Of a DNA stretch of 64,000 nucleotides, positions 1-64,000 are shown piece by piece (position 1 is the stretch's first letter; every line of letters begins with the position of its first letter). Location of the stretch: contig JBAZFB010000006.1 of the NCBI GenBank assembly GCA_041653595.1, positions 17,503 to 81,502 of the forward strand, read 5' to 3'. The position numbers and the translations under genes were made by a program. This DNA comes from Candidatus Omnitrophota bacterium. Its GTDB lineage: Bacteria > Omnitrophota > Gorgyraeia > Pluralincolimonadales > Pluralincolimonadaceae. The notes under the pieces are model-generated. The model saw nothing but the letters and a program-made list of their open reading frames with translations, was not told the origin of the DNA and searched no databases.

Positions 1-464
1 AACAAAAACCCGGACTCGCCGCTCGTATCGAGCATGTAGGCGATCTTGTCTCTGCCGGTCAACCGCCACGCGCCGTTAAAAACGAGGCTGCGCTCCTCTT
101 TCGTCTTGCGGACCAGGTCTGTCTTTTTATACCTGTATAATATCCGGTTATCGTCGCCTATCTCCCAGGCGCCGTCGAGGACAAGGATGTCCCGGCTCCC
201 GTCCTCCTTCGACACGCCGAACGACAGGCGGTTATCCTCGTCGGCCTGCCATTTGCCTTTTAATTTCAGGATGCTCGTGACATCGACATTCCTCTCCTTC
301 TTCGATGTCACGATGCAGGTAAGCTCGTCGGGGGAGATGCCGGCCAGGTCGGCCTTCATGCTGAGGACTTCCCCGCCGTAAGGGTCCGTAGTGTCGGTGA
401 CGACCAGCTCCAGGTCGTGGTTACTGTTGAGGCGCCACCGGCTTTTCTGTTTTAATGAAGGCAT
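1..464 (-). CDS. hypothetical protein, 3'-partial (runs off window start); absent from supplied ORF track
   Basis: Manual minus-strand translation from ATG at 464..462 (or ATG 359..357) down to nt 1 gives an uninterrupted coding-like ORF (MPSLKQKSRWRLNSNHDLELVVTDTTDPYGGEVLSMKADLAGISPDELTCIVTSKKERNVDV...GAWRLTGRDKIAYMLDTSGESGFLF) with no stop before the window edge. The plus-strand ORF 46..381 is its shadow. Confidence 0.4.
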   Translation of the reverse strand, partial: MPSLKQKSRWRLNSNHDLELVVTDTTDPYGGEVLSMKADLAGISPDELTCIVTSKKERNVDVTSILKLKGKWQADEDNRLSFGVSKEDGSRDILVLDGAWEIGDDNRILYRYKKTDLVRKTKEERSLVFNGAWRLTGRDKIAYMLDTSGESGFL

Positions 465-1479
465 ACTGGGGATCCAGTTTTTCGAGGAACTTCAGGCTGT
501 ATGTCCTGAAGAAAACGGCGAACGGCAGGTTAAGCGCCATAAGGCAATATAACAAAAAGAGGCAGACCGGTGTCAACACCACGCCGAAGAATATCCAGTA
601 AGGCAGGATCGAGATGCCCGGGACCGTTTTTTGGATAAGCCATAGCGCGAGGACAAACAGGCCTATCGGTATCGCTACAATGATGAAGCCGGCAATGAAA
701 GCCAAAAGATAGGCTATGCCCGCGGCGATGCCGAGCCCCATTTTTATCAAAATATAGACGATGAAATTCCCGGAATTCTTTTTCACGAGCGCCCAGGCCT
801 TGCCCCACGCGGCGAGGACGCGTATCCTCTCCTTATACATTATCGGGATGACAAGGTCCACTGTTATAAGCGCGACTATTCCTGTTATGATAAAAACTAT
901 AGATCCGATGATAAGGGCCGGCAGCAGCATCAGGATGATCTCGACCACCTGCTTCGGGGTCGGGTCGGAGACGTTGATAAGCCCCGATCTTACCAGGGCC
1001 GCGATGACGAGATATATCAAAAACCCTAATATCGCGAGAAAGGCCGCGGTAAAAACGAGGTTGAAACGGAAAATTGAGTTCCCCGCGTCCGCGTTCGCGC
1101 CGAAAGGCGCCCTGATAGAAGCGTCGTTCTTGATGACGTCCTCCAGGAACACGAAGGAGAACCGCGAGCACAGCCACATCAATACCAGCGCCACCGCGAT
1201 AACGATGACGGCTACGACCGCGACGGCCGCTATTATCATACCTGTCTCTTCAGCCGACTGGGCCTTGGCCGCGGCCTGCGGGCCCGACTCCTGCTGTTCC
1301 TGCTTCTGCTCGTAATGGCTGCCGTTCCCGCCTGAATTAAGATTGCACCCGTTCGACATCGCCCCGGCCATGATCGCGATAAAAGCAAGGACCATCCATT
1401 TCTTGAAATTGAAAGGTTTGAAGAGGACTTGTTTTGTCCATTCCGCGGATCCGCCGATTATCGCGCCGAAGTCGACCAT
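421..1479 (-). CDS. polytopic integral membrane protein, unknown function
   Basis: 352 aa with multiple long hydrophobic helices and a Gln/Glu-rich linker (EQKQEQQESGPQAAAKAQ). No recognisable catalytic motif. Confidence 0.55.
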   Translation of the reverse strand: MVDFGAIIGGSAEWTKQVLFKPFNFKKWMVLAFIAIMAGAMSNGCNLNSGGNGSHYEQKQEQQESGPQAAAKAQSAEETGMIIAAVAVVAVIVIAVALVLMWLCSRFSFVFLEDVIKNDASIRAPFGANADAGNSIFRFNLVFTAAFLAILGFLIYLVIAALVRSGLINVSDPTPKQVVEIILMLLPALIIGSIVFIITGIVALITVDLVIPIMYKERIRVLAAWGKAWALVKKNSGNFIVYILIKMGLGIAAGIAYLLAFIAGFIIVAIPIGLFVLALWLIQKTVPGISILPYWIFFGVVLTPVCLFLLYCLMALNLPFAVFFRTYSLKFLEKLDPQYAFIKTEKPVAPQQ

Positions 1480-1488
1480 TTTTCCCCC

Positions 1489-1785
1489 TTACCTGGTATA
1501 GTGCTTTAAATACCTTTGGAACTCCCTGCCGCTCAGGTACCCGTCATGGTTCGCGTCGAATTTTTTCTGGTTGGTCGTCGTGACTTTGACCGTGACATAG
1601 TTACTAAGCTTGTCTTCCCTTATCATCCGGCTCTCTTCTGCCGCGCTTTGCCTTGCCAGCGGACTGGTAGTCTGGGTCGTATCTGTATCGAGGCGCTTGT
1701 TCACCTCCGTCTGGGAATACGCGGCCGGTAGGAAAAGAATAATTATGGCGACAATACATTTAATTATTGCCGGGATCATCTTCAT
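1489..1785 (-). CDS. small secreted EF-hand calcium-binding protein
   Basis: N-terminal signal peptide (MKMIPAIIKCIVAIIILFLPAAYSQ). C-terminal canonical EF-hand loop DANHDGYLSGRE (DxNxDGxxSxxE). Confidence 0.5.
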   Translation of the reverse strand: MKMIPAIIKCIVAIIILFLPAAYSQTEVNKRLDTDTTQTTSPLARQSAAEESRMIREDKLSNYVTVKVTTTNQKKFDANHDGYLSGREFQRYLKHYTR

Positions 1786-2009
1786 TTCGGCGCCTGTTTC
1801 ATCGCCTGTTTTTTCGCCTTCCGGATCCTATATCGTTTATAGAATACGAGCCCGGTGTGGACGCATGCCAGGACAAATGTCGCGGCGGCCATTATCTCGT
1901 GGACCTCAAAATCTATTCGGGTGATCCCGAGCGCCGCGGTCACGGCAAGGCAGATAAATGCCGCGATGCCGGTATAGATTATCCAATCGTATAATTTGGG
2001 CATACCCAT
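1782..2009 (-). CDS. small membrane protein (2 TM), unknown function
   Basis: 75 aa with two hydrophobic helices and a basic C-terminus. Divergent from the exosortase gene. Confidence 0.3.
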   Translation of the reverse strand: MGMPKLYDWIIYTGIAAFICLAVTAALGITRIDFEVHEIMAAATFVLACVHTGLVFYKRYRIRKAKKQAMKQAPK

Positions 2010-2055
2010 CTCCCTATTTTTGTGTATTATAGCATAATTCTGGTATAATACGCTT

Positions 2056-2883
2056 ATGATAAATTGGATAATTTGGGTATTGGTCGCGGGGCTCTATTCG
2101 CCGGTCATCTCCCAGCTTTACAGGGCGCGATGGGAAAGCATAGACTACACCCACGCCTACTTCATCCTCCCTGTCTTCTTCGCCTTCCTCCTCTTCAAAA
2201 GAAAACAATTCGGGCAAGGTCCCTCCGCAGAGGGAGACACCTCAAATTATAGGACATCGATCATTGCGCTTTTTATTTTAATCGTCGGCCTGTTGATGTT
2301 CATATTCGGCTGGAAGTGGGATTACCTGATGATAACCACAGGCTCGATGATACCGGTGCTCTTCGGGCTGGTTTTGTACCTCTACGGCCCGTCTACGGCG
2401 AAAATAACGGCATTCCCGATATTATACCTGTTATTGCTCGTCCCGCCGCCGCTGGGCGTCCTCGATTCAATAACAATGCCCATGCGCTACGGAATCTCCA
2501 TCGCGACGGAGCACATTTTAAAGGCCTTCTGCATCCCGATAATCCGCGACGGGCTGATGCTCACCGTCGGCGGCCACGAGGTCTACATGGGCGCGCCGTG
2601 CAGCGGTTTCCGCTCGCTCATAACGATGTTCTCGCTCGCCCTTGCCTACGTCTATTTCATAAACGCGCGCCTGCGGAACAAAGTGATCCTCGTCATCTCG
2701 GTCGTCCCGCTCGCGCTTCTCGGTAACCTCATCCGCGTGACAGGGATGTGCCTCGTCACCTATAAATTCGGCGAAGAGACCGGGCACAAATTCCATGACA
2801 CGAGCGGCCTCGTGATATTCGTCGTGCTCATTCTCGGCCTGCTGGGGATAGAATCCCTGCTCGAAAAGAGGCCCAAAAAATGA
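2056..2883 (+). CDS. exosortase (EpsH/XrtA-family transpeptidase)
   Basis: 275 aa with 8 predicted TM helices. Conserved exosortase active-site motifs: Cys in GAPCSGFRS, Asn/Arg in LLGNLIRVTG. Followed by an EpsI gene and convergent with a PEP-CTERM protein gene. Confidence 0.8.
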   Translation: MINWIIWVLVAGLYSPVISQLYRARWESIDYTHAYFILPVFFAFLLFKRKQFGQGPSAEGDTSNYRTSIIALFILIVGLLMFIFGWKWDYLMITTGSMIPVLFGLVLYLYGPSTAKITAFPILYLLLLVPPPLGVLDSITMPMRYGISIATEHILKAFCIPIIRDGLMLTVGGHEVYMGAPCSGFRSLITMFSLALAYVYFINARLRNKVILVISVVPLALLGNLIRVTGMCLVTYKFGEETGHKFHDTSGLVIFVVLILGLLGIESLLEKRPKK

Positions 2884-3539
2884 AGAGCTCAAAAGCGATC
2901 ATTGTAATAACGCTGATCGGCCTGACGATGCTCGTAAGCTTCGCCCTGCCCAGGCCGAAATACGAGAGCCCGGATATCCTCTCAAAGCTCGAGATACCGG
3001 CAAGTTTCGGCGCCTGGCGCTCGCGCGACGCCTCATCGCAGGTCCAGACAGGCGGCGATGTCTATAATTTCGTGAGCCGCGTCTTCGCCCGCGAATACGC
3101 GCGGCCCGCATACATTTCCCTGCTCGATAAGGGCTACGAGGGACTGCTCTTCCTCATCCTGGGCGCCGGGAATTTCCATAACCCGAAAGTCTGCTACGGA
3201 AGTTCCGGCTACAAGACAACGGACCTGCCGGATATCGAATTCGACGCCAACGGCCATAGATTCAAGGCGTCGGCCGTCTTCTTCGACAGGCCGGGCAAAA
3301 GCGTCGTGATCACTTATTGGATAGTTATAGATAAGAAACAGGCGGGCTGGGGCCAGCAGAAGATCATCGAGCTCTGGTCGTCTTTATTAGGAAAGAAAAA
3401 GGCAGGTTTTATGTGCCGGATCGATATCCCGGCCACGGCCGATACGACAGACAAGGCCGTAAATCTCGCGAAAAGCTTCATCTCCGCTATCGCCCCGTTC
3501 ATCCCTCAGGACCAGGCGGAATATCTCTTCGGCAAATAA
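2880..3539 (+). CDS. exosortase-associated EpsI family protein
   Basis: 219 aa with an N-terminal TM anchor and a periplasmic domain. 4-nt overlap with the exosortase stop. Position and architecture are typical of EpsI in PEP-CTERM loci. Confidence 0.65.
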   Translation: MKSSKAIIVITLIGLTMLVSFALPRPKYESPDILSKLEIPASFGAWRSRDASSQVQTGGDVYNFVSRVFAREYARPAYISLLDKGYEGLLFLILGAGNFHNPKVCYGSSGYKTTDLPDIEFDANGHRFKASAVFFDRPGKSVVITYWIVIDKKQAGWGQQKIIELWSSLLGKKKAGFMCRIDIPATADTTDKAVNLAKSFISAIAPFIPQDQAEYLFGK

Positions 3540-3542
3540 AAG

Positions 3543-3580
3543 GAGACGTTTCAAAAAGGGCTACATGAAACGTCCCCGAA
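3543..3580. terminator. bidirectional stem-loop terminator between convergent exosortase operon and PEP-CTERM gene
   Basis: GACGTTTCA-(12 nt loop)-TGAAACGTC, a 9-bp perfect stem. On the minus strand it is followed by TTTTATTTG. It lies just 3' of the EpsI stop. Confidence 0.4.
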
Positions 3581-3656
3581 TTATTACTTCCTGCGCAATC
3601 TCTTTAAGCCAGGAACAAAACTATTATCAATCCCGGAAATGCCGCTTTCCCGTCCT

Positions 3657-4211
3657 TCATTTCCTTAATCCCTTTTTGCGTATACGTCTTATGAATAAAA
3701 TCGTTCCGCCTGTAACAAATAATATAGAAGCCACGGGTTCAGGTACCGCAATGGGATCACCGCCGCCCTGATTATGCCAATCTTGATCGCTACCTATAAA
3801 TTCCGGCCACGTCCACCAATCCTGTTCTGTATAAGTCAGGATCTGCCTTTGGACGACTTGCCCATTTAAGGATGCCTGATAAAGAAATTGGGTCGAGCGC
3901 GACGACACGTCATTATCAAAATTCAGATAGAACCTCAGCCAGTTTGAATCTGGGCCTACAGCATACGCCTCGGTATTTGAAACAGTGAAGTTTTGCCAGT
4001 TAGAATCGGTAAAATTGGTGAAGGTAGGGGTCGTAAATGTATCATCTGCCTGCCAGAAAATCTGCATCTGATCAAATGCGCCTACCGGAGCACTTTTATA
4101 GATTTCCGTGCTCGACTGCTGGAATAACTGGTTCCAGGTGTTGGCTGACGCAGCACCGGTAGCAAACATCGTCAAGATCGCAACAAACATTACCATAATA
4201 ATCTTTTTCAT
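3657..4211 (-). CDS. PEP-CTERM sorting-signal protein (exosortase substrate)
   Basis: N-terminal signal peptide (MKKIIMVMFVAILTMFATGAASA). C-terminus VPEPVASILFVTGGTILFIRRIRKKG is a PEP motif plus TM helix plus Arg/Lys-rich tail. Preceded by a 170-nt AT-rich upstream region. Confidence 0.8.
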   Translation of the reverse strand: MKKIIMVMFVAILTMFATGAASANTWNQLFQQSSTEIYKSAPVGAFDQMQIFWQADDTFTTPTFTNFTDSNWQNFTVSNTEAYAVGPDSNWLRFYLNFDNDVSSRSTQFLYQASLNGQVVQRQILTYTEQDWWTWPEFIGSDQDWHNQGGGDPIAVPEPVASILFVTGGTILFIRRIRKKGLRK

Positions 4212-4380
4212 TTTGCCACCTCACCTTATTTAAATAAGTTATTATTGTTCCTTATTAAGAATATGAAATAACACGGAATTATCCTCAGGAAGGTGTCATT
4301 CAAAGCAACGTGCTTATTTTAACAGATACTAAGATTTTGTCAATTGAAATAATTGCGATTTTTATAGCATTATTTTGCTG

Positions 4381-5493
4381 TTATCCGTTGGAGATTCCAA
4401 CCTCTCCTATCTCCTGATAAACCTTAAGCGTTTCTTCCGCTATCTTATCCCAATCGTATTTCTGTTTCAGCAATTCTATCTGGCGGGATTTCTCTTCTTC
4501 AGTCATCGGTTTTGCAATAAAGTCGTTCATCCTTAAGAATAAACCCTCGACATCACCTGCCATGAAATATCTCTCCTCGGAAAGGCCTACCTCCCTATTG
4601 GCCGGAATATCGCTGACTATGCAGGATAGTCTATAACTCATTGCCTCAAGGAGCGCTATAGGCAGGCCCTCATAATATGAAGGCAGTACAAACAGCCCAG
4701 CATGGCTGTAAAGCTCCTGCAGCGTTTTGCCTGTAATAAATCCGGTCAGGACGATATTCGGATTCTCGGCCGCCTTTCGCTTTAGGTCCAGGCTGTATTT
4801 ATCCTCATGGTCCGACTTCCCTGCAATGACAAGTTTCCATCCACCAGGGAATGTCCTCGCTATAAGGTCATGGAACCCCTTCTCCGGCACAAATCTGCCC
4901 ACTGCGAGAATATATTTGCCTACCCCAAGTCCATATTTATCCAGAGCCTCCCGCGTCTTCGCCGCTTCCGGAATTATGACTCCGTTGGGTATATCGCTTA
5001 TATCCCTCTTGAAATTCTTTCTTAATCTTTCGGCATTTGCTTTAGAAACAGAGATGACCCCATTCGCCCATGTGACCCCAAGATACTCTCCAATCATCAG
5101 TATATATTTTGGCAGTCCGGCCCATTTCTTCCTGAGATGTTCCGGGCCATGGCTCGTCATTACCGCCTTCATACCCAGCATCCTAACCATGGGTACGCAT
5201 AACGACGGCCCGCTAGCATGGATATGGACAATATCAGGTTTTAATCTTATTGCGGCTAGAACACCTTTAAACGTATGGACAAATGCCTCGAGAAATTTAT
5301 TACTCGGGCAGGTAAGGGGAATGAATTTAACGCCTTCGAATTCCTTTATGGAAGGATCAACATACTGTGCTCTCGTAAAAACAACTACTTCACAACCCCT
5401 CGCGGCCAGTCGCGGATAAAGATTCTCGCAGTGCGCTTCTACCCCGCCCTGCACACCGGGAAACCCACGCGTGCCCAAAACTGCGATTTTCAT
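4381..5493 (-). CDS. glycosyltransferase family 4 (DUF1972-type N-terminus)
   Basis: 370 aa. N-terminus MKIAVLGTRGFPGVQGGVE.HCE.L. C-terminal GT-B E-x7-E region YYEGLPIALLEAMSYRLSCIVSD. AT-rich cassette. Confidence 0.7.
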   Translation of the reverse strand: MKIAVLGTRGFPGVQGGVEAHCENLYPRLAARGCEVVVFTRAQYVDPSIKEFEGVKFIPLTCPSNKFLEAFVHTFKGVLAAIRLKPDIVHIHASGPSLCVPMVRMLGMKAVMTSHGPEHLRKKWAGLPKYILMIGEYLGVTWANGVISVSKANAERLRKNFKRDISDIPNGVIIPEAAKTREALDKYGLGVGKYILAVGRFVPEKGFHDLIARTFPGGWKLVIAGKSDHEDKYSLDLKRKAAENPNIVLTGFITGKTLQELYSHAGLFVLPSYYEGLPIALLEAMSYRLSCIVSDIPANREVGLSEERYFMAGDVEGLFLRMNDFIAKPMTEEEKSRQIELLKQKYDWDKIAEETLKVYQEIGEVGISNG

Positions 5494-6452
5494 CGTTTCA
5501 TTATCTTATTCTTTAAAACCCATAGCGCCGGAACAATTATGTTTTTTTTCATCGCCGGAGAGACCGAGCCTATCATCCAGCATTCTTTTTTGCACTCCCT
5601 AACGGCCTCGCGGACTTTCTCGGCTTGTCCGCCATTCCATATCTCGTTAAATGGTTTTTCCCTGATGTTACCCATGCTCATATCCACGCCGTTACACGGC
5701 ATAACATTACCGAAAGGATCTATGAAAAATAGATCCGTGCCAACCTCGCAGGGTAATAACCTTTTGTTGCCATGCGCGTAATTCAAAAGGCCATAATTAA
5801 AATACGCCCTGAACCAATTCTTCGGCCGACCACCCTTCAGTAAATTCGTAATCAACTTTTCCAATTCCCTGTCAAAATCGTCTAATCTGGTTATTTTATT
5901 ATCGAATTTATGGAAATAATACGTATTATGGACCGCGGCAGTCGCAAATTCCAGTCCCATCTCTTCGCTCAACTTATGGAGGTCCATAAGATCAAGTATG
6001 TTTCGGTCGGACAGGGTGATTCCAAAACCTATGTCTTTTAACCCCATTTTTCTGAGCTCTTTCAGGGTCCTTAGCCCATGCTCGAATCCGTCCTTTATTC
6101 CGCGAAGTTCGTCATTGGCCTTCTGAAGGCCTTCCATGCTTACCCTAATACCTATCTTCGGATATTGTCTCGCCAGATCCACTATCTTCTCAGTATAATA
6201 ACCGTTTGTGCTGATAACTATTCTTTTTGCCTTCTTACTCATCACCTCGACAAAACTCTTTATATCTTCCCTTATAAACGGCTCTCCGCCCGTTATATTA
6301 CAGAACCTCACACTTGGCAGAGACTCCAGATCCGAGGGCCTTATCTCTTCCTCGGGTCTCGTGGGATGCATCCATGTGTTACACATGTGGCACTTCGCAT
6401 TGCACCGATAAGTTATGGCTATGAGGGCTTCCTTAGGTTTATTTATCGCCAT
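5490..6452 (-). CDS. radical SAM enzyme with C-terminal SPASM/twitch-like Cys cluster
   Basis: CxxxCxxC motif CNAKCHMC near the N-terminus. C-terminal Cys-rich region (PCEVGTDLFFIDPFGNVMPCNG...CKKECWM). Start codon overlaps the upstream stop (ATGA), embedded between GT4 and GH genes. Confidence 0.75.
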   Translation of the reverse strand: MAINKPKEALIAITYRCNAKCHMCNTWMHPTRPEEEIRPSDLESLPSVRFCNITGGEPFIREDIKSFVEVMSKKAKRIVISTNGYYTEKIVDLARQYPKIGIRVSMEGLQKANDELRGIKDGFEHGLRTLKELRKMGLKDIGFGITLSDRNILDLMDLHKLSEEMGLEFATAAVHNTYYFHKFDNKITRLDDFDRELEKLITNLLKGGRPKNWFRAYFNYGLLNYAHGNKRLLPCEVGTDLFFIDPFGNVMPCNGVDMSMGNIREKPFNEIWNGGQAEKVREAVRECKKECWMIGSVSPAMKKNIIVPALWVLKNKIMKR

Positions 6453-7896
6453 CCGCGCCTCCGCCTCTTTCGATCTCTATCGCCGTAACCGATCTGGGCT
6501 CCAGCAGAATCTGAAATTTATTTGATTTTATTAAAAACTTTCTGCTTTTTATAACTACATCGTTATGCGGCGGCTTTTCGTTTGTTGAATCAATCGATTT
6601 CCCGGTTAAAACCCATTCACCGGCTTGAGACGATGGATTGAACCCGCGCAAATCTATAGTCAGCTTTTCTCTTTCGTTCAGATTCCTGTTTACCAGCATA
6701 ATATAAAGTTTGCTCCTGTCGTTTATTGTGCTTACGTTAACCGATACATATTTGTTTTTACTCAAAGAACATTGTACAAGCTCCTTGCCGAAATGCTTTG
6801 CGTACATTTCGAATACATAGTAGTTCGGTCTCTTAAAATAACTCTTACCAAGCTCGGACTCCCTACCGCTAAAACGGTTCGATACCATGCCCCAATATTC
6901 GTTTATGTAATTCCAATAATTTGCGCACAAAATATTATTCTCCGGTTTCATGAATATTCGCAGGAGCTCGGCATTTACAAGCGCGGTCCCCAGGCAGTGC
7001 CTGTAAGGTACCGGCTTTTGCTGAACAAACCATGCCGTAAATTCCGTGACGGCTATGGGCCTATCTTTCCCTGTGATGGACTTTATTATATTGTGCGTGT
7101 TCTTTATATCCTTCTCGATAGCCATGCCCTTGGTGAAAAGGTTTTCATATATTTTATTGGAATCCTGATTTGGGCTGTTATTTTTGCCGCCGTGAGGATA
7201 ATAATGCTTTACTATAAAATCAAACCTGTCACCGACCATCTTTACCACGCTCTCGTCCCAATCCTTCTCATAGCCGACTATTCCAAGCATGAGATTCGGA
7301 TTGATCGACTTAAACATATCATAATAATGCAGGTACCTATCAACATATTCTTGCGGTTTTAATATGAAGTAACTCTCGTTCCCTATCTCGATATATTTAA
7401 CTTCCGGATAATGCACTTTTAAATACTCCGCCAACCTTTTGTAACTATCTTCAAGCCACAGGTTTTGCAAGCATATAATAGGCTCTGCCCCTATTTCCCT
7501 GCAGAAACCTATCTGATCATCAAGCCCGAACTTATACTCCTTATTCGATAAACTCGGCACACCCTTTTCCCAATCCGTGAATTGTCCACTAAGCCTTATC
7601 ATGCGTATGTCTATGTTTTTTATAAGGGCAAGAGGCTCTTCGCAAAACTTTGTTCCATCCCTGATCCCGTAGCCATAGTCTGCTGCAATTCGATAGTTCG
7701 GGATCTTTTCACGGCCGTTATTCGCCTCCCACCCAAGAATGCTGGTGCCGTAAACCCTGGGGTTTACATTTTGGGTTTTGGCTGAGGCGTCTATGATAAG
7801 AGTTATCGTTTCAACCTTGTCGGCCGGCAGCACGCAAAAAACACATGCGCTCAATATGAATACCAATATTGTGAAAAATAATAGCGTCTTTCTCAC
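6439..7896 (-). CDS. secreted glycoside hydrolase, clan GH-A TIM-barrel (family uncertain)
   Basis: 485 aa with a signal peptide. The IEIGNE motif is consistent with the clan GH-A acid/base NE(P) strand. Embedded in the glycan cassette. Confidence 0.5.
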   Translation of the reverse strand: MRKTLLFFTILVFILSACVFCVLPADKVETITLIIDASAKTQNVNPRVYGTSILGWEANNGREKIPNYRIAADYGYGIRDGTKFCEEPLALIKNIDIRMIRLSGQFTDWEKGVPSLSNKEYKFGLDDQIGFCREIGAEPIICLQNLWLEDSYKRLAEYLKVHYPEVKYIEIGNESYFILKPQEYVDRYLHYYDMFKSINPNLMLGIVGYEKDWDESVVKMVGDRFDFIVKHYYPHGGKNNSPNQDSNKIYENLFTKGMAIEKDIKNTHNIIKSITGKDRPIAVTEFTAWFVQQKPVPYRHCLGTALVNAELLRIFMKPENNILCANYWNYINEYWGMVSNRFSGRESELGKSYFKRPNYYVFEMYAKHFGKELVQCSLSKNKYVSVNVSTINDRSKLYIMLVNRNLNEREKLTIDLRGFNPSSQAGEWVLTGKSIDSTNEKPPHNDVVIKSRKFLIKSNKFQILLEPRSVTAIEIERGGGADGDK

Positions 7897-7902
7897 GATC
7901 GA

Positions 7903-9114
7903 TTATACTCCGTATAGTTCTAGTATCTTTTTTTCCAGAATATCGGCGCCAAATCTCTCGTTAACCAGCTCCACCGCTCTAGCGCCTTTCCTCTCGCGCA
8001 TATCGCCGTCTTCTATAAGTATATTTAATCCGTGCGATATACCGTCAACCATGTGCGAGTAGCTGCCTATCGGCACCTTTATGCCAACTTCGTCATTCAC
8101 GCTGATATCGGGCCCGCCATAAGCGACGCAAACAACCGGCAGACCACTTGCCATAGCGTCCAGCACTACTGTTCCGCCGGGATCCTGAAGGGCCGGAAAC
8201 AGAAAAATATCGTAATCAACGAACATGGCCCTGTATTTTTCTAAAGGCACATGCCCAATAAACTTTATAACCCCCGAGAGGCCTTTTCTGTCGACGTATT
8301 CACGCAAACTTTTACTTAAAGGTCCGCTACCCGCTATATGAAACTCGTATCGCGCGCTAACTGCGTTACCCAGGGCTTCTACGGAATCGATGGCAAGCCA
8401 GACACCTTTATGCGCTGTGAGCCTGCCGGCGAATAAAATTTTAACCGTTCCGTCTTTATTTCCATTTGATCCTTTTGCCCGTTTTTTAATCCTAGTGTCA
8501 ACCATAGTATCGAAAATCTCGAGTATTTTACCTTCGCACCCGGATGGCAACAGTGGCCTCATATATTTTGTACCTATGATAATTTTTGACGCTTTCCTAA
8601 AATATTTCCGCCACCCAGGAATAACCGTTATAAACGATGCGATGAGGGACTTGCCCAGGTACAACAAGACTTGGCCCCTATAGGCGCGAATTGTGCGGAT
8701 ATCTAATTTCAGGCCGCCGCCCACCGGCCCCACATAGACCGGGACTTTGAACTTATATAGATCATTGAAGTAGTATATGCCTTCCGGAGTTAAACAATGT
8801 ATAACATCTATTCCGCCATCCTTTAATATGGCCGCTATTACTCTTCGACAATTTATTATAAATTCCCGATAAAGCATAAGATATCCAAGGCCTATCTTAT
8901 TCCAGGGCTCATACCGGTGCCTCTTTGTATCTACGTAAAAGAATTTTACGTTTCTTAAACTATCACATCTTTCAATATCTTCTTTATGATGATTGTCTAC
9001 TATTGCATATACTTCGCAATATCTTGAAAGCACCTCTACCCACGATGCGGCAACATGGCATTCGGAACCTATAAAGAAATTCAGGTCGTAAGCAACCACG
9101 ATCACTTTTTTCAT
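7903..9114 (-). CDS. glycosyltransferase family 4
   Basis: 403 aa. GT-B C-terminal motif QDPGGTVVLDAMASGLPVV. Confidence 0.7.
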   Translation of the reverse strand: MKKVIVVAYDLNFFIGSECHVAASWVEVLSRYCEVYAIVDNHHKEDIERCDSLRNVKFFYVDTKRHRYEPWNKIGLGYLMLYREFIINCRRVIAAILKDGGIDVIHCLTPEGIYYFNDLYKFKVPVYVGPVGGGLKLDIRTIRAYRGQVLLYLGKSLIASFITVIPGWRKYFRKASKIIIGTKYMRPLLPSGCEGKILEIFDTMVDTRIKKRAKGSNGNKDGTVKILFAGRLTAHKGVWLAIDSVEALGNAVSARYEFHIAGSGPLSKSLREYVDRKGLSGVIKFIGHVPLEKYRAMFVDYDIFLFPALQDPGGTVVLDAMASGLPVVCVAYGGPDISVNDEVGIKVPIGSYSHMVDGISHGLNILIEDGDMRERKGARAVELVNERFGADILEKKILELYGV

Positions 9115-10364
9115 TTAATACTTTCCCGAATTGCCTCATCGTATATCTGCATTAACGAAAGGTAGTGTTTATCTGCATTAAATTCCTGCTCGATAAACTT
9201 TCTCGCTTTTCTGCCCATGGCGGTAGCACTTGCGGCATTACTTGATAAATACTCTATTTTTTTACCGAGGTCTTCTGAATTGCCTGCTTCCGCCGTAAGT
9301 CCAGTTTCGCCATCCATTACCAACTCCGGAATCCCCCCTATGCGCGAAGCTATAACCGGCTTTCCGAGGGCAAAGCTCTCAAGCACGGATAAAGGATTAT
9401 TCTCATACCACTGCGATGGAAGTACCGTGCAGATCGATCTTTTTATTACGGAGTGAAGGTCGGCGCCTTTTAAATGCCCGAAAAACCTGATATTTTTTAT
9501 TCCGTCCAGAAACGCCTCCTTTTCAAGCGTTTCTTTTAACGGTCCATCTCCCACAATATTAACAACTATATTTGGAAGTTTCTTTATAGCCTTAAGTAGC
9601 GTTAGAACTCCTTTTTCTTCGGAGAGCCTTCCGAAGTAAGTAATTTCATTTTCCTTATGATCAAAATCAGGCTGGTATCCATTGGCCGAGATAAAATTCG
9701 GGAGATATACTATTTTACCGCGAAATCCCATTTCATTCATTTTTGTTTTTAGAAATCTGCTCGGGGAGATGAAAACATTTACATCGTCATAGATATGCAT
9801 TACCGTGTGATGAAGGTACATCTCCAGAGTATTGAGAAGGCTCTTAGAAAAAGATCCTTTCACGCATTTTTTTAATGCGCACTGATAGTATGCTCCATTT
9901 TTACAACTATCACAGATATTGTCCCGATTCAGCAGCCTGTACGATGCGCAGACAAGCTTATAGTCATGTAACGTCATGACTATCGGCACCCCGTGTTTTT
10001 TCAATACTCGGATTATGGAAGGCGATATCTGATGGTGTATGTTATGCAAATGCGCAATGTCAGGCTTTTCGGTCTTCAATAAACTGTTGATTTTAGAACT
10101 GGCTTCCCAGGAATAGAGAAGCTTCAGGCCATTAATGGCTTTGGCGCGCCATCCATTTTTGTTATAATCAACATTCGAGACGAAGTACTTACTATTATCC
10201 GATTCAAGATCAAAAGGGTGATGCATAGAGAAATCAAGCACCCTGTGCCCATTAGCCTTTAATAGCTCTCTGGTGGCAAAAAATACTTTTTCCGACCCGC
10301 CTTTTTCATAAAAATATTTATTAACTACCAGAATTTTCATTCGATTCTCGATTAGCGCCGCCAA
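9111..10364 (-). CDS. glycosyltransferase family 4
   Basis: 417 aa. MKILVVNKYFYEKGGSEKV N-terminus. C-terminal motif ENNPLSVLESFALGKPVIASRIGGIPE. The true start is probably the second Met (about 10340). Confidence 0.7.
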   Translation of the reverse strand: MAALIENRMKILVVNKYFYEKGGSEKVFFATRELLKANGHRVLDFSMHHPFDLESDNSKYFVSNVDYNKNGWRAKAINGLKLLYSWEASSKINSLLKTEKPDIAHLHNIHHQISPSIIRVLKKHGVPIVMTLHDYKLVCASYRLLNRDNICDSCKNGAYYQCALKKCVKGSFSKSLLNTLEMYLHHTVMHIYDDVNVFISPSRFLKTKMNEMGFRGKIVYLPNFISANGYQPDFDHKENEITYFGRLSEEKGVLTLLKAIKKLPNIVVNIVGDGPLKETLEKEAFLDGIKNIRFFGHLKGADLHSVIKRSICTVLPSQWYENNPLSVLESFALGKPVIASRIGGIPELVMDGETGLTAEAGNSEDLGKKIEYLSSNAASATAMGRKARKFIEQEFNADKHYLSLMQIYDEAIRESIK

Positions 10365-11823
10365 CCTTCAAATCGTGCTCTCCGCTGCCCTGTTTTACAA
10401 ATGACCATAGTATGCCGAGGCTTCCGAAATAGAAATACGTCCATAATGACGTTTCGTAAAATGTAGCTTTTAGGGACTCTATAAGACTTTCTGTAAACAC
10501 AAGAAACGCACCAAAAGCAAAAATACTGACAATTTGGCTTGTTTTGAGATGGAAACTCTCTCGAAGAATCTTAAAGAATCCAAATATTACCGAAATATAC
10601 AACAATATACCGAAAAAACCCGTTTCGGCCATAACGTGTGGCCAGAATGTATCATTTATAAAACTTGGAGAATCTGGCGTGAACCCCCATATATTGCTCA
10701 ATCCGTACTTGTAATAAAGAGGGCTGTAGTCTGCCCTGTTAATTCCGCTGCCAAAAGTTCCAAAACCGGATCCGAGCGGGAAATTATCAACGGCGATCTT
10801 AACTCCGGTCTTAAACAGGATGCTCCTAGGGGTCTCGCCTGCCGTAATATAATTTTTGTATAGATCCTTGTAAATCGTCATAACAAAACCGGAAAATAAC
10901 AACAATATGATAAGAAGTATTGCTATCGCATTTTTCTTTGCGATTTTTTTAGCGCTAACTTGAGCAGGCCATTTCGAAATAGCCATCAATGTAACCAAAA
11001 CAAATCCAAAAAGAGAGGTCCGGCGAAATGAGAATATAATGCCGACCATAAATACCGCTATGAGTATTGCGTATTTTCTTTTCCCCGTCACCAAAAATGC
11101 CGCCATACTATAACATCCGAGTATTGCCATAAAAGCGCCGAAAGCGCCGGGGTGACCAAACACAGATTGCATTGCAGCAAACCCGAAGCTTGTCGTATTG
11201 GGTAAATACCCCAGTTTTACTAAAAAAGCGTTGGGCCAGATAACAGCTAATACGCCATAAAGCATAACGATGAAACCAACAATCAGAAATCCTTTCATGT
11301 AGTATTTCAGGTGCTTCTCTTTGAAATCGGAATAAGCGAATATGTAGAACAAGAGGAAACCTTTAACAAACAATACGGCGCCGCCTATTGTCGTTTGAAA
11401 CGACACTATCCTATTGGTAATACTGCTCGCGAATCCTAAAAGAATAAGCGCAATAACTGGCATATCAATAGGGGAACCGAAAAATTTTTCTTTCCTTGCG
11501 AGTCTCCTTATAACCATAAGTGTGAACAAAACTATTATGGCAGCTTCGTCCAGATTCTGTATTATCTTAAGGCGAAATACATGCAGCATATACGACTGCA
11601 TAACCAGGAAAAAGCCAAAAAGGAAAATAGCGACCTGCGGCGTGCATAGCGCTAGAACTAGGCCGAATAAGCACAGAAAAAAGAAGGCGGCAATAAACAC
11701 GTCTACGGAAATAATAAACGACAATAGTAGCGTAACAATAATAAGAGCCGTAGCTACTATTAGAAGGAATGGACCGTTATTGAGTTTTTCTCTATCAGGC
11801 ATGGGACACGAAATGGTTATCAA
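10321..11823 (-). CDS. O-antigen ligase/Wzy-like polymerase family membrane protein (PEP-CTERM locus type)
   Basis: 500 aa with about 10-12 TM helices and a large periplasmic loop. Position between GT genes and the flippase. Confidence 0.6.
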   Translation of the reverse strand: MITISCPMPDREKLNNGPFLLIVATALIIVTLLLSFIISVDVFIAAFFFLCLFGLVLALCTPQVAIFLFGFFLVMQSYMLHVFRLKIIQNLDEAAIIVLFTLMVIRRLARKEKFFGSPIDMPVIALILLGFASSITNRIVSFQTTIGGAVLFVKGFLLFYIFAYSDFKEKHLKYYMKGFLIVGFIVMLYGVLAVIWPNAFLVKLGYLPNTTSFGFAAMQSVFGHPGAFGAFMAILGCYSMAAFLVTGKRKYAILIAVFMVGIIFSFRRTSLFGFVLVTLMAISKWPAQVSAKKIAKKNAIAILLIILLLFSGFVMTIYKDLYKNYITAGETPRSILFKTGVKIAVDNFPLGSGFGTFGSGINRADYSPLYYKYGLSNIWGFTPDSPSFINDTFWPHVMAETGFFGILLYISVIFGFFKILRESFHLKTSQIVSIFAFGAFLVFTESLIESLKATFYETSLWTYFYFGSLGILWSFVKQGSGEHDLKVGGANRESNENSGS

Positions 11824-13051
11824 CCTTATTTTTTATATAAATCATTGACACCGCCGAATTCAATATGAAAGTTATGGTTATCGAAATCGCGGCGCCCCAT
11901 ATTCCGTACGAGGGAACCAGCATAAAAAGAAGTATCAGGGCAATCACAAACTTCGACGCCTCTAGCATAAATCTTTGCTTCATCATGCCCAGCGCAAAGA
12001 ATAATGCTGAAAACGGCATATAAACTATCGAAAATAGGTATCCTAAAAGCAATATCCTCATGATCGATCCAGCCGATTCGTAGTCAGGCCCATAAAGCAC
12101 CCTTATAATACTATGCGCGAATATAATTAAAATAACAACAAGAATATTGATTGCGCTGCTTATTATAAATGATTCCTTTATGAATCTAGCATAGGTGGCC
12201 CTTGATTCAAGCGCCTTGCAGCCTTTGGGTAAAAATACGTTCGAAAGCGAACCCGTCATTACCGATATAACCAAAATAAACTGCTGAGCCGAAAAATATA
12301 TACCTACGGATTCAAACTTTACATATCTAGGCAGGAAGAAAAGATCCAGTCGTGTAAAAAGATATCCCAGTGTCATCGTTCCAAATATCCACTTGCCAAA
12401 AGCAAATGACGAATTTAATATTTTTGTATCCAGAGGTAGAAGGTTCCGGATCTTGCGTTTAAATATAAGATAAATGCTTACAGTTCCTATCGCAAGAGAA
12501 ACCGAGGCGTACATTGCTATCGCCATGTTAAACGATGGGCGCATGCCGAATACAACGCTGAGTATTAACATTAAAAATATCGTTACTGTATAAAATGAAT
12601 AGAAAAACGAAAACATCGTAAAGTGCTCTCTCTCCTGGTAGATACTGGCTATGGTCATCAAAAATGACTGAAAAACACCGGATATAACGGCAAGCGTTAT
12701 GACCCATTCGATGCCCGGCTTCTGGAAACAGTATTTTGCCAGAAGAATAGATAGCGGATATGAAATGACTATCGCGATGACCGAATAAATTATCTTCATT
12801 ATCACGGCCATCTTAAAATATTCCCGTTTTTCGTCATCGCTTTCGGCAATAGCAGCGTTGCGAATGAACGTTGCGTCAAATGCCTGAGGGAACAGCCACG
12901 TTAGCACCATAACCGTAAAGAATATTGAAAACTTTCCAAAATCGGCCGGGCCCAGGATGCGGGCAACTATTATCGAATTTAAAAACGATACGCCCCTGGA
13001 GAAACCGGTACCGAAAAGTACTGTAATGTAATCTTTTATTGTCTTTTTCAT
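11795..13051 (-). CDS. Wzx-type oligosaccharide flippase (MOP superfamily)
   Basis: 418 aa with about 12 TM helices. N-terminus ITVLFGTGFSRGVSFLNSIIVARILGPADFGKFS is typical of the polysaccharide biosynthesis protein family. Confidence 0.7.
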   Translation of the reverse strand: MKKTIKDYITVLFGTGFSRGVSFLNSIIVARILGPADFGKFSIFFTVMVLTWLFPQAFDATFIRNAAIAESDDEKREYFKMAVIMKIIYSVIAIVISYPLSILLAKYCFQKPGIEWVITLAVISGVFQSFLMTIASIYQEREHFTMFSFFYSFYTVTIFLMLILSVVFGMRPSFNMAIAMYASVSLAIGTVSIYLIFKRKIRNLLPLDTKILNSSFAFGKWIFGTMTLGYLFTRLDLFFLPRYVKFESVGIYFSAQQFILVISVMTGSLSNVFLPKGCKALESRATYARFIKESFIISSAINILVVILIIFAHSIIRVLYGPDYESAGSIMRILLLGYLFSIVYMPFSALFFALGMMKQRFMLEASKFVIALILLFMLVPSYGIWGAAISITITFILNSAVSMIYIKNKVDNHFVSHA

Positions 13052-13061
13052 AGTGTTATGA

Positions 13062-14051
13062 TCATTTTACTGCAATTGCATCCTTTGGATATTTATCAAT
13101 AGCAGGTATTTTTCTAAAAACGCCGCCTATAAGACATAGCGATATGACGCTTATATTTATAAGACTTAGCACGGCTTGATGAACGCTCCCCTTCTTTATG
13201 CTTATACCTATGAATAAAAGACAGGCTAAAACCGTAAAAACAATGCGGGAATTTCCGCTGTTAATGAAAATACCTGTCGTTATACATACCGCCAGTATTG
13301 TGTAGACAATATACGGCATAAACCTGTCCCAAATAACCCCGAATTCTCCGTTATATAAAACCCAGGAAAACGTATCACCCATACCTTGCCATAAATTGTT
13401 TCTAATACGACGAGTCGTTTCTTTAAATGTTTTTCTTGGAATAGAATAATGATATATGGAATCGTACGGAAGATAATATAACTTGTATCCCAGCTTTTTT
13501 AGGCGCCACGACAATTCCGCCTCTTCCTCTGCCCTTAAGAACGGGTGGAATCCTCCGGCTTCCACAAGATATTTTCTGCGAAAAACAGCGGACTGAAATA
13601 CATAACTTACCTGCCTTTCATATTTAAGCCCTTTGCCATCTCTGGAAACGTGCGGCTCGGAACGCTCACCATCGGCTGTTACATAGATGTCATATTGCTT
13701 ACCCATTACTGCCGCAACATCATTATTAGCTTCAAGAAAACCTATGGCCTCCTCTGCCCATCCATTTACCAGCTCCATATCCCCATCCATAAATAACAGG
13801 TATTCTCCGCAAGCATAATTTGTTCCTGTAAAACGCGCCGCAGAAGGGGACAATTTCCACGAAGGCCTCATTCCAATAATCCTGATCGGGTAACTCTTCG
13901 CAATATCTACTGTATCGTCACTTGAGTATGAGTCTATAAGAATTATTTCGGATTTATCAATATTTTTTATCGTTTGCATAACGGATCCGATACAGCGGCC
14001 TATGTTCTTTCCCTCGTTCCTGGCTATTATTATGCAGCTTAGCTGCGACAC
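13062..14051 (-). CDS. glycosyltransferase family 2 with C-terminal TM helices
   Basis: CIIIARNEGKNIGRCIGSV...LIDSYSSDDT...FMDGDMEL: a GT-A fold with DxD. Confidence 0.75.
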   Translation of the reverse strand: MSQLSCIIIARNEGKNIGRCIGSVMQTIKNIDKSEIILIDSYSSDDTVDIAKSYPIRIIGMRPSWKLSPSAARFTGTNYACGEYLLFMDGDMELVNGWAEEAIGFLEANNDVAAVMGKQYDIYVTADGERSEPHVSRDGKGLKYERQVSYVFQSAVFRRKYLVEAGGFHPFLRAEEEAELSWRLKKLGYKLYYLPYDSIYHYSIPRKTFKETTRRIRNNLWQGMGDTFSWVLYNGEFGVIWDRFMPYIVYTILAVCITTGIFINSGNSRIVFTVLACLLFIGISIKKGSVHQAVLSLINISVISLCLIGGVFRKIPAIDKYPKDAIAVK

Positions 14052-15472
14052 TTTCCCGCCCCTTCCGATTTGCGATTATTTTTTACCGTGATTCCGTGGC
14101 GCGAGATGTCTATGTTGGTAATTTTGCATATCAACTTACGTATATATCTGCGGATAAACATGGAAACGCTTATCACGGCGTAAGTTAGGCTAAGGAACGG
14201 ATCCTCCCATGATAGTACGGCCTCTACTGCCTCTCTTGTTGCCAGAGACCTGATCTGGGTAAAAAAAGGCAAATGATATATGGATTTTTTATCCAGGCTG
14301 TACGCTGCCAGATATTCTAACTCGCCCTTTATATAAAACCATTTTGTTTTTAACTTATTAGCCTTATACTCTCCAATACTGAGTCCGGAATATTCCTGAT
14401 ATTGCATGGCTACAAAATTCATGCCACGAAAAGCCGCAAGTGACATCCAGTGATTGGAGCGCGGATTAAGCTCAAGGAATTTATAGGCGCCGTCCCTTGC
14501 GTCGTATTTAAACTCCGTCTCTCCTATGCCTTTATAGCCTATCGCGCTGACATATGATTTGGTGTACGACTCTATTTCGGGACAATCAATCTTTTCTCCG
14601 AAGGTACATATGCCAAAATCTGCCGGAAATTGCCTGATCTTCTTCGAGGAGAATAAGCGCATGCTGCCCGATTTATCCGAATAGAACTTACACTCAAATA
14701 AAGTTTCACATAGTCCCGGTATCTCTTCCTGGATTATTACCTCAAGCCCTCTACTTAGAACATCTTTAGCCCTGCAAATCAACTCTTCCTGATCGTGGCA
14801 TACAAGCGCCTTGACATATTCATATACATGCATAAACTCATGAATCTTGCTGATCTTTCCACCTTCCATATTAAACCTGGCAATAGGTTTAATTATAACC
14901 GGGAACCGCAGCTTACCCTCCCACGAATCAATATCCGCGATATCCTTCAGAGATAAAGTGCGCGGGACAGGAATCCCGAGGTCCCTAGCTTTCAGATACA
15001 TTTGCCATTTGTCAAATCCCCAGAATAAAGCATCTTTTTCCAGATATGGATACTGATAATATTCCTCAAGCACTTTCTTATTGCTCGATATAAGAAAAAC
15101 GGAAATGTCATCGCATGGAAATAATACGGCTTTTTTAACTTTTTTACCGAGATCAACCAAAAATGATACGAAATGTTCGGGTTCCCTGGCCGGGTCGGGA
15201 CAGCGGCGAGCTTGAAACAGCCGCGATGACGACATGAAACTGTGTCGATGGTTCAGTCCAATTATGGGAACGCTTCTATCCGCCATATAAATACTGCGTA
15301 CCGCGCCGTAACCACATACTGTTTCATATGGATATACTAAAGCCGGGACATTATTTACTTGTTTTTGCAACTCTCTCTCCCGAATGATCGTAGAACCAGA
15401 ACCATAATATCCTAATATTATTGACGTAGCCGCGGTCCTGCGCGCCAAGTTTCTTCGCCATGCTTTTGGCAA
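14039..15472 (-). CDS. ATP-grasp domain protein (carboxylate-amine ligase type)
   Basis: FPVIIKPIARFNMEGG, EEIPG and GIGETEFKYDARDGAYKFLELNPR match ATP-grasp signatures. The annotated start overlaps the upstream gene by 120 nt, so an alternative start near 15286 (MADRS) is possible. Confidence 0.6.
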   Translation of the reverse strand: MPKAWRRNLARRTAATSIILGYYGSGSTIIRERELQKQVNNVPALVYPYETVCGYGAVRSIYMADRSVPIIGLNHRHSFMSSSRLFQARRCPDPAREPEHFVSFLVDLGKKVKKAVLFPCDDISVFLISSNKKVLEEYYQYPYLEKDALFWGFDKWQMYLKARDLGIPVPRTLSLKDIADIDSWEGKLRFPVIIKPIARFNMEGGKISKIHEFMHVYEYVKALVCHDQEELICRAKDVLSRGLEVIIQEEIPGLCETLFECKFYSDKSGSMRLFSSKKIRQFPADFGICTFGEKIDCPEIESYTKSYVSAIGYKGIGETEFKYDARDGAYKFLELNPRSNHWMSLAAFRGMNFVAMQYQEYSGLSIGEYKANKLKTKWFYIKGELEYLAAYSLDKKSIYHLPFFTQIRSLATREAVEAVLSWEDPFLSLTYAVISVSMFIRRYIRKLICKITNIDISRHGITVKNNRKSEGAGKCRS

Positions 15473-16019
15473 ATCTGTTATCGGTCTTAACGTACCATCT
15501 CACTCCCTTATACCCCCTATCGCACAGAACAGCAAAGCCCGATAGGTAGGAATTCATTGTTATACTTCTCTTCACGATAAAGTCCCTGTCTATAAGCAGG
15601 CCATAAAGATACGGGACTTCATTAAGCATATCGCCTCGGGCGATTTTTGGATAGATGTGATCTCTGGAATTATCACTGCACCATGAAATAGCCACCAATT
15701 TACCTGATAAGAGCATGGCAAAACATAGCTGTTTCTCTTTAAATCTTATTTTCACGTCGTCAATAAGCAGCCTGTCCCAGAAAGCCTCTGTCCTTATGAG
15801 CTCAACTAATTCATCATAGCTTCCTATAATCACGAATTTCTGATCTGCTGGAAGGATAACTTGCGATACGGGAGATTTAAAATCCTTGAAGTAATAAGTG
15901 GACTTGCTGAAAGAAACCGGAGGAAAAAGAAACCAGAAGAACGCCTTGATATTTTTAGTGACCGCGGCAATCAGTGGATATCTCTTCCTTAGGCTGTTAT
16001 TTATTTGAAAGCTTATCAT
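15351..16019 (-). CDS. putative acyltransferase (GNAT/FemAB-like fold)
   Basis: 222 aa. A weak GNAT-like motif around RFAKSMAKKLGA. First gene after a stem-loop and an A/T-rich upstream region. Confidence 0.35.
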   Translation of the reverse strand: MISFQINNSLRKRYPLIAAVTKNIKAFFWFLFPPVSFSKSTYYFKDFKSPVSQVILPADQKFVIIGSYDELVELIRTEAFWDRLLIDDVKIRFKEKQLCFAMLLSGKLVAISWCSDNSRDHIYPKIARGDMLNEVPYLYGLLIDRDFIVKRSITMNSYLSGFAVLCDRGYKGVRWYVKTDNRFAKSMAKKLGAQDRGYVNNIRILWFWFYDHSGERVAKTSK

Positions 16020-16103
16020 AAATCATTTTGGGTATAACATACCTTTTATTGTTAATAATTGCATCAATAACGCTATGACGGTATCCGCATATTCTGTAGT
16101 CAT

Positions 16104-16143
16104 GGGACGTCCCCCGTCAGAAGCGGGCATTGGGGGACATCCT
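16104..16143 (-). other. stem-loop between BY-kinase-like gene and downstream cassette
   Basis: GGACGTCCCCC-(16 nt)-GGGGGACATCC, an 11-bp stem with one G-T pair. No U-tract follows, so it is not a classic terminator. Confidence 0.35.
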
Positions 16144-16150
16144 ATGCGCT

Positions 16151-17731
16151 CTACACCCTCTCGTATATGGCCTTCGGAATGGCGAAGGTGCGGCTGCCCA
16201 AGATTGCTCCGAGGAAAACGACTTTCCTCTTAGAGATTGCTTCAAGCGCTTCGCTCCCTCGCAATGACTCTACGGCCTTCTGCGCGGCCTGGCGGCGGGT
16301 GCGGCCTTCCTCGACTATGAACACCACGCTGTCGACGTGCTGGCTTAATACGATGGCATCCTTCGCTTCCCTAAGGTTTGCGCAATCCACAAATACCACC
16401 TCGTATTTTTCCTTGGCATGGTCTATGAGCACGCCCATTTTCTGGGATTCCAGCAGGGTGCCCGGGTTCATGTTTATTTTGCCGCTGGTCAGGACGGCGA
16501 GGTTTTCGGTAATGTTATTGACCGCCTCGTCAAATGAGACCTTTCCTTCGAGCACATCCACAAGGCCTTCTTTGTTGGCGATCTTAAAAGCTGTATGGAT
16601 GGCGGGTTTACGCAGATTGGCGTCAATGACAAGGACCTTCGGCCTGCATTTATTGGAGATGCTTTTCGCGATGTTCATTATGGCCATAGTGACCCCTTCT
16701 TTCGGATAAGCGGCGGCTATTATAACCGACTTTAACTTCCTGTCCTTCAATTCAAAGCAAAGTTGGTCCGATATATGCTCGTAATCGTTCGGCTTTGGTT
16801 TCTTCGGGATAGAGCCGAGGAAAGCCACATTCAACGTCCGCTCGATATCTTCCGGGCATTTGAATGTCTGGTCCATATAATCAAAACCAAACGCGAGCAT
16901 GACGCCGAGGAATATGCTCATAAAGAACGCTAGGATAAGCATAAGAACCTTTGGCAGGCCGGTCGGCTTTATCGGCGGTATCGCCTGCTCGATTACCTTT
17001 ACGCTTGCCGGGCCGATAGCCTCGATGTTTGGCAGCGTCTGGCCGTTTAAGCTCTTCTCCATCTGCGCTATACTGTCTCTAAGCTGCATGACCGCTAGGT
17101 TCTTCTCTCCGTATTTCATCTGCATCTCAGCTAACTGCTGTTCGAGGTCGAATATGACATACGAGCGGCTAATGATATTGGCAATAGCCGCGGCGATGCC
17201 CGGGTCGAAATCCTGGTAGGATATCGTAAAGAGGTTTGTGTCGCGGATCGGCTCAACATTGACGTTTTCTTTTAGCTCCTCGATGGCAAGGCGGAATAGG
17301 ATGCTTTGTTTCTGCTGTTCGGCCACCTTTGGGTCGGTGGTCTTCGCGGTTATCTCAGCGAGCTGCTTATTTAATAAGGCGACCTTCAAATCAATAATGG
17401 CTTTGCATGGCGGGCTGGCAAATTTCTTTTCGAAATCGAGCGGCTTGAGGCCGATTGCTTTAAGCGTGCGCTCGAGAACAGGCATTGACTTGACTATCTC
17501 GCTCTGGGTAAGGGCAACCTGTATGTTCTGCATACCGATGAGCGGGATGTAATATGGCGACTCTACTCCCTTCTGCGCAGTTACGGACATCTTGACCGTC
17601 GCCTGATACGTCGGTGTCTTTATCCACAACCCAAGTGCCATGACAGCCGTAACAGTGATGATGGCCATGATAATGACCCATTTCTGCCTGAAGATAACTT
17701 TCAGGTAATCTCTTAAAGTTAATTCGTCCAT
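16151..17731 (-). CDS. polysaccharide co-polymerase (Wzz domain) fused to BY-kinase-like P-loop domain, possibly catalytically degenerate
   Basis: N-terminal TM plus Wzz/periplasmic coiled-coil region plus second TM. C-terminal VLVIDANLRKP (Walker A') and VVFVDCANL (Walker B-like). The Walker A reads YPKEGVT with Val where Lys is expected. There is no C-terminal Tyr cluster. Confidence 0.7.
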   Translation of the reverse strand: MDELTLRDYLKVIFRQKWVIIMAIITVTAVMALGLWIKTPTYQATVKMSVTAQKGVESPYYIPLIGMQNIQVALTQSEIVKSMPVLERTLKAIGLKPLDFEKKFASPPCKAIIDLKVALLNKQLAEITAKTTDPKVAEQQKQSILFRLAIEELKENVNVEPIRDTNLFTISYQDFDPGIAAAIANIISRSYVIFDLEQQLAEMQMKYGEKNLAVMQLRDSIAQMEKSLNGQTLPNIEAIGPASVKVIEQAIPPIKPTGLPKVLMLILAFFMSIFLGVMLAFGFDYMDQTFKCPEDIERTLNVAFLGSIPKKPKPNDYEHISDQLCFELKDRKLKSVIIAAAYPKEGVTMAIMNIAKSISNKCRPKVLVIDANLRKPAIHTAFKIANKEGLVDVLEGKVSFDEAVNNITENLAVLTSGKINMNPGTLLESQKMGVLIDHAKEKYEVVFVDCANLREAKDAIVLSQHVDSVVFIVEEGRTRRQAAQKAVESLRGSEALEAISKRKVVFLGAILGSRTFAIPKAIYERV

Positions 17732-18447
17732 TAGAATACCCCCTCTTCGACCTGCACGATGTCGCCGGGTTCGAGGACGACGTCGTTAGCGAGGCCGTTC
17801 ATTATGAGTTTCATGTTGACCTTTATCATATCGTAACCCGCGCCTTTGACTTTAGGACGAAGGACCTTTACGCGGCTTGAGGAGCCGTATCTGGTGAAGC
17901 CGCCGGCGCTTGAGATCGCCTTGAGGACCGTCATATTATCCTCGAGCAGGTATGTGCCGGGCTTTAAGACCTCGCCATAGACATAAAATTTTTTGCTTTG
18001 GGATTGCTTGAGCGCTACCGAAACGACCGGGTATTTCAGGTAGCCGTCGGCGAGGCGACTCTGTATCTCATCCTGGATTTCAGCCGGCGTCTTGCCTTTT
18101 ACCTCCACCCTGCCGATATACGGGAACGTTATCGAGCCGTCCGGCGATACCGTTACCGTAAGCGCCATCTGCTCCGGCTGGAGGACGTTTATATCGAGGA
18201 TGTCGTCAACGCCGACTTTGTATTCTTTGGGGCGTGCGGGCTGAGGCGTTACTGCCTCAGCGATGGGGGCAGAGTTAACAAGAGATGGACCTGTCCCCTC
18301 CTGTGCAACGGGGATAGTCCCGGCGCGTGGAGTCGCCGCCTGCGGGATGGCTGCCTTCGGCTGGGCGAAATCTGACCGTTTTATCGTTTCGTCAGCGAAT
18401 GCCACGCTTGCGATAAACAAAAACACGAGTATTGCGTACCTCATCAC
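17731..18447 (-). CDS. polysaccharide export periplasmic protein (Wza/EpsE family, short form)
   Basis: Signal peptide. Poly_export motif PGDIL.I.V....L plus an SLBB-like region. ATGA overlap with the downstream gene. Confidence 0.8.
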   Translation of the reverse strand: MMRYAILVFLFIASVAFADETIKRSDFAQPKAAIPQAATPRAGTIPVAQEGTGPSLVNSAPIAEAVTPQPARPKEYKVGVDDILDINVLQPEQMALTVTVSPDGSITFPYIGRVEVKGKTPAEIQDEIQSRLADGYLKYPVVSVALKQSQSKKFYVYGEVLKPGTYLLEDNMTVLKAISSAGGFTRYGSSSRVKVLRPKVKGAGYDMIKVNMKLIMNGLANDVVLEPGDIVQVEEGVF

Positions 18448-19805
18448 TTCGCTCCTTTCGCTAATAAGACTACGGGGATTGTTTTAAAAAATACTTTCAG
18501 GTCCAGCCAAATGGACCAGTTGTCGATGTATTGCAGGTCGAGTTTCATCCATTGGTTGAAATCTTTTATCTCGTTGCGGCCGCTCGTCTGCCAGAGACAG
18601 GTAAGCCCGGGCCTCATGCTCAGGCGCCGCCTCTGCCAATTATCATATTTATCGACCTCGTTAGGGATAGGCGGCCTCGGGCCCACGACGCTCATATCTC
18701 CACTGAGGATATTCCACAATTGCGGCAACTCATCGAGACTGAACTTCCTGAGGAGCCGGCCAATCGCCGTAATACGAGGATCGTTTTGCATCTTGAAGAC
18801 CGGCCCACCCATCTCATTATATTTCTGCAGTTCCGCGAGTTTCTCTTCCGCGTCGCTGACCATCGTCCTGAATTTATAAAAAATAAATCTCCTGCCGTTC
18901 AGCCCGCAACGCTTCTGCTTAAAGAAGACCGGCCCCGAAGAAGTCGCTTTTATCGCGAGCGCGATTCCCAAGAATACCGGCAATAAAATTATAAGCGCCA
19001 AGCCCGAGACGACTATATCAAAGGCCCTTTTTACGAATAATTCTCCAGCCTTGTCAGGCGCGCTCTCGAACGTCAGCATCGGTATGCCGAAAAACTCGGT
19101 CTGCTTCGCTTTCGCGAGTTTCAATTCATACAGGTCGACGACTACGCTCGCGGGTATACCTTCTATCTCGCACATGCGTATGAGGTCCTCTATCTTCTCG
19201 AACCAGAGCCGCGGCACGACGAATACAACGTGATCTATGACGTTGCGGTGCAGGATGTTCGCCATGTCGCCGAACTCGTCCTCATCTATCATCCGAGTAA
19301 TCTTAAAACCCCATTCGCCGTGCTGTCCGACAAGTTCGGCAAAATTCTTCGCCCTCCTGCCCGTCCCGACGATGAGGATGTTCCTAGTGTTGTATCCCTT
19401 GCTCCTAAGGAACCTGAAAAACATTACTATGACTACCTTCTCAGCCGCGAACAGGACGAGCGAAACGCCGATTATCAAAAATAAGAACGTCCTGCTTACG
19501 TCGTGGAGCTTTACCACGTATACGACACTGCTGAACACCACGAAACCGAAGAACGCTGCCTCGAAAACTATCGAAATCACGTCGCCGATCGGCTTGGTCC
19601 GGAACGAATTATACATTCCGAGGAAATGCATAAGCCCCACCCATACCACGACAAAATACGGCAGGAGGCGAAGGTAATCCTCGAGCGGATATAGCTGTTT
19701 CATTTCATTACTCAAAAAATACGCAAGGATAAATGATGCGGCCGCCAGCACCAGGTCCGCGAAGATCATTAATTTCCTGAATATGTCCGCGTGTTGTTTA
19801 AGCAT
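18444..19805 (-). CDS. undecaprenyl-phosphate sugar phosphotransferase (priming glycosyltransferase, WbaP/EpsB-like)
   Basis: N-terminal TM bundle. C-terminal bacterial sugar transferase motif DELPQLWNILSGDMSVVGPRP. Confidence 0.85.
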   Translation of the reverse strand: MLKQHADIFRKLMIFADLVLAAASFILAYFLSNEMKQLYPLEDYLRLLPYFVVVWVGLMHFLGMYNSFRTKPIGDVISIVFEAAFFGFVVFSSVVYVVKLHDVSRTFLFLIIGVSLVLFAAEKVVIVMFFRFLRSKGYNTRNILIVGTGRRAKNFAELVGQHGEWGFKITRMIDEDEFGDMANILHRNVIDHVVFVVPRLWFEKIEDLIRMCEIEGIPASVVVDLYELKLAKAKQTEFFGIPMLTFESAPDKAGELFVKRAFDIVVSGLALIILLPVFLGIALAIKATSSGPVFFKQKRCGLNGRRFIFYKFRTMVSDAEEKLAELQKYNEMGGPVFKMQNDPRITAIGRLLRKFSLDELPQLWNILSGDMSVVGPRPPIPNEVDKYDNWQRRRLSMRPGLTCLWQTSGRNEIKDFNQWMKLDLQYIDNWSIWLDLKVFFKTIPVVLLAKGAK

Positions 19806-20929
19806 TAAAATTCAGCGGCCAGCCCGAGAGTGACACGATTTTTCAAATATCCGCCGAGCGGGACGGACGATGTCTCATGTGTGTATGAATAATCGGCGGT
19901 TGCCTTCCAATGGTCGTTGATGTCATAAGTCAATCCTGCGCTGGACCCGATGAGATGCGTCACGCTTGACGCCCCGATATATTCGCCGCGGCCGTAAAAA
20001 GCCGAAAGCGTCCCGCGCAATTTCTGGAAAATTTCGTGCGAGAGCGCGCCCGAAACCCGCCACTGATCGAAAAGGTCCTGCGAGTACGAAACCGTATCAA
20101 ACCGTTTGCTGAAATAGAGCGACGCGCGTGTGCGCTCGCTGAAGTCGTCGGAAAGCGAGACTTGCACCATCGGCTTCGTATATCTCCTGCCGCTGAAAGA
20201 ATTAATGAAATCCACTCCGCCCACACCGTCGAAATACAACTGTTTCGTGATGTATTTGCGCAGGCCGCCGCTCAGCGTATTGACCCTGGTGTTCGCACCC
20301 GGGCTGAAGTCACGGGCAGTAAAATCATACGCCCCGATGAAAGTCAGGTCCGAGCCGACGATATATGCGCCTTCGACTCCGGCCGTATTTAAATATGATT
20401 TCGGGATGTCGGTGCGCGAATATGTGTTGTATTCGTTCGAATACCGCAATGAAGCGCCGAAATGCTCCGAAATATCGCGCGCATAGCCGAGGTTCACGCG
20501 GTTCCTCGTCGAACTGTATCGCCCGCCCGTCCTCCCGAACACATCCTCGAAACTGCGCGGCTCTTCCGTGCGCGAAAACGAGTCGGAAACGCTTATCCTG
20601 TCGAACTTCGACAGCTCGGAGTTGACAGACGCGGTAAAATCGCCGCCGTTGTTGTTGAAACCGTGCTTGTTGGCGTAAAATTCGTGGTAATAGCGGCCGC
20701 TCGCCGTGAAAACCGTGGTCTTGTTGTCGTAAGAGGCGCTGAGGCCGACCCACGGCCTGGTGATATAATCTTTGATCTTGCCGACCTTTACGTAGGTGAC
20801 ATTATCATCGTAGGTTTCGGAGACTCCACCCCTTAACATAACGTCAATATTACTAAGGCGGTATGCCCACGCATTGCCCGAAATCAGGCAAATAACCATC
20901 ATCACTGCGAAAACGGCACTCTTTTTCAT
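19805..20929 (-). CDS. outer-membrane beta-barrel protein, PEP-CTERM locus EpsL-like
   Basis: Signal peptide (AWA). Alternating beta-strand pattern rich in Y/S/T/G. C-terminal ...TLGLAAEF ends in Phe as in OMPs. First gene of the export block. Confidence 0.5.
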   Translation of the reverse strand: MKKSAVFAVMMVICLISGNAWAYRLSNIDVMLRGGVSETYDDNVTYVKVGKIKDYITRPWVGLSASYDNKTTVFTASGRYYHEFYANKHGFNNNGGDFTASVNSELSKFDRISVSDSFSRTEEPRSFEDVFGRTGGRYSSTRNRVNLGYARDISEHFGASLRYSNEYNTYSRTDIPKSYLNTAGVEGAYIVGSDLTFIGAYDFTARDFSPGANTRVNTLSGGLRKYITKQLYFDGVGGVDFINSFSGRRYTKPMVQVSLSDDFSERTRASLYFSKRFDTVSYSQDLFDQWRVSGALSHEIFQKLRGTLSAFYGRGEYIGASSVTHLIGSSAGLTYDINDHWKATADYSYTHETSSVPLGGYLKNRVTLGLAAEF

Positions 20930-20977
20930 AGGTAGTTTATAAATTATCTATAAAGGCAAGCAAGGAAATAGTTTACA

Positions 20978-22180
20978 CTAGCGGCGGGGGTTAGTCAAGC
21001 GGTAAAAAACGAACGTGGCGAAGAGGCAGAGCGCGCCGCCGAGCATCAGGGCGTCCGGAGCGCCCATTTTACTGGCGAGGGCGCCGGCAAGCAGGCTTCC
21101 GATGGGCGCCATGCCCATAAAAGCCATGGTGTAGAAGCTCATTACGCGGCCGCGCTTGTCATCGTCTACGATGGTCTGGATGATAGTGTTGCTTGAGGCG
21201 GTCGTCGCGAGGAATCCGAAGCCGGTCACGACAAGCAAAATTATCGAAACCCATAAAACGCGCGAGAGAGCGAATAAGATCACGCCGCCCGCGAATATCG
21301 CGGCGGCAATAGGTATTCCCCTTTCAAGGGTCGGCGGTGTTTTGCGCGACGCGAGATAAAGTGTCGCGATGAGCGCCCCGACGCCGATGGCGGCCATCAG
21401 CACGCCGAGCGTAAGCGGCCCGCCGCGGTGGATATCCGCGGCGAAAACCGGCATCAGCACGACATACGACATGCCGAGCATGCTGATCACGCTTAACAGG
21501 AATAATATCATCCTGATAGGCCTCGAGCCGAACGCGTAAATCACGCCCTCTTTGATCTCATCCAGGACGCGCGTCTCCTTCCCCTTCTCTTCCTTCGGCG
21601 TCAATCTCATCATCAAAAGGCTCGCGATGACGGCAAGGAAAGTTATCGCGTTGATAAGGAAACATACCCCTTCCCCGACCAGCGCGACGAGGATCCCCGC
21701 GACCGTCGGCCCGATGAGCCGTGCCCCATTAAATATGGCAGAGTTAAGGGCAATGGCGTTGCCGAGCATATCTTTCCGCTCGACCATGTCTATTAAAAAT
21801 GACTGGCGCGTCGGGATATCGACCGCGTTGATGCAGCCGAGGAACAGGCCTAAAACGATTATCTGCCAGACCTGGATATGTCCTGCAAGCGTAAGCGCCG
21901 CGAGGATAAGCGCCTGTATCATCGCCAGTACCTGGGTCACGATAACTATCCGGTGGCGGTTATACCTGTCGGCGAAAACGCCGGCGAACGGGCTTAAAAT
22001 AAATGTGGGGATCTGCGAGGAGAAAGCGACGATACCGAGGAGCAATGCCGAGCCGGTCATCCGGTAAACGAGCCAGCTCATCGCTATCGACTGCATCCAT
22101 GTGCCGATGAGTGAGACGCTCTGCCCGATGAAAAAGAGGCGGAAGTTCCTGTATCTCAGCGAGCGGAATATACTATTCAT
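20978..22180 (-). CDS. MFS transporter (EntS/MFS_3-like)
   Basis: 400 aa with 12 TM helices. N-terminus RNFRLFFIGQSVSLIGTWMQ. Confidence 0.75.
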   Translation of the reverse strand: MNSIFRSLRYRNFRLFFIGQSVSLIGTWMQSIAMSWLVYRMTGSALLLGIVAFSSQIPTFILSPFAGVFADRYNRHRIVIVTQVLAMIQALILAALTLAGHIQVWQIIVLGLFLGCINAVDIPTRQSFLIDMVERKDMLGNAIALNSAIFNGARLIGPTVAGILVALVGEGVCFLINAITFLAVIASLLMMRLTPKEEKGKETRVLDEIKEGVIYAFGSRPIRMILFLLSVISMLGMSYVVLMPVFAADIHRGGPLTLGVLMAAIGVGALIATLYLASRKTPPTLERGIPIAAAIFAGGVILFALSRVLWVSIILLVVTGFGFLATTASSNTIIQTIVDDDKRGRVMSFYTMAFMGMAPIGSLLAGALASKMGAPDALMLGGALCLFATFVFYRLTNPRR

Positions 22181-24140
22181 ACCTTAAAGCTTCGATGGGA
22201 TTCAGTTGGGCGGCCTGGTGCGCGGGCCAGCTGCCGAAGACAATGCCTACGAGCAAAGAGAAACCCGTCGCCAAAATTATCGAGAACGCGGAAAGTTTCA
22301 CCGCCCACCCGGCTATCATCGCTATCAAACTCGATATGCCCGCGCCGAGCGCGATGCCGCAGACGCCGCCGATAAACGATATCAGCGCGGCTTCGATCAA
22401 AAACTGGATCATGATGTCCGTATTGCGCGCGCCTATCGCTTTGCGCAGCCCTATCTCGCGCGTGCGCTCTGTCACCGATACGAGCATGATATTCATGATG
22501 CCGATGCCGCCGACGAGCAAAGATATCGCCGCGATCGAGCCCAATAATAACGCCATAGTCCTGGTCGTCGTCTCGAGCATCTGTTTGATCTCAGCCATGT
22601 TCCTTATCTGGAATGTGTCCTCGTTATCCTTGCTGAGGCGGTGCTGTTTTATGATTAGTTTGGTTATCGCGTCCTGCGTCTCCTCTATCAGGTCCGGCGA
22701 TTTTACCTCGACAAATATCGCGTCGATATAATCCTTGCCGAAGACGCGGTACATCGCGGTCGTGACCGGGATGATCACGATGTCGTCCTGGTCGTGCCAG
22801 CCGCTGGCCCCTTTCGTCGGGAGGACGCCTACCACCTTGAAATTTATGAGGTTTATTTTTATCGTCTTTCCGACGGGATTCGAGTCGCCGAAAAGTTCGC
22901 GCGCGACCGTAAAGCCGATCACCGCGACTTTATCGCGCAATTTCACTTCCTCTTCGGTGAAGAACCTGCCGACGACCGGGACCGAGTTTCGCACCTCGGC
23001 GTAACCCGGGCCGTCGCCTTCTACCGTCGTGCTCCAGTTCTTGTTCCCGTAGACGATCTGGCCCCTGCCCTGGACGTTAGCATATATCCGGCTTATCTCC
23101 TCGCTCATTTTTGATATCGCGGCCACGTCCTGGAAAGTAAACCTGGTTACCGTGCCTGTGCCCATCGCCACGCCGTGGACCTTCGCCGAGCCGGGCATGA
23201 CCACCAGGAGGTTCGAGCCCAGCGACGACAATTGTTTGGATATCGTCTCCTGCGCCCCCTGGCCCAGCGCGAGCATCGCGATCACCGCCGCGACGCCTAT
23301 CAGTATGCCGAGCACCGACAAAAATGTGCGCATCTTGTGCGACCACATCGCGCTGGCCGCCTGGCGGATGTAATCGATGAACTCGGCCTGGCGCGAGAAT
23401 TTCTGCTCTTTAGAGAACGCCTCCCTTATTTTTTCCGCCTCCGGTGAGGGCGCGCATTTATCCTTATTTTCGCAATTGGGCTCGTCCGAGATTATCTCGC
23501 CGTCCCGCATTTTTATTATGCGCTTCGCGTGGACCGCGATCTCATTCTCGTGCGTTACGATGATGAGCGTCTTGCCTTTTTCATTTAATTGCTTCAATAC
23601 CGCGAGGATCTCTTCCTTGCTTTTTGAGTCGAGGTTGCCGGTCGGCTCGTCGGCCAAAATTATCAGCGGGTCATTTACCAGCGAACGGGCTATCGCGACT
23701 CGCTGCTGCTGGCCGCCCGAGAGTTCGTTCGGCTCATGCGTCATACGGTCGCCGAGGCCGACTTCCTGCATCCTCTTGCGCGCGAGTTCTTTCAGGTGGC
23801 GCTTGCCCGCGTAAATAAGCGGCAGTTCGGCGTTCTCGAGCGCGGTCATCCTCGGCAAAAGGAAAAACTGCTGGAATACAAAACCTACAAGCCGGTTTCG
23901 CGTAGCGGCGAGTTCATCGTCGGAGAGTTTCGTGACGTCTTTGCCGTCGAGTAGATATGAGCCGGAATCCGGCCTGTCCAAAAGGCCCAACAGGTGCATC
24001 AGCGTAGACTTGCCCGAGCCCGACGCGCCCATGATGGCGACAAATTCTCCCGCCTCTATCTTCAGGGATACATTATTGAGCGCGTGCACCTCGGCCGCGC
24101 CCATGGAATACGACTTTTTTAAATTTTTTATTTCTATCAT
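22173..24140 (-). CDS. macB: MacB-type ABC transporter, fused ATPase-permease
   Basis: Walker A GASGSGKST, signature LSGGQQQRVAIARS, Walker B ILADEPTGNLD, then an FtsX-like 4-TM permease with a large periplasmic domain. Confidence 0.85.
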   Translation of the reverse strand: MIEIKNLKKSYSMGAAEVHALNNVSLKIEAGEFVAIMGASGSGKSTLMHLLGLLDRPDSGSYLLDGKDVTKLSDDELAATRNRLVGFVFQQFFLLPRMTALENAELPLIYAGKRHLKELARKRMQEVGLGDRMTHEPNELSGGQQQRVAIARSLVNDPLIILADEPTGNLDSKSKEEILAVLKQLNEKGKTLIIVTHENEIAVHAKRIIKMRDGEIISDEPNCENKDKCAPSPEAEKIREAFSKEQKFSRQAEFIDYIRQAASAMWSHKMRTFLSVLGILIGVAAVIAMLALGQGAQETISKQLSSLGSNLLVVMPGSAKVHGVAMGTGTVTRFTFQDVAAISKMSEEISRIYANVQGRGQIVYGNKNWSTTVEGDGPGYAEVRNSVPVVGRFFTEEEVKLRDKVAVIGFTVARELFGDSNPVGKTIKINLINFKVVGVLPTKGASGWHDQDDIVIIPVTTAMYRVFGKDYIDAIFVEVKSPDLIEETQDAITKLIIKQHRLSKDNEDTFQIRNMAEIKQMLETTTRTMALLLGSIAAISLLVGGIGIMNIMLVSVTERTREIGLRKAIGARNTDIMIQFLIEAALISFIGGVCGIALGAGISSLIAMIAGWAVKLSAFSIILATGFSLLVGIVFGSWPAHQAAQLNPIEALRYE

Positions 24141-25114
24141 TTTTTGTTGGAACTCTTGCTCCTTGACGGCATGAACGGGTTTGTCGCGGTGTCGGCGGTG
24201 GGAAGCGCGTATTTCTGCGCCTTAACGACTATCTTCTCGGCCGCGGTGATACCCGATAATATCTCGGTGTTGAGGTCGTCGGAGATCCCGGTCGTGACGG
24301 CCTGCCTTACCGGCTCCTTCTCCGGGCCCCGGCTCAACAGGACATAACTTCCCTCTTTATCCTTATGCACCGCCTCGTTCGGCAGGAGCAGGGCGTCTTC
24401 TTTCTTCTGTTCCAGGAAATCTATGTTCGCGTTCATTCCCGAACGGAAGAAGGCAGGGACGCTCTCCGGGACCAGGTCGACATTATATATCGTGACATTA
24501 TTTACCGTCTGGGACTCGTAATATATATGCCCCACCGTAGTATTGACTTTCGATTCGGGGAACGCGTCTAGGCTCACGGTCGCGGGCTGGCCGAGCTTTA
24601 TCTTGCCGATATCGGTCTCGTCGACCTGCGCCCTGACTATCAGGCGGTCCGACAGGACCAGCACGGCGTCGGCGGTTGTCAGTGTCTGCCCCGGCTGGAC
24701 CGTCGCGACGATGATCTCGCCGTCGATAGGCGCCAATAACGGTATGGCTTTATAAGCGTCTTCCCAATATTTCAGTTCGGCTTCCCCCTTGCCTCTCGCC
24801 GCGTCCAATACCGCCGCCCTCTCGGTCGAGCTCATCCACGCCAGCGTCTGGCCGGTTTTTACCATATCGCCTTCGCGCACCAATATCTTCTCGACGCGGA
24901 CGGCCACCGGCGGCTTAAGCCCAAGGCGGTTCTGCGGGAGGACCGTGCCTGTGGTCGATATAAAACTCTGGATCGGGCCTATTGCGGCCGTTATCTCGCT
25001 GGTCGTCTCCTTGACCGCTGAGCCGCCCTTCGACTTCATAAAGAAGAACGCCGCGATACCGATAACGATAATTATGACGAGGAACACCTTCCATTTTTTA
25101 TTCGATGCTTTCAA
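24137..25114 (-). CDS. HlyD/MacA-family periplasmic adaptor
   Basis: TM anchor. Lipoyl/hairpin/beta-barrel order. Overlaps macB. Confidence 0.8.
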   Translation of the reverse strand: MKASNKKWKVFLVIIIVIGIAAFFFMKSKGGSAVKETTSEITAAIGPIQSFISTTGTVLPQNRLGLKPPVAVRVEKILVREGDMVKTGQTLAWMSSTERAAVLDAARGKGEAELKYWEDAYKAIPLLAPIDGEIIVATVQPGQTLTTADAVLVLSDRLIVRAQVDETDIGKIKLGQPATVSLDAFPESKVNTTVGHIYYESQTVNNVTIYNVDLVPESVPAFFRSGMNANIDFLEQKKEDALLLPNEAVHKDKEGSYVLLSRGPEKEPVRQAVTTGISDDLNTEILSGITAAEKIVVKAQKYALPTADTATNPFMPSRSKSSNKK

Positions 25115-26426
25115 GAGTTTCTCCTTTCGCCTGTATCCAGTTGGCTTCGGTTGTCAGGGCCTGGGCCTGGGCGTTTAGATATGATTGCTTCGCCGCAACA
25201 AGATTATTCTCGATTATTATCCAGTCGTTGAACGACACAAATCCTATGGAATATTGCGCCTCGGTTATCTTGGCGCGCTCTTCGCTCGCGGTTAAAAATT
25301 GGTCTTGGACCTCGACATTTTCCAGGGCGTTCTGCAGGCTCGTCCACGCGTCGGTGAGGGTCTGTATTATACCGTCCCTGGAGTTCCTTTCATCCGCTTC
25401 CGCTTTTGCCAGCAGGGCGTTCGCCTTTGAGACATCCGCTATGCGCAAGCCGCCCTCGAATATGGGTAATGATACCGAGGCGCCTATCGACCACTGGTTG
25501 CCTTTGGGCGGCCACTGCGAATCATTTTTATTGGCGCTGCCCTGCGCGGTTATCGTCGGGAAAAATTCGCCTTTGGCCGTTTTCACGTTATAAGCCGCGG
25601 CGTTCTTCTGCGCTATAAGCTGCTGGAGCGAGGGGTGGTTCACGGAGAGCGCGATGAAATCCGGTTTCTCGCGCGCGGGATCCTTAACGATAAAATCGCC
25701 TTTCGCTTCCACAGGCACAAGCTGCAGGAGGCCCATCTCTTTTGTCAACTGGCGCCGCGCGAGGTCGATATTCCTTTTCGCCACGGAGATGTCATACCGG
25801 GCCTGCCTGACGTTCGCCCCCTCGGTAAGGAGAGAACCTTTATTTTCCCTGCCGCTCTCATAGCGCAGGGTAACCAGCTCATAATTCTGCCGGCGGCGCT
25901 CGTAGATCTGCTGGCTTATCTTTACCGATTCCTGAGCCTTGAGCAGGTTGACAAAAGCCGCCCTGAGGCGCTGCCTGACCTGCGAGGACGTAAAATTATA
26001 GCTCTGCTGGGCGGCTTTGATATTTTCCCCGGCCGCGTTTACCTTATTTATCGTCTGGAAACCGTCAAAGAGCAGCTGGTTGCCGGTGACGCCGTAATTA
26101 TAATTATTTACCGCGCCGGTTGAGCCGCCTGATGTGCCGCCTGATGAGCCCGGTGAGGTGCCGCCTGAGCTTTTCGACCTGGTGGCGTTAAGGTCCGTGC
26201 TTATCTGCGGGAAGAGGCCGCTCGCGGATATCGTCTTGTCGGCCTTGGAACTCTTTATGGACTGCTGGGCCGAGACAAGGCCGGGATTATTCTTCGCGGA
26301 TTCCTTGACGCAATCGTCCCACGTCATGGGAGTTACGGAGTCAGGCACCGCCGTTTCTTCCGCCGGAGCCGGTGCGCTCAGCAGCAGGATAGAACAAAAA
26401 GCATATATGAAAATATTCTTGTTCAC
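25098..26426 (-). CDS. TolC-family outer membrane efflux protein
   Basis: Signal peptide and two OEP repeats. Gly/Ser-rich insert (GGTSPGSSGGTSGGSTG). Confidence 0.8.
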   Translation of the reverse strand: MNKNIFIYAFCSILLLSAPAPAEETAVPDSVTPMTWDDCVKESAKNNPGLVSAQQSIKSSKADKTISASGLFPQISTDLNATRSKSSGGTSPGSSGGTSGGSTGAVNNYNYGVTGNQLLFDGFQTINKVNAAGENIKAAQQSYNFTSSQVRQRLRAAFVNLLKAQESVKISQQIYERRRQNYELVTLRYESGRENKGSLLTEGANVRQARYDISVAKRNIDLARRQLTKEMGLLQLVPVEAKGDFIVKDPAREKPDFIALSVNHPSLQQLIAQKNAAAYNVKTAKGEFFPTITAQGSANKNDSQWPPKGNQWSIGASVSLPIFEGGLRIADVSKANALLAKAEADERNSRDGIIQTLTDAWTSLQNALENVEVQDQFLTASEERAKITEAQYSIGFVSFNDWIIIENNLVAAKQSYLNAQAQALTTEANWIQAKGETLESIE

Positions 26427-26430
26427 AGTG

Positions 26431-26670
26431 TCAGAATTTGCCCTTTAGTTTGGAAAGTACTTTTGTCGCCTCGTTAAGGAAACGGTTGAACTCTTCGGCC
26501 TGTATAAGCCCGATCATGCCGTCCGGCTTGGCGAAGACGACAAGCTTATCGCCGGACTTTATCTTGAACGTCTTCCTTATGTCCGCGGGAACCACCACTT
26601 GTCCCCTCTCACCTACAGTCACCACGCTGTGGAACCCGCCGCCCGGGCCGCCCTTGAATTCAGTTTTCAT
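26431..26670 (-). CDS. AbrB/MazE/SpoVT-family swapped-hairpin DNA-binding protein
   Basis: GERGQVVVPADIRKTFKIKSGDKLVV is a swapped-hairpin motif. Perfect SD GGAGG 8 nt upstream. Leads the efflux operon. Confidence 0.65.
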   Translation of the reverse strand: MKTEFKGGPGGGFHSVVTVGERGQVVVPADIRKTFKIKSGDKLVVFAKPDGMIGLIQAEEFNRFLNEATKVLSKLKGKF

Positions 26671-26689
26671 CTTAACCTCCGTAATGTGT

Positions 26690-26745
26690 TATTGTATGAA
26701 TTGTATGATTTGTATGATATATCATACATACGGAGATGTCAATAT
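26690..26745 (-). promoter_or_regulatory. promoter plus operator of the AbrB-like/efflux operon
   Basis: On the minus strand: TTGACA (26742..26737), 17 nt, TATCAT (26719..26714). Three tandem TTGTATGA units (26692, 26701, 26710; period 9) overlap a perfect 16-bp palindrome GTATGATATATCATAC (26712..26727). Confidence 0.55.
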
Positions 26746-26799
26746 ATTTATTTATGTTTATTACTATAGTTAGACGCGCCTCCACCCAAAAGGTTTACA

Positions 26800-26842
26800 C
26801 GCAAAACGCCCCGCTCCAAAAGAGCGGGGCGTCTGTAATTGA
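26800..26842 (-). terminator. rho-independent terminator after the Met-rich small protein gene
   Basis: ACGCCCCGCTC-CAAAAG-GAGCGGGGCGT, an 11-bp GC-rich stem. On the minus strand it is followed by TTTTGCG. Confidence 0.6.
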
Positions 26843-26854
26843 GGATATACTTAA

Positions 26855-27157
26855 TTATTTTCCGACTGGCATCTTTCCGGGCATACCTTTTTCCATGCCC
26901 ATGCCGCCCATTCCTTTACCCATCATCGGGCACATCCCCTGCATATCCCCCATCATCGGGCATTTGCCTGTCGCGATGGTATAAATGCCTTTCGCATATA
27001 ACAGCACGGACACGACGATCAAGACAACGGCGACTACTTTGCCGAAGTTCTTCAAGCCCTTCTCTTTCGCTCTTTCGAGCGCGAACAATACAAAAAAACT
27101 TGCTGTAAGCAACGCGGATGCAGGGATCAGAACCAGCACACCCATCATTCTCATCAT
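26855..27157 (-). CDS. small 2-TM membrane protein with Met/Cys-rich C-terminal tail (putative metal-binding)
   Basis: Two hydrophobic helices, then GKCPMMGDMQGMCPMMGKGMGGMGMEKGMPGKMP with CPMMG x2 and many M-x-x-M spacings. Good SD AGGAGG. Lies between hcp and the efflux operon. Confidence 0.5.
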   Translation of the reverse strand: MMRMMGVLVLIPASALLTASFFVLFALERAKEKGLKNFGKVVAVVLIVVSVLLYAKGIYTIATGKCPMMGDMQGMCPMMGKGMGGMGMEKGMPGKMPVGK

Positions 27158-27184
27158 GGTACACGCCCTCCTATTTTTCGTTTT

Positions 27185-27250
27185 CCATTATGTCATACCC
27201 ACAAATAATGTAAATTGGCGGATTCCGCTTTCTTTTGACCTTTTTCACCC
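27185..27250 (-). promoter_or_regulatory. promoter cassette copy A (TTTACA-16-CATAAT plus conserved A-tract block)
   Basis: Minus strand: TTTACA (27214..27209), 16 nt, CATAAT (27192..27187). Upstream block GTGAAAAAGGTCAAAAGAAAGCGGAAT. Confidence 0.5.
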
Positions 27251-27276
27251 CCTGCCAAAAACGGCAGGGACTGCGG

Positions 27277-28944
27277 CTACCCTAAGATCGCCTTCAGGTC
27301 TTCGTCGGGCGTGGTAATGGGTTTCACGCCGAAATTATTAACGAGGACTTTGAGGACGTTCGGCGACACGAATGCCGGGAGCGACGGGCCTATCCTTATG
27401 TTCTTCACGCCCAGCGAAAGGAGCGTAATGAGGATGCAAACCGCCTTCTGCTCATACCAGGAAAGGATGATGGATAACGGCAGGTCGTTCACGCCGCAGC
27501 CGAACGCGCCGGCAAGCGCCAGCGCTATCTTTATCGCCGAATATGAGTCGTTGCACTGGCCCAGGTCAAGCAGGCGCGGGATGCCGCCGATATCTCCGAA
27601 TTCAAGCGTGTTGAAGCGGAATTTCCCGCAGGCGAGCGTAAGTATCACGCAATCTTTGGGGACCTTTTCGGCGAACTCGGTGTAATAATTCCTGCCCGGC
27701 TTCGCGCCGTCGCATCCGCCTATGAGGAAGAAATGGCGTATCCTGTTCTCTTTTACGGATCCGACGATCCTGTCGGCGACGCCCAAAACCGCGTTGTGGC
27801 CGAAGCCGACGACTATTTCTTTTTCGATCTTATCCGCCTTGAGCCAGTCGAGCTCGAGCGCCTTCCTAATCACCGGCGAAAAGTCTTTATCGTCGAACCC
27901 CGGGATATGGGTGACTCCCGGCCACGCGACCATCCCGGTCGTGAATACCCGCGCCTTATAGGAGTCGCGCGGCTTCTGGATGCAGTTTGTCGTGAACAGG
28001 AACGCGGCAGGCACGCCGTCGAATTCCTTCTGCTGGTTCTGCCACGCGGTGCCGAAATGCCCGGCGAAGTGTTTATATTTATGGAAAGCGAGATATCCGT
28101 GCGCCGGCAGCATCTCGCCGTGCGTGTAAACATTTATCCCCTTCCCTTCGGTCTGGTCCAACAGCATTTCGAGGTCGAGGAGATCGTGGCCCGAGACGAT
28201 TATCGCAGGGCCCTTCTTCAGGCCCAATTTCACCCTCGTCGGGGACGGGTTGCCGAAATGTTCCGTATTCGCTTTATCGAGGAGCTCGAGGCATTTGAAA
28301 TTCACCTTCCCGAACTCCATATTCATCGCGAGGGCCTCTTCGACCGAGAGGTTGTCTTCGGCGAGTTTCGAGAGCGCCTTGTGGAAATACGCGTCCACTT
28401 CCTCGTCTTCAAGGCCGAGGACCGCGGCGTGGTCGGCGTAGGCCGCCATGCCTTTAAGGCCTAAAAGCAGGAGTTCCTGCAGGCTGCGCGAATCCTCATC
28501 CATCGCGGGCCATGAAAGGACGCCTACCTGCCTGCCCTGGTCGACCAGCCCTTCTATGCTGTTCGCGGGCTTCCAATCGGTCGCGTCTGGGAGGCGTGTC
28601 GCGAAATCCTTGTCGTATTTCTTCTTATATTCCCGAAGGAAGAGCCCTTTCATTTTTTCCTTGACCTCATACGCGCGCGTCAAAAATTCTTTGAGCCGCC
28701 CCGGGTCGAAATCAACGTTCGTTATCGTGGTAAAAAGCCCTTCTTTCAGGAAAAGGTCGGCCTCTTTATCCTTTATGCCGAGCTCGCGCGCCATATTCCC
28801 GTAAACGGCGATGCCCTTCATAGCGTATATAAGAAGGTCCTGGAGTGTCGCTGTGACCGGGTCTTTCCCGCAAACGCCCTGCATAGTGCATCCGGTACCC
28901 TGCGCGGTCTGCTCGCATTGCCTACAGAACATCTTTGTTTCCAT
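27277..28944 (-). CDS. hcp: hybrid-cluster protein / hydroxylamine reductase
   Basis: N-terminal CRQCEQTAQGTGCTMQGVCGK Cys cluster. 555 aa, typical Hcp length. Confidence 0.9.
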   Translation of the reverse strand: METKMFCRQCEQTAQGTGCTMQGVCGKDPVTATLQDLLIYAMKGIAVYGNMARELGIKDKEADLFLKEGLFTTITNVDFDPGRLKEFLTRAYEVKEKMKGLFLREYKKKYDKDFATRLPDATDWKPANSIEGLVDQGRQVGVLSWPAMDEDSRSLQELLLLGLKGMAAYADHAAVLGLEDEEVDAYFHKALSKLAEDNLSVEEALAMNMEFGKVNFKCLELLDKANTEHFGNPSPTRVKLGLKKGPAIIVSGHDLLDLEMLLDQTEGKGINVYTHGEMLPAHGYLAFHKYKHFAGHFGTAWQNQQKEFDGVPAAFLFTTNCIQKPRDSYKARVFTTGMVAWPGVTHIPGFDDKDFSPVIRKALELDWLKADKIEKEIVVGFGHNAVLGVADRIVGSVKENRIRHFFLIGGCDGAKPGRNYYTEFAEKVPKDCVILTLACGKFRFNTLEFGDIGGIPRLLDLGQCNDSYSAIKIALALAGAFGCGVNDLPLSIILSWYEQKAVCILITLLSLGVKNIRIGPSLPAFVSPNVLKVLVNNFGVKPITTPDEDLKAILG

Positions 28945-29344
28945 GGATCATCCCCTCAATTGTTATCGGTTTCAGTTGGATGTTTATGAACTGCTCTATT
29001 GTACCTAACCGCCTCCTTAAAAAACAAGATTTTTTATTGGGGCAAGCTTCCTTTTGAAGCACGCACTCGCTCAATTTGATGGGGCCCTGGAACACTTTGA
29101 CGACCTCTAGTAAGGATATCTTCTTCGGCCCGCGCGCCAGTTTGAACCCCCCGCCGGCGCCTTTCTGGGAAATAAGGAGCCCTTTAGCGTTCAGGGTCTG
29201 CAGTATCTTCCTGAGGAACGGCCGCGGTATCCTGAGGCTCCGGACAAGCTCCGGCACCGACGTCAGACCCTCTTGCTTCTTCGCCATGTAGCAGAGCGCC
29301 CTCACGGCGTAATCCGTATTCCTGTTTATCAGTCTTATGCTCAT
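28922..29344 (-). CDS. Rrf2-family transcriptional regulator (NsrR/IscR-like)
   Basis: N-terminal wHTH (DYAVRALCYMA). Three clustered Cys (CVLQKEACPNKKSC) for an Fe-S cluster. Directly upstream of hcp. Confidence 0.8.
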   Translation of the reverse strand: MSIRLINRNTDYAVRALCYMAKKQEGLTSVPELVRSLRIPRPFLRKILQTLNAKGLLISQKGAGGGFKLARGPKKISLLEVVKVFQGPIKLSECVLQKEACPNKKSCFLRRRLGTIEQFINIQLKPITIEGMIHGNKDVL

Positions 29345-29351
29345 GGCAGTA

Positions 29352-29372
29352 ATGATACCACAATGGTATCAT
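29352..29372 (-). promoter_or_regulatory. candidate Rrf2 operator, 9-3-9 perfect palindrome overlapping promoter spacer
   Basis: ATGATACCA-caa-TGGTATCAT. On the minus strand a TTGACA hexamer (29379..29374) sits immediately 5' of it. Confidence 0.45.
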
Positions 29373-29483
29373 TTGTCAAGTTAAATTTTGCAGCGCGCGG
29401 AACGCATGCTGCAAAATAATCCCGCGCCTGCGCAGAAAATCCCTAAGAGATTTTCAAGCGATTAGGCGCGGGGAAAAAATTAT

Positions 29484-29879
29484 TTAATTTTTCTCGAGCT
29501 TGCGGCTGAGGTAGCCCCCCGTGAGGCCGTCAATGCTAGCGGTGAGCTCCTCTATCCTGAGCTCTCTTTCCGTGTAAGCCGGGCTTTCCTTGTCGGTTAT
29601 CCTGATAAGTTGCTTCTGTAGCTTCTTCCTCTCGAAGTAAACGGTGTTGAGTGCCTCCATAATATCGTTCCTTAGCTCCACCATAAGCTTCGAGCGCGAG
29701 TCTATCGAGGTCTGGGCAGTATTATATACAAGGTCACCCAAATCCCATTTGGCCGTGAAATCCCAGCCGGAACTTGTGTCGTCCGGACCTACCCAGAAGT
29801 TCGTCCTACCGTTTGATGTGGCGGTCGATATCGTAGTATCTAGATCATTGTTATAACCTACGCTTACTTCGGGCATCAA
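29484..29879 (-). CDS. hypothetical protein (TTG start)
   Basis: 131 aa with a Thr/Ser-rich N-half and a coiled-coil-like C-half. No signal peptide. Confidence 0.3.
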   Translation of the reverse strand: MMPEVSVGYNNDLDTTISTATSNGRTNFWVGPDDTSSGWDFTAKWDLGDLVYNTAQTSIDSRSKLMVELRNDIMEALNTVYFERKKLQKQLIRITDKESPAYTERELRIEELTASIDGLTGGYLSRKLEKN

Positions 29880-29926
29880 GGCCCTTACGGCAGCCTGGTG
29901 CCTCCAGTTGGATATCTTATCGGGAT

Positions 29927-30199
29927 TTACCTCAGCGTATCTGATCGCGGCGCGCTGGGCTCGGGAATGGTTGGTTCGTTAGGGTCGGGGGTTTTGTTCT
30001 GGAGGGAAACTGTTTCAGTTGCAATTGGCTTCTTTTCTTCTTGCGCAAGCACGGTTTCTTCTTTTGAGGCCGGGATTTCTTGGTTAGCAACGGAAGCCGG
30101 CTTTAATGAAGTTTGCTTTGATTTTTCCCGCGCACAACCGCTTACCAACGGCACAGTCATACACAATACCAAAATAACACCTAGCTTATCATGACGCAT
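29927..30199 (-). CDS. small lipoprotein, low-complexity
   Basis: Lipobox LVSGC after a signal peptide. Pro/Glu/Thr-rich mature region. Confidence 0.4.
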   Translation of the reverse strand: MRHDKLGVILVLCMTVPLVSGCAREKSKQTSLKPASVANQEIPASKEETVLAQEEKKPIATETVSLQNKTPDPNEPTIPEPSAPRSDTLR

Positions 30200-30262
30200 T
30201 TGTCTGTGTCTCCTTTCTGCTATAATAGACGTAAAGCGGAAGGAAAAACTTTCAAAAATATT

Positions 30263-31168
30263 TTATCTCGCCCATCCTTCCCATTCGGCTTCAATTGGAT
30301 TAATTGGCCCTACTTCATCCACCTCCCCCGCTTCGAGGTTGCGCGAGCCGTCGGGTTGTATGTAGTAGTCAAAATCTCCACTAAGTGCGATTTTCCCGTA
30401 TTTCCCATCTGGAGTTTTGAAATAAAAACAATAACCCCCTGTTGATTCAGGGCAGACAGATTGGACGTAACCATCCTCAGGTGCTTGAGGCATCCATTCA
30501 AATTTGGCGAAAAGCTTATCCAGAGTACTTTCTCTCATTGGATATCCCGGGAAGCAAACAAATCCGCCCGGTTCTTTCATCGTATAAATCGCTCTACCTT
30601 CTTCGTCGTAAGACCTCGTTAGCCAGACGGTCTCTTCTTCAACCACAGGGAAGTACCATAATTTAATAAAGGACCAACCGCATTCCTTACCTTTGGATTC
30701 CTTATCTTCTATATCGGGAATATGTGCATTATGAACATACTCAAGCTTGGAAGGCGATCCTTTTTTTATAAGGTGAATTGTCAAATCATTTATGATTATC
30801 TTATCATCTGTCGGTTCCTTATAATCTGCAAGGACTATAGCATTTCCGTGATAGCCGTCTTTTTCTACCTTAATATCACAAAAAGTGGCGTCCGGCAATT
30901 TCCAAGAAAACGTACCACCATAAATTTTCTTTTCGAGTATTTTAGTCTCGGATTTGATCTCATCGTAAAACTTGCTTTTAACCACATCAGGATACGTTAC
31001 AGTCTCAAGTTCTGCCGTAAGGACCACTTCGTCCGTAATCAAGGTGCCATCCTGATCGATTATTTTACCGGCGATTTCGAATTTATCCAAAGATTGATAG
31101 CCATTACAAATGTTACTTAAACACAACAACATAACAACAAATAAAGATTTAGACATCAGTACCCCCAT
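30263..31168 (-). CDS. secreted hypothetical protein, co-transcribed partner of the large lipase-like protein
   Basis: Signal peptide (MGVLMSKSLFVVMLLCLSNICNG). 301 aa with 6 Cys. The start overlaps the upstream gene's stop by 13 nt. AT-rich composition. Confidence 0.5.
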   Translation of the reverse strand: MGVLMSKSLFVVMLLCLSNICNGYQSLDKFEIAGKIIDQDGTLITDEVVLTAELETVTYPDVVKSKFYDEIKSETKILEKKIYGGTFSWKLPDATFCDIKVEKDGYHGNAIVLADYKEPTDDKIIINDLTIHLIKKGSPSKLEYVHNAHIPDIEDKESKGKECGWSFIKLWYFPVVEEETVWLTRSYDEEGRAIYTMKEPGGFVCFPGYPMRESTLDKLFAKFEWMPQAPEDGYVQSVCPESTGGYCFYFKTPDGKYGKIALSGDFDYYIQPDGSRNLEAGEVDEVGPINPIEAEWEGWAR

Positions 31169-34100
31169 TTTTCTAAGTTTTTTGGATTTAAAAATCCTCC
31201 AAAATATTCTTGAACATCATAATAACACTCCGTTCCAAAACTTAAATGATCTCGAATCCCGAATGGCCGAATATTTCCCCTAAAATATGAACGACTCATA
31301 AAATTCGACAATTTTGACTCTAAATTCTGATTTCCCAATCCTCCCGACATACTCTTTTCATGTCTATAAAGACCTACATCACAAAAACCATACATTCGAT
31401 TTGAAGGGAGGACCTCATAATTATTGTCCAGCGGAACCGGCAATCCATAGTCCAGGTTACCTATTAAACCCGACCACCAAACTCCGATTAGGTTATCGGA
31501 AAAATTGCGTATTAATTTGTCTTTGCTATAATACAAATTATACACTTTTCCAGTAATATTATTTGCCGCAGCTGATACATACATATCTTTATAATAGTCA
31601 TTCTCCTGTCTAGTGGCGTAAGTGTTACCAGAAACGGCTACCTGAACTAAGAATACGTTATTTACGATCTTTCTCTTGTCCTGAATTGCAAGTAATTTCA
31701 AAGCATATGAAGTAAGATTGCCTCCTAATGAATGTGCAACCAGGTTTATTTTAGCATTTTTAAATTCATTTTTGGTATTTTCTATTACATCAGCCAAAAC
31801 CTGACCAGTCTGGAAAGAGTTTACCCATTGGTTGTCGAAAACCGTCTTGAAATTGTTACTTCCAATAAGCGGTATCGGATCGTATATCCCCTCTGCAGTA
31901 TCCCACGAGAACCCAATAAAACCGCCTCTATAGCCGCTCCTATATAAACGTTTATATACGGTATTGCTCCATGTCACAGCATCACTCTTTGGGGTCCAGG
32001 CGCCATGGATAAACATAAATACTTTGCTCGGATCTTGTATAAACATATTTTTATTTTCAACATTAATTGTCCTATATCTAAGCTTGCCATCACTCCCGTC
32101 GGAAGGAGCGCCCCTGACATCCACAAATCTATACATATCCCTTATGCTTTTTAAAGTTACATAAGCTTCGTCCAATATCGCTTCTGTCTTATTTTCGCCT
32201 AGCTCGACTATCAGAGATAACTCAAGCACCCCTTGCTCGATGCCTTCGAAGATGGCACGGAAGTTGCCATTATCATCGAAATATTTTGACTCGAGTTCTT
32301 TCTTGTCACCTGAAGCCAGATTTATTATGATTGGTTTGGTGAATTGGGCGATGGAGCTGTTGATATCCTTTAGATATGTGAATGAGCCAATTTTCTTAAT
32401 ATCCTTTACCCTTTCAAATATCTTAATCCTGCCCGAGCCTTCCGCCTTTAGATAGAACTTTACATTTTGGTTGGTGGTCCATTCCTTAATGTTGGGTATT
32501 GTTAGATTTATCGGCATAAAATCCTCAAGGTCTCTTATACCGTTTATATTCCCGTCATAGCCATCGTTCCCGTTGCTGTTTACCGCGCAGGCATCATCCG
32601 AATGTATATTTGACTCATCATAATCGTCGTCATTATTGACCCAATTTACGCACCCCGGCGCGACCTGTTCGACGGCATTGTCATCGCCGCCCAGAAAACC
32701 GTCGTTATTGGAGTCAACGAGGATGTCGCCGCTCAGAGTTTGCATATTATAACAAGAAAAAAACTTATTGCAGTAGCCTGGGCTATAGCCAAACCCGTCG
32801 CCGTATGAGGGCGCCTCCATAGTTATATCGATATCTGTGTCAGGATTAGGATTCTCCATAATAATATAGGCCGATCTATTTAAATTGTATGTCCTGTCTG
32901 CCGGGTCAAAGAGGGGATTTAGCGGGTATTTGCCGTTTATTTTGTATTTTGAAGGATCTAAGGGTTGTTCATAATATAGAAAGGGGCCGAATGTCTCAAT
33001 AAAATCACAGTTCTTGAATATGACTATAAAAGGATTATCTTTTACCGGCGGGGAATGAAGGGTCGTGACCGTCATGCCCCATAACCTTCCGGGACTCTCT
33101 TTATATTCCCAATTAATATCGGAACAACTATCGAAAGGATTGCTAAGCCAGGGATAATTTGAGACGGTACAAGACGGAAGGCCGTACGAGGGAACGTAAT
33201 AACAAAAACCCATAGAATCTACCGAGCTTAGCATTATCCAGCCAGAGCTAAAAGGCGGTCCATAAGGGAAATACGTCCGCATGTTAGACTTTATATCCGA
33301 CCAATTCGCGAAAGGAGACTCGGAGAAGAGATCGCGATTGAACATCTGGTTATAATTGATCTCAAGCTTTATCTGTTTTTCCTGGCCAAAGTAATTGATA
33401 TTCTTCCTGCGATGCCTCCCATTCTCAATATAATCAACATAAATTGGCGGAAACACATAATTTTCACCCGTCGACTGCATCTTCACAAACAACTGATAAT
33501 AATAAAATGTTATCTTCTCTTCTTTAACATGCCCTGCGTCATCGGTTACCTGCGCCGTAAGGATGTTTTTGCCGGAGTGCGTTACCGGATCGACCTTCAT
33601 AATGATATACTCGGGAGAATCGGCTACAATATTCCTGCGGCGCGCCTCTCCCGGGGAAAGAAGCGTCGGACCCGTAAAAGTAAAACTGGCTGGGCTTATC
33701 GTGCACTCCCGGCCGCCTATAGTTATGCTTTTTACATGGGCGAACTCATTAAACCTGCCGCCTATCTGAAGGGCATTTTCGGTTATAATTTGGTCTTTAT
33801 AAGGAGAGGAAAAAGACAGCATCGGCTCTTCTTTATTATCAAGAACCGGCATTTGGACAGGATCAGTTCGAGGATTTGAGTTATTGGTACTACCGGCTCC
33901 GCCGGTAACGCCGCCTGTTATCTGTTGGACAACGGAAATGACTTGAGGATCATCGTTCTTGATCCTATAACCCGAAGTTGACGGCGTTGAGACAGGCGTA
34001 ACAGGCGAACTCTTAGATGCGATAAGCGCCGGCGTAAAACCCTCTGGCGCGATGTTAGTATCTATTGACAAAACTTTTTTAGTTTCTGTCTCATGCGATC

Positions 34101-34491
34101 CCGTCGCTTCGGGAAGCGGTCCGGCCTCTTCCTCTAATTCCTCTTTACGATATAGCGTGTAAGAATAGAACTTCCTTTTGCCTGTCGAATCAAAGATCTC
34201 AAATATGAAGACATTTTTTCCTACCGATAACGGCAAACTAGATATCATGAACTTGGATCCGCTAAATTTGACCGGCTTGCCGTCTATCCGTAAGGATAAG
34301 ATCTTCGATTCGGTCAGTATATGGCCGCTGATATCCACCGTTTCGGTATCTATTATAGAGAAAGCTGGCGGAAGTATCGAATCCAACGTTGGTAAGCGAT
34401 AATTAATGCCCTTGTGGGCATACAAAGGCGTAAAAAATAGCGTCGATGACGCTAACGCGATAAATAAAACCGCGGATAATTTCTTGTGCAT
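31156..34491 (-). CDS. large secreted protein with C-terminal lipase/esterase-type alpha/beta-hydrolase domain
   Basis: 1111 aa with a signal peptide (MHKKLSAVLFIALASSTLFFTPLYA). D/N-rich segment DSNNDGFLGGDDN...NNDDDYDESNIHSDD...SNGNDGYDGNINGIRD. C-terminal FMFIHGAW ... VAHSLGGN, a nucleophile-elbow A-H-S-L-G. Visibly AT-rich relative to the flanks. Confidence 0.6.
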   Translation of the reverse strand: MHKKLSAVLFIALASSTLFFTPLYAHKGINYRLPTLDSILPPAFSIIDTETVDISGHILTESKILSLRIDGKPVKFSGSKFMISSLPLSVGKNVFIFEIFDSTGKRKFYSYTLYRKEELEEEAGPLPEATGSHETETKKVLSIDTNIAPEGFTPALIASKSSPVTPVSTPSTSGYRIKNDDPQVISVVQQITGGVTGGAGSTNNSNPRTDPVQMPVLDNKEEPMLSFSSPYKDQIITENALQIGGRFNEFAHVKSITIGGRECTISPASFTFTGPTLLSPGEARRRNIVADSPEYIIMKVDPVTHSGKNILTAQVTDDAGHVKEEKITFYYYQLFVKMQSTGENYVFPPIYVDYIENGRHRRKNINYFGQEKQIKLEINYNQMFNRDLFSESPFANWSDIKSNMRTYFPYGPPFSSGWIMLSSVDSMGFCYYVPSYGLPSCTVSNYPWLSNPFDSCSDINWEYKESPGRLWGMTVTTLHSPPVKDNPFIVIFKNCDFIETFGPFLYYEQPLDPSKYKINGKYPLNPLFDPADRTYNLNRSAYIIMENPNPDTDIDITMEAPSYGDGFGYSPGYCNKFFSCYNMQTLSGDILVDSNNDGFLGGDDNAVEQVAPGCVNWVNNDDDYDESNIHSDDACAVNSNGNDGYDGNINGIRDLEDFMPINLTIPNIKEWTTNQNVKFYLKAEGSGRIKIFERVKDIKKIGSFTYLKDINSSIAQFTKPIIINLASGDKKELESKYFDDNGNFRAIFEGIEQGVLELSLIVELGENKTEAILDEAYVTLKSIRDMYRFVDVRGAPSDGSDGKLRYRTINVENKNMFIQDPSKVFMFIHGAWTPKSDAVTWSNTVYKRLYRSGYRGGFIGFSWDTAEGIYDPIPLIGSNNFKTVFDNQWVNSFQTGQVLADVIENTKNEFKNAKINLVAHSLGGNLTSYALKLLAIQDKRKIVNNVFLVQVAVSGNTYATRQENDYYKDMYVSAAANNITGKVYNLYYSKDKLIRNFSDNLIGVWWSGLIGNLDYGLPVPLDNNYEVLPSNRMYGFCDVGLYRHEKSMSGGLGNQNLESKLSNFMSRSYFRGNIRPFGIRDHLSFGTECYYDVQEYFGGFLNPKNLEKWGY

Positions 34492-34597
34492 AATTTATTA
34501 CTCTACCTCCAATCAAAGCAAGAATGAGTAATTAATATACAATATTCCACCTTCCTTGTCTAGTAAATTAAATTGCTTATTTAGGGTAATGTGGGAT

Positions 34598-34680
34598 AAA
34601 TTCAGGGACGTTTCATAAAGGGACAGTTCATTTTATAGGACGATAAGTGAAGTGCCCCCGAATAAAGCGTCCCTGAATTT
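34598..34680. repeat. perfect 13-bp inverted repeat with 57-nt spacer at island/operon boundary
   Basis: AAATTCAGGGACG (34598..34610) and CGTCCCTGAATTT (34668..34680). Lies between the start of the large AT-rich gene and the stop of the downstream higher-GC gene. May act as a long-loop terminator. Confidence 0.45.
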
Positions 34681-34683
34681 TAA

Positions 34684-35316
34684 TTACGGCATATCGACTA
34701 TCTTAAGGTCGTCGATGTATATTATCACGGAATCCTTGCCCGCGTTATATTTGGGTCCCACGGCGAATTTTATTTCTTTGAGTTCCGCGGGATTGAATTT
34801 GACGTCCGTGACCATCTTGGCCGAGGTGTTGTCCCAATACTGCCCTTTCTTGGGATACACATTAAAGGGTATGGCCACCTTCTGCCATTCTTTGGTGGTC
34901 TTGACGTAGGCAGGTGTGGCCATCACGCCTACTTCGGTCTTGTTGCCGTCGTTATCATCGGCATCGATCAATAATACCTCGAAATTCTCTCCGCCTGCGG
35001 CGCCCTTGACCCAGAACTCGACCGCGGGTTTATTGAACTTTGTCAGGTCAACCGGGGGGATCAGGGGATTCCGCCCTACTACCGCGCCCGACCATTGCGT
35101 GCTATCGAAATCCGCCTTCAGGCACCCCTCGCCCGAGTGAGAGCCCGTCTTCTCGATCTCGAAAGTCGTCCCGCCGCCATAGGCATACATATACTGGCCG
35201 TTAGTTTCATCTATGATGTCCGTGAAAAAATCCGCTGATGCGGCGCGCGCTACGCCGGCCGCGCAGATCAGCGCCAAACCGCACAAAAACACCGCGACAA
35301 ACACCGCCCTCTTCAT
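34684..35316 (-). CDS. secreted beta-sandwich (carbohydrate-binding-module-like) protein
   Basis: A signal peptide MKRAVFVAVFLCGLALICAAGVARA begins at an internal Met. The ORF-track start at 35469 overlaps hydE and is probably wrong. About 210 aa. Confidence 0.4.
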   Translation of the reverse strand: MKRAVFVAVFLCGLALICAAGVARAASADFFTDIIDETNGQYMYAYGGGTTFEIEKTGSHSGEGCLKADFDSTQWSGAVVGRNPLIPPVDLTKFNKPAVEFWVKGAAGGENFEVLLIDADDNDGNKTEVGVMATPAYVKTTKEWQKVAIPFNVYPKKGQYWDNTSAKMVTDVKFNPAELKEIKFAVGPKYNAGKDSVIIYIDDLKIVDMP

Positions 35317-35390
35317 TTTGCTACCTCCTGTATTTATGGATAGATTATAACTCCGGCAGGACATTACTTCAATAAGATTAACGTCCCCGA

Positions 35391-36362
35391 TCAGGCGATG
35401 GTGCGGCCTATCGAGGCGGCGAGGGACTCCATGCACGGGGCGCAGGAACCGGTAGATTCGCTGATGCATCTTTTGTTGGGATAGATCTCGTATAATTTCT
35501 TGTAAGGCGCGGGCGTGAAGTTGGGCATAAGGACGTTGGCGCCCGCCATCAGCCCCTCTACCCTGAAATCCTTGCCTAAACTGCCGAGGGCGGTGGTCGC
35601 CGGGAGGTTTGCCCTTTTCGTGACGATACGGGTGAGCGCCAGCGTTTTAAGGACGAGGTTTACATCGCCGGCGGTGTTATCCGCCAGGGGCGTCTTGCCG
35701 TGCGGGATGAACGGCCCGATGCCTATCATATCAAAATCCCATTCTTTGAAAAACAAAATGTCGGCGGCGATGGAGCGTAAAGTCTGGCCGGGGAGGCCGA
35801 CCATTATACCCGAGCCGGTCTCGTAACCAAGGCCTTTCAGGTCGCGCAGGCAGCGCAGGCGGTTCTCGAAATCCATTCCGTAGTGGAGCGAGTCGTAGAG
35901 TTTTTTGTCAGAAGTTTCGATCTTAAGGAGATACCTGTCCGCGCCGGCGTCCTTCCATAATTTATAGTCTTCGCGCGGCCTCTCGCCTACGGACAGGGTC
36001 ACCGCGATCTCATATCTTAATTTTATATCTTTAATGAGGCCGGCAAGCCACTCGGGCTTCAGCATGGGATTCTCGCCCGACTGCAGGACGACGGTTTTGA
36101 TATTTGCGGCGGCGATCTGCTTGACGCTCTCGAGTATCTCCTCTTTTGTCAGGCGGTATCTCTCGAGAGACCTGTTCGTCGCGTTGAGCCCGCAATAGTA
36201 ACAATGTTTTCCGCAAAAATTTGAGAACTCGACAAGCCCGCGCAGGAGGATCGCGTCGCCGGCGTATTCATGGCGGACTTTATCGGCACGTTCATAAAGC
36301 TCGACGAGCGCCTTCTCATCCTCGAGCGAAAGCAGGCGTTCGATCTCTCTCAGATCATACAT
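35391..36362 (-). CDS. hydE: [FeFe]-hydrogenase maturase HydE (radical SAM, BioB-like)
   Basis: CGKHCYYC radical-SAM motif. Biotin-synthase-like length. Immediately after hydG and hydF. Confidence 0.8.
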   Translation of the reverse strand: MYDLREIERLLSLEDEKALVELYERADKVRHEYAGDAILLRGLVEFSNFCGKHCYYCGLNATNRSLERYRLTKEEILESVKQIAAANIKTVVLQSGENPMLKPEWLAGLIKDIKLRYEIAVTLSVGERPREDYKLWKDAGADRYLLKIETSDKKLYDSLHYGMDFENRLRCLRDLKGLGYETGSGIMVGLPGQTLRSIAADILFFKEWDFDMIGIGPFIPHGKTPLADNTAGDVNLVLKTLALTRIVTKRANLPATTALGSLGKDFRVEGLMAGANVLMPNFTPAPYKKLYEIYPNKRCISESTGSCAPCMESLAASIGRTIA

Positions 36363-37737
36363 ATTCGTCGCGGAGGCCGGAGTCGACGGCGGCGAAGAGT
36401 TTCGAGACCTGGGCGCGGGATTTCTCGTCGAGTTTCGCGGTTTCGCGCTCGATAAGTTTATGGCCTTCCTGTTTTATTTTGGGCGAGGCGAAGTCGTCTA
36501 GGTATTCTTTGAATGTGACGAGAGCGTTGACGCTGCACATGCCCTTGATGAGGCCGGGCTTCGCCAGGCCCATGAACTTCTCCCCTGTCCTCTCCCTGCG
36601 GTAGCAGGCGGCGCAGAAACTCGGGATGTAATTTTTCCCGATGAGCATGCCTACGAGCTCTTCAAGGCTGCGTTTGTCGCTCGTGGTGAACTGGCCGTCC
36701 CACTTCTCGCTGTCGGAATATCCGCCCGGCGAGGTCTTCGACTCGGCGCTTATCTGCGAAATGCCCAGGCTTATGACCTCATCCCTCATCTGCGCCGTCT
36801 CCCTGGTCGTAAGGATCATTCCCGTATACGGCACAGAAAGGCGTATCACCGCGACGAGTTTTTTGAAATCATCATCAGAGACCTGGTAAGGCGGGTGGAG
36901 CGAGAACTCCGAACCGACCGCCGGCTCGATGCGCGGCACCGATATCGTGTGCGGGCCGACGTTGAATTTTTTCTCGAGATGCTCGATGTGCATCATCATC
37001 GCCAGCGTCTCGAACCTGTAATCGTAGAGCCCGTAAAGCGGCCCTATGCCGACGTCGTCGATCCCGGCAGCGAAAGCGCGGTCGATGGCGTCGAGCCGGT
37101 TGTCCGGGTCGCTCTTCGGCCCTTTAAGGTGGCATTTCCTGTAGGTCTCGTCGTGGTATGTCTCCTGGAACAACTGGAATGTGCCGATGCTCGCGGCCTT
37201 GAGTTTTTTGAAATCCTCGACCGAGAGCGGCGCGCAGTTTATATTCACCCTCTTTATATAATGCGGGCCGACGCGCGCCGAATACGCGGCCTCGACCGCC
37301 TCTGTATAATATTCAATGGCTGACTTGCCGGGGACGCCGGATTCGCCGGCGACGACGAGGATGCGCTTGTGCCCCCTCTTGAGCAGCCACTCTACCTGCT
37401 CGCGGATCTCGGCGGCATCAAGGTATTTCCTTTTCAATTCGGAATTGCCGGACTGGAACGCGCAATAAACGCACTTGTTCGCGCAGAAATTCGAAATATA
37501 TAACGGCGCGAAAAGGACAACGCGGTTGCCGTAGATGGCGTTCTTGACGTATGCCGCGGCCTCGAATATCTTTTTTACCAGTCGCGGGTCTTCGACCGCC
37601 AAAAGCGCGGCCGTCTCTTCGAGCGCGAGGCGCTTGAGCGAGCGCGACTTATCCAATATCGCGTCGATCTTGTCCCCGCCGGCTTTGCCCGCGCTGTTGA
37701 GCAGGTCCTGTATCTTGTTTTCGTCGATATATTTCAT
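36355..37737 (-). CDS. hydG: [FeFe]-hydrogenase maturase HydG (radical SAM, ThiH-like)
   Basis: CANKCVYC motif. C-terminal CAACYRRERTGEKFMGLAKPGLIKGMC (the CX2CX22C auxiliary cluster). Confidence 0.85.
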   Translation of the reverse strand: MKYIDENKIQDLLNSAGKAGGDKIDAILDKSRSLKRLALEETAALLAVEDPRLVKKIFEAAAYVKNAIYGNRVVLFAPLYISNFCANKCVYCAFQSGNSELKRKYLDAAEIREQVEWLLKRGHKRILVVAGESGVPGKSAIEYYTEAVEAAYSARVGPHYIKRVNINCAPLSVEDFKKLKAASIGTFQLFQETYHDETYRKCHLKGPKSDPDNRLDAIDRAFAAGIDDVGIGPLYGLYDYRFETLAMMMHIEHLEKKFNVGPHTISVPRIEPAVGSEFSLHPPYQVSDDDFKKLVAVIRLSVPYTGMILTTRETAQMRDEVISLGISQISAESKTSPGGYSDSEKWDGQFTTSDKRSLEELVGMLIGKNYIPSFCAACYRRERTGEKFMGLAKPGLIKGMCSVNALVTFKEYLDDFASPKIKQEGHKLIERETAKLDEKSRAQVSKLFAAVDSGLRDEYV

Positions 37738-39023
37738 TGGCTGGCCCCCTTGACCGATCTTTCCCTTTCATTTATGAATGCCTCCAGGGACGCGGGGAAA
37801 GGAGACAAGACCCTTTCCAGCACTCCCTGTGAAAGCGATATCGCGAGGCCGTAATTGGTTATCGGCACGCCAGCCTCCTTCGCCTTCTCTATCCTCGTGA
37901 GCATCTCGCGGCGCGTTATCATGCACGACCCGCAATGTATTATCAGTTTATATTCTTTGAGGTCGTCGGGATAATCGCGCCCCGAGCAGACCTTGAATAA
38001 AATTTCGCCGCCTGCGAATTTATTCAGCCAGCGCGGTATCTTTACTCGGCCGATATCGTCCTCTATCGCGTGGTGGCTGCACGCCTCGGCGATGAGCACC
38101 TTGTCGCCCGGCTTGAGCCGCTCTATTGCCGCGGCGCCCTTTGCCATCTCGACGAGGTCGCCCTTATATCTTATGAATATTATCGAGAACGTAGTGCATT
38201 TAACCTGCGGAGGGGTCTCTTTCACCATCCTTAAGACCACCTGTGAGTCGCAGACGACGATATCCGGCGGGGCCTTGAGATTCTTGAGCGACGCGAGGTA
38301 TTCGGTCTCCTTCACCACTACCGAGATGCCGTCGTTATCGAGGACATCGCGTATCGTCTGGACCTGCGGAAGTATGAGCCGGCCCTTCGGCGCTTCCTTG
38401 TCTATCGGCATTATCAATACCGCGATGCCGCCTTTCGGCATGAGGTCCCCGGTCAAAAGCGGCGGTTTCAGGAAATCATCGGGGCATATTTCGAGGAGAA
38501 ATCTTTTGTATTTTTCGACGCTCGCGTCGCGCGTATTCCCGGCGTCCAGTATCGTCTCGTTGTAGCCGAGGGATGAGCACGCCATTACGCGCGGCGTCAC
38601 CGCGGACATCTTCGCCAGGAAGTCGTCCGACGGCTTCTTCAGGTCCGCCTTGTTTATCACTATTATCAGCGGGATCTCCCTCTTGCGCGCCTCTTCAACG
38701 GTCTTCTCCTCGTATCCGGTCCAGGCGCCGGCCTCGGTTATAAGAGTTATGATATCTGCCCTGTCGAATATTTTTTCCGTCTTCTTAAGGCGCAGGTCGG
38801 AAAGCTTAGATATATCATCGAGCCCGGCGGTATCGAGGAATACGACTGGCCCCACAGGGAGGAGCTCCATCGATTTCTCGACGACATCCGTGGTGGTGCC
38901 GGCGACCGGCGACGTTATGGCCACGTCCTGCCCGGCCACGAAATTAAGGAAGCTGGATTTGCCCACGTTTGTCCTGCCGAACAGGCCTATCTGCAAACGT
39001 AATGATTTCGGGGTCTTTATCAT
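37734..39023 (-). CDS. hydF: [FeFe]-hydrogenase maturation GTPase HydF
   Basis: G1 motif GRTNVGKSS and DTAG. C-terminal Cys motifs. Confidence 0.85.
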   Translation of the reverse strand: MIKTPKSLRLQIGLFGRTNVGKSSFLNFVAGQDVAITSPVAGTTTDVVEKSMELLPVGPVVFLDTAGLDDISKLSDLRLKKTEKIFDRADIITLITEAGAWTGYEEKTVEEARKREIPLIIVINKADLKKPSDDFLAKMSAVTPRVMACSSLGYNETILDAGNTRDASVEKYKRFLLEICPDDFLKPPLLTGDLMPKGGIAVLIMPIDKEAPKGRLILPQVQTIRDVLDNDGISVVVKETEYLASLKNLKAPPDIVVCDSQVVLRMVKETPPQVKCTTFSIIFIRYKGDLVEMAKGAAAIERLKPGDKVLIAEACSHHAIEDDIGRVKIPRWLNKFAGGEILFKVCSGRDYPDDLKEYKLIIHCGSCMITRREMLTRIEKAKEAGVPITNYGLAISLSQGVLERVLSPFPASLEAFINERERSVKGASQ

Positions 39024-39274
39024 TTATTTCCTTTACTGAGCGCGGATTTTACCGAAACGCCGGGTATCAGCCCGAGCCTTCCGGTCAGCGCGCCGACATC
39101 GTCGGTCGTCGCGTCGACTATGAGCGTTATTATCGAACAATTCCTCTCTTTGTATGGAATGCCCATTCTCCCCTGGATGATATTCCCGAACTCGGACAGG
39201 ATCTTGTTGACCTCGCCCGCCTGCCTGTTCCTGTCCGTCACTATTATCCCCATAAATCCCAGTCTCTTGTTCAT
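39020..39274 (-). CDS. small ACT-fold protein, TM1266-like putative iron-only hydrogenase system regulator
   Basis: 84 aa with a strong SD AGGAGG. Located between hydA and hydF, which is the characteristic position of this family. Confidence 0.5.
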   Translation of the reverse strand: MNKRLGFMGIIVTDRNRQAGEVNKILSEFGNIIQGRMGIPYKERNCSIITLIVDATTDDVGALTGRLGLIPGVSVKSALSKGNK

Positions 39275-39292
39275 TTTCCCTCCTAATTAGAA

Positions 39293-39321
39293 AGCCCGGA
39301 CTGCGAAGCGCAAGCCGGGCT
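39293..39321 (-). other. intra-operon stem-loop downstream of hydA (possible attenuating terminator)
   Basis: AGCCCGG-(15 nt)-CCGGGCT. On the minus strand it is followed by TTCTAATT. Confidence 0.3.
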
Positions 39322-39388
39322 AAAGATGTTACTTTCAGCCCCTTGGCCTCAGAGTCGCCTCCTCGCCGCAGGTATGTCTGGTTACCGC

Positions 39389-41140
39389 CTACCTCTTGTA
39401 GATAGGCCTTCCTTTATATGTCGTGTGGAGAAGTTTCTCGGATTTCTCGCTCAAGGGCTTCTCCAGGAATTCCTTGTATAATCTCTTTACATACGGGTTC
39501 TGGTGCGAGCACCGGACCGCTTTGGTCTTGTCGTCTTCATATAGAGCCGCGGCCCTGAACGCCCTGACTTCGTCTGTGACCATGTAGGGCTGGCCGCCGC
39601 CGCCGACGCATCCGCCCGGGCATGCCATTACCTCGATGAAATGGTACGGCAGTTCCTTGCCCGCCTTCTTCGCCTCTCTTACTTTATTCAAGACGTATTC
39701 GACGTTCGCCATCCCGTGCGCGACAGCGACGCGGACTTTCTTGCCGCCGACTTCGATCTCGCCCTCTTTGACCCTCTTCAGGCCGCGGACGACATCGAGG
39801 TCGACTTTCTTTAATTCTTCGCCGGTTATGAAATAATTCGCGGTCCTTAACGCGGCTTCCATTACACCGCCGGTCGAGCCGAAGATGACTCCGGCGCCCG
39901 CGTATTCGCCGAGTATCGTGTCCGACTCTTCGTCAGGGAGGTTCATGAAATCTATGCCCGCCTGCTTTATCATCAGGGAGAGTTCCCTCGTCGTCAGGAC
40001 GATATCTATATCCTGGTAACCCGAGGCGGACATCTCATCGCTCCTGGTTATCTCGTATTTCTTCGCGGTGCAGGGCATTATCGATACCATCACTATCTTC
40101 GACGGGTCGATGTTGTTCTTCTGCGCGTAATATGTCTTCGAAAGGACGCCCAATATCTCGTGCGGCGATTTGCAGGACGAGAAATGCTCTATCATATCCG
40201 TGTGGAACTTCTCCATGAAATCCACCCACGACGGGCAGCAGGTCGTGATCAAAGGAAGCGGCTTCGTGCCCTTGACGAACCTCTGCTCGAACTCGCTCGC
40301 CTCTTCCATTATGGTGACATCGGCCGCGAAACTCGTATCGAATACCGCCTTGAAACCTAATCTCCTTAACAGGGCGTATAATTTCCCTGCGAAATTCTTT
40401 CCCGCGAACCCGAACGCCTCGCCTATGGAGGCCCTCACCGCGGGCGCTATCTGGACAACGCAATATTTGTCGGCATTCTCGAGCGCCTTCCAGACCTTCG
40501 GCACGTCGAAGTATTCGACGATAGCGCCGGTCGGGCAATGCGCCGAGCACTGGCCGCATTTTATGCACGGCGACTCGGCCAACGTTATATCGCCGGCCGG
40601 GGAGAACCTCGTCTTTATGCCGCGTTGGAGGAACGAGAGCGCCCATACATCCTGCATCTCCTGGCAAACGTAGATGCACCTGCCGCACAAAATACATTTT
40701 TCCGGCTCGAGGACAACGGCCTTGGTCGACTCATCCCTCGGCAGGTCGCGCCTTATCTTCGGGAAATATTCCTCGGAGATGCCGAAGTCCGCGACTATCT
40801 TCTGGAGTTCGCAGTTATTGTTGCGTCCGCAGATAAGGCAGTCGTTGGGGTGGTTCGAGAGTATCAGTTCGAGGACGCTGCGCCTTATCGCGACTATCTC
40901 GGGATCGTGGGTCGTTATCTCCATCCCCTCTTCCAGCGGGGTGCAGCAGGCCCTGAGCATCTTGTTCGAGCCCTTCGCCTTGACCACGCAGATGCCGCAC
41001 GAAGCTGACGGCGGCAGGTCCGGGTGCTTGCAGAGCGTCGGTATCTTTATCTGGACGCTCTTGGCCGCCTCGAGGATCGTCGTCCCCTCGGGGACCTTGA
41101 TGAATATATCATTTATCTTCGCCTGTATGGATTTTGCCAT
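39389..41140 (-). CDS. hydA: [FeFe]-hydrogenase catalytic subunit (HydA/HndD)
   Basis: N-terminal 2Fe-2S plus 4Fe-4S ferredoxin domains. H-cluster motifs L1 TTCCPSW, L2 MPCTAKKYE, L3 EVMACPGGCVGGGGQP. Confidence 0.9.
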   Translation of the reverse strand: MAKSIQAKINDIFIKVPEGTTILEAAKSVQIKIPTLCKHPDLPPSASCGICVVKAKGSNKMLRACCTPLEEGMEITTHDPEIVAIRRSVLELILSNHPNDCLICGRNNNCELQKIVADFGISEEYFPKIRRDLPRDESTKAVVLEPEKCILCGRCIYVCQEMQDVWALSFLQRGIKTRFSPAGDITLAESPCIKCGQCSAHCPTGAIVEYFDVPKVWKALENADKYCVVQIAPAVRASIGEAFGFAGKNFAGKLYALLRRLGFKAVFDTSFAADVTIMEEASEFEQRFVKGTKPLPLITTCCPSWVDFMEKFHTDMIEHFSSCKSPHEILGVLSKTYYAQKNNIDPSKIVMVSIMPCTAKKYEITRSDEMSASGYQDIDIVLTTRELSLMIKQAGIDFMNLPDEESDTILGEYAGAGVIFGSTGGVMEAALRTANYFITGEELKKVDLDVVRGLKRVKEGEIEVGGKKVRVAVAHGMANVEYVLNKVREAKKAGKELPYHFIEVMACPGGCVGGGGQPYMVTDEVRAFRAAALYEDDKTKAVRCSHQNPYVKRLYKEFLEKPLSEKSEKLLHTTYKGRPIYKR

Positions 41141-41141
41141 A

Positions 41142-42881
41142 TTATTCCTTTGATACCGCCTTGAACTTGCAGACCTCGAAACATTTGCCGCAGCGGACGC
41201 ATTTGTCCATGTTAATGACGTAGCCGTCGTCTTTGTTCCCGGTTATCGCCTTCGCCTCGCAGTTCATCATGCAGACCGAGCACCTCTTGCATTTCTCCGG
41301 GATTATCTTATAGCTCAAAAGGTTGCGGCATTTCTTCGACGGGCATTTCTTATTAATTATATGGACTTCGTATTCGTCCTGGTAATACCTGAGCGTCGAT
41401 ACGACCGGGTTCGGCGCGGTCTGGCCGAGGCCGCAGAGCGCGGCTTTCTGCATCGCCTGCGAGATCCTCCGTAAATTATCGAGGTCGCTCAGCTCCCCCA
41501 TCCCCTCCGCGATCTTGCTCAAAGTGTTAAGCATCTGGGCGGTGCCGATCCTGCACGGCGAACATTTTCCGCACGACTCTTCAAAGCAGAACCTCTGGTA
41601 GAACCTCGCGATATCTACCATACAGTCGTCTTCGTCCATGACTATCATGCCGCCCGAGCCCATTATCGAGCCGAGCTTCTGGAGGTTCTCGTAATCTACC
41701 GGCGTATCGAGGAAATCCTTTGGTATGACTCCGCCTGACGGGCCGCCTGTCTGTATCGCCTTGATCGCCTTGTTATTGAATATGCCGCCGCCAACATCAA
41801 AGACTATCTCCCGGATAGTGGTGCCCATCGGGACCTCGACGAGCCCGGAATTCTTTATCTTGCCTGTGAGCGCGAAAACTTTTGTGCCTTTCGATGTCGC
41901 CGTGCCGACGCGGGCGAAGACATCGCCGCCTTTTAATATGATATAAGGGACGTTGGCGAGGGTCTCGACGTTATTTATTACCGTCGGCTTCTCCCAGAGC
42001 CCCTTTACCGAAGGATAAGGAGGACGCGGATGCGGCGTTCCTCTCCTCCCCTCGATAGACGCTATGAGCGCCGTCTCCTCGCCGCATACGAAAGCGCCTG
42101 CGCCGAGCCTTATCTCGAGGTCGAAGTTAAAATTGCCTCCCAATATATTTTTGCCCAGAAGGCCGCGCTCGTAACAGCGGTCGATGGCGTTCTGGACCCT
42201 GTCGACGGCGAGCGGGTATTCGGCCCTTATGTAAAAATATCCCATTGTGGCCCCGACGGAAAAACCAGCTATCATCATACCCTCGACGACCGAGTACGGG
42301 TCGCCCTCGAGCACGCTCCTGTCCATGTAAGCGCCCGGGTCGCCCTCGTCGCCGTTGCAGATGACGTATTTCTGGTCTGAGACCATCTGTTTCGCGAAAT
42401 TCCACTTCATCCAGGTCGGGTATCCGGCGCCGCCCCTTCCGCGCAGGCCGCTCTTCTTTATCTCGTCTATCACTTTTTCCGGGGTCTTCAGGTCGAAGAG
42501 GACTTTCTTTAGCGCCTGGTAACCGTCCCTCGCGAGATAATCGTCGATATTATCCGGGTCGACAACGCCGCAGTTCCTGAGGACTATCCTTAATTGCTTG
42601 GCCTCTTTGCGCGTGGCGAGGTCCTGGGCTATCTTGCCCTCTTTTATGGAATCTATGATGCGGTTAATGTCCCCGTCTTTGACGTTATAATAAGTCGTGT
42701 CCGGAAGGACCTTTATCACAATACCCTGGTTATAGGCGCCGATGTCGGCGACGCGGACGGCCATTACCGAATCCTGCATGCCGCGGTCGCGGAGGCCGTT
42801 AAGGAATGCCGCGTAGACGTCCTTTGTCCTCTCCGGCAGCGATATCCCCGTATCCTTTATATATACTATCTTCTTATCCAT
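41142..42881 (-). CDS. hndC: NAD(P)-binding flavoprotein subunit (NuoF-like, HndC/HydB) with C-terminal 2x[4Fe-4S]
   Basis: [25 protein letters not shown](P)H motif. C-terminal CxxCxxCxxxCP ferredoxin motifs. Confidence 0.9.
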
Positions 42882-43236
42882 TCGGTTTCTTTACCTGTAT
42901 ATCGTAAATGTGGTCGTTGACCAGCCTGTGGTTGTGTATGTGGTCGTCCAGGATCTGTATCGCGACGTCCTTGTCCACCTTGCCGTAGGTGACCTGGGGC
43001 ATCCCCTCGACGTTAACCTCGACGAGCGGCTCGACCGAACACATCCCGGCGCAGCCGCATTTTTTTATCGCGACCTTGATATTCCTCTTCTTCACCTCTT
43101 CGGTGAGCGTCTTGAAGACCTCTTCGGCGCCGGCCGCGACGCCGCAGCTCGACATCCCGACCTTTATCCAGTCCTTATCTTCTTTTCCCGGCTGCTTCGC
43201 TATATTATCAAGTTCTTCTTTTGTTATCTTGCTCAT
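42874..43236 (-). CDS. hndB: thioredoxin-like [2Fe-2S] ferredoxin subunit (HndB-like)
   Basis: 120 aa. Cys-containing segment [20 protein letters not shown]. Confidence 0.65.
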
Positions 43237-43715
43237 TTGACTACCTGTTCCTGTTCATATTCGGAGAGTATATCAGCAACGCGGTCCTTCGTGACCTTGC
43301 TGTAGACCTTGCTGTCGACCTTCACGACCGGGGCAAGCCCGCAGCAGCCGAGGCACCTTACGACTTCGAGGCGGAAAAGCCCGTCTTTGGTGGTAGCCCC
43401 TTCCCTGACGCCGAGTATATCGCGCAGTTCATGGAGCAGGTCTGAGGCGCCTTTGAGGTAGCAGGCGGTGCCCATGCAGACCTGGATAAGGTGCTTGCCG
43501 GGCGGCTCAAGCTTGAAGAAATGGTAAAATGTTATGACTTCGTATATCCTCGCGAGCGGGACTTCCATGTAGTTCGACAGCTGGAGAGAGGTCGCGCGCG
43601 GGACATATCCGTAAAGATTCTGGATATCGTGCAGGATCATGATCAGGCTGCCCTTCTTGCCCTCCCATTTCTTGACGATATTCTCGATATCGGCGGATAA
43701 TTTTTCTTCGCGGTG
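43233..43715 (-). CDS. hndA: NuoE-like [2Fe-2S] subunit (HndA/HydC)
   Basis: CMGTACYLKG...RCLGCCGLAP motif. Start placed at MHREE (43715) because the promoter -10 lies at 43782..43777. The ORF-track start at 43805 would sit inside the promoter. Confidence 0.75.
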   Translation of the reverse strand, partial: HREEKLSADIENIVKKWEGKKGSLIMILHDIQNLYGYVPRATSLQLSNYMEVPLARIYEVITFYHFFKLEPPGKHLIQVCMGTACYLKGASDLLHELRDILGVREGATTKDGLFRLEVVRCLGCCGLAPVVKVDSKVYSKVTKDRVADILSEYEQEQVVK

Positions 43716-43776
43716 CATCTTGGTCTTGTTCTCCGAAGTTTGATTAAAGGTTCCCGGTGGGGAGACTAGTGATGTT

Positions 43777-43805
43777 AATATATCATACCGGCAGATAACT
43801 GTCAA
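43777..43805 (-). promoter_or_regulatory. near-consensus sigma70-type promoter of the hydrogenase operon
   Basis: Minus strand: TTGACA (43805..43800), 17 nt, TATATT (43782..43777). Confidence 0.55.
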
Positions 43806-43835
43806 CCCCGCGCCTTAATAAAGGCGCGGGGTAAA
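43806..43835 (-). terminator. GC-rich hairpin after TPR gene, abutting hyd promoter
   Basis: CCCCGCGCC-(8 nt)-GGCGCGGGG, a perfect 9-bp stem. On the minus strand it is followed by TTGACAGTTAT. Confidence 0.45.
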
Positions 43836-43839
43836 GCCG

Positions 43840-44325
43840 CTACGGGGCGGCGAGCCCTTTTTCCTTTTTCGCGATGATCTCCAGCATCATCTTGGCGGAT
43901 CTTGTGTAAAACTTATAATTCTGGTCGGTGACATTCGGGCTTTTCCCCGCGGAGGCCGCTTTAGAGAAATATTCCTTTGCCGTTTTGATATCTCCCCCTT
44001 TTTTATACATCATTCCCACGTCAAAAAGGGCGACGGCGTTGTCGGGGTCCAACTCTATCGCCTTCTTGTATTCGATGAGGGCCTTGTCGTCGCGGCCCAT
44101 GAGGCTGTAACAATACGCCAGCCAGTTCCTCGAGTCGACGTCCTTTCCGTTAAAGGCAAGCGTCTTCTCGTAAGTCCTCGCGGCGTCGGGGACTATCCTC
44201 GCGCTCATGTAATCCCCTGCGCGCCTGTAGAGCAGATACGCCAGGGCCGGCCTCAGGGCGATAAACGATATCGCGATGAGTATCGCGCTTATGATATAAT
44301 TTCGTTTTTTTCCTATCTCTATCAT
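43840..44325 (-). CDS. TPR-repeat protein with N-terminal membrane anchor
   Basis: A start at MIEIG avoids overlap with ccdA. TPR-like repeats (AYCYSLMGRDDKALIEYKKAIELDPDNAVALFDVGMMY). Confidence 0.5.
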   Translation of the reverse strand: MIEIGKKRNYIISAILIAISFIALRPALAYLLYRRAGDYMSARIVPDAARTYEKTLAFNGKDVDSRNWLAYCYSLMGRDDKALIEYKKAIELDPDNAVALFDVGMMYKKGGDIKTAKEYFSKAASAGKSPNVTDQNYKFYTRSAKMMLEIIAKKEKGLAAP

Positions 44326-44327
44326 TG

Positions 44328-45038
44328 TCACCCCAGAATAAATAAGGATATTGCCAGCAGTATGAGTATGTTGCCGCCTATTATAGGGGCGACCTTTTCC
44401 ACCATCTCCACCTTGGGGTAAATATACTTGACGATGCCGCTGAAGACCCCGACCAGTATTATCGGGAACGCCTGGCCGAGCGCGTAGGTGAAAAATAACA
44501 GGATGCAATAGAGGAGGTTCTGTTTAAGGATTCCGAGGCTCGCGATGACCAAAAGGAACGGGCCGCAGACCGGGCATGTAGGGGCCTCAAAGAGGACAAA
44601 GACGAACCCGAACAGGAAAGCGCCCAGCATCCCGCCGTGCCGTATCTGTAAGACGCGCGATACGGTATCCTCAAAGAACCTGAACCTGACAAGCCCCGCC
44701 ATCTGAAGTCCGACCGGCAGGACGATGATGGCAACGAGATAATAAAAGTACCTGCTTAATCTCATCATATGGCCGGCAAGGGAGCCAATAAGCGAGAACA
44801 TGACGCCCATAAGCGTATAGCTCAGGACGAGGGCGGATACGAAAGAAAGGGTCAGCAAAAATGCCCTCTTCTTGGACGTGGATACGCCGCCGATAAGGCC
44901 GACTATCACAGGTATCCTGATGATGGTGCAGGAGGCGAGGCTGAGGACCGCGGCCGCCCAGAATACGACGACGAAAGTCCAGGGCGAGCCTTCTTTTATT
45001 ATATTCGTAATTGCGGCGACATCAAAAGTCATGGTCAT
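44328..45038 (-). CDS. ccdA: cytochrome c biogenesis/thiol-disulfide transporter CcdA (DsbD TM domain family)
   Basis: 6 TM helices. Conserved Cys in TM1 (LASCTIIRIP) and TM4 (APTCPVCGP). Confidence 0.7.
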   Translation of the reverse strand: MTMTFDVAAITNIIKEGSPWTFVVVFWAAAVLSLASCTIIRIPVIVGLIGGVSTSKKRAFLLTLSFVSALVLSYTLMGVMFSLIGSLAGHMMRLSRYFYYLVAIIVLPVGLQMAGLVRFRFFEDTVSRVLQIRHGGMLGAFLFGFVFVLFEAPTCPVCGPFLLVIASLGILKQNLLYCILLFFTYALGQAFPIILVGVFSGIVKYIYPKVEMVEKVAPIIGGNILILLAISLFILG

Positions 45039-45050
45039 GGGTCCGTATCC

Positions 45051-45590
45051 CTACAAGGCGAAGGTATAGCCGGCCATGTCCAGGTACCTCATCGGCAGGT
45101 TTGTGGGTTCGCTCACGAAAAAGATGGACGGCCTGCCCCTGCCCGGCTCCGACATCTCGCAGTGCGGCGTGTCCTTAAGCATCGTGAAGACGCAGGTCTT
45201 GTGGTCGTTGTATTTGAGGCGCAGGAGAAGGAAATCCTTTGAGGCCAGCCTCCCTTTCCTTGCCTTCCTCTCTATATCCCTGTATTTGGACAGGGCTATG
45301 GCCATCAACACCGGTTTTAGCTTCAGGCCCGTATTGTTTATCACTATGAATTCCTCGTTGTGGGGATGCGAGTTGAGGGCGATCCTGCCGCCGTTATCCG
45401 ACCTGACGCAGATCAGCTTGTGGGTGCCGTGCTCGACCGGCGAAGAATAGATGGTATCGACAAGGCCGTTTTTTGCCGTCCTGCGCAATATCTTTGCCGT
45501 CGGCTTAAGCGTCCTTATCAGCCCCTTCTTCTCGAGGCGCAGGAGTATCTTACCGGTGATGTTCATCGGTTTGAGCCTTATCGTTTTCAC
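45051..45590 (-). CDS. hypothetical protein
   Basis: 179 aa, basic, no recognisable motifs. Translationally coupled to the LOG gene. Confidence 0.35.
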   Translation of the reverse strand: MKTIRLKPMNITGKILLRLEKKGLIRTLKPTAKILRRTAKNGLVDTIYSSPVEHGTHKLICVRSDNGGRIALNSHPHNEEFIVINNTGLKLKPVLMAIALSKYRDIERKARKGRLASKDFLLLRLKYNDHKTCVFTMLKDTPHCEMSEPGRGRPSIFFVSEPTNLPMRYLDMAGYTFAL

Positions 45591-46276
45591 GCTGATTTTT
45601 CTCTCGCCTGCTTATTGTAAAATTTCTTTATCACACCGACAACGTCTTTCGGCTCATCCACGATCGTGAAGAGCTTAAGGTCTTCTTTGGATATTGCCCC
45701 GCTCTTAAGGACCGTCGACTTGAGCCAGTCGATCATCCCCTTCCAGTACCCGCTTCCCATCATGACCACCGGGAATTTCTGGATGCGCTGGGTCTGGATA
45801 AGGTTGATGGCCTCGAAGAATTCGTCGAGCGTGCCGTACCCTCCGGGCATTATCACGAAGGCCTTCGCGTATTTAACGAACATGACTTTCCTGACGAAGA
45901 AATAGCGAAAATCGAGGAGGGTGTCCACGTATTTATTGGCTTCTTGTTCGAGAGGTATCTGGATATTCAGGCCTATCGAGTGGCCTTTCGCCCTCTTCGC
46001 GCCCTTATTTGCGGCCTCCATGATCGCGGGGCCGCTGCCGGTTATGATGGCGTATCCTTCCTTGGCGAGCAGGTAAGCGGTCTCCTCGGCCATCTTGTAA
46101 TATTTAGTGCCGGGCTTGAAACGGCTGGAGCCGAATATCGACACGGCCTGGCCGGCCTTGGAAAGCGTCTCGAACCCGTCGACGAACTCGGACATTATCC
46201 TGAATATCCGCCAGGTGTCCTCCTGCGTGAAATCATTTACGATGGCGACATCCTTGCGCATGGCGTGCCTCCTCAT
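45587..46276 (-). CDS. LOG-family nucleotide 5'-monophosphate nucleosidase (TIGR00730)
   Basis: PGGYGTLDEFFEA (PGGxGTxxE) and GSGPAIMEAANKGA motifs. Confidence 0.8.
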   Translation of the reverse strand: MRRHAMRKDVAIVNDFTQEDTWRIFRIMSEFVDGFETLSKAGQAVSIFGSSRFKPGTKYYKMAEETAYLLAKEGYAIITGSGPAIMEAANKGAKRAKGHSIGLNIQIPLEQEANKYVDTLLDFRYFFVRKVMFVKYAKAFVIMPGGYGTLDEFFEAINLIQTQRIQKFPVVMMGSGYWKGMIDWLKSTVLKSGAISKEDLKLFTIVDEPKDVVGVIKKFYNKQAREKSA

Positions 46277-46356
46277 TAAGGAAAGGGTGGATTCTGTTGA
46301 TTTATTGTATCAAAGAGTAGTAAAATAGGCAAACCAAAAACAGAAAGGGTTCTACG

Positions 46357-47835
46357 ATGAAAGAACTGAAATTCGATTTCAATAACATGTTCGGTTTCAA
46401 TGTCGGAAAAGAGAATGGCGTCGAGGAAACGGAATTAAACGCCCTCTCCTACTCCGTAAAAGAGGCGCATGAACACCTGGCCTCTGTCCTGGCCGACAGC
46501 CGCAACAGGGTAAAATTGGGCCTTGAATGGACGCGCCTGCCTTTCCAGGATAAAAAGGAAATAAAAAATATCCGGAAGCTGGGGAACGAGATAGCGAAAA
46601 AATACGAGAACGTGATATCCCTGGGCATAGGCGGTTCGTATCTCGGCCTGAAGGCGGCGCAGGACGCCCTTTGTCCTCCTTATTATAACGAATTCGCCGG
46701 CGCCAGGAAGAAACGGCCGAGGGTATATTTCGAGGGGAATAACCTCGACCCGGACACGCTGTCTGTGCTGCTGAAAAATTTAAATCCGAAAAAGACATTT
46801 GTGGTAGTCATCTCCAAATCAGGCGAGACGACCGAGACTAAGACCGCCTTTATCGCCGTCGAGAACTGGCTTAAGAAAGGCGCGGGCAAGGACTACGGCA
46901 GGCAGATATTCGCGATAACCGACCCCGAATCCGGGAGCCTGCGCAAGATCGTAGACCGGCACCGGGAGAAGGACAAGCTGAGTTTCAGGAACCTCCCGCT
47001 GATGAAAGGCGTGGGCGGAAGGTTCTCGGAATTCAATATGGGCCTCCTTCATCTCGCGATAATCGGCATCGACATAGAGAAAGTCCTCGAGGGCGCCGCT
47101 GATATGTGCAAAAGGTGCGGGACGATCGACCTCTACAGGAACCCCGCATACATGTACGCGGCCCTGCACACGATACTCTACAGGATGAAAGGCAAGGATA
47201 TAGCCATAATCATGCCTTTCTCCGAGACTTTGAAATCCACTGCCGACTGGTACGTCCAGATGCTCGCCGAGAGCCTGGGGAAGAAATATGCCAGGAAGAT
47301 AAACAAGGCGCGGGACGGGCGCGAGGAATGGGTAAACGACACCGGCCGCGTAGTAAACGCCGGGCGCACTCCTATCTCCGCGCGCGGGACGAACGACCTG
47401 CATTCCATCCAGCAGAACAACATCGAGGGGATGAATAATAAGGTCGTGACCTTCATCCGCGTCGAAAAATTTAACAATGAGATCAAGGTCCCCTCGGGCC
47501 CGGAAAGCGGCATCCTCGCAGGAAAAAAGTTCTCGGAGATGATAACGCTCGCCCAGGAGGCGACGGAGTGGGCTCTAGTGCGGGAATCGAGGCCGAACTG
47601 CACGATAATGATGCGCGAGGCCTCGGCTTATAATTGGGGCGCCCTTCTCTTCTTCTTCGAGATGGCAACGGCTTTCGAGGGGGAACTGCTGGGAGTCAAC
47701 GCCTTCGACCAGCCCGGCGTGGAGGGATATAAGAACTATATGTATTATAAGCTCGGCAAACCCGGCCTTTCCGAGAAGGTCGCCGACGAAATAAAGAACA
47801 ATCCTCTCCTCAAAAACCCCAAATTCATCCTATAA
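46357..47835 (+). CDS. pgi: glucose-6-phosphate isomerase
   Basis: SLGIGGSYLGLKAAQDAL sugar-isomerase signature. 492 aa. The only large plus-strand gene besides exosortase/EpsI. Confidence 0.85.
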   Translation: MKELKFDFNNMFGFNVGKENGVEETELNALSYSVKEAHEHLASVLADSRNRVKLGLEWTRLPFQDKKEIKNIRKLGNEIAKKYENVISLGIGGSYLGLKAAQDALCPPYYNEFAGARKKRPRVYFEGNNLDPDTLSVLLKNLNPKKTFVVVISKSGETTETKTAFIAVENWLKKGAGKDYGRQIFAITDPESGSLRKIVDRHREKDKLSFRNLPLMKGVGGRFSEFNMGLLHLAIIGIDIEKVLEGAADMCKRCGTIDLYRNPAYMYAALHTILYRMKGKDIAIIMPFSETLKSTADWYVQMLAESLGKKYARKINKARDGREEWVNDTGRVVNAGRTPISARGTNDLHSIQQNNIEGMNNKVVTFIRVEKFNNEIKVPSGPESGILAGKKFSEMITLAQEATEWALVRESRPNCTIMMREASAYNWGALLFFFEMATAFEGELLGVNAFDQPGVEGYKNYMYYKLGKPGLSEKVADEIKNNPLLKNPKFIL

Positions 47836-47848
47836 GGAATTATGGTGA

Positions 47849-48835
47849 TTATTCTTTAGGGATGATAATTTTGGTCCCGGCTTTCAATTTGTTCGGGTCC
47901 TTGATTTTTTCCTTGTTGACCTCATAGAGATATTTCCACTTCGCGGGATTCCCGAGTTCCTTCTTCGCGATGGAAGAAAGAGTATCGCCTTTCTGCACTA
48001 CATACTCTCTTTTGGAGACCTTTATCTTGCTCTCGACATTCTTCTCTTCCTCGATGACATATTTTCCCTCTTCAACCTTCGTGGCCTGTTCGAGCTGCGC
48101 CTCGCCCGGGGCCGGGATCATTACCTCCTCGACCTCGGCTATCATGAACTGGGCGTTGCGGTCCTTCTGCATCCCGACCAGGTCTGTGACCGGCGCGATG
48201 GCGTCGAGCTTTCCGCGGCTTACTATCTTGATACGGCTATTCGGTATACCGTTCTTGAGCATGAAATCTTTCACCGCGTCGGCGCGCTGCCTTCCGAGTT
48301 TTTCATTGTATTTTTCCGTTCCGCGGATGTCGCAGTTACCTGTTATAAGGATGCTGCAGTCGGGATTATGCTTTAAAGTCCAGACGGCCTCATCGAGGAT
48401 CTTCTTGACGTCAACGCGCAAATAGGATTTGTTATAATCAAAGTAGATCTTGACGTTCTTTTTTATGTTCTTGATGAGCAGCGACGGCCTCAATTCCTGC
48501 GGCTTGGGGGGAGGCAATTCTTCCGATTTATAATCGAATATTATCTTATACATGTATATGTAACCCCTGTTCCCCCACAGCGCGGTCGTGCCGGGCGCAG
48601 CAGTGCCGGGCTCCTTCGGCCACCACCAGTATCCGCCCATATCCGCGTCCTTTATGGGAGCCGGTTGAGCGTCGGTAGGCCACCATTGGAATTGTTTCTG
48701 TAATTCCTGCATTTCGGTTTCGCGGTTGGCCTTTTTCTCCTCTTTGCTCATGAAAAGGCTTGTGGCAAACAGGTTCGGCGCGGTCAAAATGATCAGGCCG
48801 ATTAATGCGTATCTCACGATCGTCCTTTTCGACAT
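47849..48835 (-). CDS. OmpA-family peptidoglycan-binding protein with C-terminal LysM
   Basis: Signal peptide. OmpA_C motif (ITGNCDIRGTEKYNEKLGRQRADAV). C-terminal LysM (YVVQKGDTLSSIAKKELG...). Confidence 0.7.
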   Translation of the reverse strand: MSKRTIVRYALIGLIILTAPNLFATSLFMSKEEKKANRETEMQELQKQFQWWPTDAQPAPIKDADMGGYWWWPKEPGTAAPGTTALWGNRGYIYMYKIIFDYKSEELPPPKPQELRPSLLIKNIKKNVKIYFDYNKSYLRVDVKKILDEAVWTLKHNPDCSILITGNCDIRGTEKYNEKLGRQRADAVKDFMLKNGIPNSRIKIVSRGKLDAIAPVTDLVGMQKDRNAQFMIAEVEEVMIPAPGEAQLEQATKVEEGKYVIEEEKNVESKIKVSKREYVVQKGDTLSSIAKKELGNPAKWKYLYEVNKEKIKDPNKLKAGTKIIIPKE

Positions 48836-48849
48836 TCTAGGTCCCTCCT

Positions 48850-49761
48850 TTAAAGGGTTTTAGGTAAAATTTTTATGCCGCGGAATAAGACCAGGTGATC
48901 CTGCAATTGGATGAGAGGCTTCTTCGGAAGCCAGAATTTCCTATATACGAACTCGGTGATCTCCTCTCTCTGCGCAACGCTGTAGTTATGGACGTTGGGA
49001 TAGAGCATTATCATCCAGATCACCGCCATGAATTCCCCGAAATCATCGACGAAGAAATTTACGCGGCTCCTTTTCATCAGGACCTTCGCCTTCCGGAATA
49101 CGGGGTCCTTATCGAGCTCCCTCCTGAAATGCCGGAGATCCTGGTCGTTATGGCAGCCGAAGAATTTTCCGGCGAAATGGCCGTAGAGCCAGCTGGTCGT
49201 GGATTCACCGCCGCTCTTCGACGCCATCATTATAGCATGGATGGCCCCCCGCGGAGCAAGTATTCCGCGGTAAAGGTTATCGAAGAGCCGGTCCCATCCG
49301 GGCTCCTGGCAATAATAGAGCGAATGGTGAAGCATGATGAGGTCCATCCTTCTTCCGCCAAGGCGGCCATTCAAAAAACGGCCGGCGCCGCCGGGGCCTG
49401 AAAAGATCCTGTTGTAATCGCCGACGATGGTCTTGACGTGGTCAAGCGACTGCCTCTTGATGCGCTCGTCAACCAGGCCGAGCGATTTCTTTTCTATGTC
49501 CAAAAGATAGAGGCCTCCGCGGAAGACGGCCTCGAGTATCCTGAACTGGGGCTCGTTGCTGGAGCCGACCGAAAGGGCGGTAAGAGGTTTATCCGGCGGG
49601 AACTCCTTGCAGAGGGCCCTGATCACCGCGGCAAGTTTCTCGCCGCTGTCGACCTTATCCTTGCTGTATTTGGCCCAGATCTTGTCCTCTTCGAACATCT
49701 TCGAATCGGAGATCCTGACCCCTTTTTCTATCAACCTCATTCCCGCGGGACCGATACCCAT
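48850..49761 (-). CDS. hypothetical protein (possible degenerate methyltransferase fold)
   Basis: 303 aa. No clear SAM motif I. Weak similarity pattern only. Confidence 0.3.
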   Translation of the reverse strand: MGIGPAGMRLIEKGVRISDSKMFEEDKIWAKYSKDKVDSGEKLAAVIRALCKEFPPDKPLTALSVGSSNEPQFRILEAVFRGGLYLLDIEKKSLGLVDERIKRQSLDHVKTIVGDYNRIFSGPGGAGRFLNGRLGGRRMDLIMLHHSLYYCQEPGWDRLFDNLYRGILAPRGAIHAIMMASKSGGESTTSWLYGHFAGKFFGCHNDQDLRHFRRELDKDPVFRKAKVLMKRSRVNFFVDDFGEFMAVIWMIMLYPNVHNYSVAQREEITEFVYRKFWLPKKPLIQLQDHLVLFRGIKILPKTL

Positions 49762-49765
49762 CTTC

Positions 49766-50719
49766 TTACTGCGTCTCTCCGCTTCCTATCAGGCTCTCGT
49801 AAAACTCCCTGTAATCCTCTTTTTTGTCGCTTCCGCGCAGGGCCATCGCGGCGCGCGGATGTTCGTCAAGCATGCCGGTTATCGCGTACGGTATTATATA
49901 ACCCCATTCCATTTTTTCCCTCAGGGGGATAAATTCCTTCGATATCAGGTCGAGCACCGGACGTATATCGAACTTGGGGTTCTTGAGGAACCCGAGTATA
50001 AGCTCGAGCGGGCAGTTGCCCGCGGCCCTTCCCAGGCCGTAAACAGTCCCGTCGACGTAATTCGCGTTGTGGATTATCGCCTCTATCGTGTTGCCGAAGG
50101 CGAGCTGCTGGTTGTTGTGGGCGTGTATCCCGATCTCCTTGTCCTTTATTATGCCCTTTGCCTTCTTTACCAGCAGTTCGGTCGTCTCCTGGTACAGCGC
50201 TCCGTTGCTGTCCACGATATAGATGACGCCGGCCTTGCACTCTTCGTTAAGCTGGTGGAAAGCCTCGGTTAGCTCGTTGTCAGGCGCCCTGGAAATGGCC
50301 ATTATATTGACCGTCGTCTCATAACCCTTGTCCGCGAACCGGTTGGCGAGGAATATCGCCTTGTCTATGTCTTTGACATAACACGCGACCCGGACCATCG
50401 ACACCGGGCTCTCCTTCCGCGGTTTTACGTCTTCTACGTCCACGCGGTCGACATCGACCATGACCGAGATCTTCGTCTTCGATTCGATGCCGTCTATGAC
50501 CCTCTTTATCTGTTCATCGTCGCAGAATTTCCACTGGCCGTATTCCTTCTCCGAGAAGAGTTTCTTCGAGTTCTTATATCCTATCTCCATATAATCTATC
50601 CTGGCTTCCGAGAGCGCCTTATAGACCGCCCGGACGAACTTGAAGTCGAAGTCGTGTTTATTTATGAGCCCGCCGTCCCTTATCGTGCAGTCCAGCACCT
50701 TTATCTTTTCTCTGAACAC
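49766..50719 (-). CDS. DRE-TIM metallolyase (HMGL-like / pyruvate carboxyltransferase domain) protein
   Basis: LDCTIRDGG N-terminal motif and HAHNN (HxH) metal-binding motif. Confidence 0.6.
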   Translation of the reverse strand: MFREKIKVLDCTIRDGGLINKHDFDFKFVRAVYKALSEARIDYMEIGYKNSKKLFSEKEYGQWKFCDDEQIKRVIDGIESKTKISVMVDVDRVDVEDVKPRKESPVSMVRVACYVKDIDKAIFLANRFADKGYETTVNIMAISRAPDNELTEAFHQLNEECKAGVIYIVDSNGALYQETTELLVKKAKGIIKDKEIGIHAHNNQQLAFGNTIEAIIHNANYVDGTVYGLGRAAGNCPLELILGFLKNPKFDIRPVLDLISKEFIPLREKMEWGYIIPYAITGMLDEHPRAAMALRGSDKKEDYREFYESLIGSGETQ

Positions 50720-50749
50720 TTTATTGGTCTCCTCCTCTTAAGGTCATGC

Positions 50750-52159
50750 TCAAGCATCCTTACCTTCCCTGCTCAATACCCTGAGGAAGGCATCGACTAA
50801 TAGCGGGTTGAACTGCGTCCCGCTGTGCTTTTTTAATTCTTCTATGGCAACCTCTTTAGTCAGCGGTCCCCTGTAGGCGCGGGTAGTGGTCATGGCGTCA
50901 TAAGCGTCGGCGACCGAGACGATCTGGGCTAACATATCTATCTCATCGCCTTTAAGGCCGTCAGGATAACCCGAACCGTCGTACCGTTCGTGATGCGACC
51001 TGACGATGGAGAGCATACGCTTATCCAGGAAGACAGGTCCCAATATCTCCTCTCCCGTAACCGGATGTTGCTTGACCGTCCTCCATTCTTCATCGGTCAG
51101 TTTTTCCACCTTGTTCAATACCCTCTCGTCGATGCCTAATTTTCCTATATCATGGAGCTCGGCCACTTCTTTCAGCATGTCGGCGTCTTTTACGGAAAGT
51201 CCCGTCTCGAGGGCGAGCGCGCGCGAATACTCGGAGACCCTGTCAGAGTGGCCGCTCGTGTAACTGTCTTTCGCTTCAAGCCCGCGCACTAACGATTGGA
51301 CGATGCGGTAGAAATAATCCCGTAAGGCCTCTTTTGACGCGACGAGGCTCTCTGCCATTTTATTAAAGGACTCGCCCAACCTGCCGATCTCATCTCTTCC
51401 TTTTATGTGGACCCTGTATTGGAGGTCTCCCGTCGCGAAGTGCCTGGTAGCTTCCTCGAGTTCCTTGACCGGATCGGTCGCCCTCTTTGAGACCAGGAGC
51501 CCTAAGGCTACGGAGATCAGCATGCCCGCGCCCAATACCAAAATAGCGCGCCGTAAGAGTTCCCTCTGTGTCCCGTAAACATTTTGCGCGCTGATATCTA
51601 TCCCGAGTATGGCTACCGCCTTGCCGTCCTTGCCGCGGATGGGAGCGTAGCCCGAGAGGGTGGCCCCCCATTCGTCGATCATGAGTTTACTATCGGCGGA
51701 AGGGCCCGATAGCGCTTTTAACATCTCAGGGAACCTCGAGGCGTCATACTTATCCCCCGGGTACGAGGTGGCCCCCGACTCCCCCTTGGTCTGGACCCTG
51801 GGTTCGGGATCGACTATAAACTGCCATACGCCCTTGTCGGTCCGGTCCATGGTGTATATGAAAAGTATCTGGGGGTTCGCTTTTTTTATCTGTGATAATT
51901 TTTCGGCGATGGTATTGTATTGCGAGCTTTTTACGCCGGCGCGGTCAAGCGGGACCTGCATAAGGAGATCGGGATCCACGGTAAAGGCCGCCGTCTGCGC
52001 GACCATCTTGAGGTGTTCCCTGAACTGCTCGAATTGCGCTCTATAGCTGAATTGGTATAAGAGCAGGCTGCTGATCGCGGCCACCAAAAACAGTGAAAGG
52101 ACGAGGGCCACCGTGATCTTCGAACGAAAACTCCCGAAAAAGAATTGGTTATTGTTCAT
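50750..52159 (-). CDS. HD-GYP c-di-GMP phosphodiesterase with periplasmic Cache-like sensor and HAMP
   Basis: Two TM helices flanking a periplasmic domain. HAMP (DEIGRLGESFNKMAESL). HD motif HDIGK and GYP motif GSGYPDGLKG. Confidence 0.8.
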   Translation of the reverse strand: MNNNQFFFGSFRSKITVALVLSLFLVAAISSLLLYQFSYRAQFEQFREHLKMVAQTAAFTVDPDLLMQVPLDRAGVKSSQYNTIAEKLSQIKKANPQILFIYTMDRTDKGVWQFIVDPEPRVQTKGESGATSYPGDKYDASRFPEMLKALSGPSADSKLMIDEWGATLSGYAPIRGKDGKAVAILGIDISAQNVYGTQRELLRRAILVLGAGMLISVALGLLVSKRATDPVKELEEATRHFATGDLQYRVHIKGRDEIGRLGESFNKMAESLVASKEALRDYFYRIVQSLVRGLEAKDSYTSGHSDRVSEYSRALALETGLSVKDADMLKEVAELHDIGKLGIDERVLNKVEKLTDEEWRTVKQHPVTGEEILGPVFLDKRMLSIVRSHHERYDGSGYPDGLKGDEIDMLAQIVSVADAYDAMTTTRAYRGPLTKEVAIEELKKHSGTQFNPLLVDAFLRVLSREGKDA

Positions 52160-52245
52160 ATGGGCCTGCCGTTGCCTCCATCGGTATAGTAGATATTATA
52201 CGTATATACCGCCGTAAATCAAGATGGCACTTGTGATAACAATAT

Positions 52246-52989
52246 TCATCGGATCGATCGGGAAACCTTTTTCCCCGCAGAAAGCCGCAAGGCATAACCG
52301 ATGACTTTGATGTAGCTCCAGCCTACCGCGAAGAGGCGGAACTTTGACTTTCCCATCCCGGCCCCCCTCTGTATCCATGATACCGGGACTTCCGCGATAT
52401 TATATCCCGCAACGATGGGGAATATGCCTGTCTCCGCATTTATGGCGAAATCACCGCTCCTCCACGGCAGGCCGCGTATTATCTCCGCCTTATAAAGTTT
52501 AAAATTATTGGTGAGGTCTTTCTGCCTTATATTGAAAAGCGCCCTGACGATAAAATGGAACGAGCGGTTCATTATCTTCTTCATGGGCGGATAATTGACC
52601 AGCTTCCCGCCTTCCATATACCGCGAGCCTATCGCCCCGTCGAACCCTTTCCGCTCCGCTGCCGCGATAAGCGACCGCACCTCCTTGATATTCTCTATAA
52701 AATCCGAATCCATCGTAAGGACATAATCGGCCTTGGGGCTGACGTTCCTGAAACCGGTCTTTAACGCGAGCCCGGCCCCGCTCGGCCGGCCTTTTTCTAT
52801 CAGCCTGACTTTGCTGTCGCGGCCCATCCAGGCCCGGACGATATCTGACGTCCTGTCCGTGCTGGAGTCGCTGACCACAAGGACCTCGAGAAGCTCGTCC
52901 GGATAATTACCCAGCAGGCCTTCAAGCATCCCGCCGATATTCTCTTCTTCGTTATGGGCGATCAAGACAGCCGAGAGGTTGCCTTTCAT
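52246..52989 (-). CDS. GT2 polyprenyl-phosphate sugar synthase (DPM1/ArnC-like)
   Basis: AVLIAHNEEENIGGML...VVSDSSTDRTSDI...DSDF. About 250 aa, a soluble GT-A fold. Confidence 0.7.
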   Translation of the reverse strand: MKGNLSAVLIAHNEEENIGGMLEGLLGNYPDELLEVLVVSDSSTDRTSDIVRAWMGRDSKVRLIEKGRPSGAGLALKTGFRNVSPKADYVLTMDSDFIENIKEVRSLIAAAERKGFDGAIGSRYMEGGKLVNYPPMKKIMNRSFHFIVRALFNIRQKDLTNNFKLYKAEIIRGLPWRSGDFAINAETGIFPIVAGYNIAEVPVSWIQRGAGMGKSKFRLFAVGWSYIKVIGYALRLSAGKKVSRSIR

Positions 52990-54245
52990 CGCGGACCGGC
53001 CTTTTTAAGCAGCGGGGTCCCGATAATGGCCTTCACCATCGCCGCCCACAAGAACAGGGTGGCCCACGAAATAAGGGAAATACTTTTGAAAACAGGCACG
53101 AACACCAGGCAGGTGGAAATAAATAAGGCCGAAGCGGCCGCAAGCAGGAATTTTTTCCCGGCCGGCGGGGTTTCCGCGCGCGCGGCATAGTTAAGGACGG
53201 CGAAATAAATGACAAACGTCCAACCCCAGGTGTAATAAATGCAATACTGGGGAAGCAAGAGCGCGAGCATTAAAAAGACCGGATAGAGCAGCCCCTGCGA
53301 GGATTCTTCCCTGTTCTTCCAGGCCGCGATGCATGACAACAGGACGATCACCGCCGAAAGGCCCCTGATAAGCAGATGGATCAATTCCGGAGAAACGAGA
53401 TAACGGAAATTATTGGTCCCGCCCGGCGCCAATAGCCTTCCGACGGCCCCGGGAAGCGATTGGTTGCTTACCCTCAGGTCGAGGTAGTTCACGTAAGAGG
53501 CCGCGGCAGAGAACGGCTTGATGGCGCGGTCGAACCATTCTCCCAGCAGGTAATTATTGAACCCTATGCCGAATACCGCGGAAGGGACCAGGAAAAAAAT
53601 GACAAAAAAGCCCGCGATGAAGCTAAGGATGAACCTCCCCCTGCTTTTTAATACAAAATAAAGGATAAAGACCAGCAAAGGGCTGTATACGGTCAGGGCG
53701 AGGCAGAAGTATACGGCCGAAAAGAACATCCTTCTTTCCTTGAACAATAAAAGGGCCGTCAGAAGGAAAAATAGGGCGACGAGCTTGTTCTGGCTGTTGG
53801 ACAATTCATATAACAGGAAAGGCAAAGCCAAGAGGAGGCTTATCTTCAGGTTCAGCAAACCCTCCTCTTTAGTGCGCGACCGGATGAGCCGGAGCAATAT
53901 CAACCCGCTGAGCGCTACCGCGGCGAGCTCGGCCAGGTACCATGCGAATATGGAGGGCAACATGCCTTTGAAAGTCAAGGGTTCCGCGGCCGAGAATTCG
54001 GCCATTTCGCTTCCCAGCATAAAGGGATATTGGAGTATCGTCATCCCCGGCGCGTAACGGAAGAGCGGACGGTTTACGTCGGAAATATTATCATACGGCG
54101 ACTTGCCGTGCAATACCTGGTTGACTCCATACAACCCCACCTTCAGGTCCCTGCCGCCCCTCATGGAAAGCGAGATGCCTGTGACTATGACTGCTATAGA
54201 GACGGCCGACCAGAAAAAAATATTAAAGACCCTGTATCTTTTCAT
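52986..54245 (-). CDS. polytopic membrane glycosyltransferase, GT87/DUF2029-like (GT-C fold) candidate
   Basis: 419 aa with more than 10 TM helices. N-terminal loop ...[15 protein letters not shown]. Translationally coupled between the GT2 and the epimerase. Confidence 0.4.
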
Positions 54246-55306
54246 TTATTTCCGGACAATTCTTTCTGTTGTTTGAATATGTCCCCGATCAGGCCGCGGG
54301 CATCGTAGGAGATCTTCCAGCCGGGATAATGGGACTTGAATTTTGAGAGCCCGGATATCCACCATATGTGGTCCCCTATCCTGTTCCGGTCGACGTAATC
54401 GTAAGGCATCTTCCTGCCGGAGACCTCCTCGCAAAGCCCTATCGCCTCAAGGACAGAAACGCTGGTGCTCCTGCCCCCGCCCATATTATAGACCTCTCCG
54501 GAGCGGGGTTTTAGATAGAATTGGTGGAAGGCCTCGACGAGGTCGCGGGAATGGATGTTATCGCGCACCTGTTTTCCCTTATAGCCGATGATAGTATACT
54601 TCTTCCCGGAGACGCAGCATTTCACCAGGTAGGACAGGAAACCGTGAAGCTCGGCCCCGGAATGATACGGTCCTGTTATGCAGCCGCACCTGAATGCCGC
54701 GGTCTTGAGGCCGAAATACCTGCCGTATTCCTGGACGAGTATATCGGCGGCGGCCTTTGAGGCGCCGAAGAGGCTGTGGAGGCAGTTATCTATGCTGAAG
54801 GATTCGTCTATACCGCCGAAAAATTTGTGGTCCTCGGGCAGCTCGAACCTCTTCCCGAGCTCCACCAGGGGAAGCCTGTTGGGATTGTCACCGTAGACCT
54901 TGTTCGTCGAAAGGAAGATGAAGACCGCCTTTGGGGCGCGCAGCCTGAAATTTTCCAGGAGAGCCTGCGTCCCCCCGGCGTTTATATCGAAATCCGTGGA
55001 AGGTTCCCTGGCCGCCCAGTCATGCGAGGGCTGGGCCGCTGCGTGGATTATAAGGTCGAAATCGTATTTTGCGAAAAGGCCTTCGACAGCGGCCTTATCC
55101 CGTATATCGAAGTCATGATGGACATAATCCGGGGCGGTCTTGAGGAGAAGGTCTTTGTTCCATTCCACCGAACCCGCGTCGCCGAAGAATTTCTTCCTCA
55201 TGTTGTTGTCGACGCCGATGACGCCGAAACCCTTGTGAGAAAAAAATCTGACACACTCAGAACCTACGAGACCGGCAGAACCGGTCACAAGGACTAATTT
55301 CTTCAT
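54242..55306 (-). CDS. NAD-dependent sugar-nucleotide epimerase (extended SDR, CDP-paratose 2-epimerase-like)
   Basis: [10 protein letters not shown] Rossmann motif and an SDR-type YxxxK equivalent (SKAAAD) region. Confidence 0.75.
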
Positions 55307-55338
55307 GTGTCATATTATAGCAGAATTTACGAAATACG

Positions 55339-55527
55339 CTATTCTGTTATTATGATCGCCGTCACGGGGCATTCATCCGCTGCCTGCTTGCAGGCGGCCT
55401 CGACGGCTTTAGGGACGGCGGCGACATAAACCACCGCCTTCTCTCCCTCCATTTTATAGACATCCGGACAGGTCTGCACGCACAATGTGCAGCCTATGCA
55501 GATATCCGGGTCGATTTTCACCTTCAT
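55339..55527 (-). CDS. small [4Fe-4S] ferredoxin
   Basis: CIGCTLCVQTCP ... C ... CP. Start taken at MKVKI. Confidence 0.6.
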   Translation of the reverse strand: MKVKIDPDICIGCTLCVQTCPDVYKMEGEKAVVYVAAVPKAVEAACKQAADECPVTAIIITE

Positions 55528-55563
55528 CCGATCTTCCCCTTCTTCTTTAAGCATTCTATTATC

Positions 55564-55932
55564 TTATCCGATAGCGGCTTCCACCGCGTTGATCACATCC
55601 AGGGGCTTAAACGGCTTCTTGAGGCATTTCTTGATACCGAATATGCTCAGGAGGAACGCGTATTCCTCCTTAAAGAACGACGACATCGCGATTATCGGGG
55701 TCTTTTCCAATTCCGGGAGCCGCCTTATCTCCTCGGCCAGCTGGAACCCGCTCCTCCCTGGCATCTTAAGATCGAGTATTATGAGATCCGGTTTTGTGCG
55801 GGACGCTATTTCCACCGCGGCGACGGAATCGTTGACGGGGATTATCTCATAGCCGCTCATAGACATCGTCTCGTTCAGCTCCTCGAGAAATTCCGTGTCG
55901 TCATCGACTATCATCACTTTTTTACCGGCCAT
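55564..55932 (-). CDS. single-domain response regulator (CheY-like receiver)
   Basis: KKVMIVDDD...DLIILDLKMPG...K receiver motifs. Start reassigned to MAGKK (55932) with an AAAGAG/GAGG SD, because the promoter B -10 lies at 55964..55959. Confidence 0.65.
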   Translation of the reverse strand: MAGKKVMIVDDDTEFLEELNETMSMSGYEIIPVNDSVAAVEIASRTKPDLIILDLKMPGRSGFQLAEEIRRLPELEKTPIIAMSSFFKEEYAFLLSIFGIKKCLKKPFKPLDVINAVEAAIG

Positions 55933-55954
55933 CTCTTTATGCCTCGTTTGATAC

Positions 55955-56030
55955 ATAGATATTATCTTATCGCGGTAAAAGTGTAAACAGGCTGTTTCCC
56001 CTTTTTATTGATATTTTTCTACTGAGGGCT
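55955..56030 (-). promoter_or_regulatory. promoter cassette copy B
   Basis: Minus strand: TTTACA (55987..55982), 17 nt, TAATAT (55964..55959). Upstream block GTAGAAAAATATCAATAAAAAGGGGAAA. Confidence 0.5.
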
Positions 56031-56047
56031 TACGGGTCAAAACGCGG

Positions 56048-56804
56048 TTACCGCTTCCGTTTAGCGGTTTTGGCCCGCTTGCCGGGGCTTTTGCCCGGCC
56101 TTACCTTCTTCCTGTATTCCGTCGGGGTGTATCCCGCTAACTTCTTGAACTGCCTTATGAACGACTCCGTGTTTTCGTAACCCATCCTCTCGGAGATCTG
56201 GTTTACATTGTAGTCGCCCTTTTTCAGGAGCTCTTTGGCCTTGCCTATCTTCAACTCCAATTTATAGTCGCTGAAACCTTTCTTTATGTTCTCTTTGAAT
56301 ATCCTGCTAAGGTATTTCGGGCTAAGGCAGACCGCGCCAGCGGCCTCGTTCAAGGTTATCTTCTTGTACCAGTTCCTTTCCATGAACCGTTTGACCTTCT
56401 CTATCTTCCCCTTTAAACCTTGTTCGTTCACTCCGCCTTCGCCGCGCCTGGCCTCCAGCAGGCCTTCTACCGTCTCTTTGAGCCTTGCGATGCCTACCGG
56501 CTTTTCCATATAATCGTCCGCGCGGGCCTTCAGGGCTTCGATCGCCATCTTTTGAACTATGCCCGGTCAGGATAATGATCTTTAGGTGCGGGTCCGTTTT
56601 TTTGATCTCAGCCAGGACGTCGAGGCCGTTCACTCCCGGCATCTTGACATCCAGGATCACCAGGCCGATCTCGTTCGCCCTGCCCAATAATTTCAGGGCC
56701 GCTTCCCCGTCAGGGACCTCGACCACATCGTATCCTTCCAGGAAGTCCCTGAGCTCGCTCCTCAGCCCTTCATCGTCATCCACTATCAAGATCTTATCAA
56801 CCAT
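56048..56804 (-). pseudogene. REC-AraC response regulator interrupted by a frameshift (or sequencing error) near 56546..56552
   Basis: The N-terminal receiver ORF (56322..56804) ends its real sequence at IIILTGHSSKD. The C-terminal ORF (56048..56548) begins MAIEALKARADDYMEKP, the expected continuation of a receiver domain, then an AraC HTH. The two frames are offset by 1 nt at a TTTT run. Confidence 0.55.
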
Positions 56805-56826
56805 GGGCTTCCTCTCTTTCCTTTTT

Positions 56827-57687
56827 TTACGCGTATTCTTTTAAGATGCCTGTTATGTCGATATCATCTATCTTCTCTTCGACCAAAGGCGGACGCTTAT
56901 TTAATCCGCTCTTTTCCTCGTAGCTCGCCTTCTCGGCCTTATAAATTATCCCTATGGGGATCCTGTCGCCCCATTCCGAAGCCTTTTGGAGCGCGGCAAC
57001 ATAATTTCCGGGATCATATGCGGGATCGTCGTTTGCTTTGTATATCCTCTTTGAATACCATTCGTAAGTGTTCTTCTTGTTGAACGAAACGCACGGCTGC
57101 AGGACCTCGACGAGAGAGAACCCCTTGTGTTCTATCCCTTCGAGAATCAGCCACGAGAGATGCTCCATATCTGCGGAATAACCCCGCGCCACAAAACCCG
57201 CGCCGAGGACTATCGCCATCTCCAGCGCGCGGATAGGCTCTGAGATGACGCCTTGCGTCTGGACTTTCGTTACATACCCCTCATCGGTCGAGGGCGAGGC
57301 CTGGCCTTTCGTCAGCGCGTAGATCTGGTTATTATGGACTATCACGGTAATATCCGTATTGCGCCTGATGTTGTGTATGAAATGGTTGCCGCCTTCACCG
57401 TAACAGTCGCCGTCGCCTGTGGTGACGAGGACGGTCAATTCGCGGTTGGCGATCTTGACCGCGGACGCGTATGAGAGAGACCTGCCGTGGAGCCCGTTTA
57501 TGCAGTTGCATTTTATATAGTGGGGCAATTTCGCGGCCTGGCCTATCCCCGAGGCGATGACTATATCCTTGGGCTTCCGCCCCAGTTTTACGAGCGCCGC
57601 TTTCAATGCGTTGAGGATGCCGAAGTCCCCGCACCCAGGGCACCATGCTATCGGATCGTTGCTTATGAAATCTTTAACGTCTGCCAT
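56827..57687 (-). CDS. 2-oxoacid:ferredoxin oxidoreductase beta subunit (TPP-binding)
   Basis: CPGCGDFGIL and GDGDCYGEGGNHF motifs. Confidence 0.85.
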   Translation of the reverse strand: MADVKDFISNDPIAWCPGCGDFGILNALKAALVKLGRKPKDIVIASGIGQAAKLPHYIKCNCINGLHGRSLSYASAVKIANRELTVLVTTGDGDCYGEGGNHFIHNIRRNTDITVIVHNNQIYALTKGQASPSTDEGYVTKVQTQGVISEPIRALEMAIVLGAGFVARGYSADMEHLSWLILEGIEHKGFSLVEVLQPCVSFNKKNTYEWYSKRIYKANDDPAYDPGNYVAALQKASEWGDRIPIGIIYKAEKASYEEKSGLNKRPPLVEEKIDDIDITGILKEYA

Positions 57688-59401
57688 TGTTCACCGCCTC
57701 GGAGGCCTTTTCTTTCAGGAAGTCCGCGTTAAAAGGCCTGCCGTCATATTTTAATATGGAACCGTCGACTTCGATGCCGGTCGAGCGCCGGATGAGTTTC
57801 GCCAGTTGGGCCCCGGCATTGTTTTCAACGGTAACGGCCTTTTTTGCCCGCTTCAATAATCCGGCTATATGATCCGAGGGGAACGGCCATACCTGGGATA
57901 GGTGTATAAAACCCAGCTTCTTCCCTTGCGTCGCTTCGCAGGCCTCCTTCATAACCCCGTAGGTCGAACCAAAACCTACCAAAACCATGTCGGCGCCGCT
58001 CAGGTTATAAGCCGTCGGCTCCTCGACCTCGCGCGAGAGAAGCGCCATCTTCTTATAGAACCGCTTATCGACCATCGACATCCTGATCTTCCCGTCTTCG
58101 GTGATATGCCCTTCTTCGGTATGCTCGTCGCTATCGGCGTAAATTACATCCTCGATCCACGAGGGCACGGCCATAGGCGATACGCCTGTTTCGGTGAGCT
58201 GATAACGCTTATACCCGGTGACCTTCTTCGAATCCTCTTTTGATATTATGTGGCGCTCTACCTTCGCCTTATCCATATCGAACGGGTCAATGTCGCGGGA
58301 GGAATCGGCCAGATGCTGGTCTGTCATTATCAGGACCGGTATCTGGTACTTTTCCGCGAGATTAAATGCTTTTACCGTAAGGTAGAACGCCTCTTCGACC
58401 GTCCCGGGGGCAAATACCGCCCTCGCGAATTCGCCGTGGCCCGCATGTATAAGAAAATCCAGGTCAGCCTGTTCGGTGCGGGTCGGGAATCCTGTCGCCG
58501 GGGCCGGCCTCTGAGCATCCACCGCGACGATAGGCGTCTCGAGCATCCCGGCAAGGCTTAACCCCTCGACCATCAGGGCGAATCCGCCGCCGGATGTGGC
58601 GCACATCGACCGAACGCCCGCAAAAGACGCCCCTATTATCATATTTATCGCGGCGATCTCATCCTCGGCCTGTTCGACGATGATATTGAAATCCTTCGCG
58701 TAGCGGCTCAGGTTCTCCATTATGCTCGTCGAGGGCGACATCGGATACGCGGAATAAAATTTGCATCCTCCCCTGATCGCGCCCAGGGTTATCGCCTCAT
58801 TGCCGTTCATCAAAAGGTTTCCGGCCGCCGCGCCTTCCTTGACGGCGAAGGCGTCGGATCGGAAATATTTCGCCGAGAAATCATATCCCAGTTTCGCCGC
58901 GGCTATATTTATCTTTATGACATCCGCGGGCTTATCCGCGAATATCTCCTTTAACGCCTCCTCCACGAGACGGAAGCTGATCTTTGTGATCCCGGCCGCC
59001 ACGCCGCACGCCGCGGAATTCGCGAAGAGCTCGCTTCCTCCTGCTTTTTTGGCCATATCATAAAAAGGCGCGTCGAAAAAACCCGGGCCTGTTTCCTCGG
59101 TGCCGAATTTCTGCCTGTCGGTTATCATAATGCCTTTTTCCGCCATATCCGGCTTATGTATGCTTATGCTTCCCTTATCCAGGCAGACGGTGATATCGCT
59201 TTTCCCTTTTAGCGTAAAGACGGGCCTCTCCGAGACCCGCAACTGCGAAAAATTATTCCCGCCGCGGATGCGCGACATAAAGTCCTGGTTCATGAATATA
59301 TGCAGCCCGGCTTTTTTGAAGACTTTCGCCAGCGCCGTGCTTATAGCCTGCATCCCCTGGCCCGCTTCTCCGGAGATCTTTATCGTCAATTCATCCCGCA
59401 A
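57674..59401 (-). CDS. 2-oxoacid:ferredoxin oxidoreductase fused gamma-alpha subunit
   Basis: N-terminal gamma-like domain (ISGEAGQGMQ) followed by the alpha domain. 575 aa. Overlaps the beta gene. Confidence 0.85.
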   Translation of the reverse strand: MRDELTIKISGEAGQGMQAISTALAKVFKKAGLHIFMNQDFMSRIRGGNNFSQLRVSERPVFTLKGKSDITVCLDKGSISIHKPDMAEKGIMITDRQKFGTEETGPGFFDAPFYDMAKKAGGSELFANSAACGVAAGITKISFRLVEEALKEIFADKPADVIKINIAAAKLGYDFSAKYFRSDAFAVKEGAAAGNLLMNGNEAITLGAIRGGCKFYSAYPMSPSTSIMENLSRYAKDFNIIVEQAEDEIAAINMIIGASFAGVRSMCATSGGGFALMVEGLSLAGMLETPIVAVDAQRPAPATGFPTRTEQADLDFLIHAGHGEFARAVFAPGTVEEAFYLTVKAFNLAEKYQIPVLIMTDQHLADSSRDIDPFDMDKAKVERHIISKEDSKKVTGYKRYQLTETGVSPMAVPSWIEDVIYADSDEHTEEGHITEDGKIRMSMVDKRFYKKMALLSREVEEPTAYNLSGADMVLVGFGSTYGVMKEACEATQGKKLGFIHLSQVWPFPSDHIAGLLKRAKKAVTVENNAGAQLAKLIRRSTGIEVDGSILKYDGRPFNADFLKEKASEAVNNGRR

Positions 59402-59417
59402 TGGACCTTCTCCTTAG

Positions 59418-60041
59418 TCAGAATTTTGCGGCCGTTATCCTGGCGGCCTGCTGCGCTTCGTTTATCTTCTGTTTCTGCAGCTCGGGCCCCATATCCATAG
59501 GCTGGGCGACGACAAACGTGATATCCGTGATGCCGCATAACCCGAATATTCTACGGAGATAGGGCTCCTGGAAATCGGCGGCGCGCATCTCCTTGGAGCT
59601 GTAATCGCCTCCCCTGCTGGCGACAACAACCATCTTTTTGTTCTTCACCAGCCCCTCGGCGCCGGTCGCCGTATAACGGAAGAGGTACTTCGGCTGGACT
59701 ATGACATCGATATAATGCTTGAGCGTGTACGGGACGCTGAAATTCCACATCGGCGTGCTTATCAGGTAGCCGTCCGCCGACATAAACCTCTCGATATGCC
59801 TGACTATCTCTTCCCAGGCCTCCTTCAGGTCGCCGGTGAGGTCCTTGCCCGACAAAAGGACATATTTACCGTCTACCCTCTTTAATGTAAGCGAGGGAAG
59901 GTCCTCCTTCGAAAGGTCCAGTTCCTCCACCGTCCAGTCGGGATGGCCTGTCTTGAAGGCCTCAAGGAAGGCGCCGGATACCGCCAATGTCCTGGATTCT
60001 TCCCCTCTCGGCGTGGCTATTATGTGCAGTAATTTTTTCAT
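59418..60041 (-). CDS. azoR: FMN-dependent NADH-azoreductase / flavodoxin-like quinone reductase
   Basis: MKKLLHIIATPRGEESRT N-terminus typical of AzoR/ACP phosphodiesterase-like flavoproteins. Confidence 0.75.
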   Translation of the reverse strand: MKKLLHIIATPRGEESRTLAVSGAFLEAFKTGHPDWTVEELDLSKEDLPSLTLKRVDGKYVLLSGKDLTGDLKEAWEEIVRHIERFMSADGYLISTPMWNFSVPYTLKHYIDVIVQPKYLFRYTATGAEGLVKNKKMVVVASRGGDYSSKEMRAADFQEPYLRRIFGLCGITDITFVVAQPMDMGPELQKQKINEAQQAARITAAKF

Positions 60042-60058
60042 TTTGCTCCTTTCCGGTA

Positions 60059-60472
60059 TTATTTTTTTATGACCCTGAATGAGCTGTAACTATAATCGCT
60101 TTTTTTGCCGCCCAGGAATACCTGCCTCAAACTCCATGTATAGACCCGGCCTTCACTGAATGTAGCAGCCGGGATTTTTGCGGGACTGGTGGAGATATTG
60201 TGTTTCATTATAAACCCTGTGACCGTGGTGTCGTAACCGTTATACAACCTTAACTCGTAATGGTCGGTCTCGGCAATATCGGTCGTCTCCCACCGGAAGA
60301 CAAGGATATCTTTTCCCTCAAGGTTGATGTCGTTTGTCGTCGGATAAAGGAGCGTCGGAGGGACGGACCGGCCGGATCTTAAAAAAAATTTGGGCATTGC
60401 ATAGGAATACGGCGAAAAGCAAGCGAGGCATAACAGCAGAGCTAAACTCGTAAATAACCTCATGGGCCTCAT
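60059..60472 (-). CDS. small secreted hypothetical protein, probably leaderless mRNA
   Basis: Signal peptide (MRPMRLFTSLALLLCLACFSPYSYA). The promoter C -10 ends 7 nt upstream of the ATG. Confidence 0.45.
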   Translation of the reverse strand: MRPMRLFTSLALLLCLACFSPYSYAMPKFFLRSGRSVPPTLLYPTTNDINLEGKDILVFRWETTDIAETDHYELRLYNGYDTTVTGFIMKHNISTSPAKIPAATFSEGRVYTWSLRQVFLGGKKSDYSYSSFRVIKK

Positions 60473-60474
60473 AA

Positions 60475-60545
60475 AATAATTATAAGGGATGGCGGAGATA
60501 TGTAAATTGCCGCATTCCGCTTTTTATTGACTTTTTTCTACCTTA
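60475..60545 (-). promoter_or_regulatory. promoter cassette copy C
   Basis: Minus strand: TTTACA (60506..60501), 16 nt, TATAAT (60484..60479). Upstream block GTAGAAAAAAGTCAATAAAAAGCGGAAT. Confidence 0.55.
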
Positions 60546-60571
60546 CGGGCTGCGGCGGGAGGGAATCCTAT

Positions 60572-60997
60572 TTATCTATCGGCCTCTCTTTCGCTTATCG
60601 CCCCTATGCTCAACCTGTTCACGCCCAGTTCGTTCAAGACGTCGAGGACGCTGACCACATCCTTGAACGGCGTCAGCCTGTCCGAATGGACGACGACGCT
60701 TATATCCGGGGTCTTCCTGTGCAGGGCGTCTATCTTCGCCCTCAATTCCTTTTTCGTCACCCGGTCCTGGTCGACATAGGTCGAGCCGTCCTTCATTATG
60801 CTGACATATACCTGCGCCTTCTTCGGCGCCTCGAGGGGCTGTCCGCTCTTGGCCTCGGGAAGCTTTATATCAAGGCTCGTCTGGGATATCAGCGGGGTCG
60901 CTATCATGAATATGACCAGCAGGACGAGGATAACGTCGGTGAAGGGCGTTATATTTATCTCCGCGACCAGCCTTTGCCTTCTGGATTCTCTTTTCAT
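60572..60997 (-). CDS. exbD: biopolymer transport protein ExbD/TolR
   Basis: Single TM (INITPFTDVILVLLVIFMIATPLI) plus a periplasmic domain. Start taken at MKRESRR to give a 4-nt overlap with exbB. Confidence 0.8.
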   Translation of the reverse strand: MKRESRRQRLVAEINITPFTDVILVLLVIFMIATPLISQTSLDIKLPEAKSGQPLEAPKKAQVYVSIMKDGSTYVDQDRVTKKELRAKIDALHRKTPDISVVVHSDRLTPFKDVVSVLDVLNELGVNRLSIGAISEREADR

Positions 60998-61614
60998 CTG
61001 TGTTTGGTGGCGATCAGGTCCATGGTTTCGGAAACGCACAATTCCATATCTACGACGAACTTATCTATCCTCTTGATGAAATAATTATACGCGATGACTG
61101 CCGGGACGGCGACGCAGAGGCCGGCCGCGGTGCATATCAGCGCCTCGGCTATGCCGTTAATGACGACGTTTATCCCGCCGGAACCGGCGCTCTGGGCGAT
61201 ATCGTGGAAAGCCCTTATTATGCCCAGGACGGTCCCGAAGAGGCCGATATAAACGGCGGTGCTTGCGATCGTGCCGACCACGCTGGTATATTGCTCCAAT
61301 TTGGTGGTCTCTATCGTCACTTCCCTCTCCATCGCGTTTGATATCACGGACTCATTGTGGCCGAAGAGCTTCAGTCCGGCATGGACGACGCCGGAGAAAG
61401 GCGTCTTGGTGTTTTCGCAGATATCCAGAGCGTTCATGAGGCGGTCCCTCTTCAATTCCGCGCTTATCTCATCCATAAAGTCCCTTCTCTTCACCCTGGA
61501 CCTGCTTTTGTAATAAAAACACCTCTCTATTATTATCGCGAGCGACAAGATAGAGCAGCCGACAAGGATTAATATGACAAAACCTCCGCCGATGACCCCC
61601 TGGAACAATGACAT
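60994..61614 (-). CDS. exbB: MotA/TolQ/ExbB proton-channel protein
   Basis: 3 TM helices. Conserved C-terminal TM2-TM3 region (GLFGTVLGII..F). Confidence 0.8.
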   Translation of the reverse strand: MSLFQGVIGGGFVILILVGCSILSLAIIIERCFYYKSRSRVKRRDFMDEISAELKRDRLMNALDICENTKTPFSGVVHAGLKLFGHNESVISNAMEREVTIETTKLEQYTSVVGTIASTAVYIGLFGTVLGIIRAFHDIAQSAGSGGINVVINGIAEALICTAAGLCVAVPAVIAYNYFIKRIDKFVVDMELCVSETMDLIATKHR

Positions 61615-61667
61615 AAAAGTTGCCTCCTTAATATTCCTATTTTATTGGATTTCGAACTCGAATATCT

Positions 61668-62447
61668 TTAATCCAACAGCATCTCTTTAAACGGCTCCGG
61701 GGATATCGAGACCGAGCCGGTGAAAGGGAAATCCAGCTCCATGATAGTGAACAGGATCAACGATATCATCGCCGAAAGTATAATTACCATTATGATCTGG
61801 GCTTTTATGCTTTCCGCGCCGAATAAAAATGTAAAGGAGATGGTGCCGAGCGCCCCTCCTATCAGGACAAACCATAGCAAGGATTGGATCCCGGACCTCG
61901 AATCCATCAGCCGTTGCCTCCTTAATTCCCGGAACGAATTCAATTTCCTGACCGATTCATCGAAAAACGATTGCTCTGTAGAGGTCTTCGGCTGGTAAGA
62001 AGTATAAAGCGTCCAGATCTGCCGCATTATCTTTTCCACCCTGGGGCTCATCTCCCCCTTCCGCATCGACTTCCATTCGTCGTCGACCACAGCCTGCCGG
62101 TATTCCCGGAGTAGATCGCCCACCTTCTGCCTGAAACCCGGGGAAAAGGCCTCTGCGTCCCTGTAAATGTCGGCCATGTAATTAGCTTCCATCTCCACAT
62201 TGCAGTTCGATTTGTCATAATTCTGCCAGACGGTTACCACGACAAACGCTATAAGCACGGCATAAACGGCGCCGACCGCGCCGAGGATCGGGTCGGCTAC
62301 GTCATGATGGGTCCTTAACCTGCTATGCGGCACGAAACGGCGGACTATCAGCAGCCCCACTATTGAAAATAAAGTAAATCCCCCTATTACGAACGGGCCT
62401 AAAAGCCAAGCCGGGAACCAGAACATTACTTTTTGTATCGTAGGCAC
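61668..62447 (-). CDS. membrane protein (DUF4239-like topology), unknown function
   Basis: 259 aa. TM pairs at both ends with a soluble central region. Confidence 0.35.
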   Translation of the reverse strand: MPTIQKVMFWFPAWLLGPFVIGGFTLFSIVGLLIVRRFVPHSRLRTHHDVADPILGAVGAVYAVLIAFVVVTVWQNYDKSNCNVEMEANYMADIYRDAEAFSPGFRQKVGDLLREYRQAVVDDEWKSMRKGEMSPRVEKIMRQIWTLYTSYQPKTSTEQSFFDESVRKLNSFRELRRQRLMDSRSGIQSLLWFVLIGGALGTISFTFLFGAESIKAQIIMVIILSAMISLILFTIMELDFPFTGSVSISPEPFKEMLLD

Positions 62448-62460
62448 TTCTACCCCTTTT

Positions 62461-63372
62461 TTAAAAGCTCCGGTAATAATTATACGTCAATAACGCGATA
62501 TCCGAAATAAGTTTCTTCGCGGGCATCGCGAACCTGTTCTCGTGCTTGACCAGGACGCATATCAGGAAATCGCCGTTATCGGTGAATACGATCCCCACAT
62601 CGTGGCAGATATGCCTTTCCAGGCCCGTCTTATGGGCGATCGACGTACCGTCCCTGGGAAGCTTCCTGGGGATCCTGTCGTTTATCTTCTGCTGTCCCAG
62701 TAACTCGAGGCATTTGCCGGATATCTCATCGCTTAAGAATTCCTTACGATACAATTCCTCCAGGAGGCCGGCCATATCCGCCGCGGTCGTATAGTTCTCC
62801 TCACCCGCCCTCCTCTCCTTGAAATCCATCATCTTGCGCGCCAAATTGGTGTCCCTTAAGCCCATCTTCCTGAAATACGAGTTCAAGGTGTCGAACCCCA
62901 TGAAATCGATAATGACGTTCGCGGCGGCGTTATCGCTCTGCGTTATCATAGGATGGAACAACTCCTCTACGGTAAAGACCGAGCCGACCGGCTTGTTGCC
63001 CAACACCTTAGAACCGCTTACCCTATCGGCGTAGCTGAGCCTCACAGGGTCGTTTAAATGTATCTTCCCGTCCTGCGCGGCGTAAAAACAGGAGAGCATG
63101 ATGGGTATCTTGACCAGGCTCGCGGAGGGTATGGGGGTATTTTTGTTGAGGTCGATCTCACGGCCTGTATCCAGGTCCTTTATCACAAGGCCGACCGTGC
63201 CTTTGAAATGCGCGACTTTATTCTTCAGGTCCCTCTTTAGCCCCGCCCATGCCTTCTCCCTGGCCCTTGAGGATACACTCTCCGGGGAACCGGCATAATT
63301 CCTGTACGCGATAAATAGACCTGCGCCCAGGAAGATAAAAGCGGCGGCTATCAATACCGTCTTCGTCTTCAT
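62461..63372 (-). CDS. class A beta-lactamase-family serine hydrolase
   Basis: Signal peptide beginning at MKTKTVLIAAAFIFLGAG. Motifs SLVK (SxxK), SDN and KTG in canonical order. Confidence 0.65.
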   Translation of the reverse strand: MKTKTVLIAAAFIFLGAGLFIAYRNYAGSPESVSSRAREKAWAGLKRDLKNKVAHFKGTVGLVIKDLDTGREIDLNKNTPIPSASLVKIPIMLSCFYAAQDGKIHLNDPVRLSYADRVSGSKVLGNKPVGSVFTVEELFHPMITQSDNAAANVIIDFMGFDTLNSYFRKMGLRDTNLARKMMDFKERRAGEENYTTAADMAGLLEELYRKEFLSDEISGKCLELLGQQKINDRIPRKLPRDGTSIAHKTGLERHICHDVGIVFTDNGDFLICVLVKHENRFAMPAKKLISDIALLTYNYYRSF

Positions 63373-63428
63373 GTTTGATATTATAGAGGATAATGCCTTG
63401 TTATGACAAGGACTTTGATGGCCCGGTG

Positions 63429-64000
63429 TCAAAAGGTGAGGTATTGGCCGGCCTTGACGAGGAGTTTGCTGCGCCTTCCCAGGTTTTCGATAGAACTGAT
63501 CCTCGCCCCGCTCTCCCGCAATGAAAGTATCTTCTCGACCATCACGTGTCCCAGTCCGGGAACGCGCAGCAGCCGGTCCTTGTCATCTTTATTTACATAT
63601 ACGGGAAAAAATTCGGGATGAGACTTCGCCCACATCTCTTTCGGGTCCGTCCCCAGGGAGAGGTTGCCGTCCCGGTCGAGAGGGATCTCGTCCGCCCTGA
63701 AGCCGTACTTGCGGATGAGCCAATCCGTCTGGTAAAGGCGGTGCTCCCTCGCCAAAAGGTCGCTATTGGTGAGGTCCGAACGTTCGCCGGGGAGTTCCGG
63801 CGAACCCGCGCCGCGCTGGTAAGCGCTGAAATAGACGCGGCTGAGGCCCAACTCCCTGTACAGTTTCCAGGAATAGCCGATGATCTCCTTGTCGGTCTCC
63901 CCGGAAGCTCCGACGACAAATTGGGTGGTCTGCTTGATCCCCGCATAAGGAGAACCTTTCGCTGTGAGGCGGCTTATCAATTCTATCGGCCGTATGATGT
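63429..64000 (-). CDS. HhH-motif protein, 5'-partial (continues beyond window end)
   Basis: The ORF is open to the window edge. C-terminal helix-hairpin-helix LLRVPGLGHVMVEKIL. Resembles the C-terminal part of HhH-containing DNA repair/modification proteins. Confidence 0.35.
   Translation of the reverse strand, partial: IIRPIELISRLTAKGSPYAGIKQTTQFVVGASGETDKEIIGYSWKLYRELGLSRVYFSAYQRGAGSPELPGERSDLTNSDLLAREHRLYQTDWLIRKYGFRADEIPLDRDGNLSLGTDPKEMWAKSHPEFFPVYVNKDDKDRLLRVPGLGHVMVEKILSLRESGARISSIENLGRRSKLLVKAGQYLTF

What the first reader, a model, noticed from the sequence alone, without database searches (positions are those of the whole stretch)
27185..60545. Triplicated ~65-nt promoter cassette with conserved A-tract block in front of three unrelated small genes
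Three minus-strand upstream regions (27185..27250, 55955..56030, 60475..60545) share the same architecture and near-identical sequence. Each has an A-tract block GT(A/G)GAAAAA(A/T/G)(G/A)TCAA(T/A)A(A/G)AAAG(C/G)GGAA, then about 10 nt, then TTTACA, a 16-17 nt spacer, then CATAAT/TAATAT/TATAAT. In copies A and C even the spacer is conserved (GCGGAAT(C/G)CG(C/G)CAATTTACAT). The driven genes are a Met/Cys-rich membrane protein, a stand-alone CheY-like receiver, and a small secreted protein. The last is apparently leaderless, with the -10 ending 7 nt before its ATG. A weaker fourth relative (AACAATAAAAGG) precedes the GNAT-like gene (16030..16080). This looks like a dispersed strong-promoter module with UP element, or a shared regulator binding site defining a small regulon.
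Basis: seen in the sequence. Interest (0 to 1): 0.7.

Follow-up and report, generated by a model that had tools for sequence, protein, structure and literature searches.

The report
Conserved response-regulator operator plus promoter
The three look-alike upstream regions are real. They are copies of a 27-base control site fused to an ordinary promoter, conserved across uncultivated Omnitrophota and some neighbouring phyla, and most likely bound by a two-component response regulator encoded next to one copy.

Summary
Three minus-strand copies of GTRGAAAAAnnTCAAnAnAAAGnGGAA lie exactly 8 nt before TTTACA, followed by 16-17 nt and a TATAAT-like box (0.01 copies expected by chance). The proposed fourth copy is not related (-5 bits).

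The window comes from a Candidatus Omnitrophota MAG. The same block, at the same spacing to a -10 box, occurs at more than 50 promoters in about 35 MAGs labelled Omnitrophota, Elusimicrobia, Ratteibacteria and Auribacterota.

It is not a general UP element. None occurs in 86 kb of Omnitrophota DNA chosen through an unrelated gene, nor in 575 kb of unrelated DNA.

It is tightly linked to one conserved response regulator (receiver plus AraC-type DNA-binding domain). That regulator lies directly upstream of copy B, in 7 of about 29 motif-selected loci, and all 7 regulator-selected loci carry 1-4 blocks.

Targets recur:
- an orthologous stand-alone CheY-like receiver, often followed by desulfoferrodoxin, rubrerythrin, ferredoxin or 2-oxoacid:ferredoxin oxidoreductase genes
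- small exported proteins
- the regulator's own operon

Best reading: an activator site at about -69 to -36 for this regulator, defining a two-component regulon that may respond to redox or oxygen stress. Binding is inferred, not shown. It is a new member of a known kind and of moderate interest.

The parts
27223..27249 (-). Copy A operator block GGTGAAAAAGGTCAAAAGAAAGCGGAA
   Evidence: Pattern match. PWM score 46.6 bits. Member of repeat family D3.
27187..27214 (-). Copy A core promoter: TTTACA, 16 nt, CATAAT, with TG before the -10 box. CCAAT lies just upstream at 27214-27218.
   Evidence: Promoter scan, 10 of 12 matches, TG present. Sequence read.
26855..27157 (-). Target of copy A: a 100-aa Met-rich small membrane protein. 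An AGGAGGG ribosome-binding site lies at 27166-27172. A terminator-like hairpin follows at 26807-26826.
   Evidence: ORF. No Pfam or NCBIfam hit. A 37%-identical orthologue in L201 is also preceded by a block. Terminator-like site and a separate downstream promoter-like site.
55996..56022 (-). Copy B operator block GTAGAAAAATATCAATAAAAAGGGGAA
   Evidence: PWM score 49.8 bits.
55959..55987 (-). Copy B core promoter: TTTACA, 17 nt, TAATAT
   Evidence: Promoter scan, 9 of 12 matches. Sequence read.
55564..55932 (-). Target of copy B: a 122-aa stand-alone CheY-like receiver. The likely start is the ATG at 55932 (MAGKK...).
   Evidence: Pfam Response_reg only. Orthologues at 37-62% identity sit behind the block in 10 other loci.
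55339..55554 (-). 4Fe-4S ferredoxin gene immediately downstream of the receiver; probably in the same operon
   Evidence: Pfam Fer4_13. The same gene order is seen in relatives.
60515..60541 (-). Copy C operator block GTAGAAAAAAGTCAATAAAAAGCGGAA, identical to the cross-genome consensus
   Evidence: PWM score 56.1 bits.
60479..60506 (-). Copy C core promoter: TTTACA, 16 nt, TATAAT. The -10 box ends 6 nt before the ATG at 60472.
   Evidence: Promoter scan, 11 of 12 matches. Sequence read.
60059..60472 (-). Target of copy C: a 137-aa protein with a signal-peptide-like N-terminus. It is the first gene of a tightly packed co-directional run.
   Evidence: ORF. No Pfam or NCBIfam hit.
56827..60041 (-). 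Genes between the copy C target and the regulator: a Flavodoxin_2/FMN-reductase gene (59418-60041) and the 2-oxoacid:ferredoxin oxidoreductase subunits (57674-59401 and 56827-57687). They are probably co-transcribed from copy C.
   Evidence: Pfam. Gaps of 25 nt or less, or overlaps. The same order is seen in the 89%-identical relative. Operon status is inferred.
56048..56804 (-). Candidate cognate regulator: a receiver + AraC-type HTH (YesN-like) response regulator. In this assembly it is split into two ORFs by a 2-nt deletion near 56545.
   Evidence: ORFs. Junction sequence. Intact orthologues at 58-89% identity.

Best explanation
Each copy is a composite, activator-dependent promoter. A conserved, asymmetric 27-nt operator (consensus GTRGAAAAAAGTCAAnAAAAAGnGGAA, about -69 to -43) continues through a weaker CCAAT patch into the -35 position. 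It is joined at fixed spacing to a sigma-70-type -35/-10 pair.

The most likely binding protein is the conserved two-component response regulator with a receiver domain and an AraC-type double helix-turn-helix, encoded directly upstream of copy B. After phosphorylation by a sensor kinase, it would occupy the block and recruit RNA polymerase to promoters whose -35 box is often poor. The kinase is adjacent to the regulator in most relatives but not in this window.

The regulon would include:
- a stand-alone CheY-like receiver, possibly a feedback element or phosphate sink
- redox or oxygen-defence genes in the same operons
- several small exported or membrane proteins
- the regulator's own operon (autoregulation)

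Shown: the sequence architecture, its conservation, its restricted distribution, its linkage to the regulator gene, and the recurrence of targets. Inferred: binding by this protein, activation rather than repression, operon extents, and the physiological signal.
For: **Architecture**
- Three window copies against 0.01 expected by chance.
- Of 56 copies scoring at least 28 bits in about 35 MAG loci, all have a -10 match of at least 4/6 at a spacer of 15-18 nt, and 38 of 56 have at least 5/6. At a control offset only 15 of 56 reach 4/6.
- The -35 matches TTGACA at 3/6 or fewer in 26 of 56 copies, as expected for activator-dependent promoters.

**Conservation**
- A genome-contig scan found the same block with its GTA prefix and -10 spacing in MAGs labelled Omnitrophota, Elusimicrobia, Ratteibacteria and Auribacterota. 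One is a 62% GC genome where the A-rich block stands out.

**Linkage to the regulator**
- Orthologues of the REC-AraC regulator (HTH region 48-67% identical) lie inside 7 of about 29 motif-selected 8-kb loci. Random placement in a genome of a few Mb would give roughly 0.3% per locus.
- Conversely, all 7 regulator-selected loci with DNA (L127, L201, L202, L204-L207) carry 1-4 co-directional intergenic blocks within 10 kb. That is 15 copies of at least 29 bits in about 138 kb when the window is counted as an eighth regulator-bearing region (its copies B and C, about 20 kb).

**Specificity**
- No hits of 20 bits or more in 575 kb of unrelated loci.
- None in 86 kb of Omnitrophota DNA selected through phosphoglucose isomerase.
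- No weaker copies in the window, and only 1 hit in 2.9 million viral contigs.

**Recurrent targets**
- 18 of 55 downstream genes encode two-component proteins, including the window's CheY-like receiver and 10 orthologues of it.
- The window's Met-rich protein has a block-preceded orthologue in L201.
- Block-driven operons contain desulfoferrodoxin, rubrerythrin, DJ-1, PNPOx, DoxX, ferredoxin and POR genes.

**Autoregulation pattern**
- Blocks lie upstream of the regulator's own gene or operon in L204, L201 and L055, and by inference at window copy C.

**Regulator conservation**
- The two predicted recognition helices (LSPKYLSRIFK and ESFIRQFKK) are the most invariant segments among 34 orthologues. 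This fits an invariant DNA target.
Against: - No binding or transcription data exist; the regulator assignment rests on linkage.
- More distant orthologues on short contigs (L122-L126, 42-56% identity) have no block nearby, although their recognition helices are conserved.
- In the window the regulator gene is interrupted by a 2-nt deletion. Either the assembly is wrong or the system is impaired here.
- One block (L202, position 10749) lies in a 36-nt gap between the regulator and kinase genes, with no room for a promoter.
- The A-tracts are also compatible with an RNA polymerase alpha-subunit contact.
- The taxon labels of MAGs may be unreliable.
- The PGI-selected control genomes were not shown to possess the system.
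Confidence: 0.6

Rival explanations
1. The block is bound by a different, unidentified transcription factor. The REC-AraC gene would then be a regulon member, not the regulator.
For: Linkage alone cannot separate regulator from target. Blocks do lie upstream of the regulator's own operon. Other DNA-binding proteins occur among the targets: an OmpR-type regulator in L084 and an HTH_17-like protein in L038.
Against: No other DNA-binding protein recurs across the linked loci. The REC-AraC gene is the only DNA-binding gene seen repeatedly near the block. The site's asymmetry, its length and its position abutting the -35 box fit AraC-type activators.
Confidence: 0.2
2. The block is an UP-like element or intrinsically curved DNA read directly by RNA polymerase (alpha C-terminal domains or sigma). 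It would be a lineage-specific strong-promoter module with no dedicated regulator.
For: Two A5-6 tracts about 11-12 bp apart lie upstream of -35 at fixed spacing. The -35 boxes are often weak.
Against: - Invariant G/C-containing patches (GTRG, GTCA, GnGGAA) are not expected for minor-groove A-tract reading.
- The proximal UP subsite position is G/C-rich.
- There are no copies in 86 kb of PGI-selected Omnitrophota DNA and only 3 in the 64-kb window, which has roughly 15-18 intergenic promoter regions.
- Targets are signalling, stress and exported-protein genes, not housekeeping genes.
- Copies cluster around one regulator gene.
Confidence: 0.12
3. The copies are remnants of a dispersed repeat or mobile promoter cassette (MITE/REP-like) with no regulatory meaning.
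For: In two Ruminiclostridium MAGs, a block-like 27-mer starts a multicopy hairpin-rich repeat of about 200 nt inserted after terminators.
Against: - In the window, similarity is confined to about 40-65 nt, and no flanking inverted repeats or target duplications were seen in the sequence read.
- The block sits at orthologous promoters across phyla with a fixed spacing to -10.
- It is essentially absent from viral contigs.
Confidence: 0.03

Closest known systems
Class II AraC/XylS-family activator sites (araI1-I2 at pBAD; XylS at Pm; RhaS; MelR). Comparison from general knowledge.
   Same: A non-palindromic site spanning roughly -70 to -35 and abutting or overlapping the -35 hexamer. Short conserved patches are separated by A/T-rich tracts at about one helical turn. 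The -35 is weak and the -10 is good. The regulator has an AraC-type double HTH (Pfam HTH_18/HTH_AraC).
   Different: The sequence is unrelated to araI or the XylS boxes. The regulator's N-terminal domain is a phospho-receiver, not a ligand-binding or dimerisation domain. A two-half-site reading (GnRGAA-N3/4-GYCAAT twice, 21 bp apart) is only suggestive here.
MarA/SoxS/Rob marbox regulons (from general knowledge)
   Same: An asymmetric site read by one AraC-type domain through two adjacent major grooves, orientation-dependent relative to the promoter, defining a stress regulon.
   Different: Marboxes are 20 bp and highly degenerate. This block is 27 nt or longer and nearly invariant across phyla. 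MarA has no receiver domain.
YesN-type (receiver + AraC HTH) response regulators of Firmicutes and the AraC-type output domains of Bacteroides hybrid two-component systems
   Same: Same domain architecture. JGI names orthologues 'response regulator YesN'. The best solved-structure match is a 'hybrid two-component system protein'.
   Different: No NCBIfam equivalog reaches its cutoff. The family here is specific to Omnitrophota and neighbouring phyla. It is linked to redox or oxygen-defence genes and stand-alone receivers, not to sugar-utilisation loci.
rrnB P1-type UP element (from general knowledge)
   Same: A-tracts upstream of -35 at fixed distance.
   Different: The block lies further upstream (about -43 to -69), contains invariant G/C positions, lacks an A/T-rich proximal subsite, and is restricted to a small gene set.

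Membership tests
Sigma-70-type promoter | -35-like and -10-like hexamers separated by 16-18 nt | tested here: met
   The three copies score 10/12, 9/12 and 11/12. All 56 cross-genome copies have a -10 match of at least 4/6 at a 15-18 nt spacer.
Sigma-70-type promoter | Transcription starts 6-8 nt downstream of the -10 box | not testable with these tools
   No transcript data are available. This would also settle the leaderless reading of copy C.
UP element (RNA polymerase alpha-CTD site) | A/T-rich sequence at about -38 to -59 fitting the proximal and distal subsite consensus | tested here: not met
   The block spans about -43 to -69. Positions -46 to -38 read GGAAtcagCC. The conserved non-A positions are GTRG, GTCA and GnGGAA.
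UP element (RNA polymerase alpha-CTD site) | Occurs at strong or housekeeping promoters generally, not at one regulon | tested here: not met
   No copies in 86 kb of PGI-selected Omnitrophota loci. Only 3 in the 64-kb window. Targets are signalling, stress and exported-protein genes.
AraC/XylS-family activator binding site | Asymmetric site of 17 bp or more with conserved patches separated by A/T-rich spacers, oriented relative to the promoter | tested here: met
   Logos from 33 pattern-matched and 28 non-pattern copies. Every copy mapped to a gene is co-directional with it.
AraC/XylS-family activator binding site | Site adjacent to or overlapping the -35 hexamer | tested here: met
   A fixed 8-nt gap from GGAA to the -35 position. 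The CCAAT patch runs into the -35, whose first T is present in 32 of 33 copies.
AraC/XylS-family activator binding site | A cognate AraC-family regulator is present and linked | tested here: met
   A REC+HTH_18/HTH_AraC gene lies directly upstream of copy B. Orthologues occur in 7 of about 29 motif-selected loci, and blocks occur in 7 of 7 regulator-selected loci.
AraC/XylS-family activator binding site | Direct binding of the regulator to the site | not testable with these tools
   Needs EMSA, footprinting or DAP-seq.
Autoregulated two-component regulon | An operator lies upstream of the regulator's own operon, and a sensor kinase is adjacent | tested here: met
   Operators: L204 (block at 831 before the regulator gene at 1034), L201 (block at 9353 before DoxX and the regulator) and L055. 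A kinase follows the regulator in L201, L202, L204, L205 and L206. No adjacent kinase was found in the window.
MITE/REP-type dispersed repeat | Repeat unit with its own termini or inverted repeats, independent of gene context | tested here: not met
   Similarity is confined to the block plus promoter. Copies sit at orthologous promoters in many genomes.
Known RNA family (Rfam) | Match to a covariance model at the gathering score | tested here: not met
   No matches in the whole window.

The most novel reading that the evidence does not exclude
The block is not a transcription-factor site. It would be a lineage-specific promoter element read directly by the RNA polymerase of Omnitrophota and allied candidate phyla, through alpha or a sigma extension. 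It would define a separate promoter class that replaces a poor -35 box.
Probability: 0.1. Interest if true: 0.7.

Novelty: new member of a known kind. Interest (0 to 1): 0.42.

Why it matters
Omnitrophota and their neighbours are uncultivated, and I found no description of this motif or of any regulon for them in the paper library.

This is a 27-nt cis-element that is nearly invariant across several candidate phyla. It comes with a specific candidate regulator and a recurring target set: a CheY-like receiver, superoxide reductase, rubrerythrin, ferredoxin and oxidoreductase genes, and small exported proteins.

That gives a directly testable regulatory circuit. It also gives a practical handle for annotating these MAGs, for choosing promoters for heterologous expression, and for reading metatranscriptomes. 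Mechanistically it would be an ordinary activator-dependent promoter, so the gain is coverage of unexplored lineages, not a new principle.

Tried and rejected
- **Rfam.** A scan of the whole window found nothing. There are no tRNA genes.
- **Literature.** Searches for the sequence itself, for Omnitrophota promoters, for YesN/AraC regulator sites and for an Omnitrophica oxidative-stress two-component system found nothing relevant.
- **Fourth copy at 16030-16080.** Rejected at -5.2 bits.
- **Promoter on the opposite strand.** The reverse complement contains TTGACT, but no -10 follows in any copy (read). Rejected.
- **ECF-type promoter (GGAAC-N16/17-CGT).** Nothing is conserved 16-17 nt after GGAAT in the three copies. 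Rejected by reading.
- **IHF (WATCAANNNNTTR) and Fis consensus.** Compared from memory; poor fits. Not pursued.
- **Plus-strand terminator-like hairpin GGCGGATTCCGC in copy A.** It is not conserved in copies B or C. Rejected as a feature of the family.
- **Source contig look-up.** An exact-protein look-up found nothing for the azoreductase-like protein. The source was identified instead through the 100%-identical P0008.
- **Closest relative.** The three contigs of the 89%-identical regulator (P0001) gave gene tables but no DNA, so they could not be scanned.
- **Covariation of recognition helices with motif variants.** Uninformative, because the helices are conserved even in orthologues with no nearby block.
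- **Viral contigs.** One non-promoter hit only.


Full report

Yes. Reading the three regions on the minus strand shows the same layout. There is a 27-nt A-rich block, then exactly 8 nt, then TTTACA, then 16, 17 or 16 nt, then CATAAT, TAATAT or TATAAT.

The degenerate 24-mer GAAAAANNTCAANARAAAGSGGAA matches only at 27223-27246, 55996-56019 and 60515-60538, all on the minus strand. Shuffled sequence gives 0.01 matches. An unsupervised repeat search recovers the same three sites as a 39-nt family at 74-87% identity. A MAFFT alignment shows that similarity ends a few bases upstream of the block and at the -10 box. A consensus promoter scan calls all three -35/-10 pairs, at 10, 9 and 11 of 12 matches.

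The downstream genes are as described:
- a 100-aa Met-rich membrane protein
- a 122-aa receiver-only protein
- a 137-aa protein with a signal-peptide-like N-terminus

The 'fourth relative' near 16050 is not related. Its best score against a matrix built from the family is -5.2 bits, against 46-56 bits for the true copies, and nothing else in the window exceeds 8 bits.

**2. Where does the window come from, and is the block found elsewhere?**

The C-terminal ORF upstream of copy B is 100% identical to a protein annotated in a Candidatus Omnitrophota MAG, on a 92.5-kb contig.

About two thirds of the hits were chance or coding matches in AT-rich genomes, such as a conserved Pelagibacter coding segment.

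About 30 loci form a distinct class. In these the block carries the same GTA/GTG prefix, GT before TCAA, a weak CCAAT patch, and a TATAAT-like box at the same distance. Their records are labelled Omnitrophota (about 14), Elusimicrobia, Ratteibacteria, Auribacterota or simply 'bacterium'. One is a 62% GC genome (L109) in which the A-rich block is intact.

A position matrix then found further, slightly degenerate copies in the same loci, up to five in 8 kb.

Across the 56 copies scoring at least 28 bits:
- All have a -10 match of at least 4/6 at a spacer of 15-18 nt from the fixed -35 position, and 38 have at least 5/6.
- At a control offset only 15 of 56 reach 4/6.
- The -35 itself matches TTGACA at 3/6 or fewer in 26 of 56.

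So this is a promoter-attached element with a good -10 and an often poor -35. That is the usual signature of activator dependence.

**3. What is next to it?**

Directly upstream of copy B lie two overlapping minus-strand ORFs (56322-56804 and 56048-56548). Compared with intact orthologues (…HSSKDVAIEALK…), the window lacks 2 nt at about 56545.

The family is large and well conserved. There are 697 hits at E of 1e-30 or better. The top 120 are 58-89% identical, and the named ones are mostly from Omnitrophota.

**4. Linkage, tested in both directions**

- *Motif-selected loci.* A tblastn search with the regulator's DNA-binding region finds orthologues (48-67% identical) inside 7 of about 29 motif-selected 8-kb loci: L007, L036, L055, L071, L088, L110, and the edge of L109. 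With one such gene in a genome of a few Mb, random placement would give about 0.3% per locus.
- *Regulator-selected loci.* These were retrieved by exact-protein look-up or back-translation. Every locus that returned DNA carries the block within 10 kb, co-directional and intergenic: L201 has three, L202 two plus one weak, L204 four, L205 two, L206 one, L207 one and L127 one weak.
- *Controls.* 575 kb of unrelated loci gave no hit of 20 bits or more. Four Omnitrophota loci chosen through an unlinked housekeeping gene, phosphoglucose isomerase, total 86 kb and gave none, with a best score of 12 bits inside a coding region. A scan of 2.9 million viral contigs found one non-promoter match.

The block is therefore neither a general promoter feature of these genomes nor a mobile element. 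The proportion of motif-selected loci that include the regulator suggests roughly 10-30 sites per genome. This is a rough inference.

**5. What does it drive?**

Of 55 first downstream genes, 18 encode two-component proteins. These include the window's CheY-like receiver and 10 orthologues of it (37-62% identical). Five belong to one family of small secreted proteins, and many others have signal-peptide or lipoprotein-like N-termini.

The window's Met-rich membrane protein has a 37%-identical orthologue in L201 that is also preceded by the block.

Gene tables of the regulator-selected loci show what follows the receiver gene in the same direction: desulfoferrodoxin, rubrerythrin, DJ-1/PfpI, ferredoxin, 2-oxoacid:ferredoxin oxidoreductase and rubredoxin. 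Separate blocks lie before PNPOx, DoxX, DUF4136 and DUF1540 genes.

Blocks also precede the regulator's own gene or operon in L204, L201 and L055.

In the window:
- Copy C heads a tight co-directional run: the exported protein, a Flavodoxin_2 reductase, the oxidoreductase alpha and beta subunits, then the regulator.
- Copy B heads the receiver and a ferredoxin.
- Copy A drives the Met-rich protein, which is followed by a terminator-like hairpin and a separate promoter-like site.

In most relatives a sensor kinase (dCache, PAS or GAF with HisKA and HATPase domains) follows the regulator. None is adjacent in the window.

**6. Most likely mechanism**

The block is the operator of this response regulator. 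It is asymmetric. It has short G/C-containing patches (GTRG, GTCA, GnGGAA, then CCAAT) spaced about one helical turn apart and separated by A-tracts. It spans roughly -69 to -36 and runs into the -35 hexamer.

From general knowledge of AraC, XylS and MarA, this is the geometry of class II AraC-family activator sites, where each domain reads two adjacent major grooves across an A/T-rich minor groove.

Three further observations bear on this:
- A reading as two 21-bp-spaced units (GTAGAA-AAAA-GTCAAT and GCGGAA-TCC-GCCAAT) is possible but rests on weak conservation of the second unit.
- In L056 an inverted extra copy of only the first unit (GTAGAAAAAAGTCAAT) suggests that unit is separable.
- The regulator's two predicted recognition helices are the most invariant parts of 34 aligned orthologues. 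This fits a nearly invariant target.

The phosphorylated regulator would recruit polymerase to promoters with weak -35 boxes. The receiver-only protein produced first could act as a feedback element. The target set suggests a response to oxygen or redox stress in an anaerobe; the window also encodes an [FeFe]-hydrogenase with its maturases and a hybrid-cluster protein. Binding, the direction of regulation, the signal and the operon limits are all inferences.

**7. Rivals**

- *A different transcription factor* remains possible, since linkage cannot separate a regulator from its target. No other DNA-binding gene recurs, however.
- *A direct RNA polymerase (UP-like) element* fits the A-tracts and the weak -35 boxes. 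It does not fit the invariant G/C positions, the G/C-rich proximal region, the restricted distribution or the clustering around one regulator gene.
- *A dispersed repeat* is excluded for these genomes.

**8. Comparison with known systems, and novelty**

By domain architecture the regulator is a YesN-type response regulator. No curated equivalog reaches its cutoff, and the nearest solved structure is a hybrid two-component protein. The site works like araI, XylS-box or marbox sites but shares no sequence with them. I found no description of this motif or regulon.

It is a new member of a known kind. Its unusual features are near-invariance across several candidate phyla and its usefulness for annotating uncultivated lineages. 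I rate interest as moderate (0.42).

Noticed in passing
window 56540-56550 (minus strand): The REC-AraC regulator gene is split by a 2-nt deletion relative to intact orthologues (…HSSKD|VAIEALK…; DNA aaagatg^gcgatc). The deposited MAG annotates only the 166-aa C-terminal ORF, which starts at an ATG created at the junction. This could be an assembly error, a pseudogene, or a receiver-less and possibly constitutive DNA-binding protein.
   Followed up: partly
L008, L014, L024, L046, L051, L089, L092 (Ruminiclostridium MAG Lapin-030 bin45); L049, L073 (Lapin-002 bin51): A 27-mer almost identical to the block (GTAGAAAAAGGTCAATATAAAGCGGAA) forms the 5' edge of a multicopy, hairpin-rich repeat of about 200 nt inserted just after terminator hairpins. 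No -35/-10 pair follows it. Whether it is related to the Omnitrophota element or is a coincidence is unclear.
   Followed up: partly
L202 10749-10788: A block copy fills the 36-nt gap between the regulator's stop codon and the kinase's start codon, leaving no room for a promoter at the usual spacing. It may be an autoregulatory or roadblock site, or the kinase start may be miscalled.
   Followed up: no
L056 (minus strand, just upstream of the block at locus position 1758): A head-to-head inverted pair, TTGACTTTTTTCTAC-CG-GTAGAAAAAAGTCAA. Only the first 16 nt of the block are duplicated on the other strand, which suggests GTAGAAAAAAGTCAAT is a separable half-site.
   Followed up: partly
window 60463-60484: The -10 box of copy C ends 6 nt before the first ATG (60472), so that mRNA could be leaderless. 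A second in-frame ATG at 60463 is preceded by GAGG with only 3 nt of spacing.
   Followed up: no
window 4000-16000 and 30000-34500: Two low-GC stretches (0.40-0.44, against 0.52-0.56 elsewhere). The first lies just below the Wzz and sugar-transferase genes at 16151-19805, which sit in sequence of higher GC (about 0.50-0.52). The second encodes a 1111-aa protein with a DUF900-type alpha/beta-hydrolase region, and neighbouring ORFs have no Pfam hits. Both may be horizontally acquired.
   Followed up: no
window 27217-27229 (plus strand): In copy A only, the palindrome GGCGGATTCCGC followed by a T-rich run scores as a weak plus-strand terminator. It is not conserved in copies B or C.
   Followed up: yes
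window 26431-26670 and 20978-26426; L204 10060-11786: A MazE/AbrB-type small DNA-binding protein followed by OEP and membrane-fusion genes recurs near the regulon in two distant Omnitrophota. In the window these are followed by MacB-type ABC and MFS efflux genes; L204 ends within the membrane-fusion gene. The cluster has its own promoter-like site at 26714-26742 and no block.
   Followed up: no
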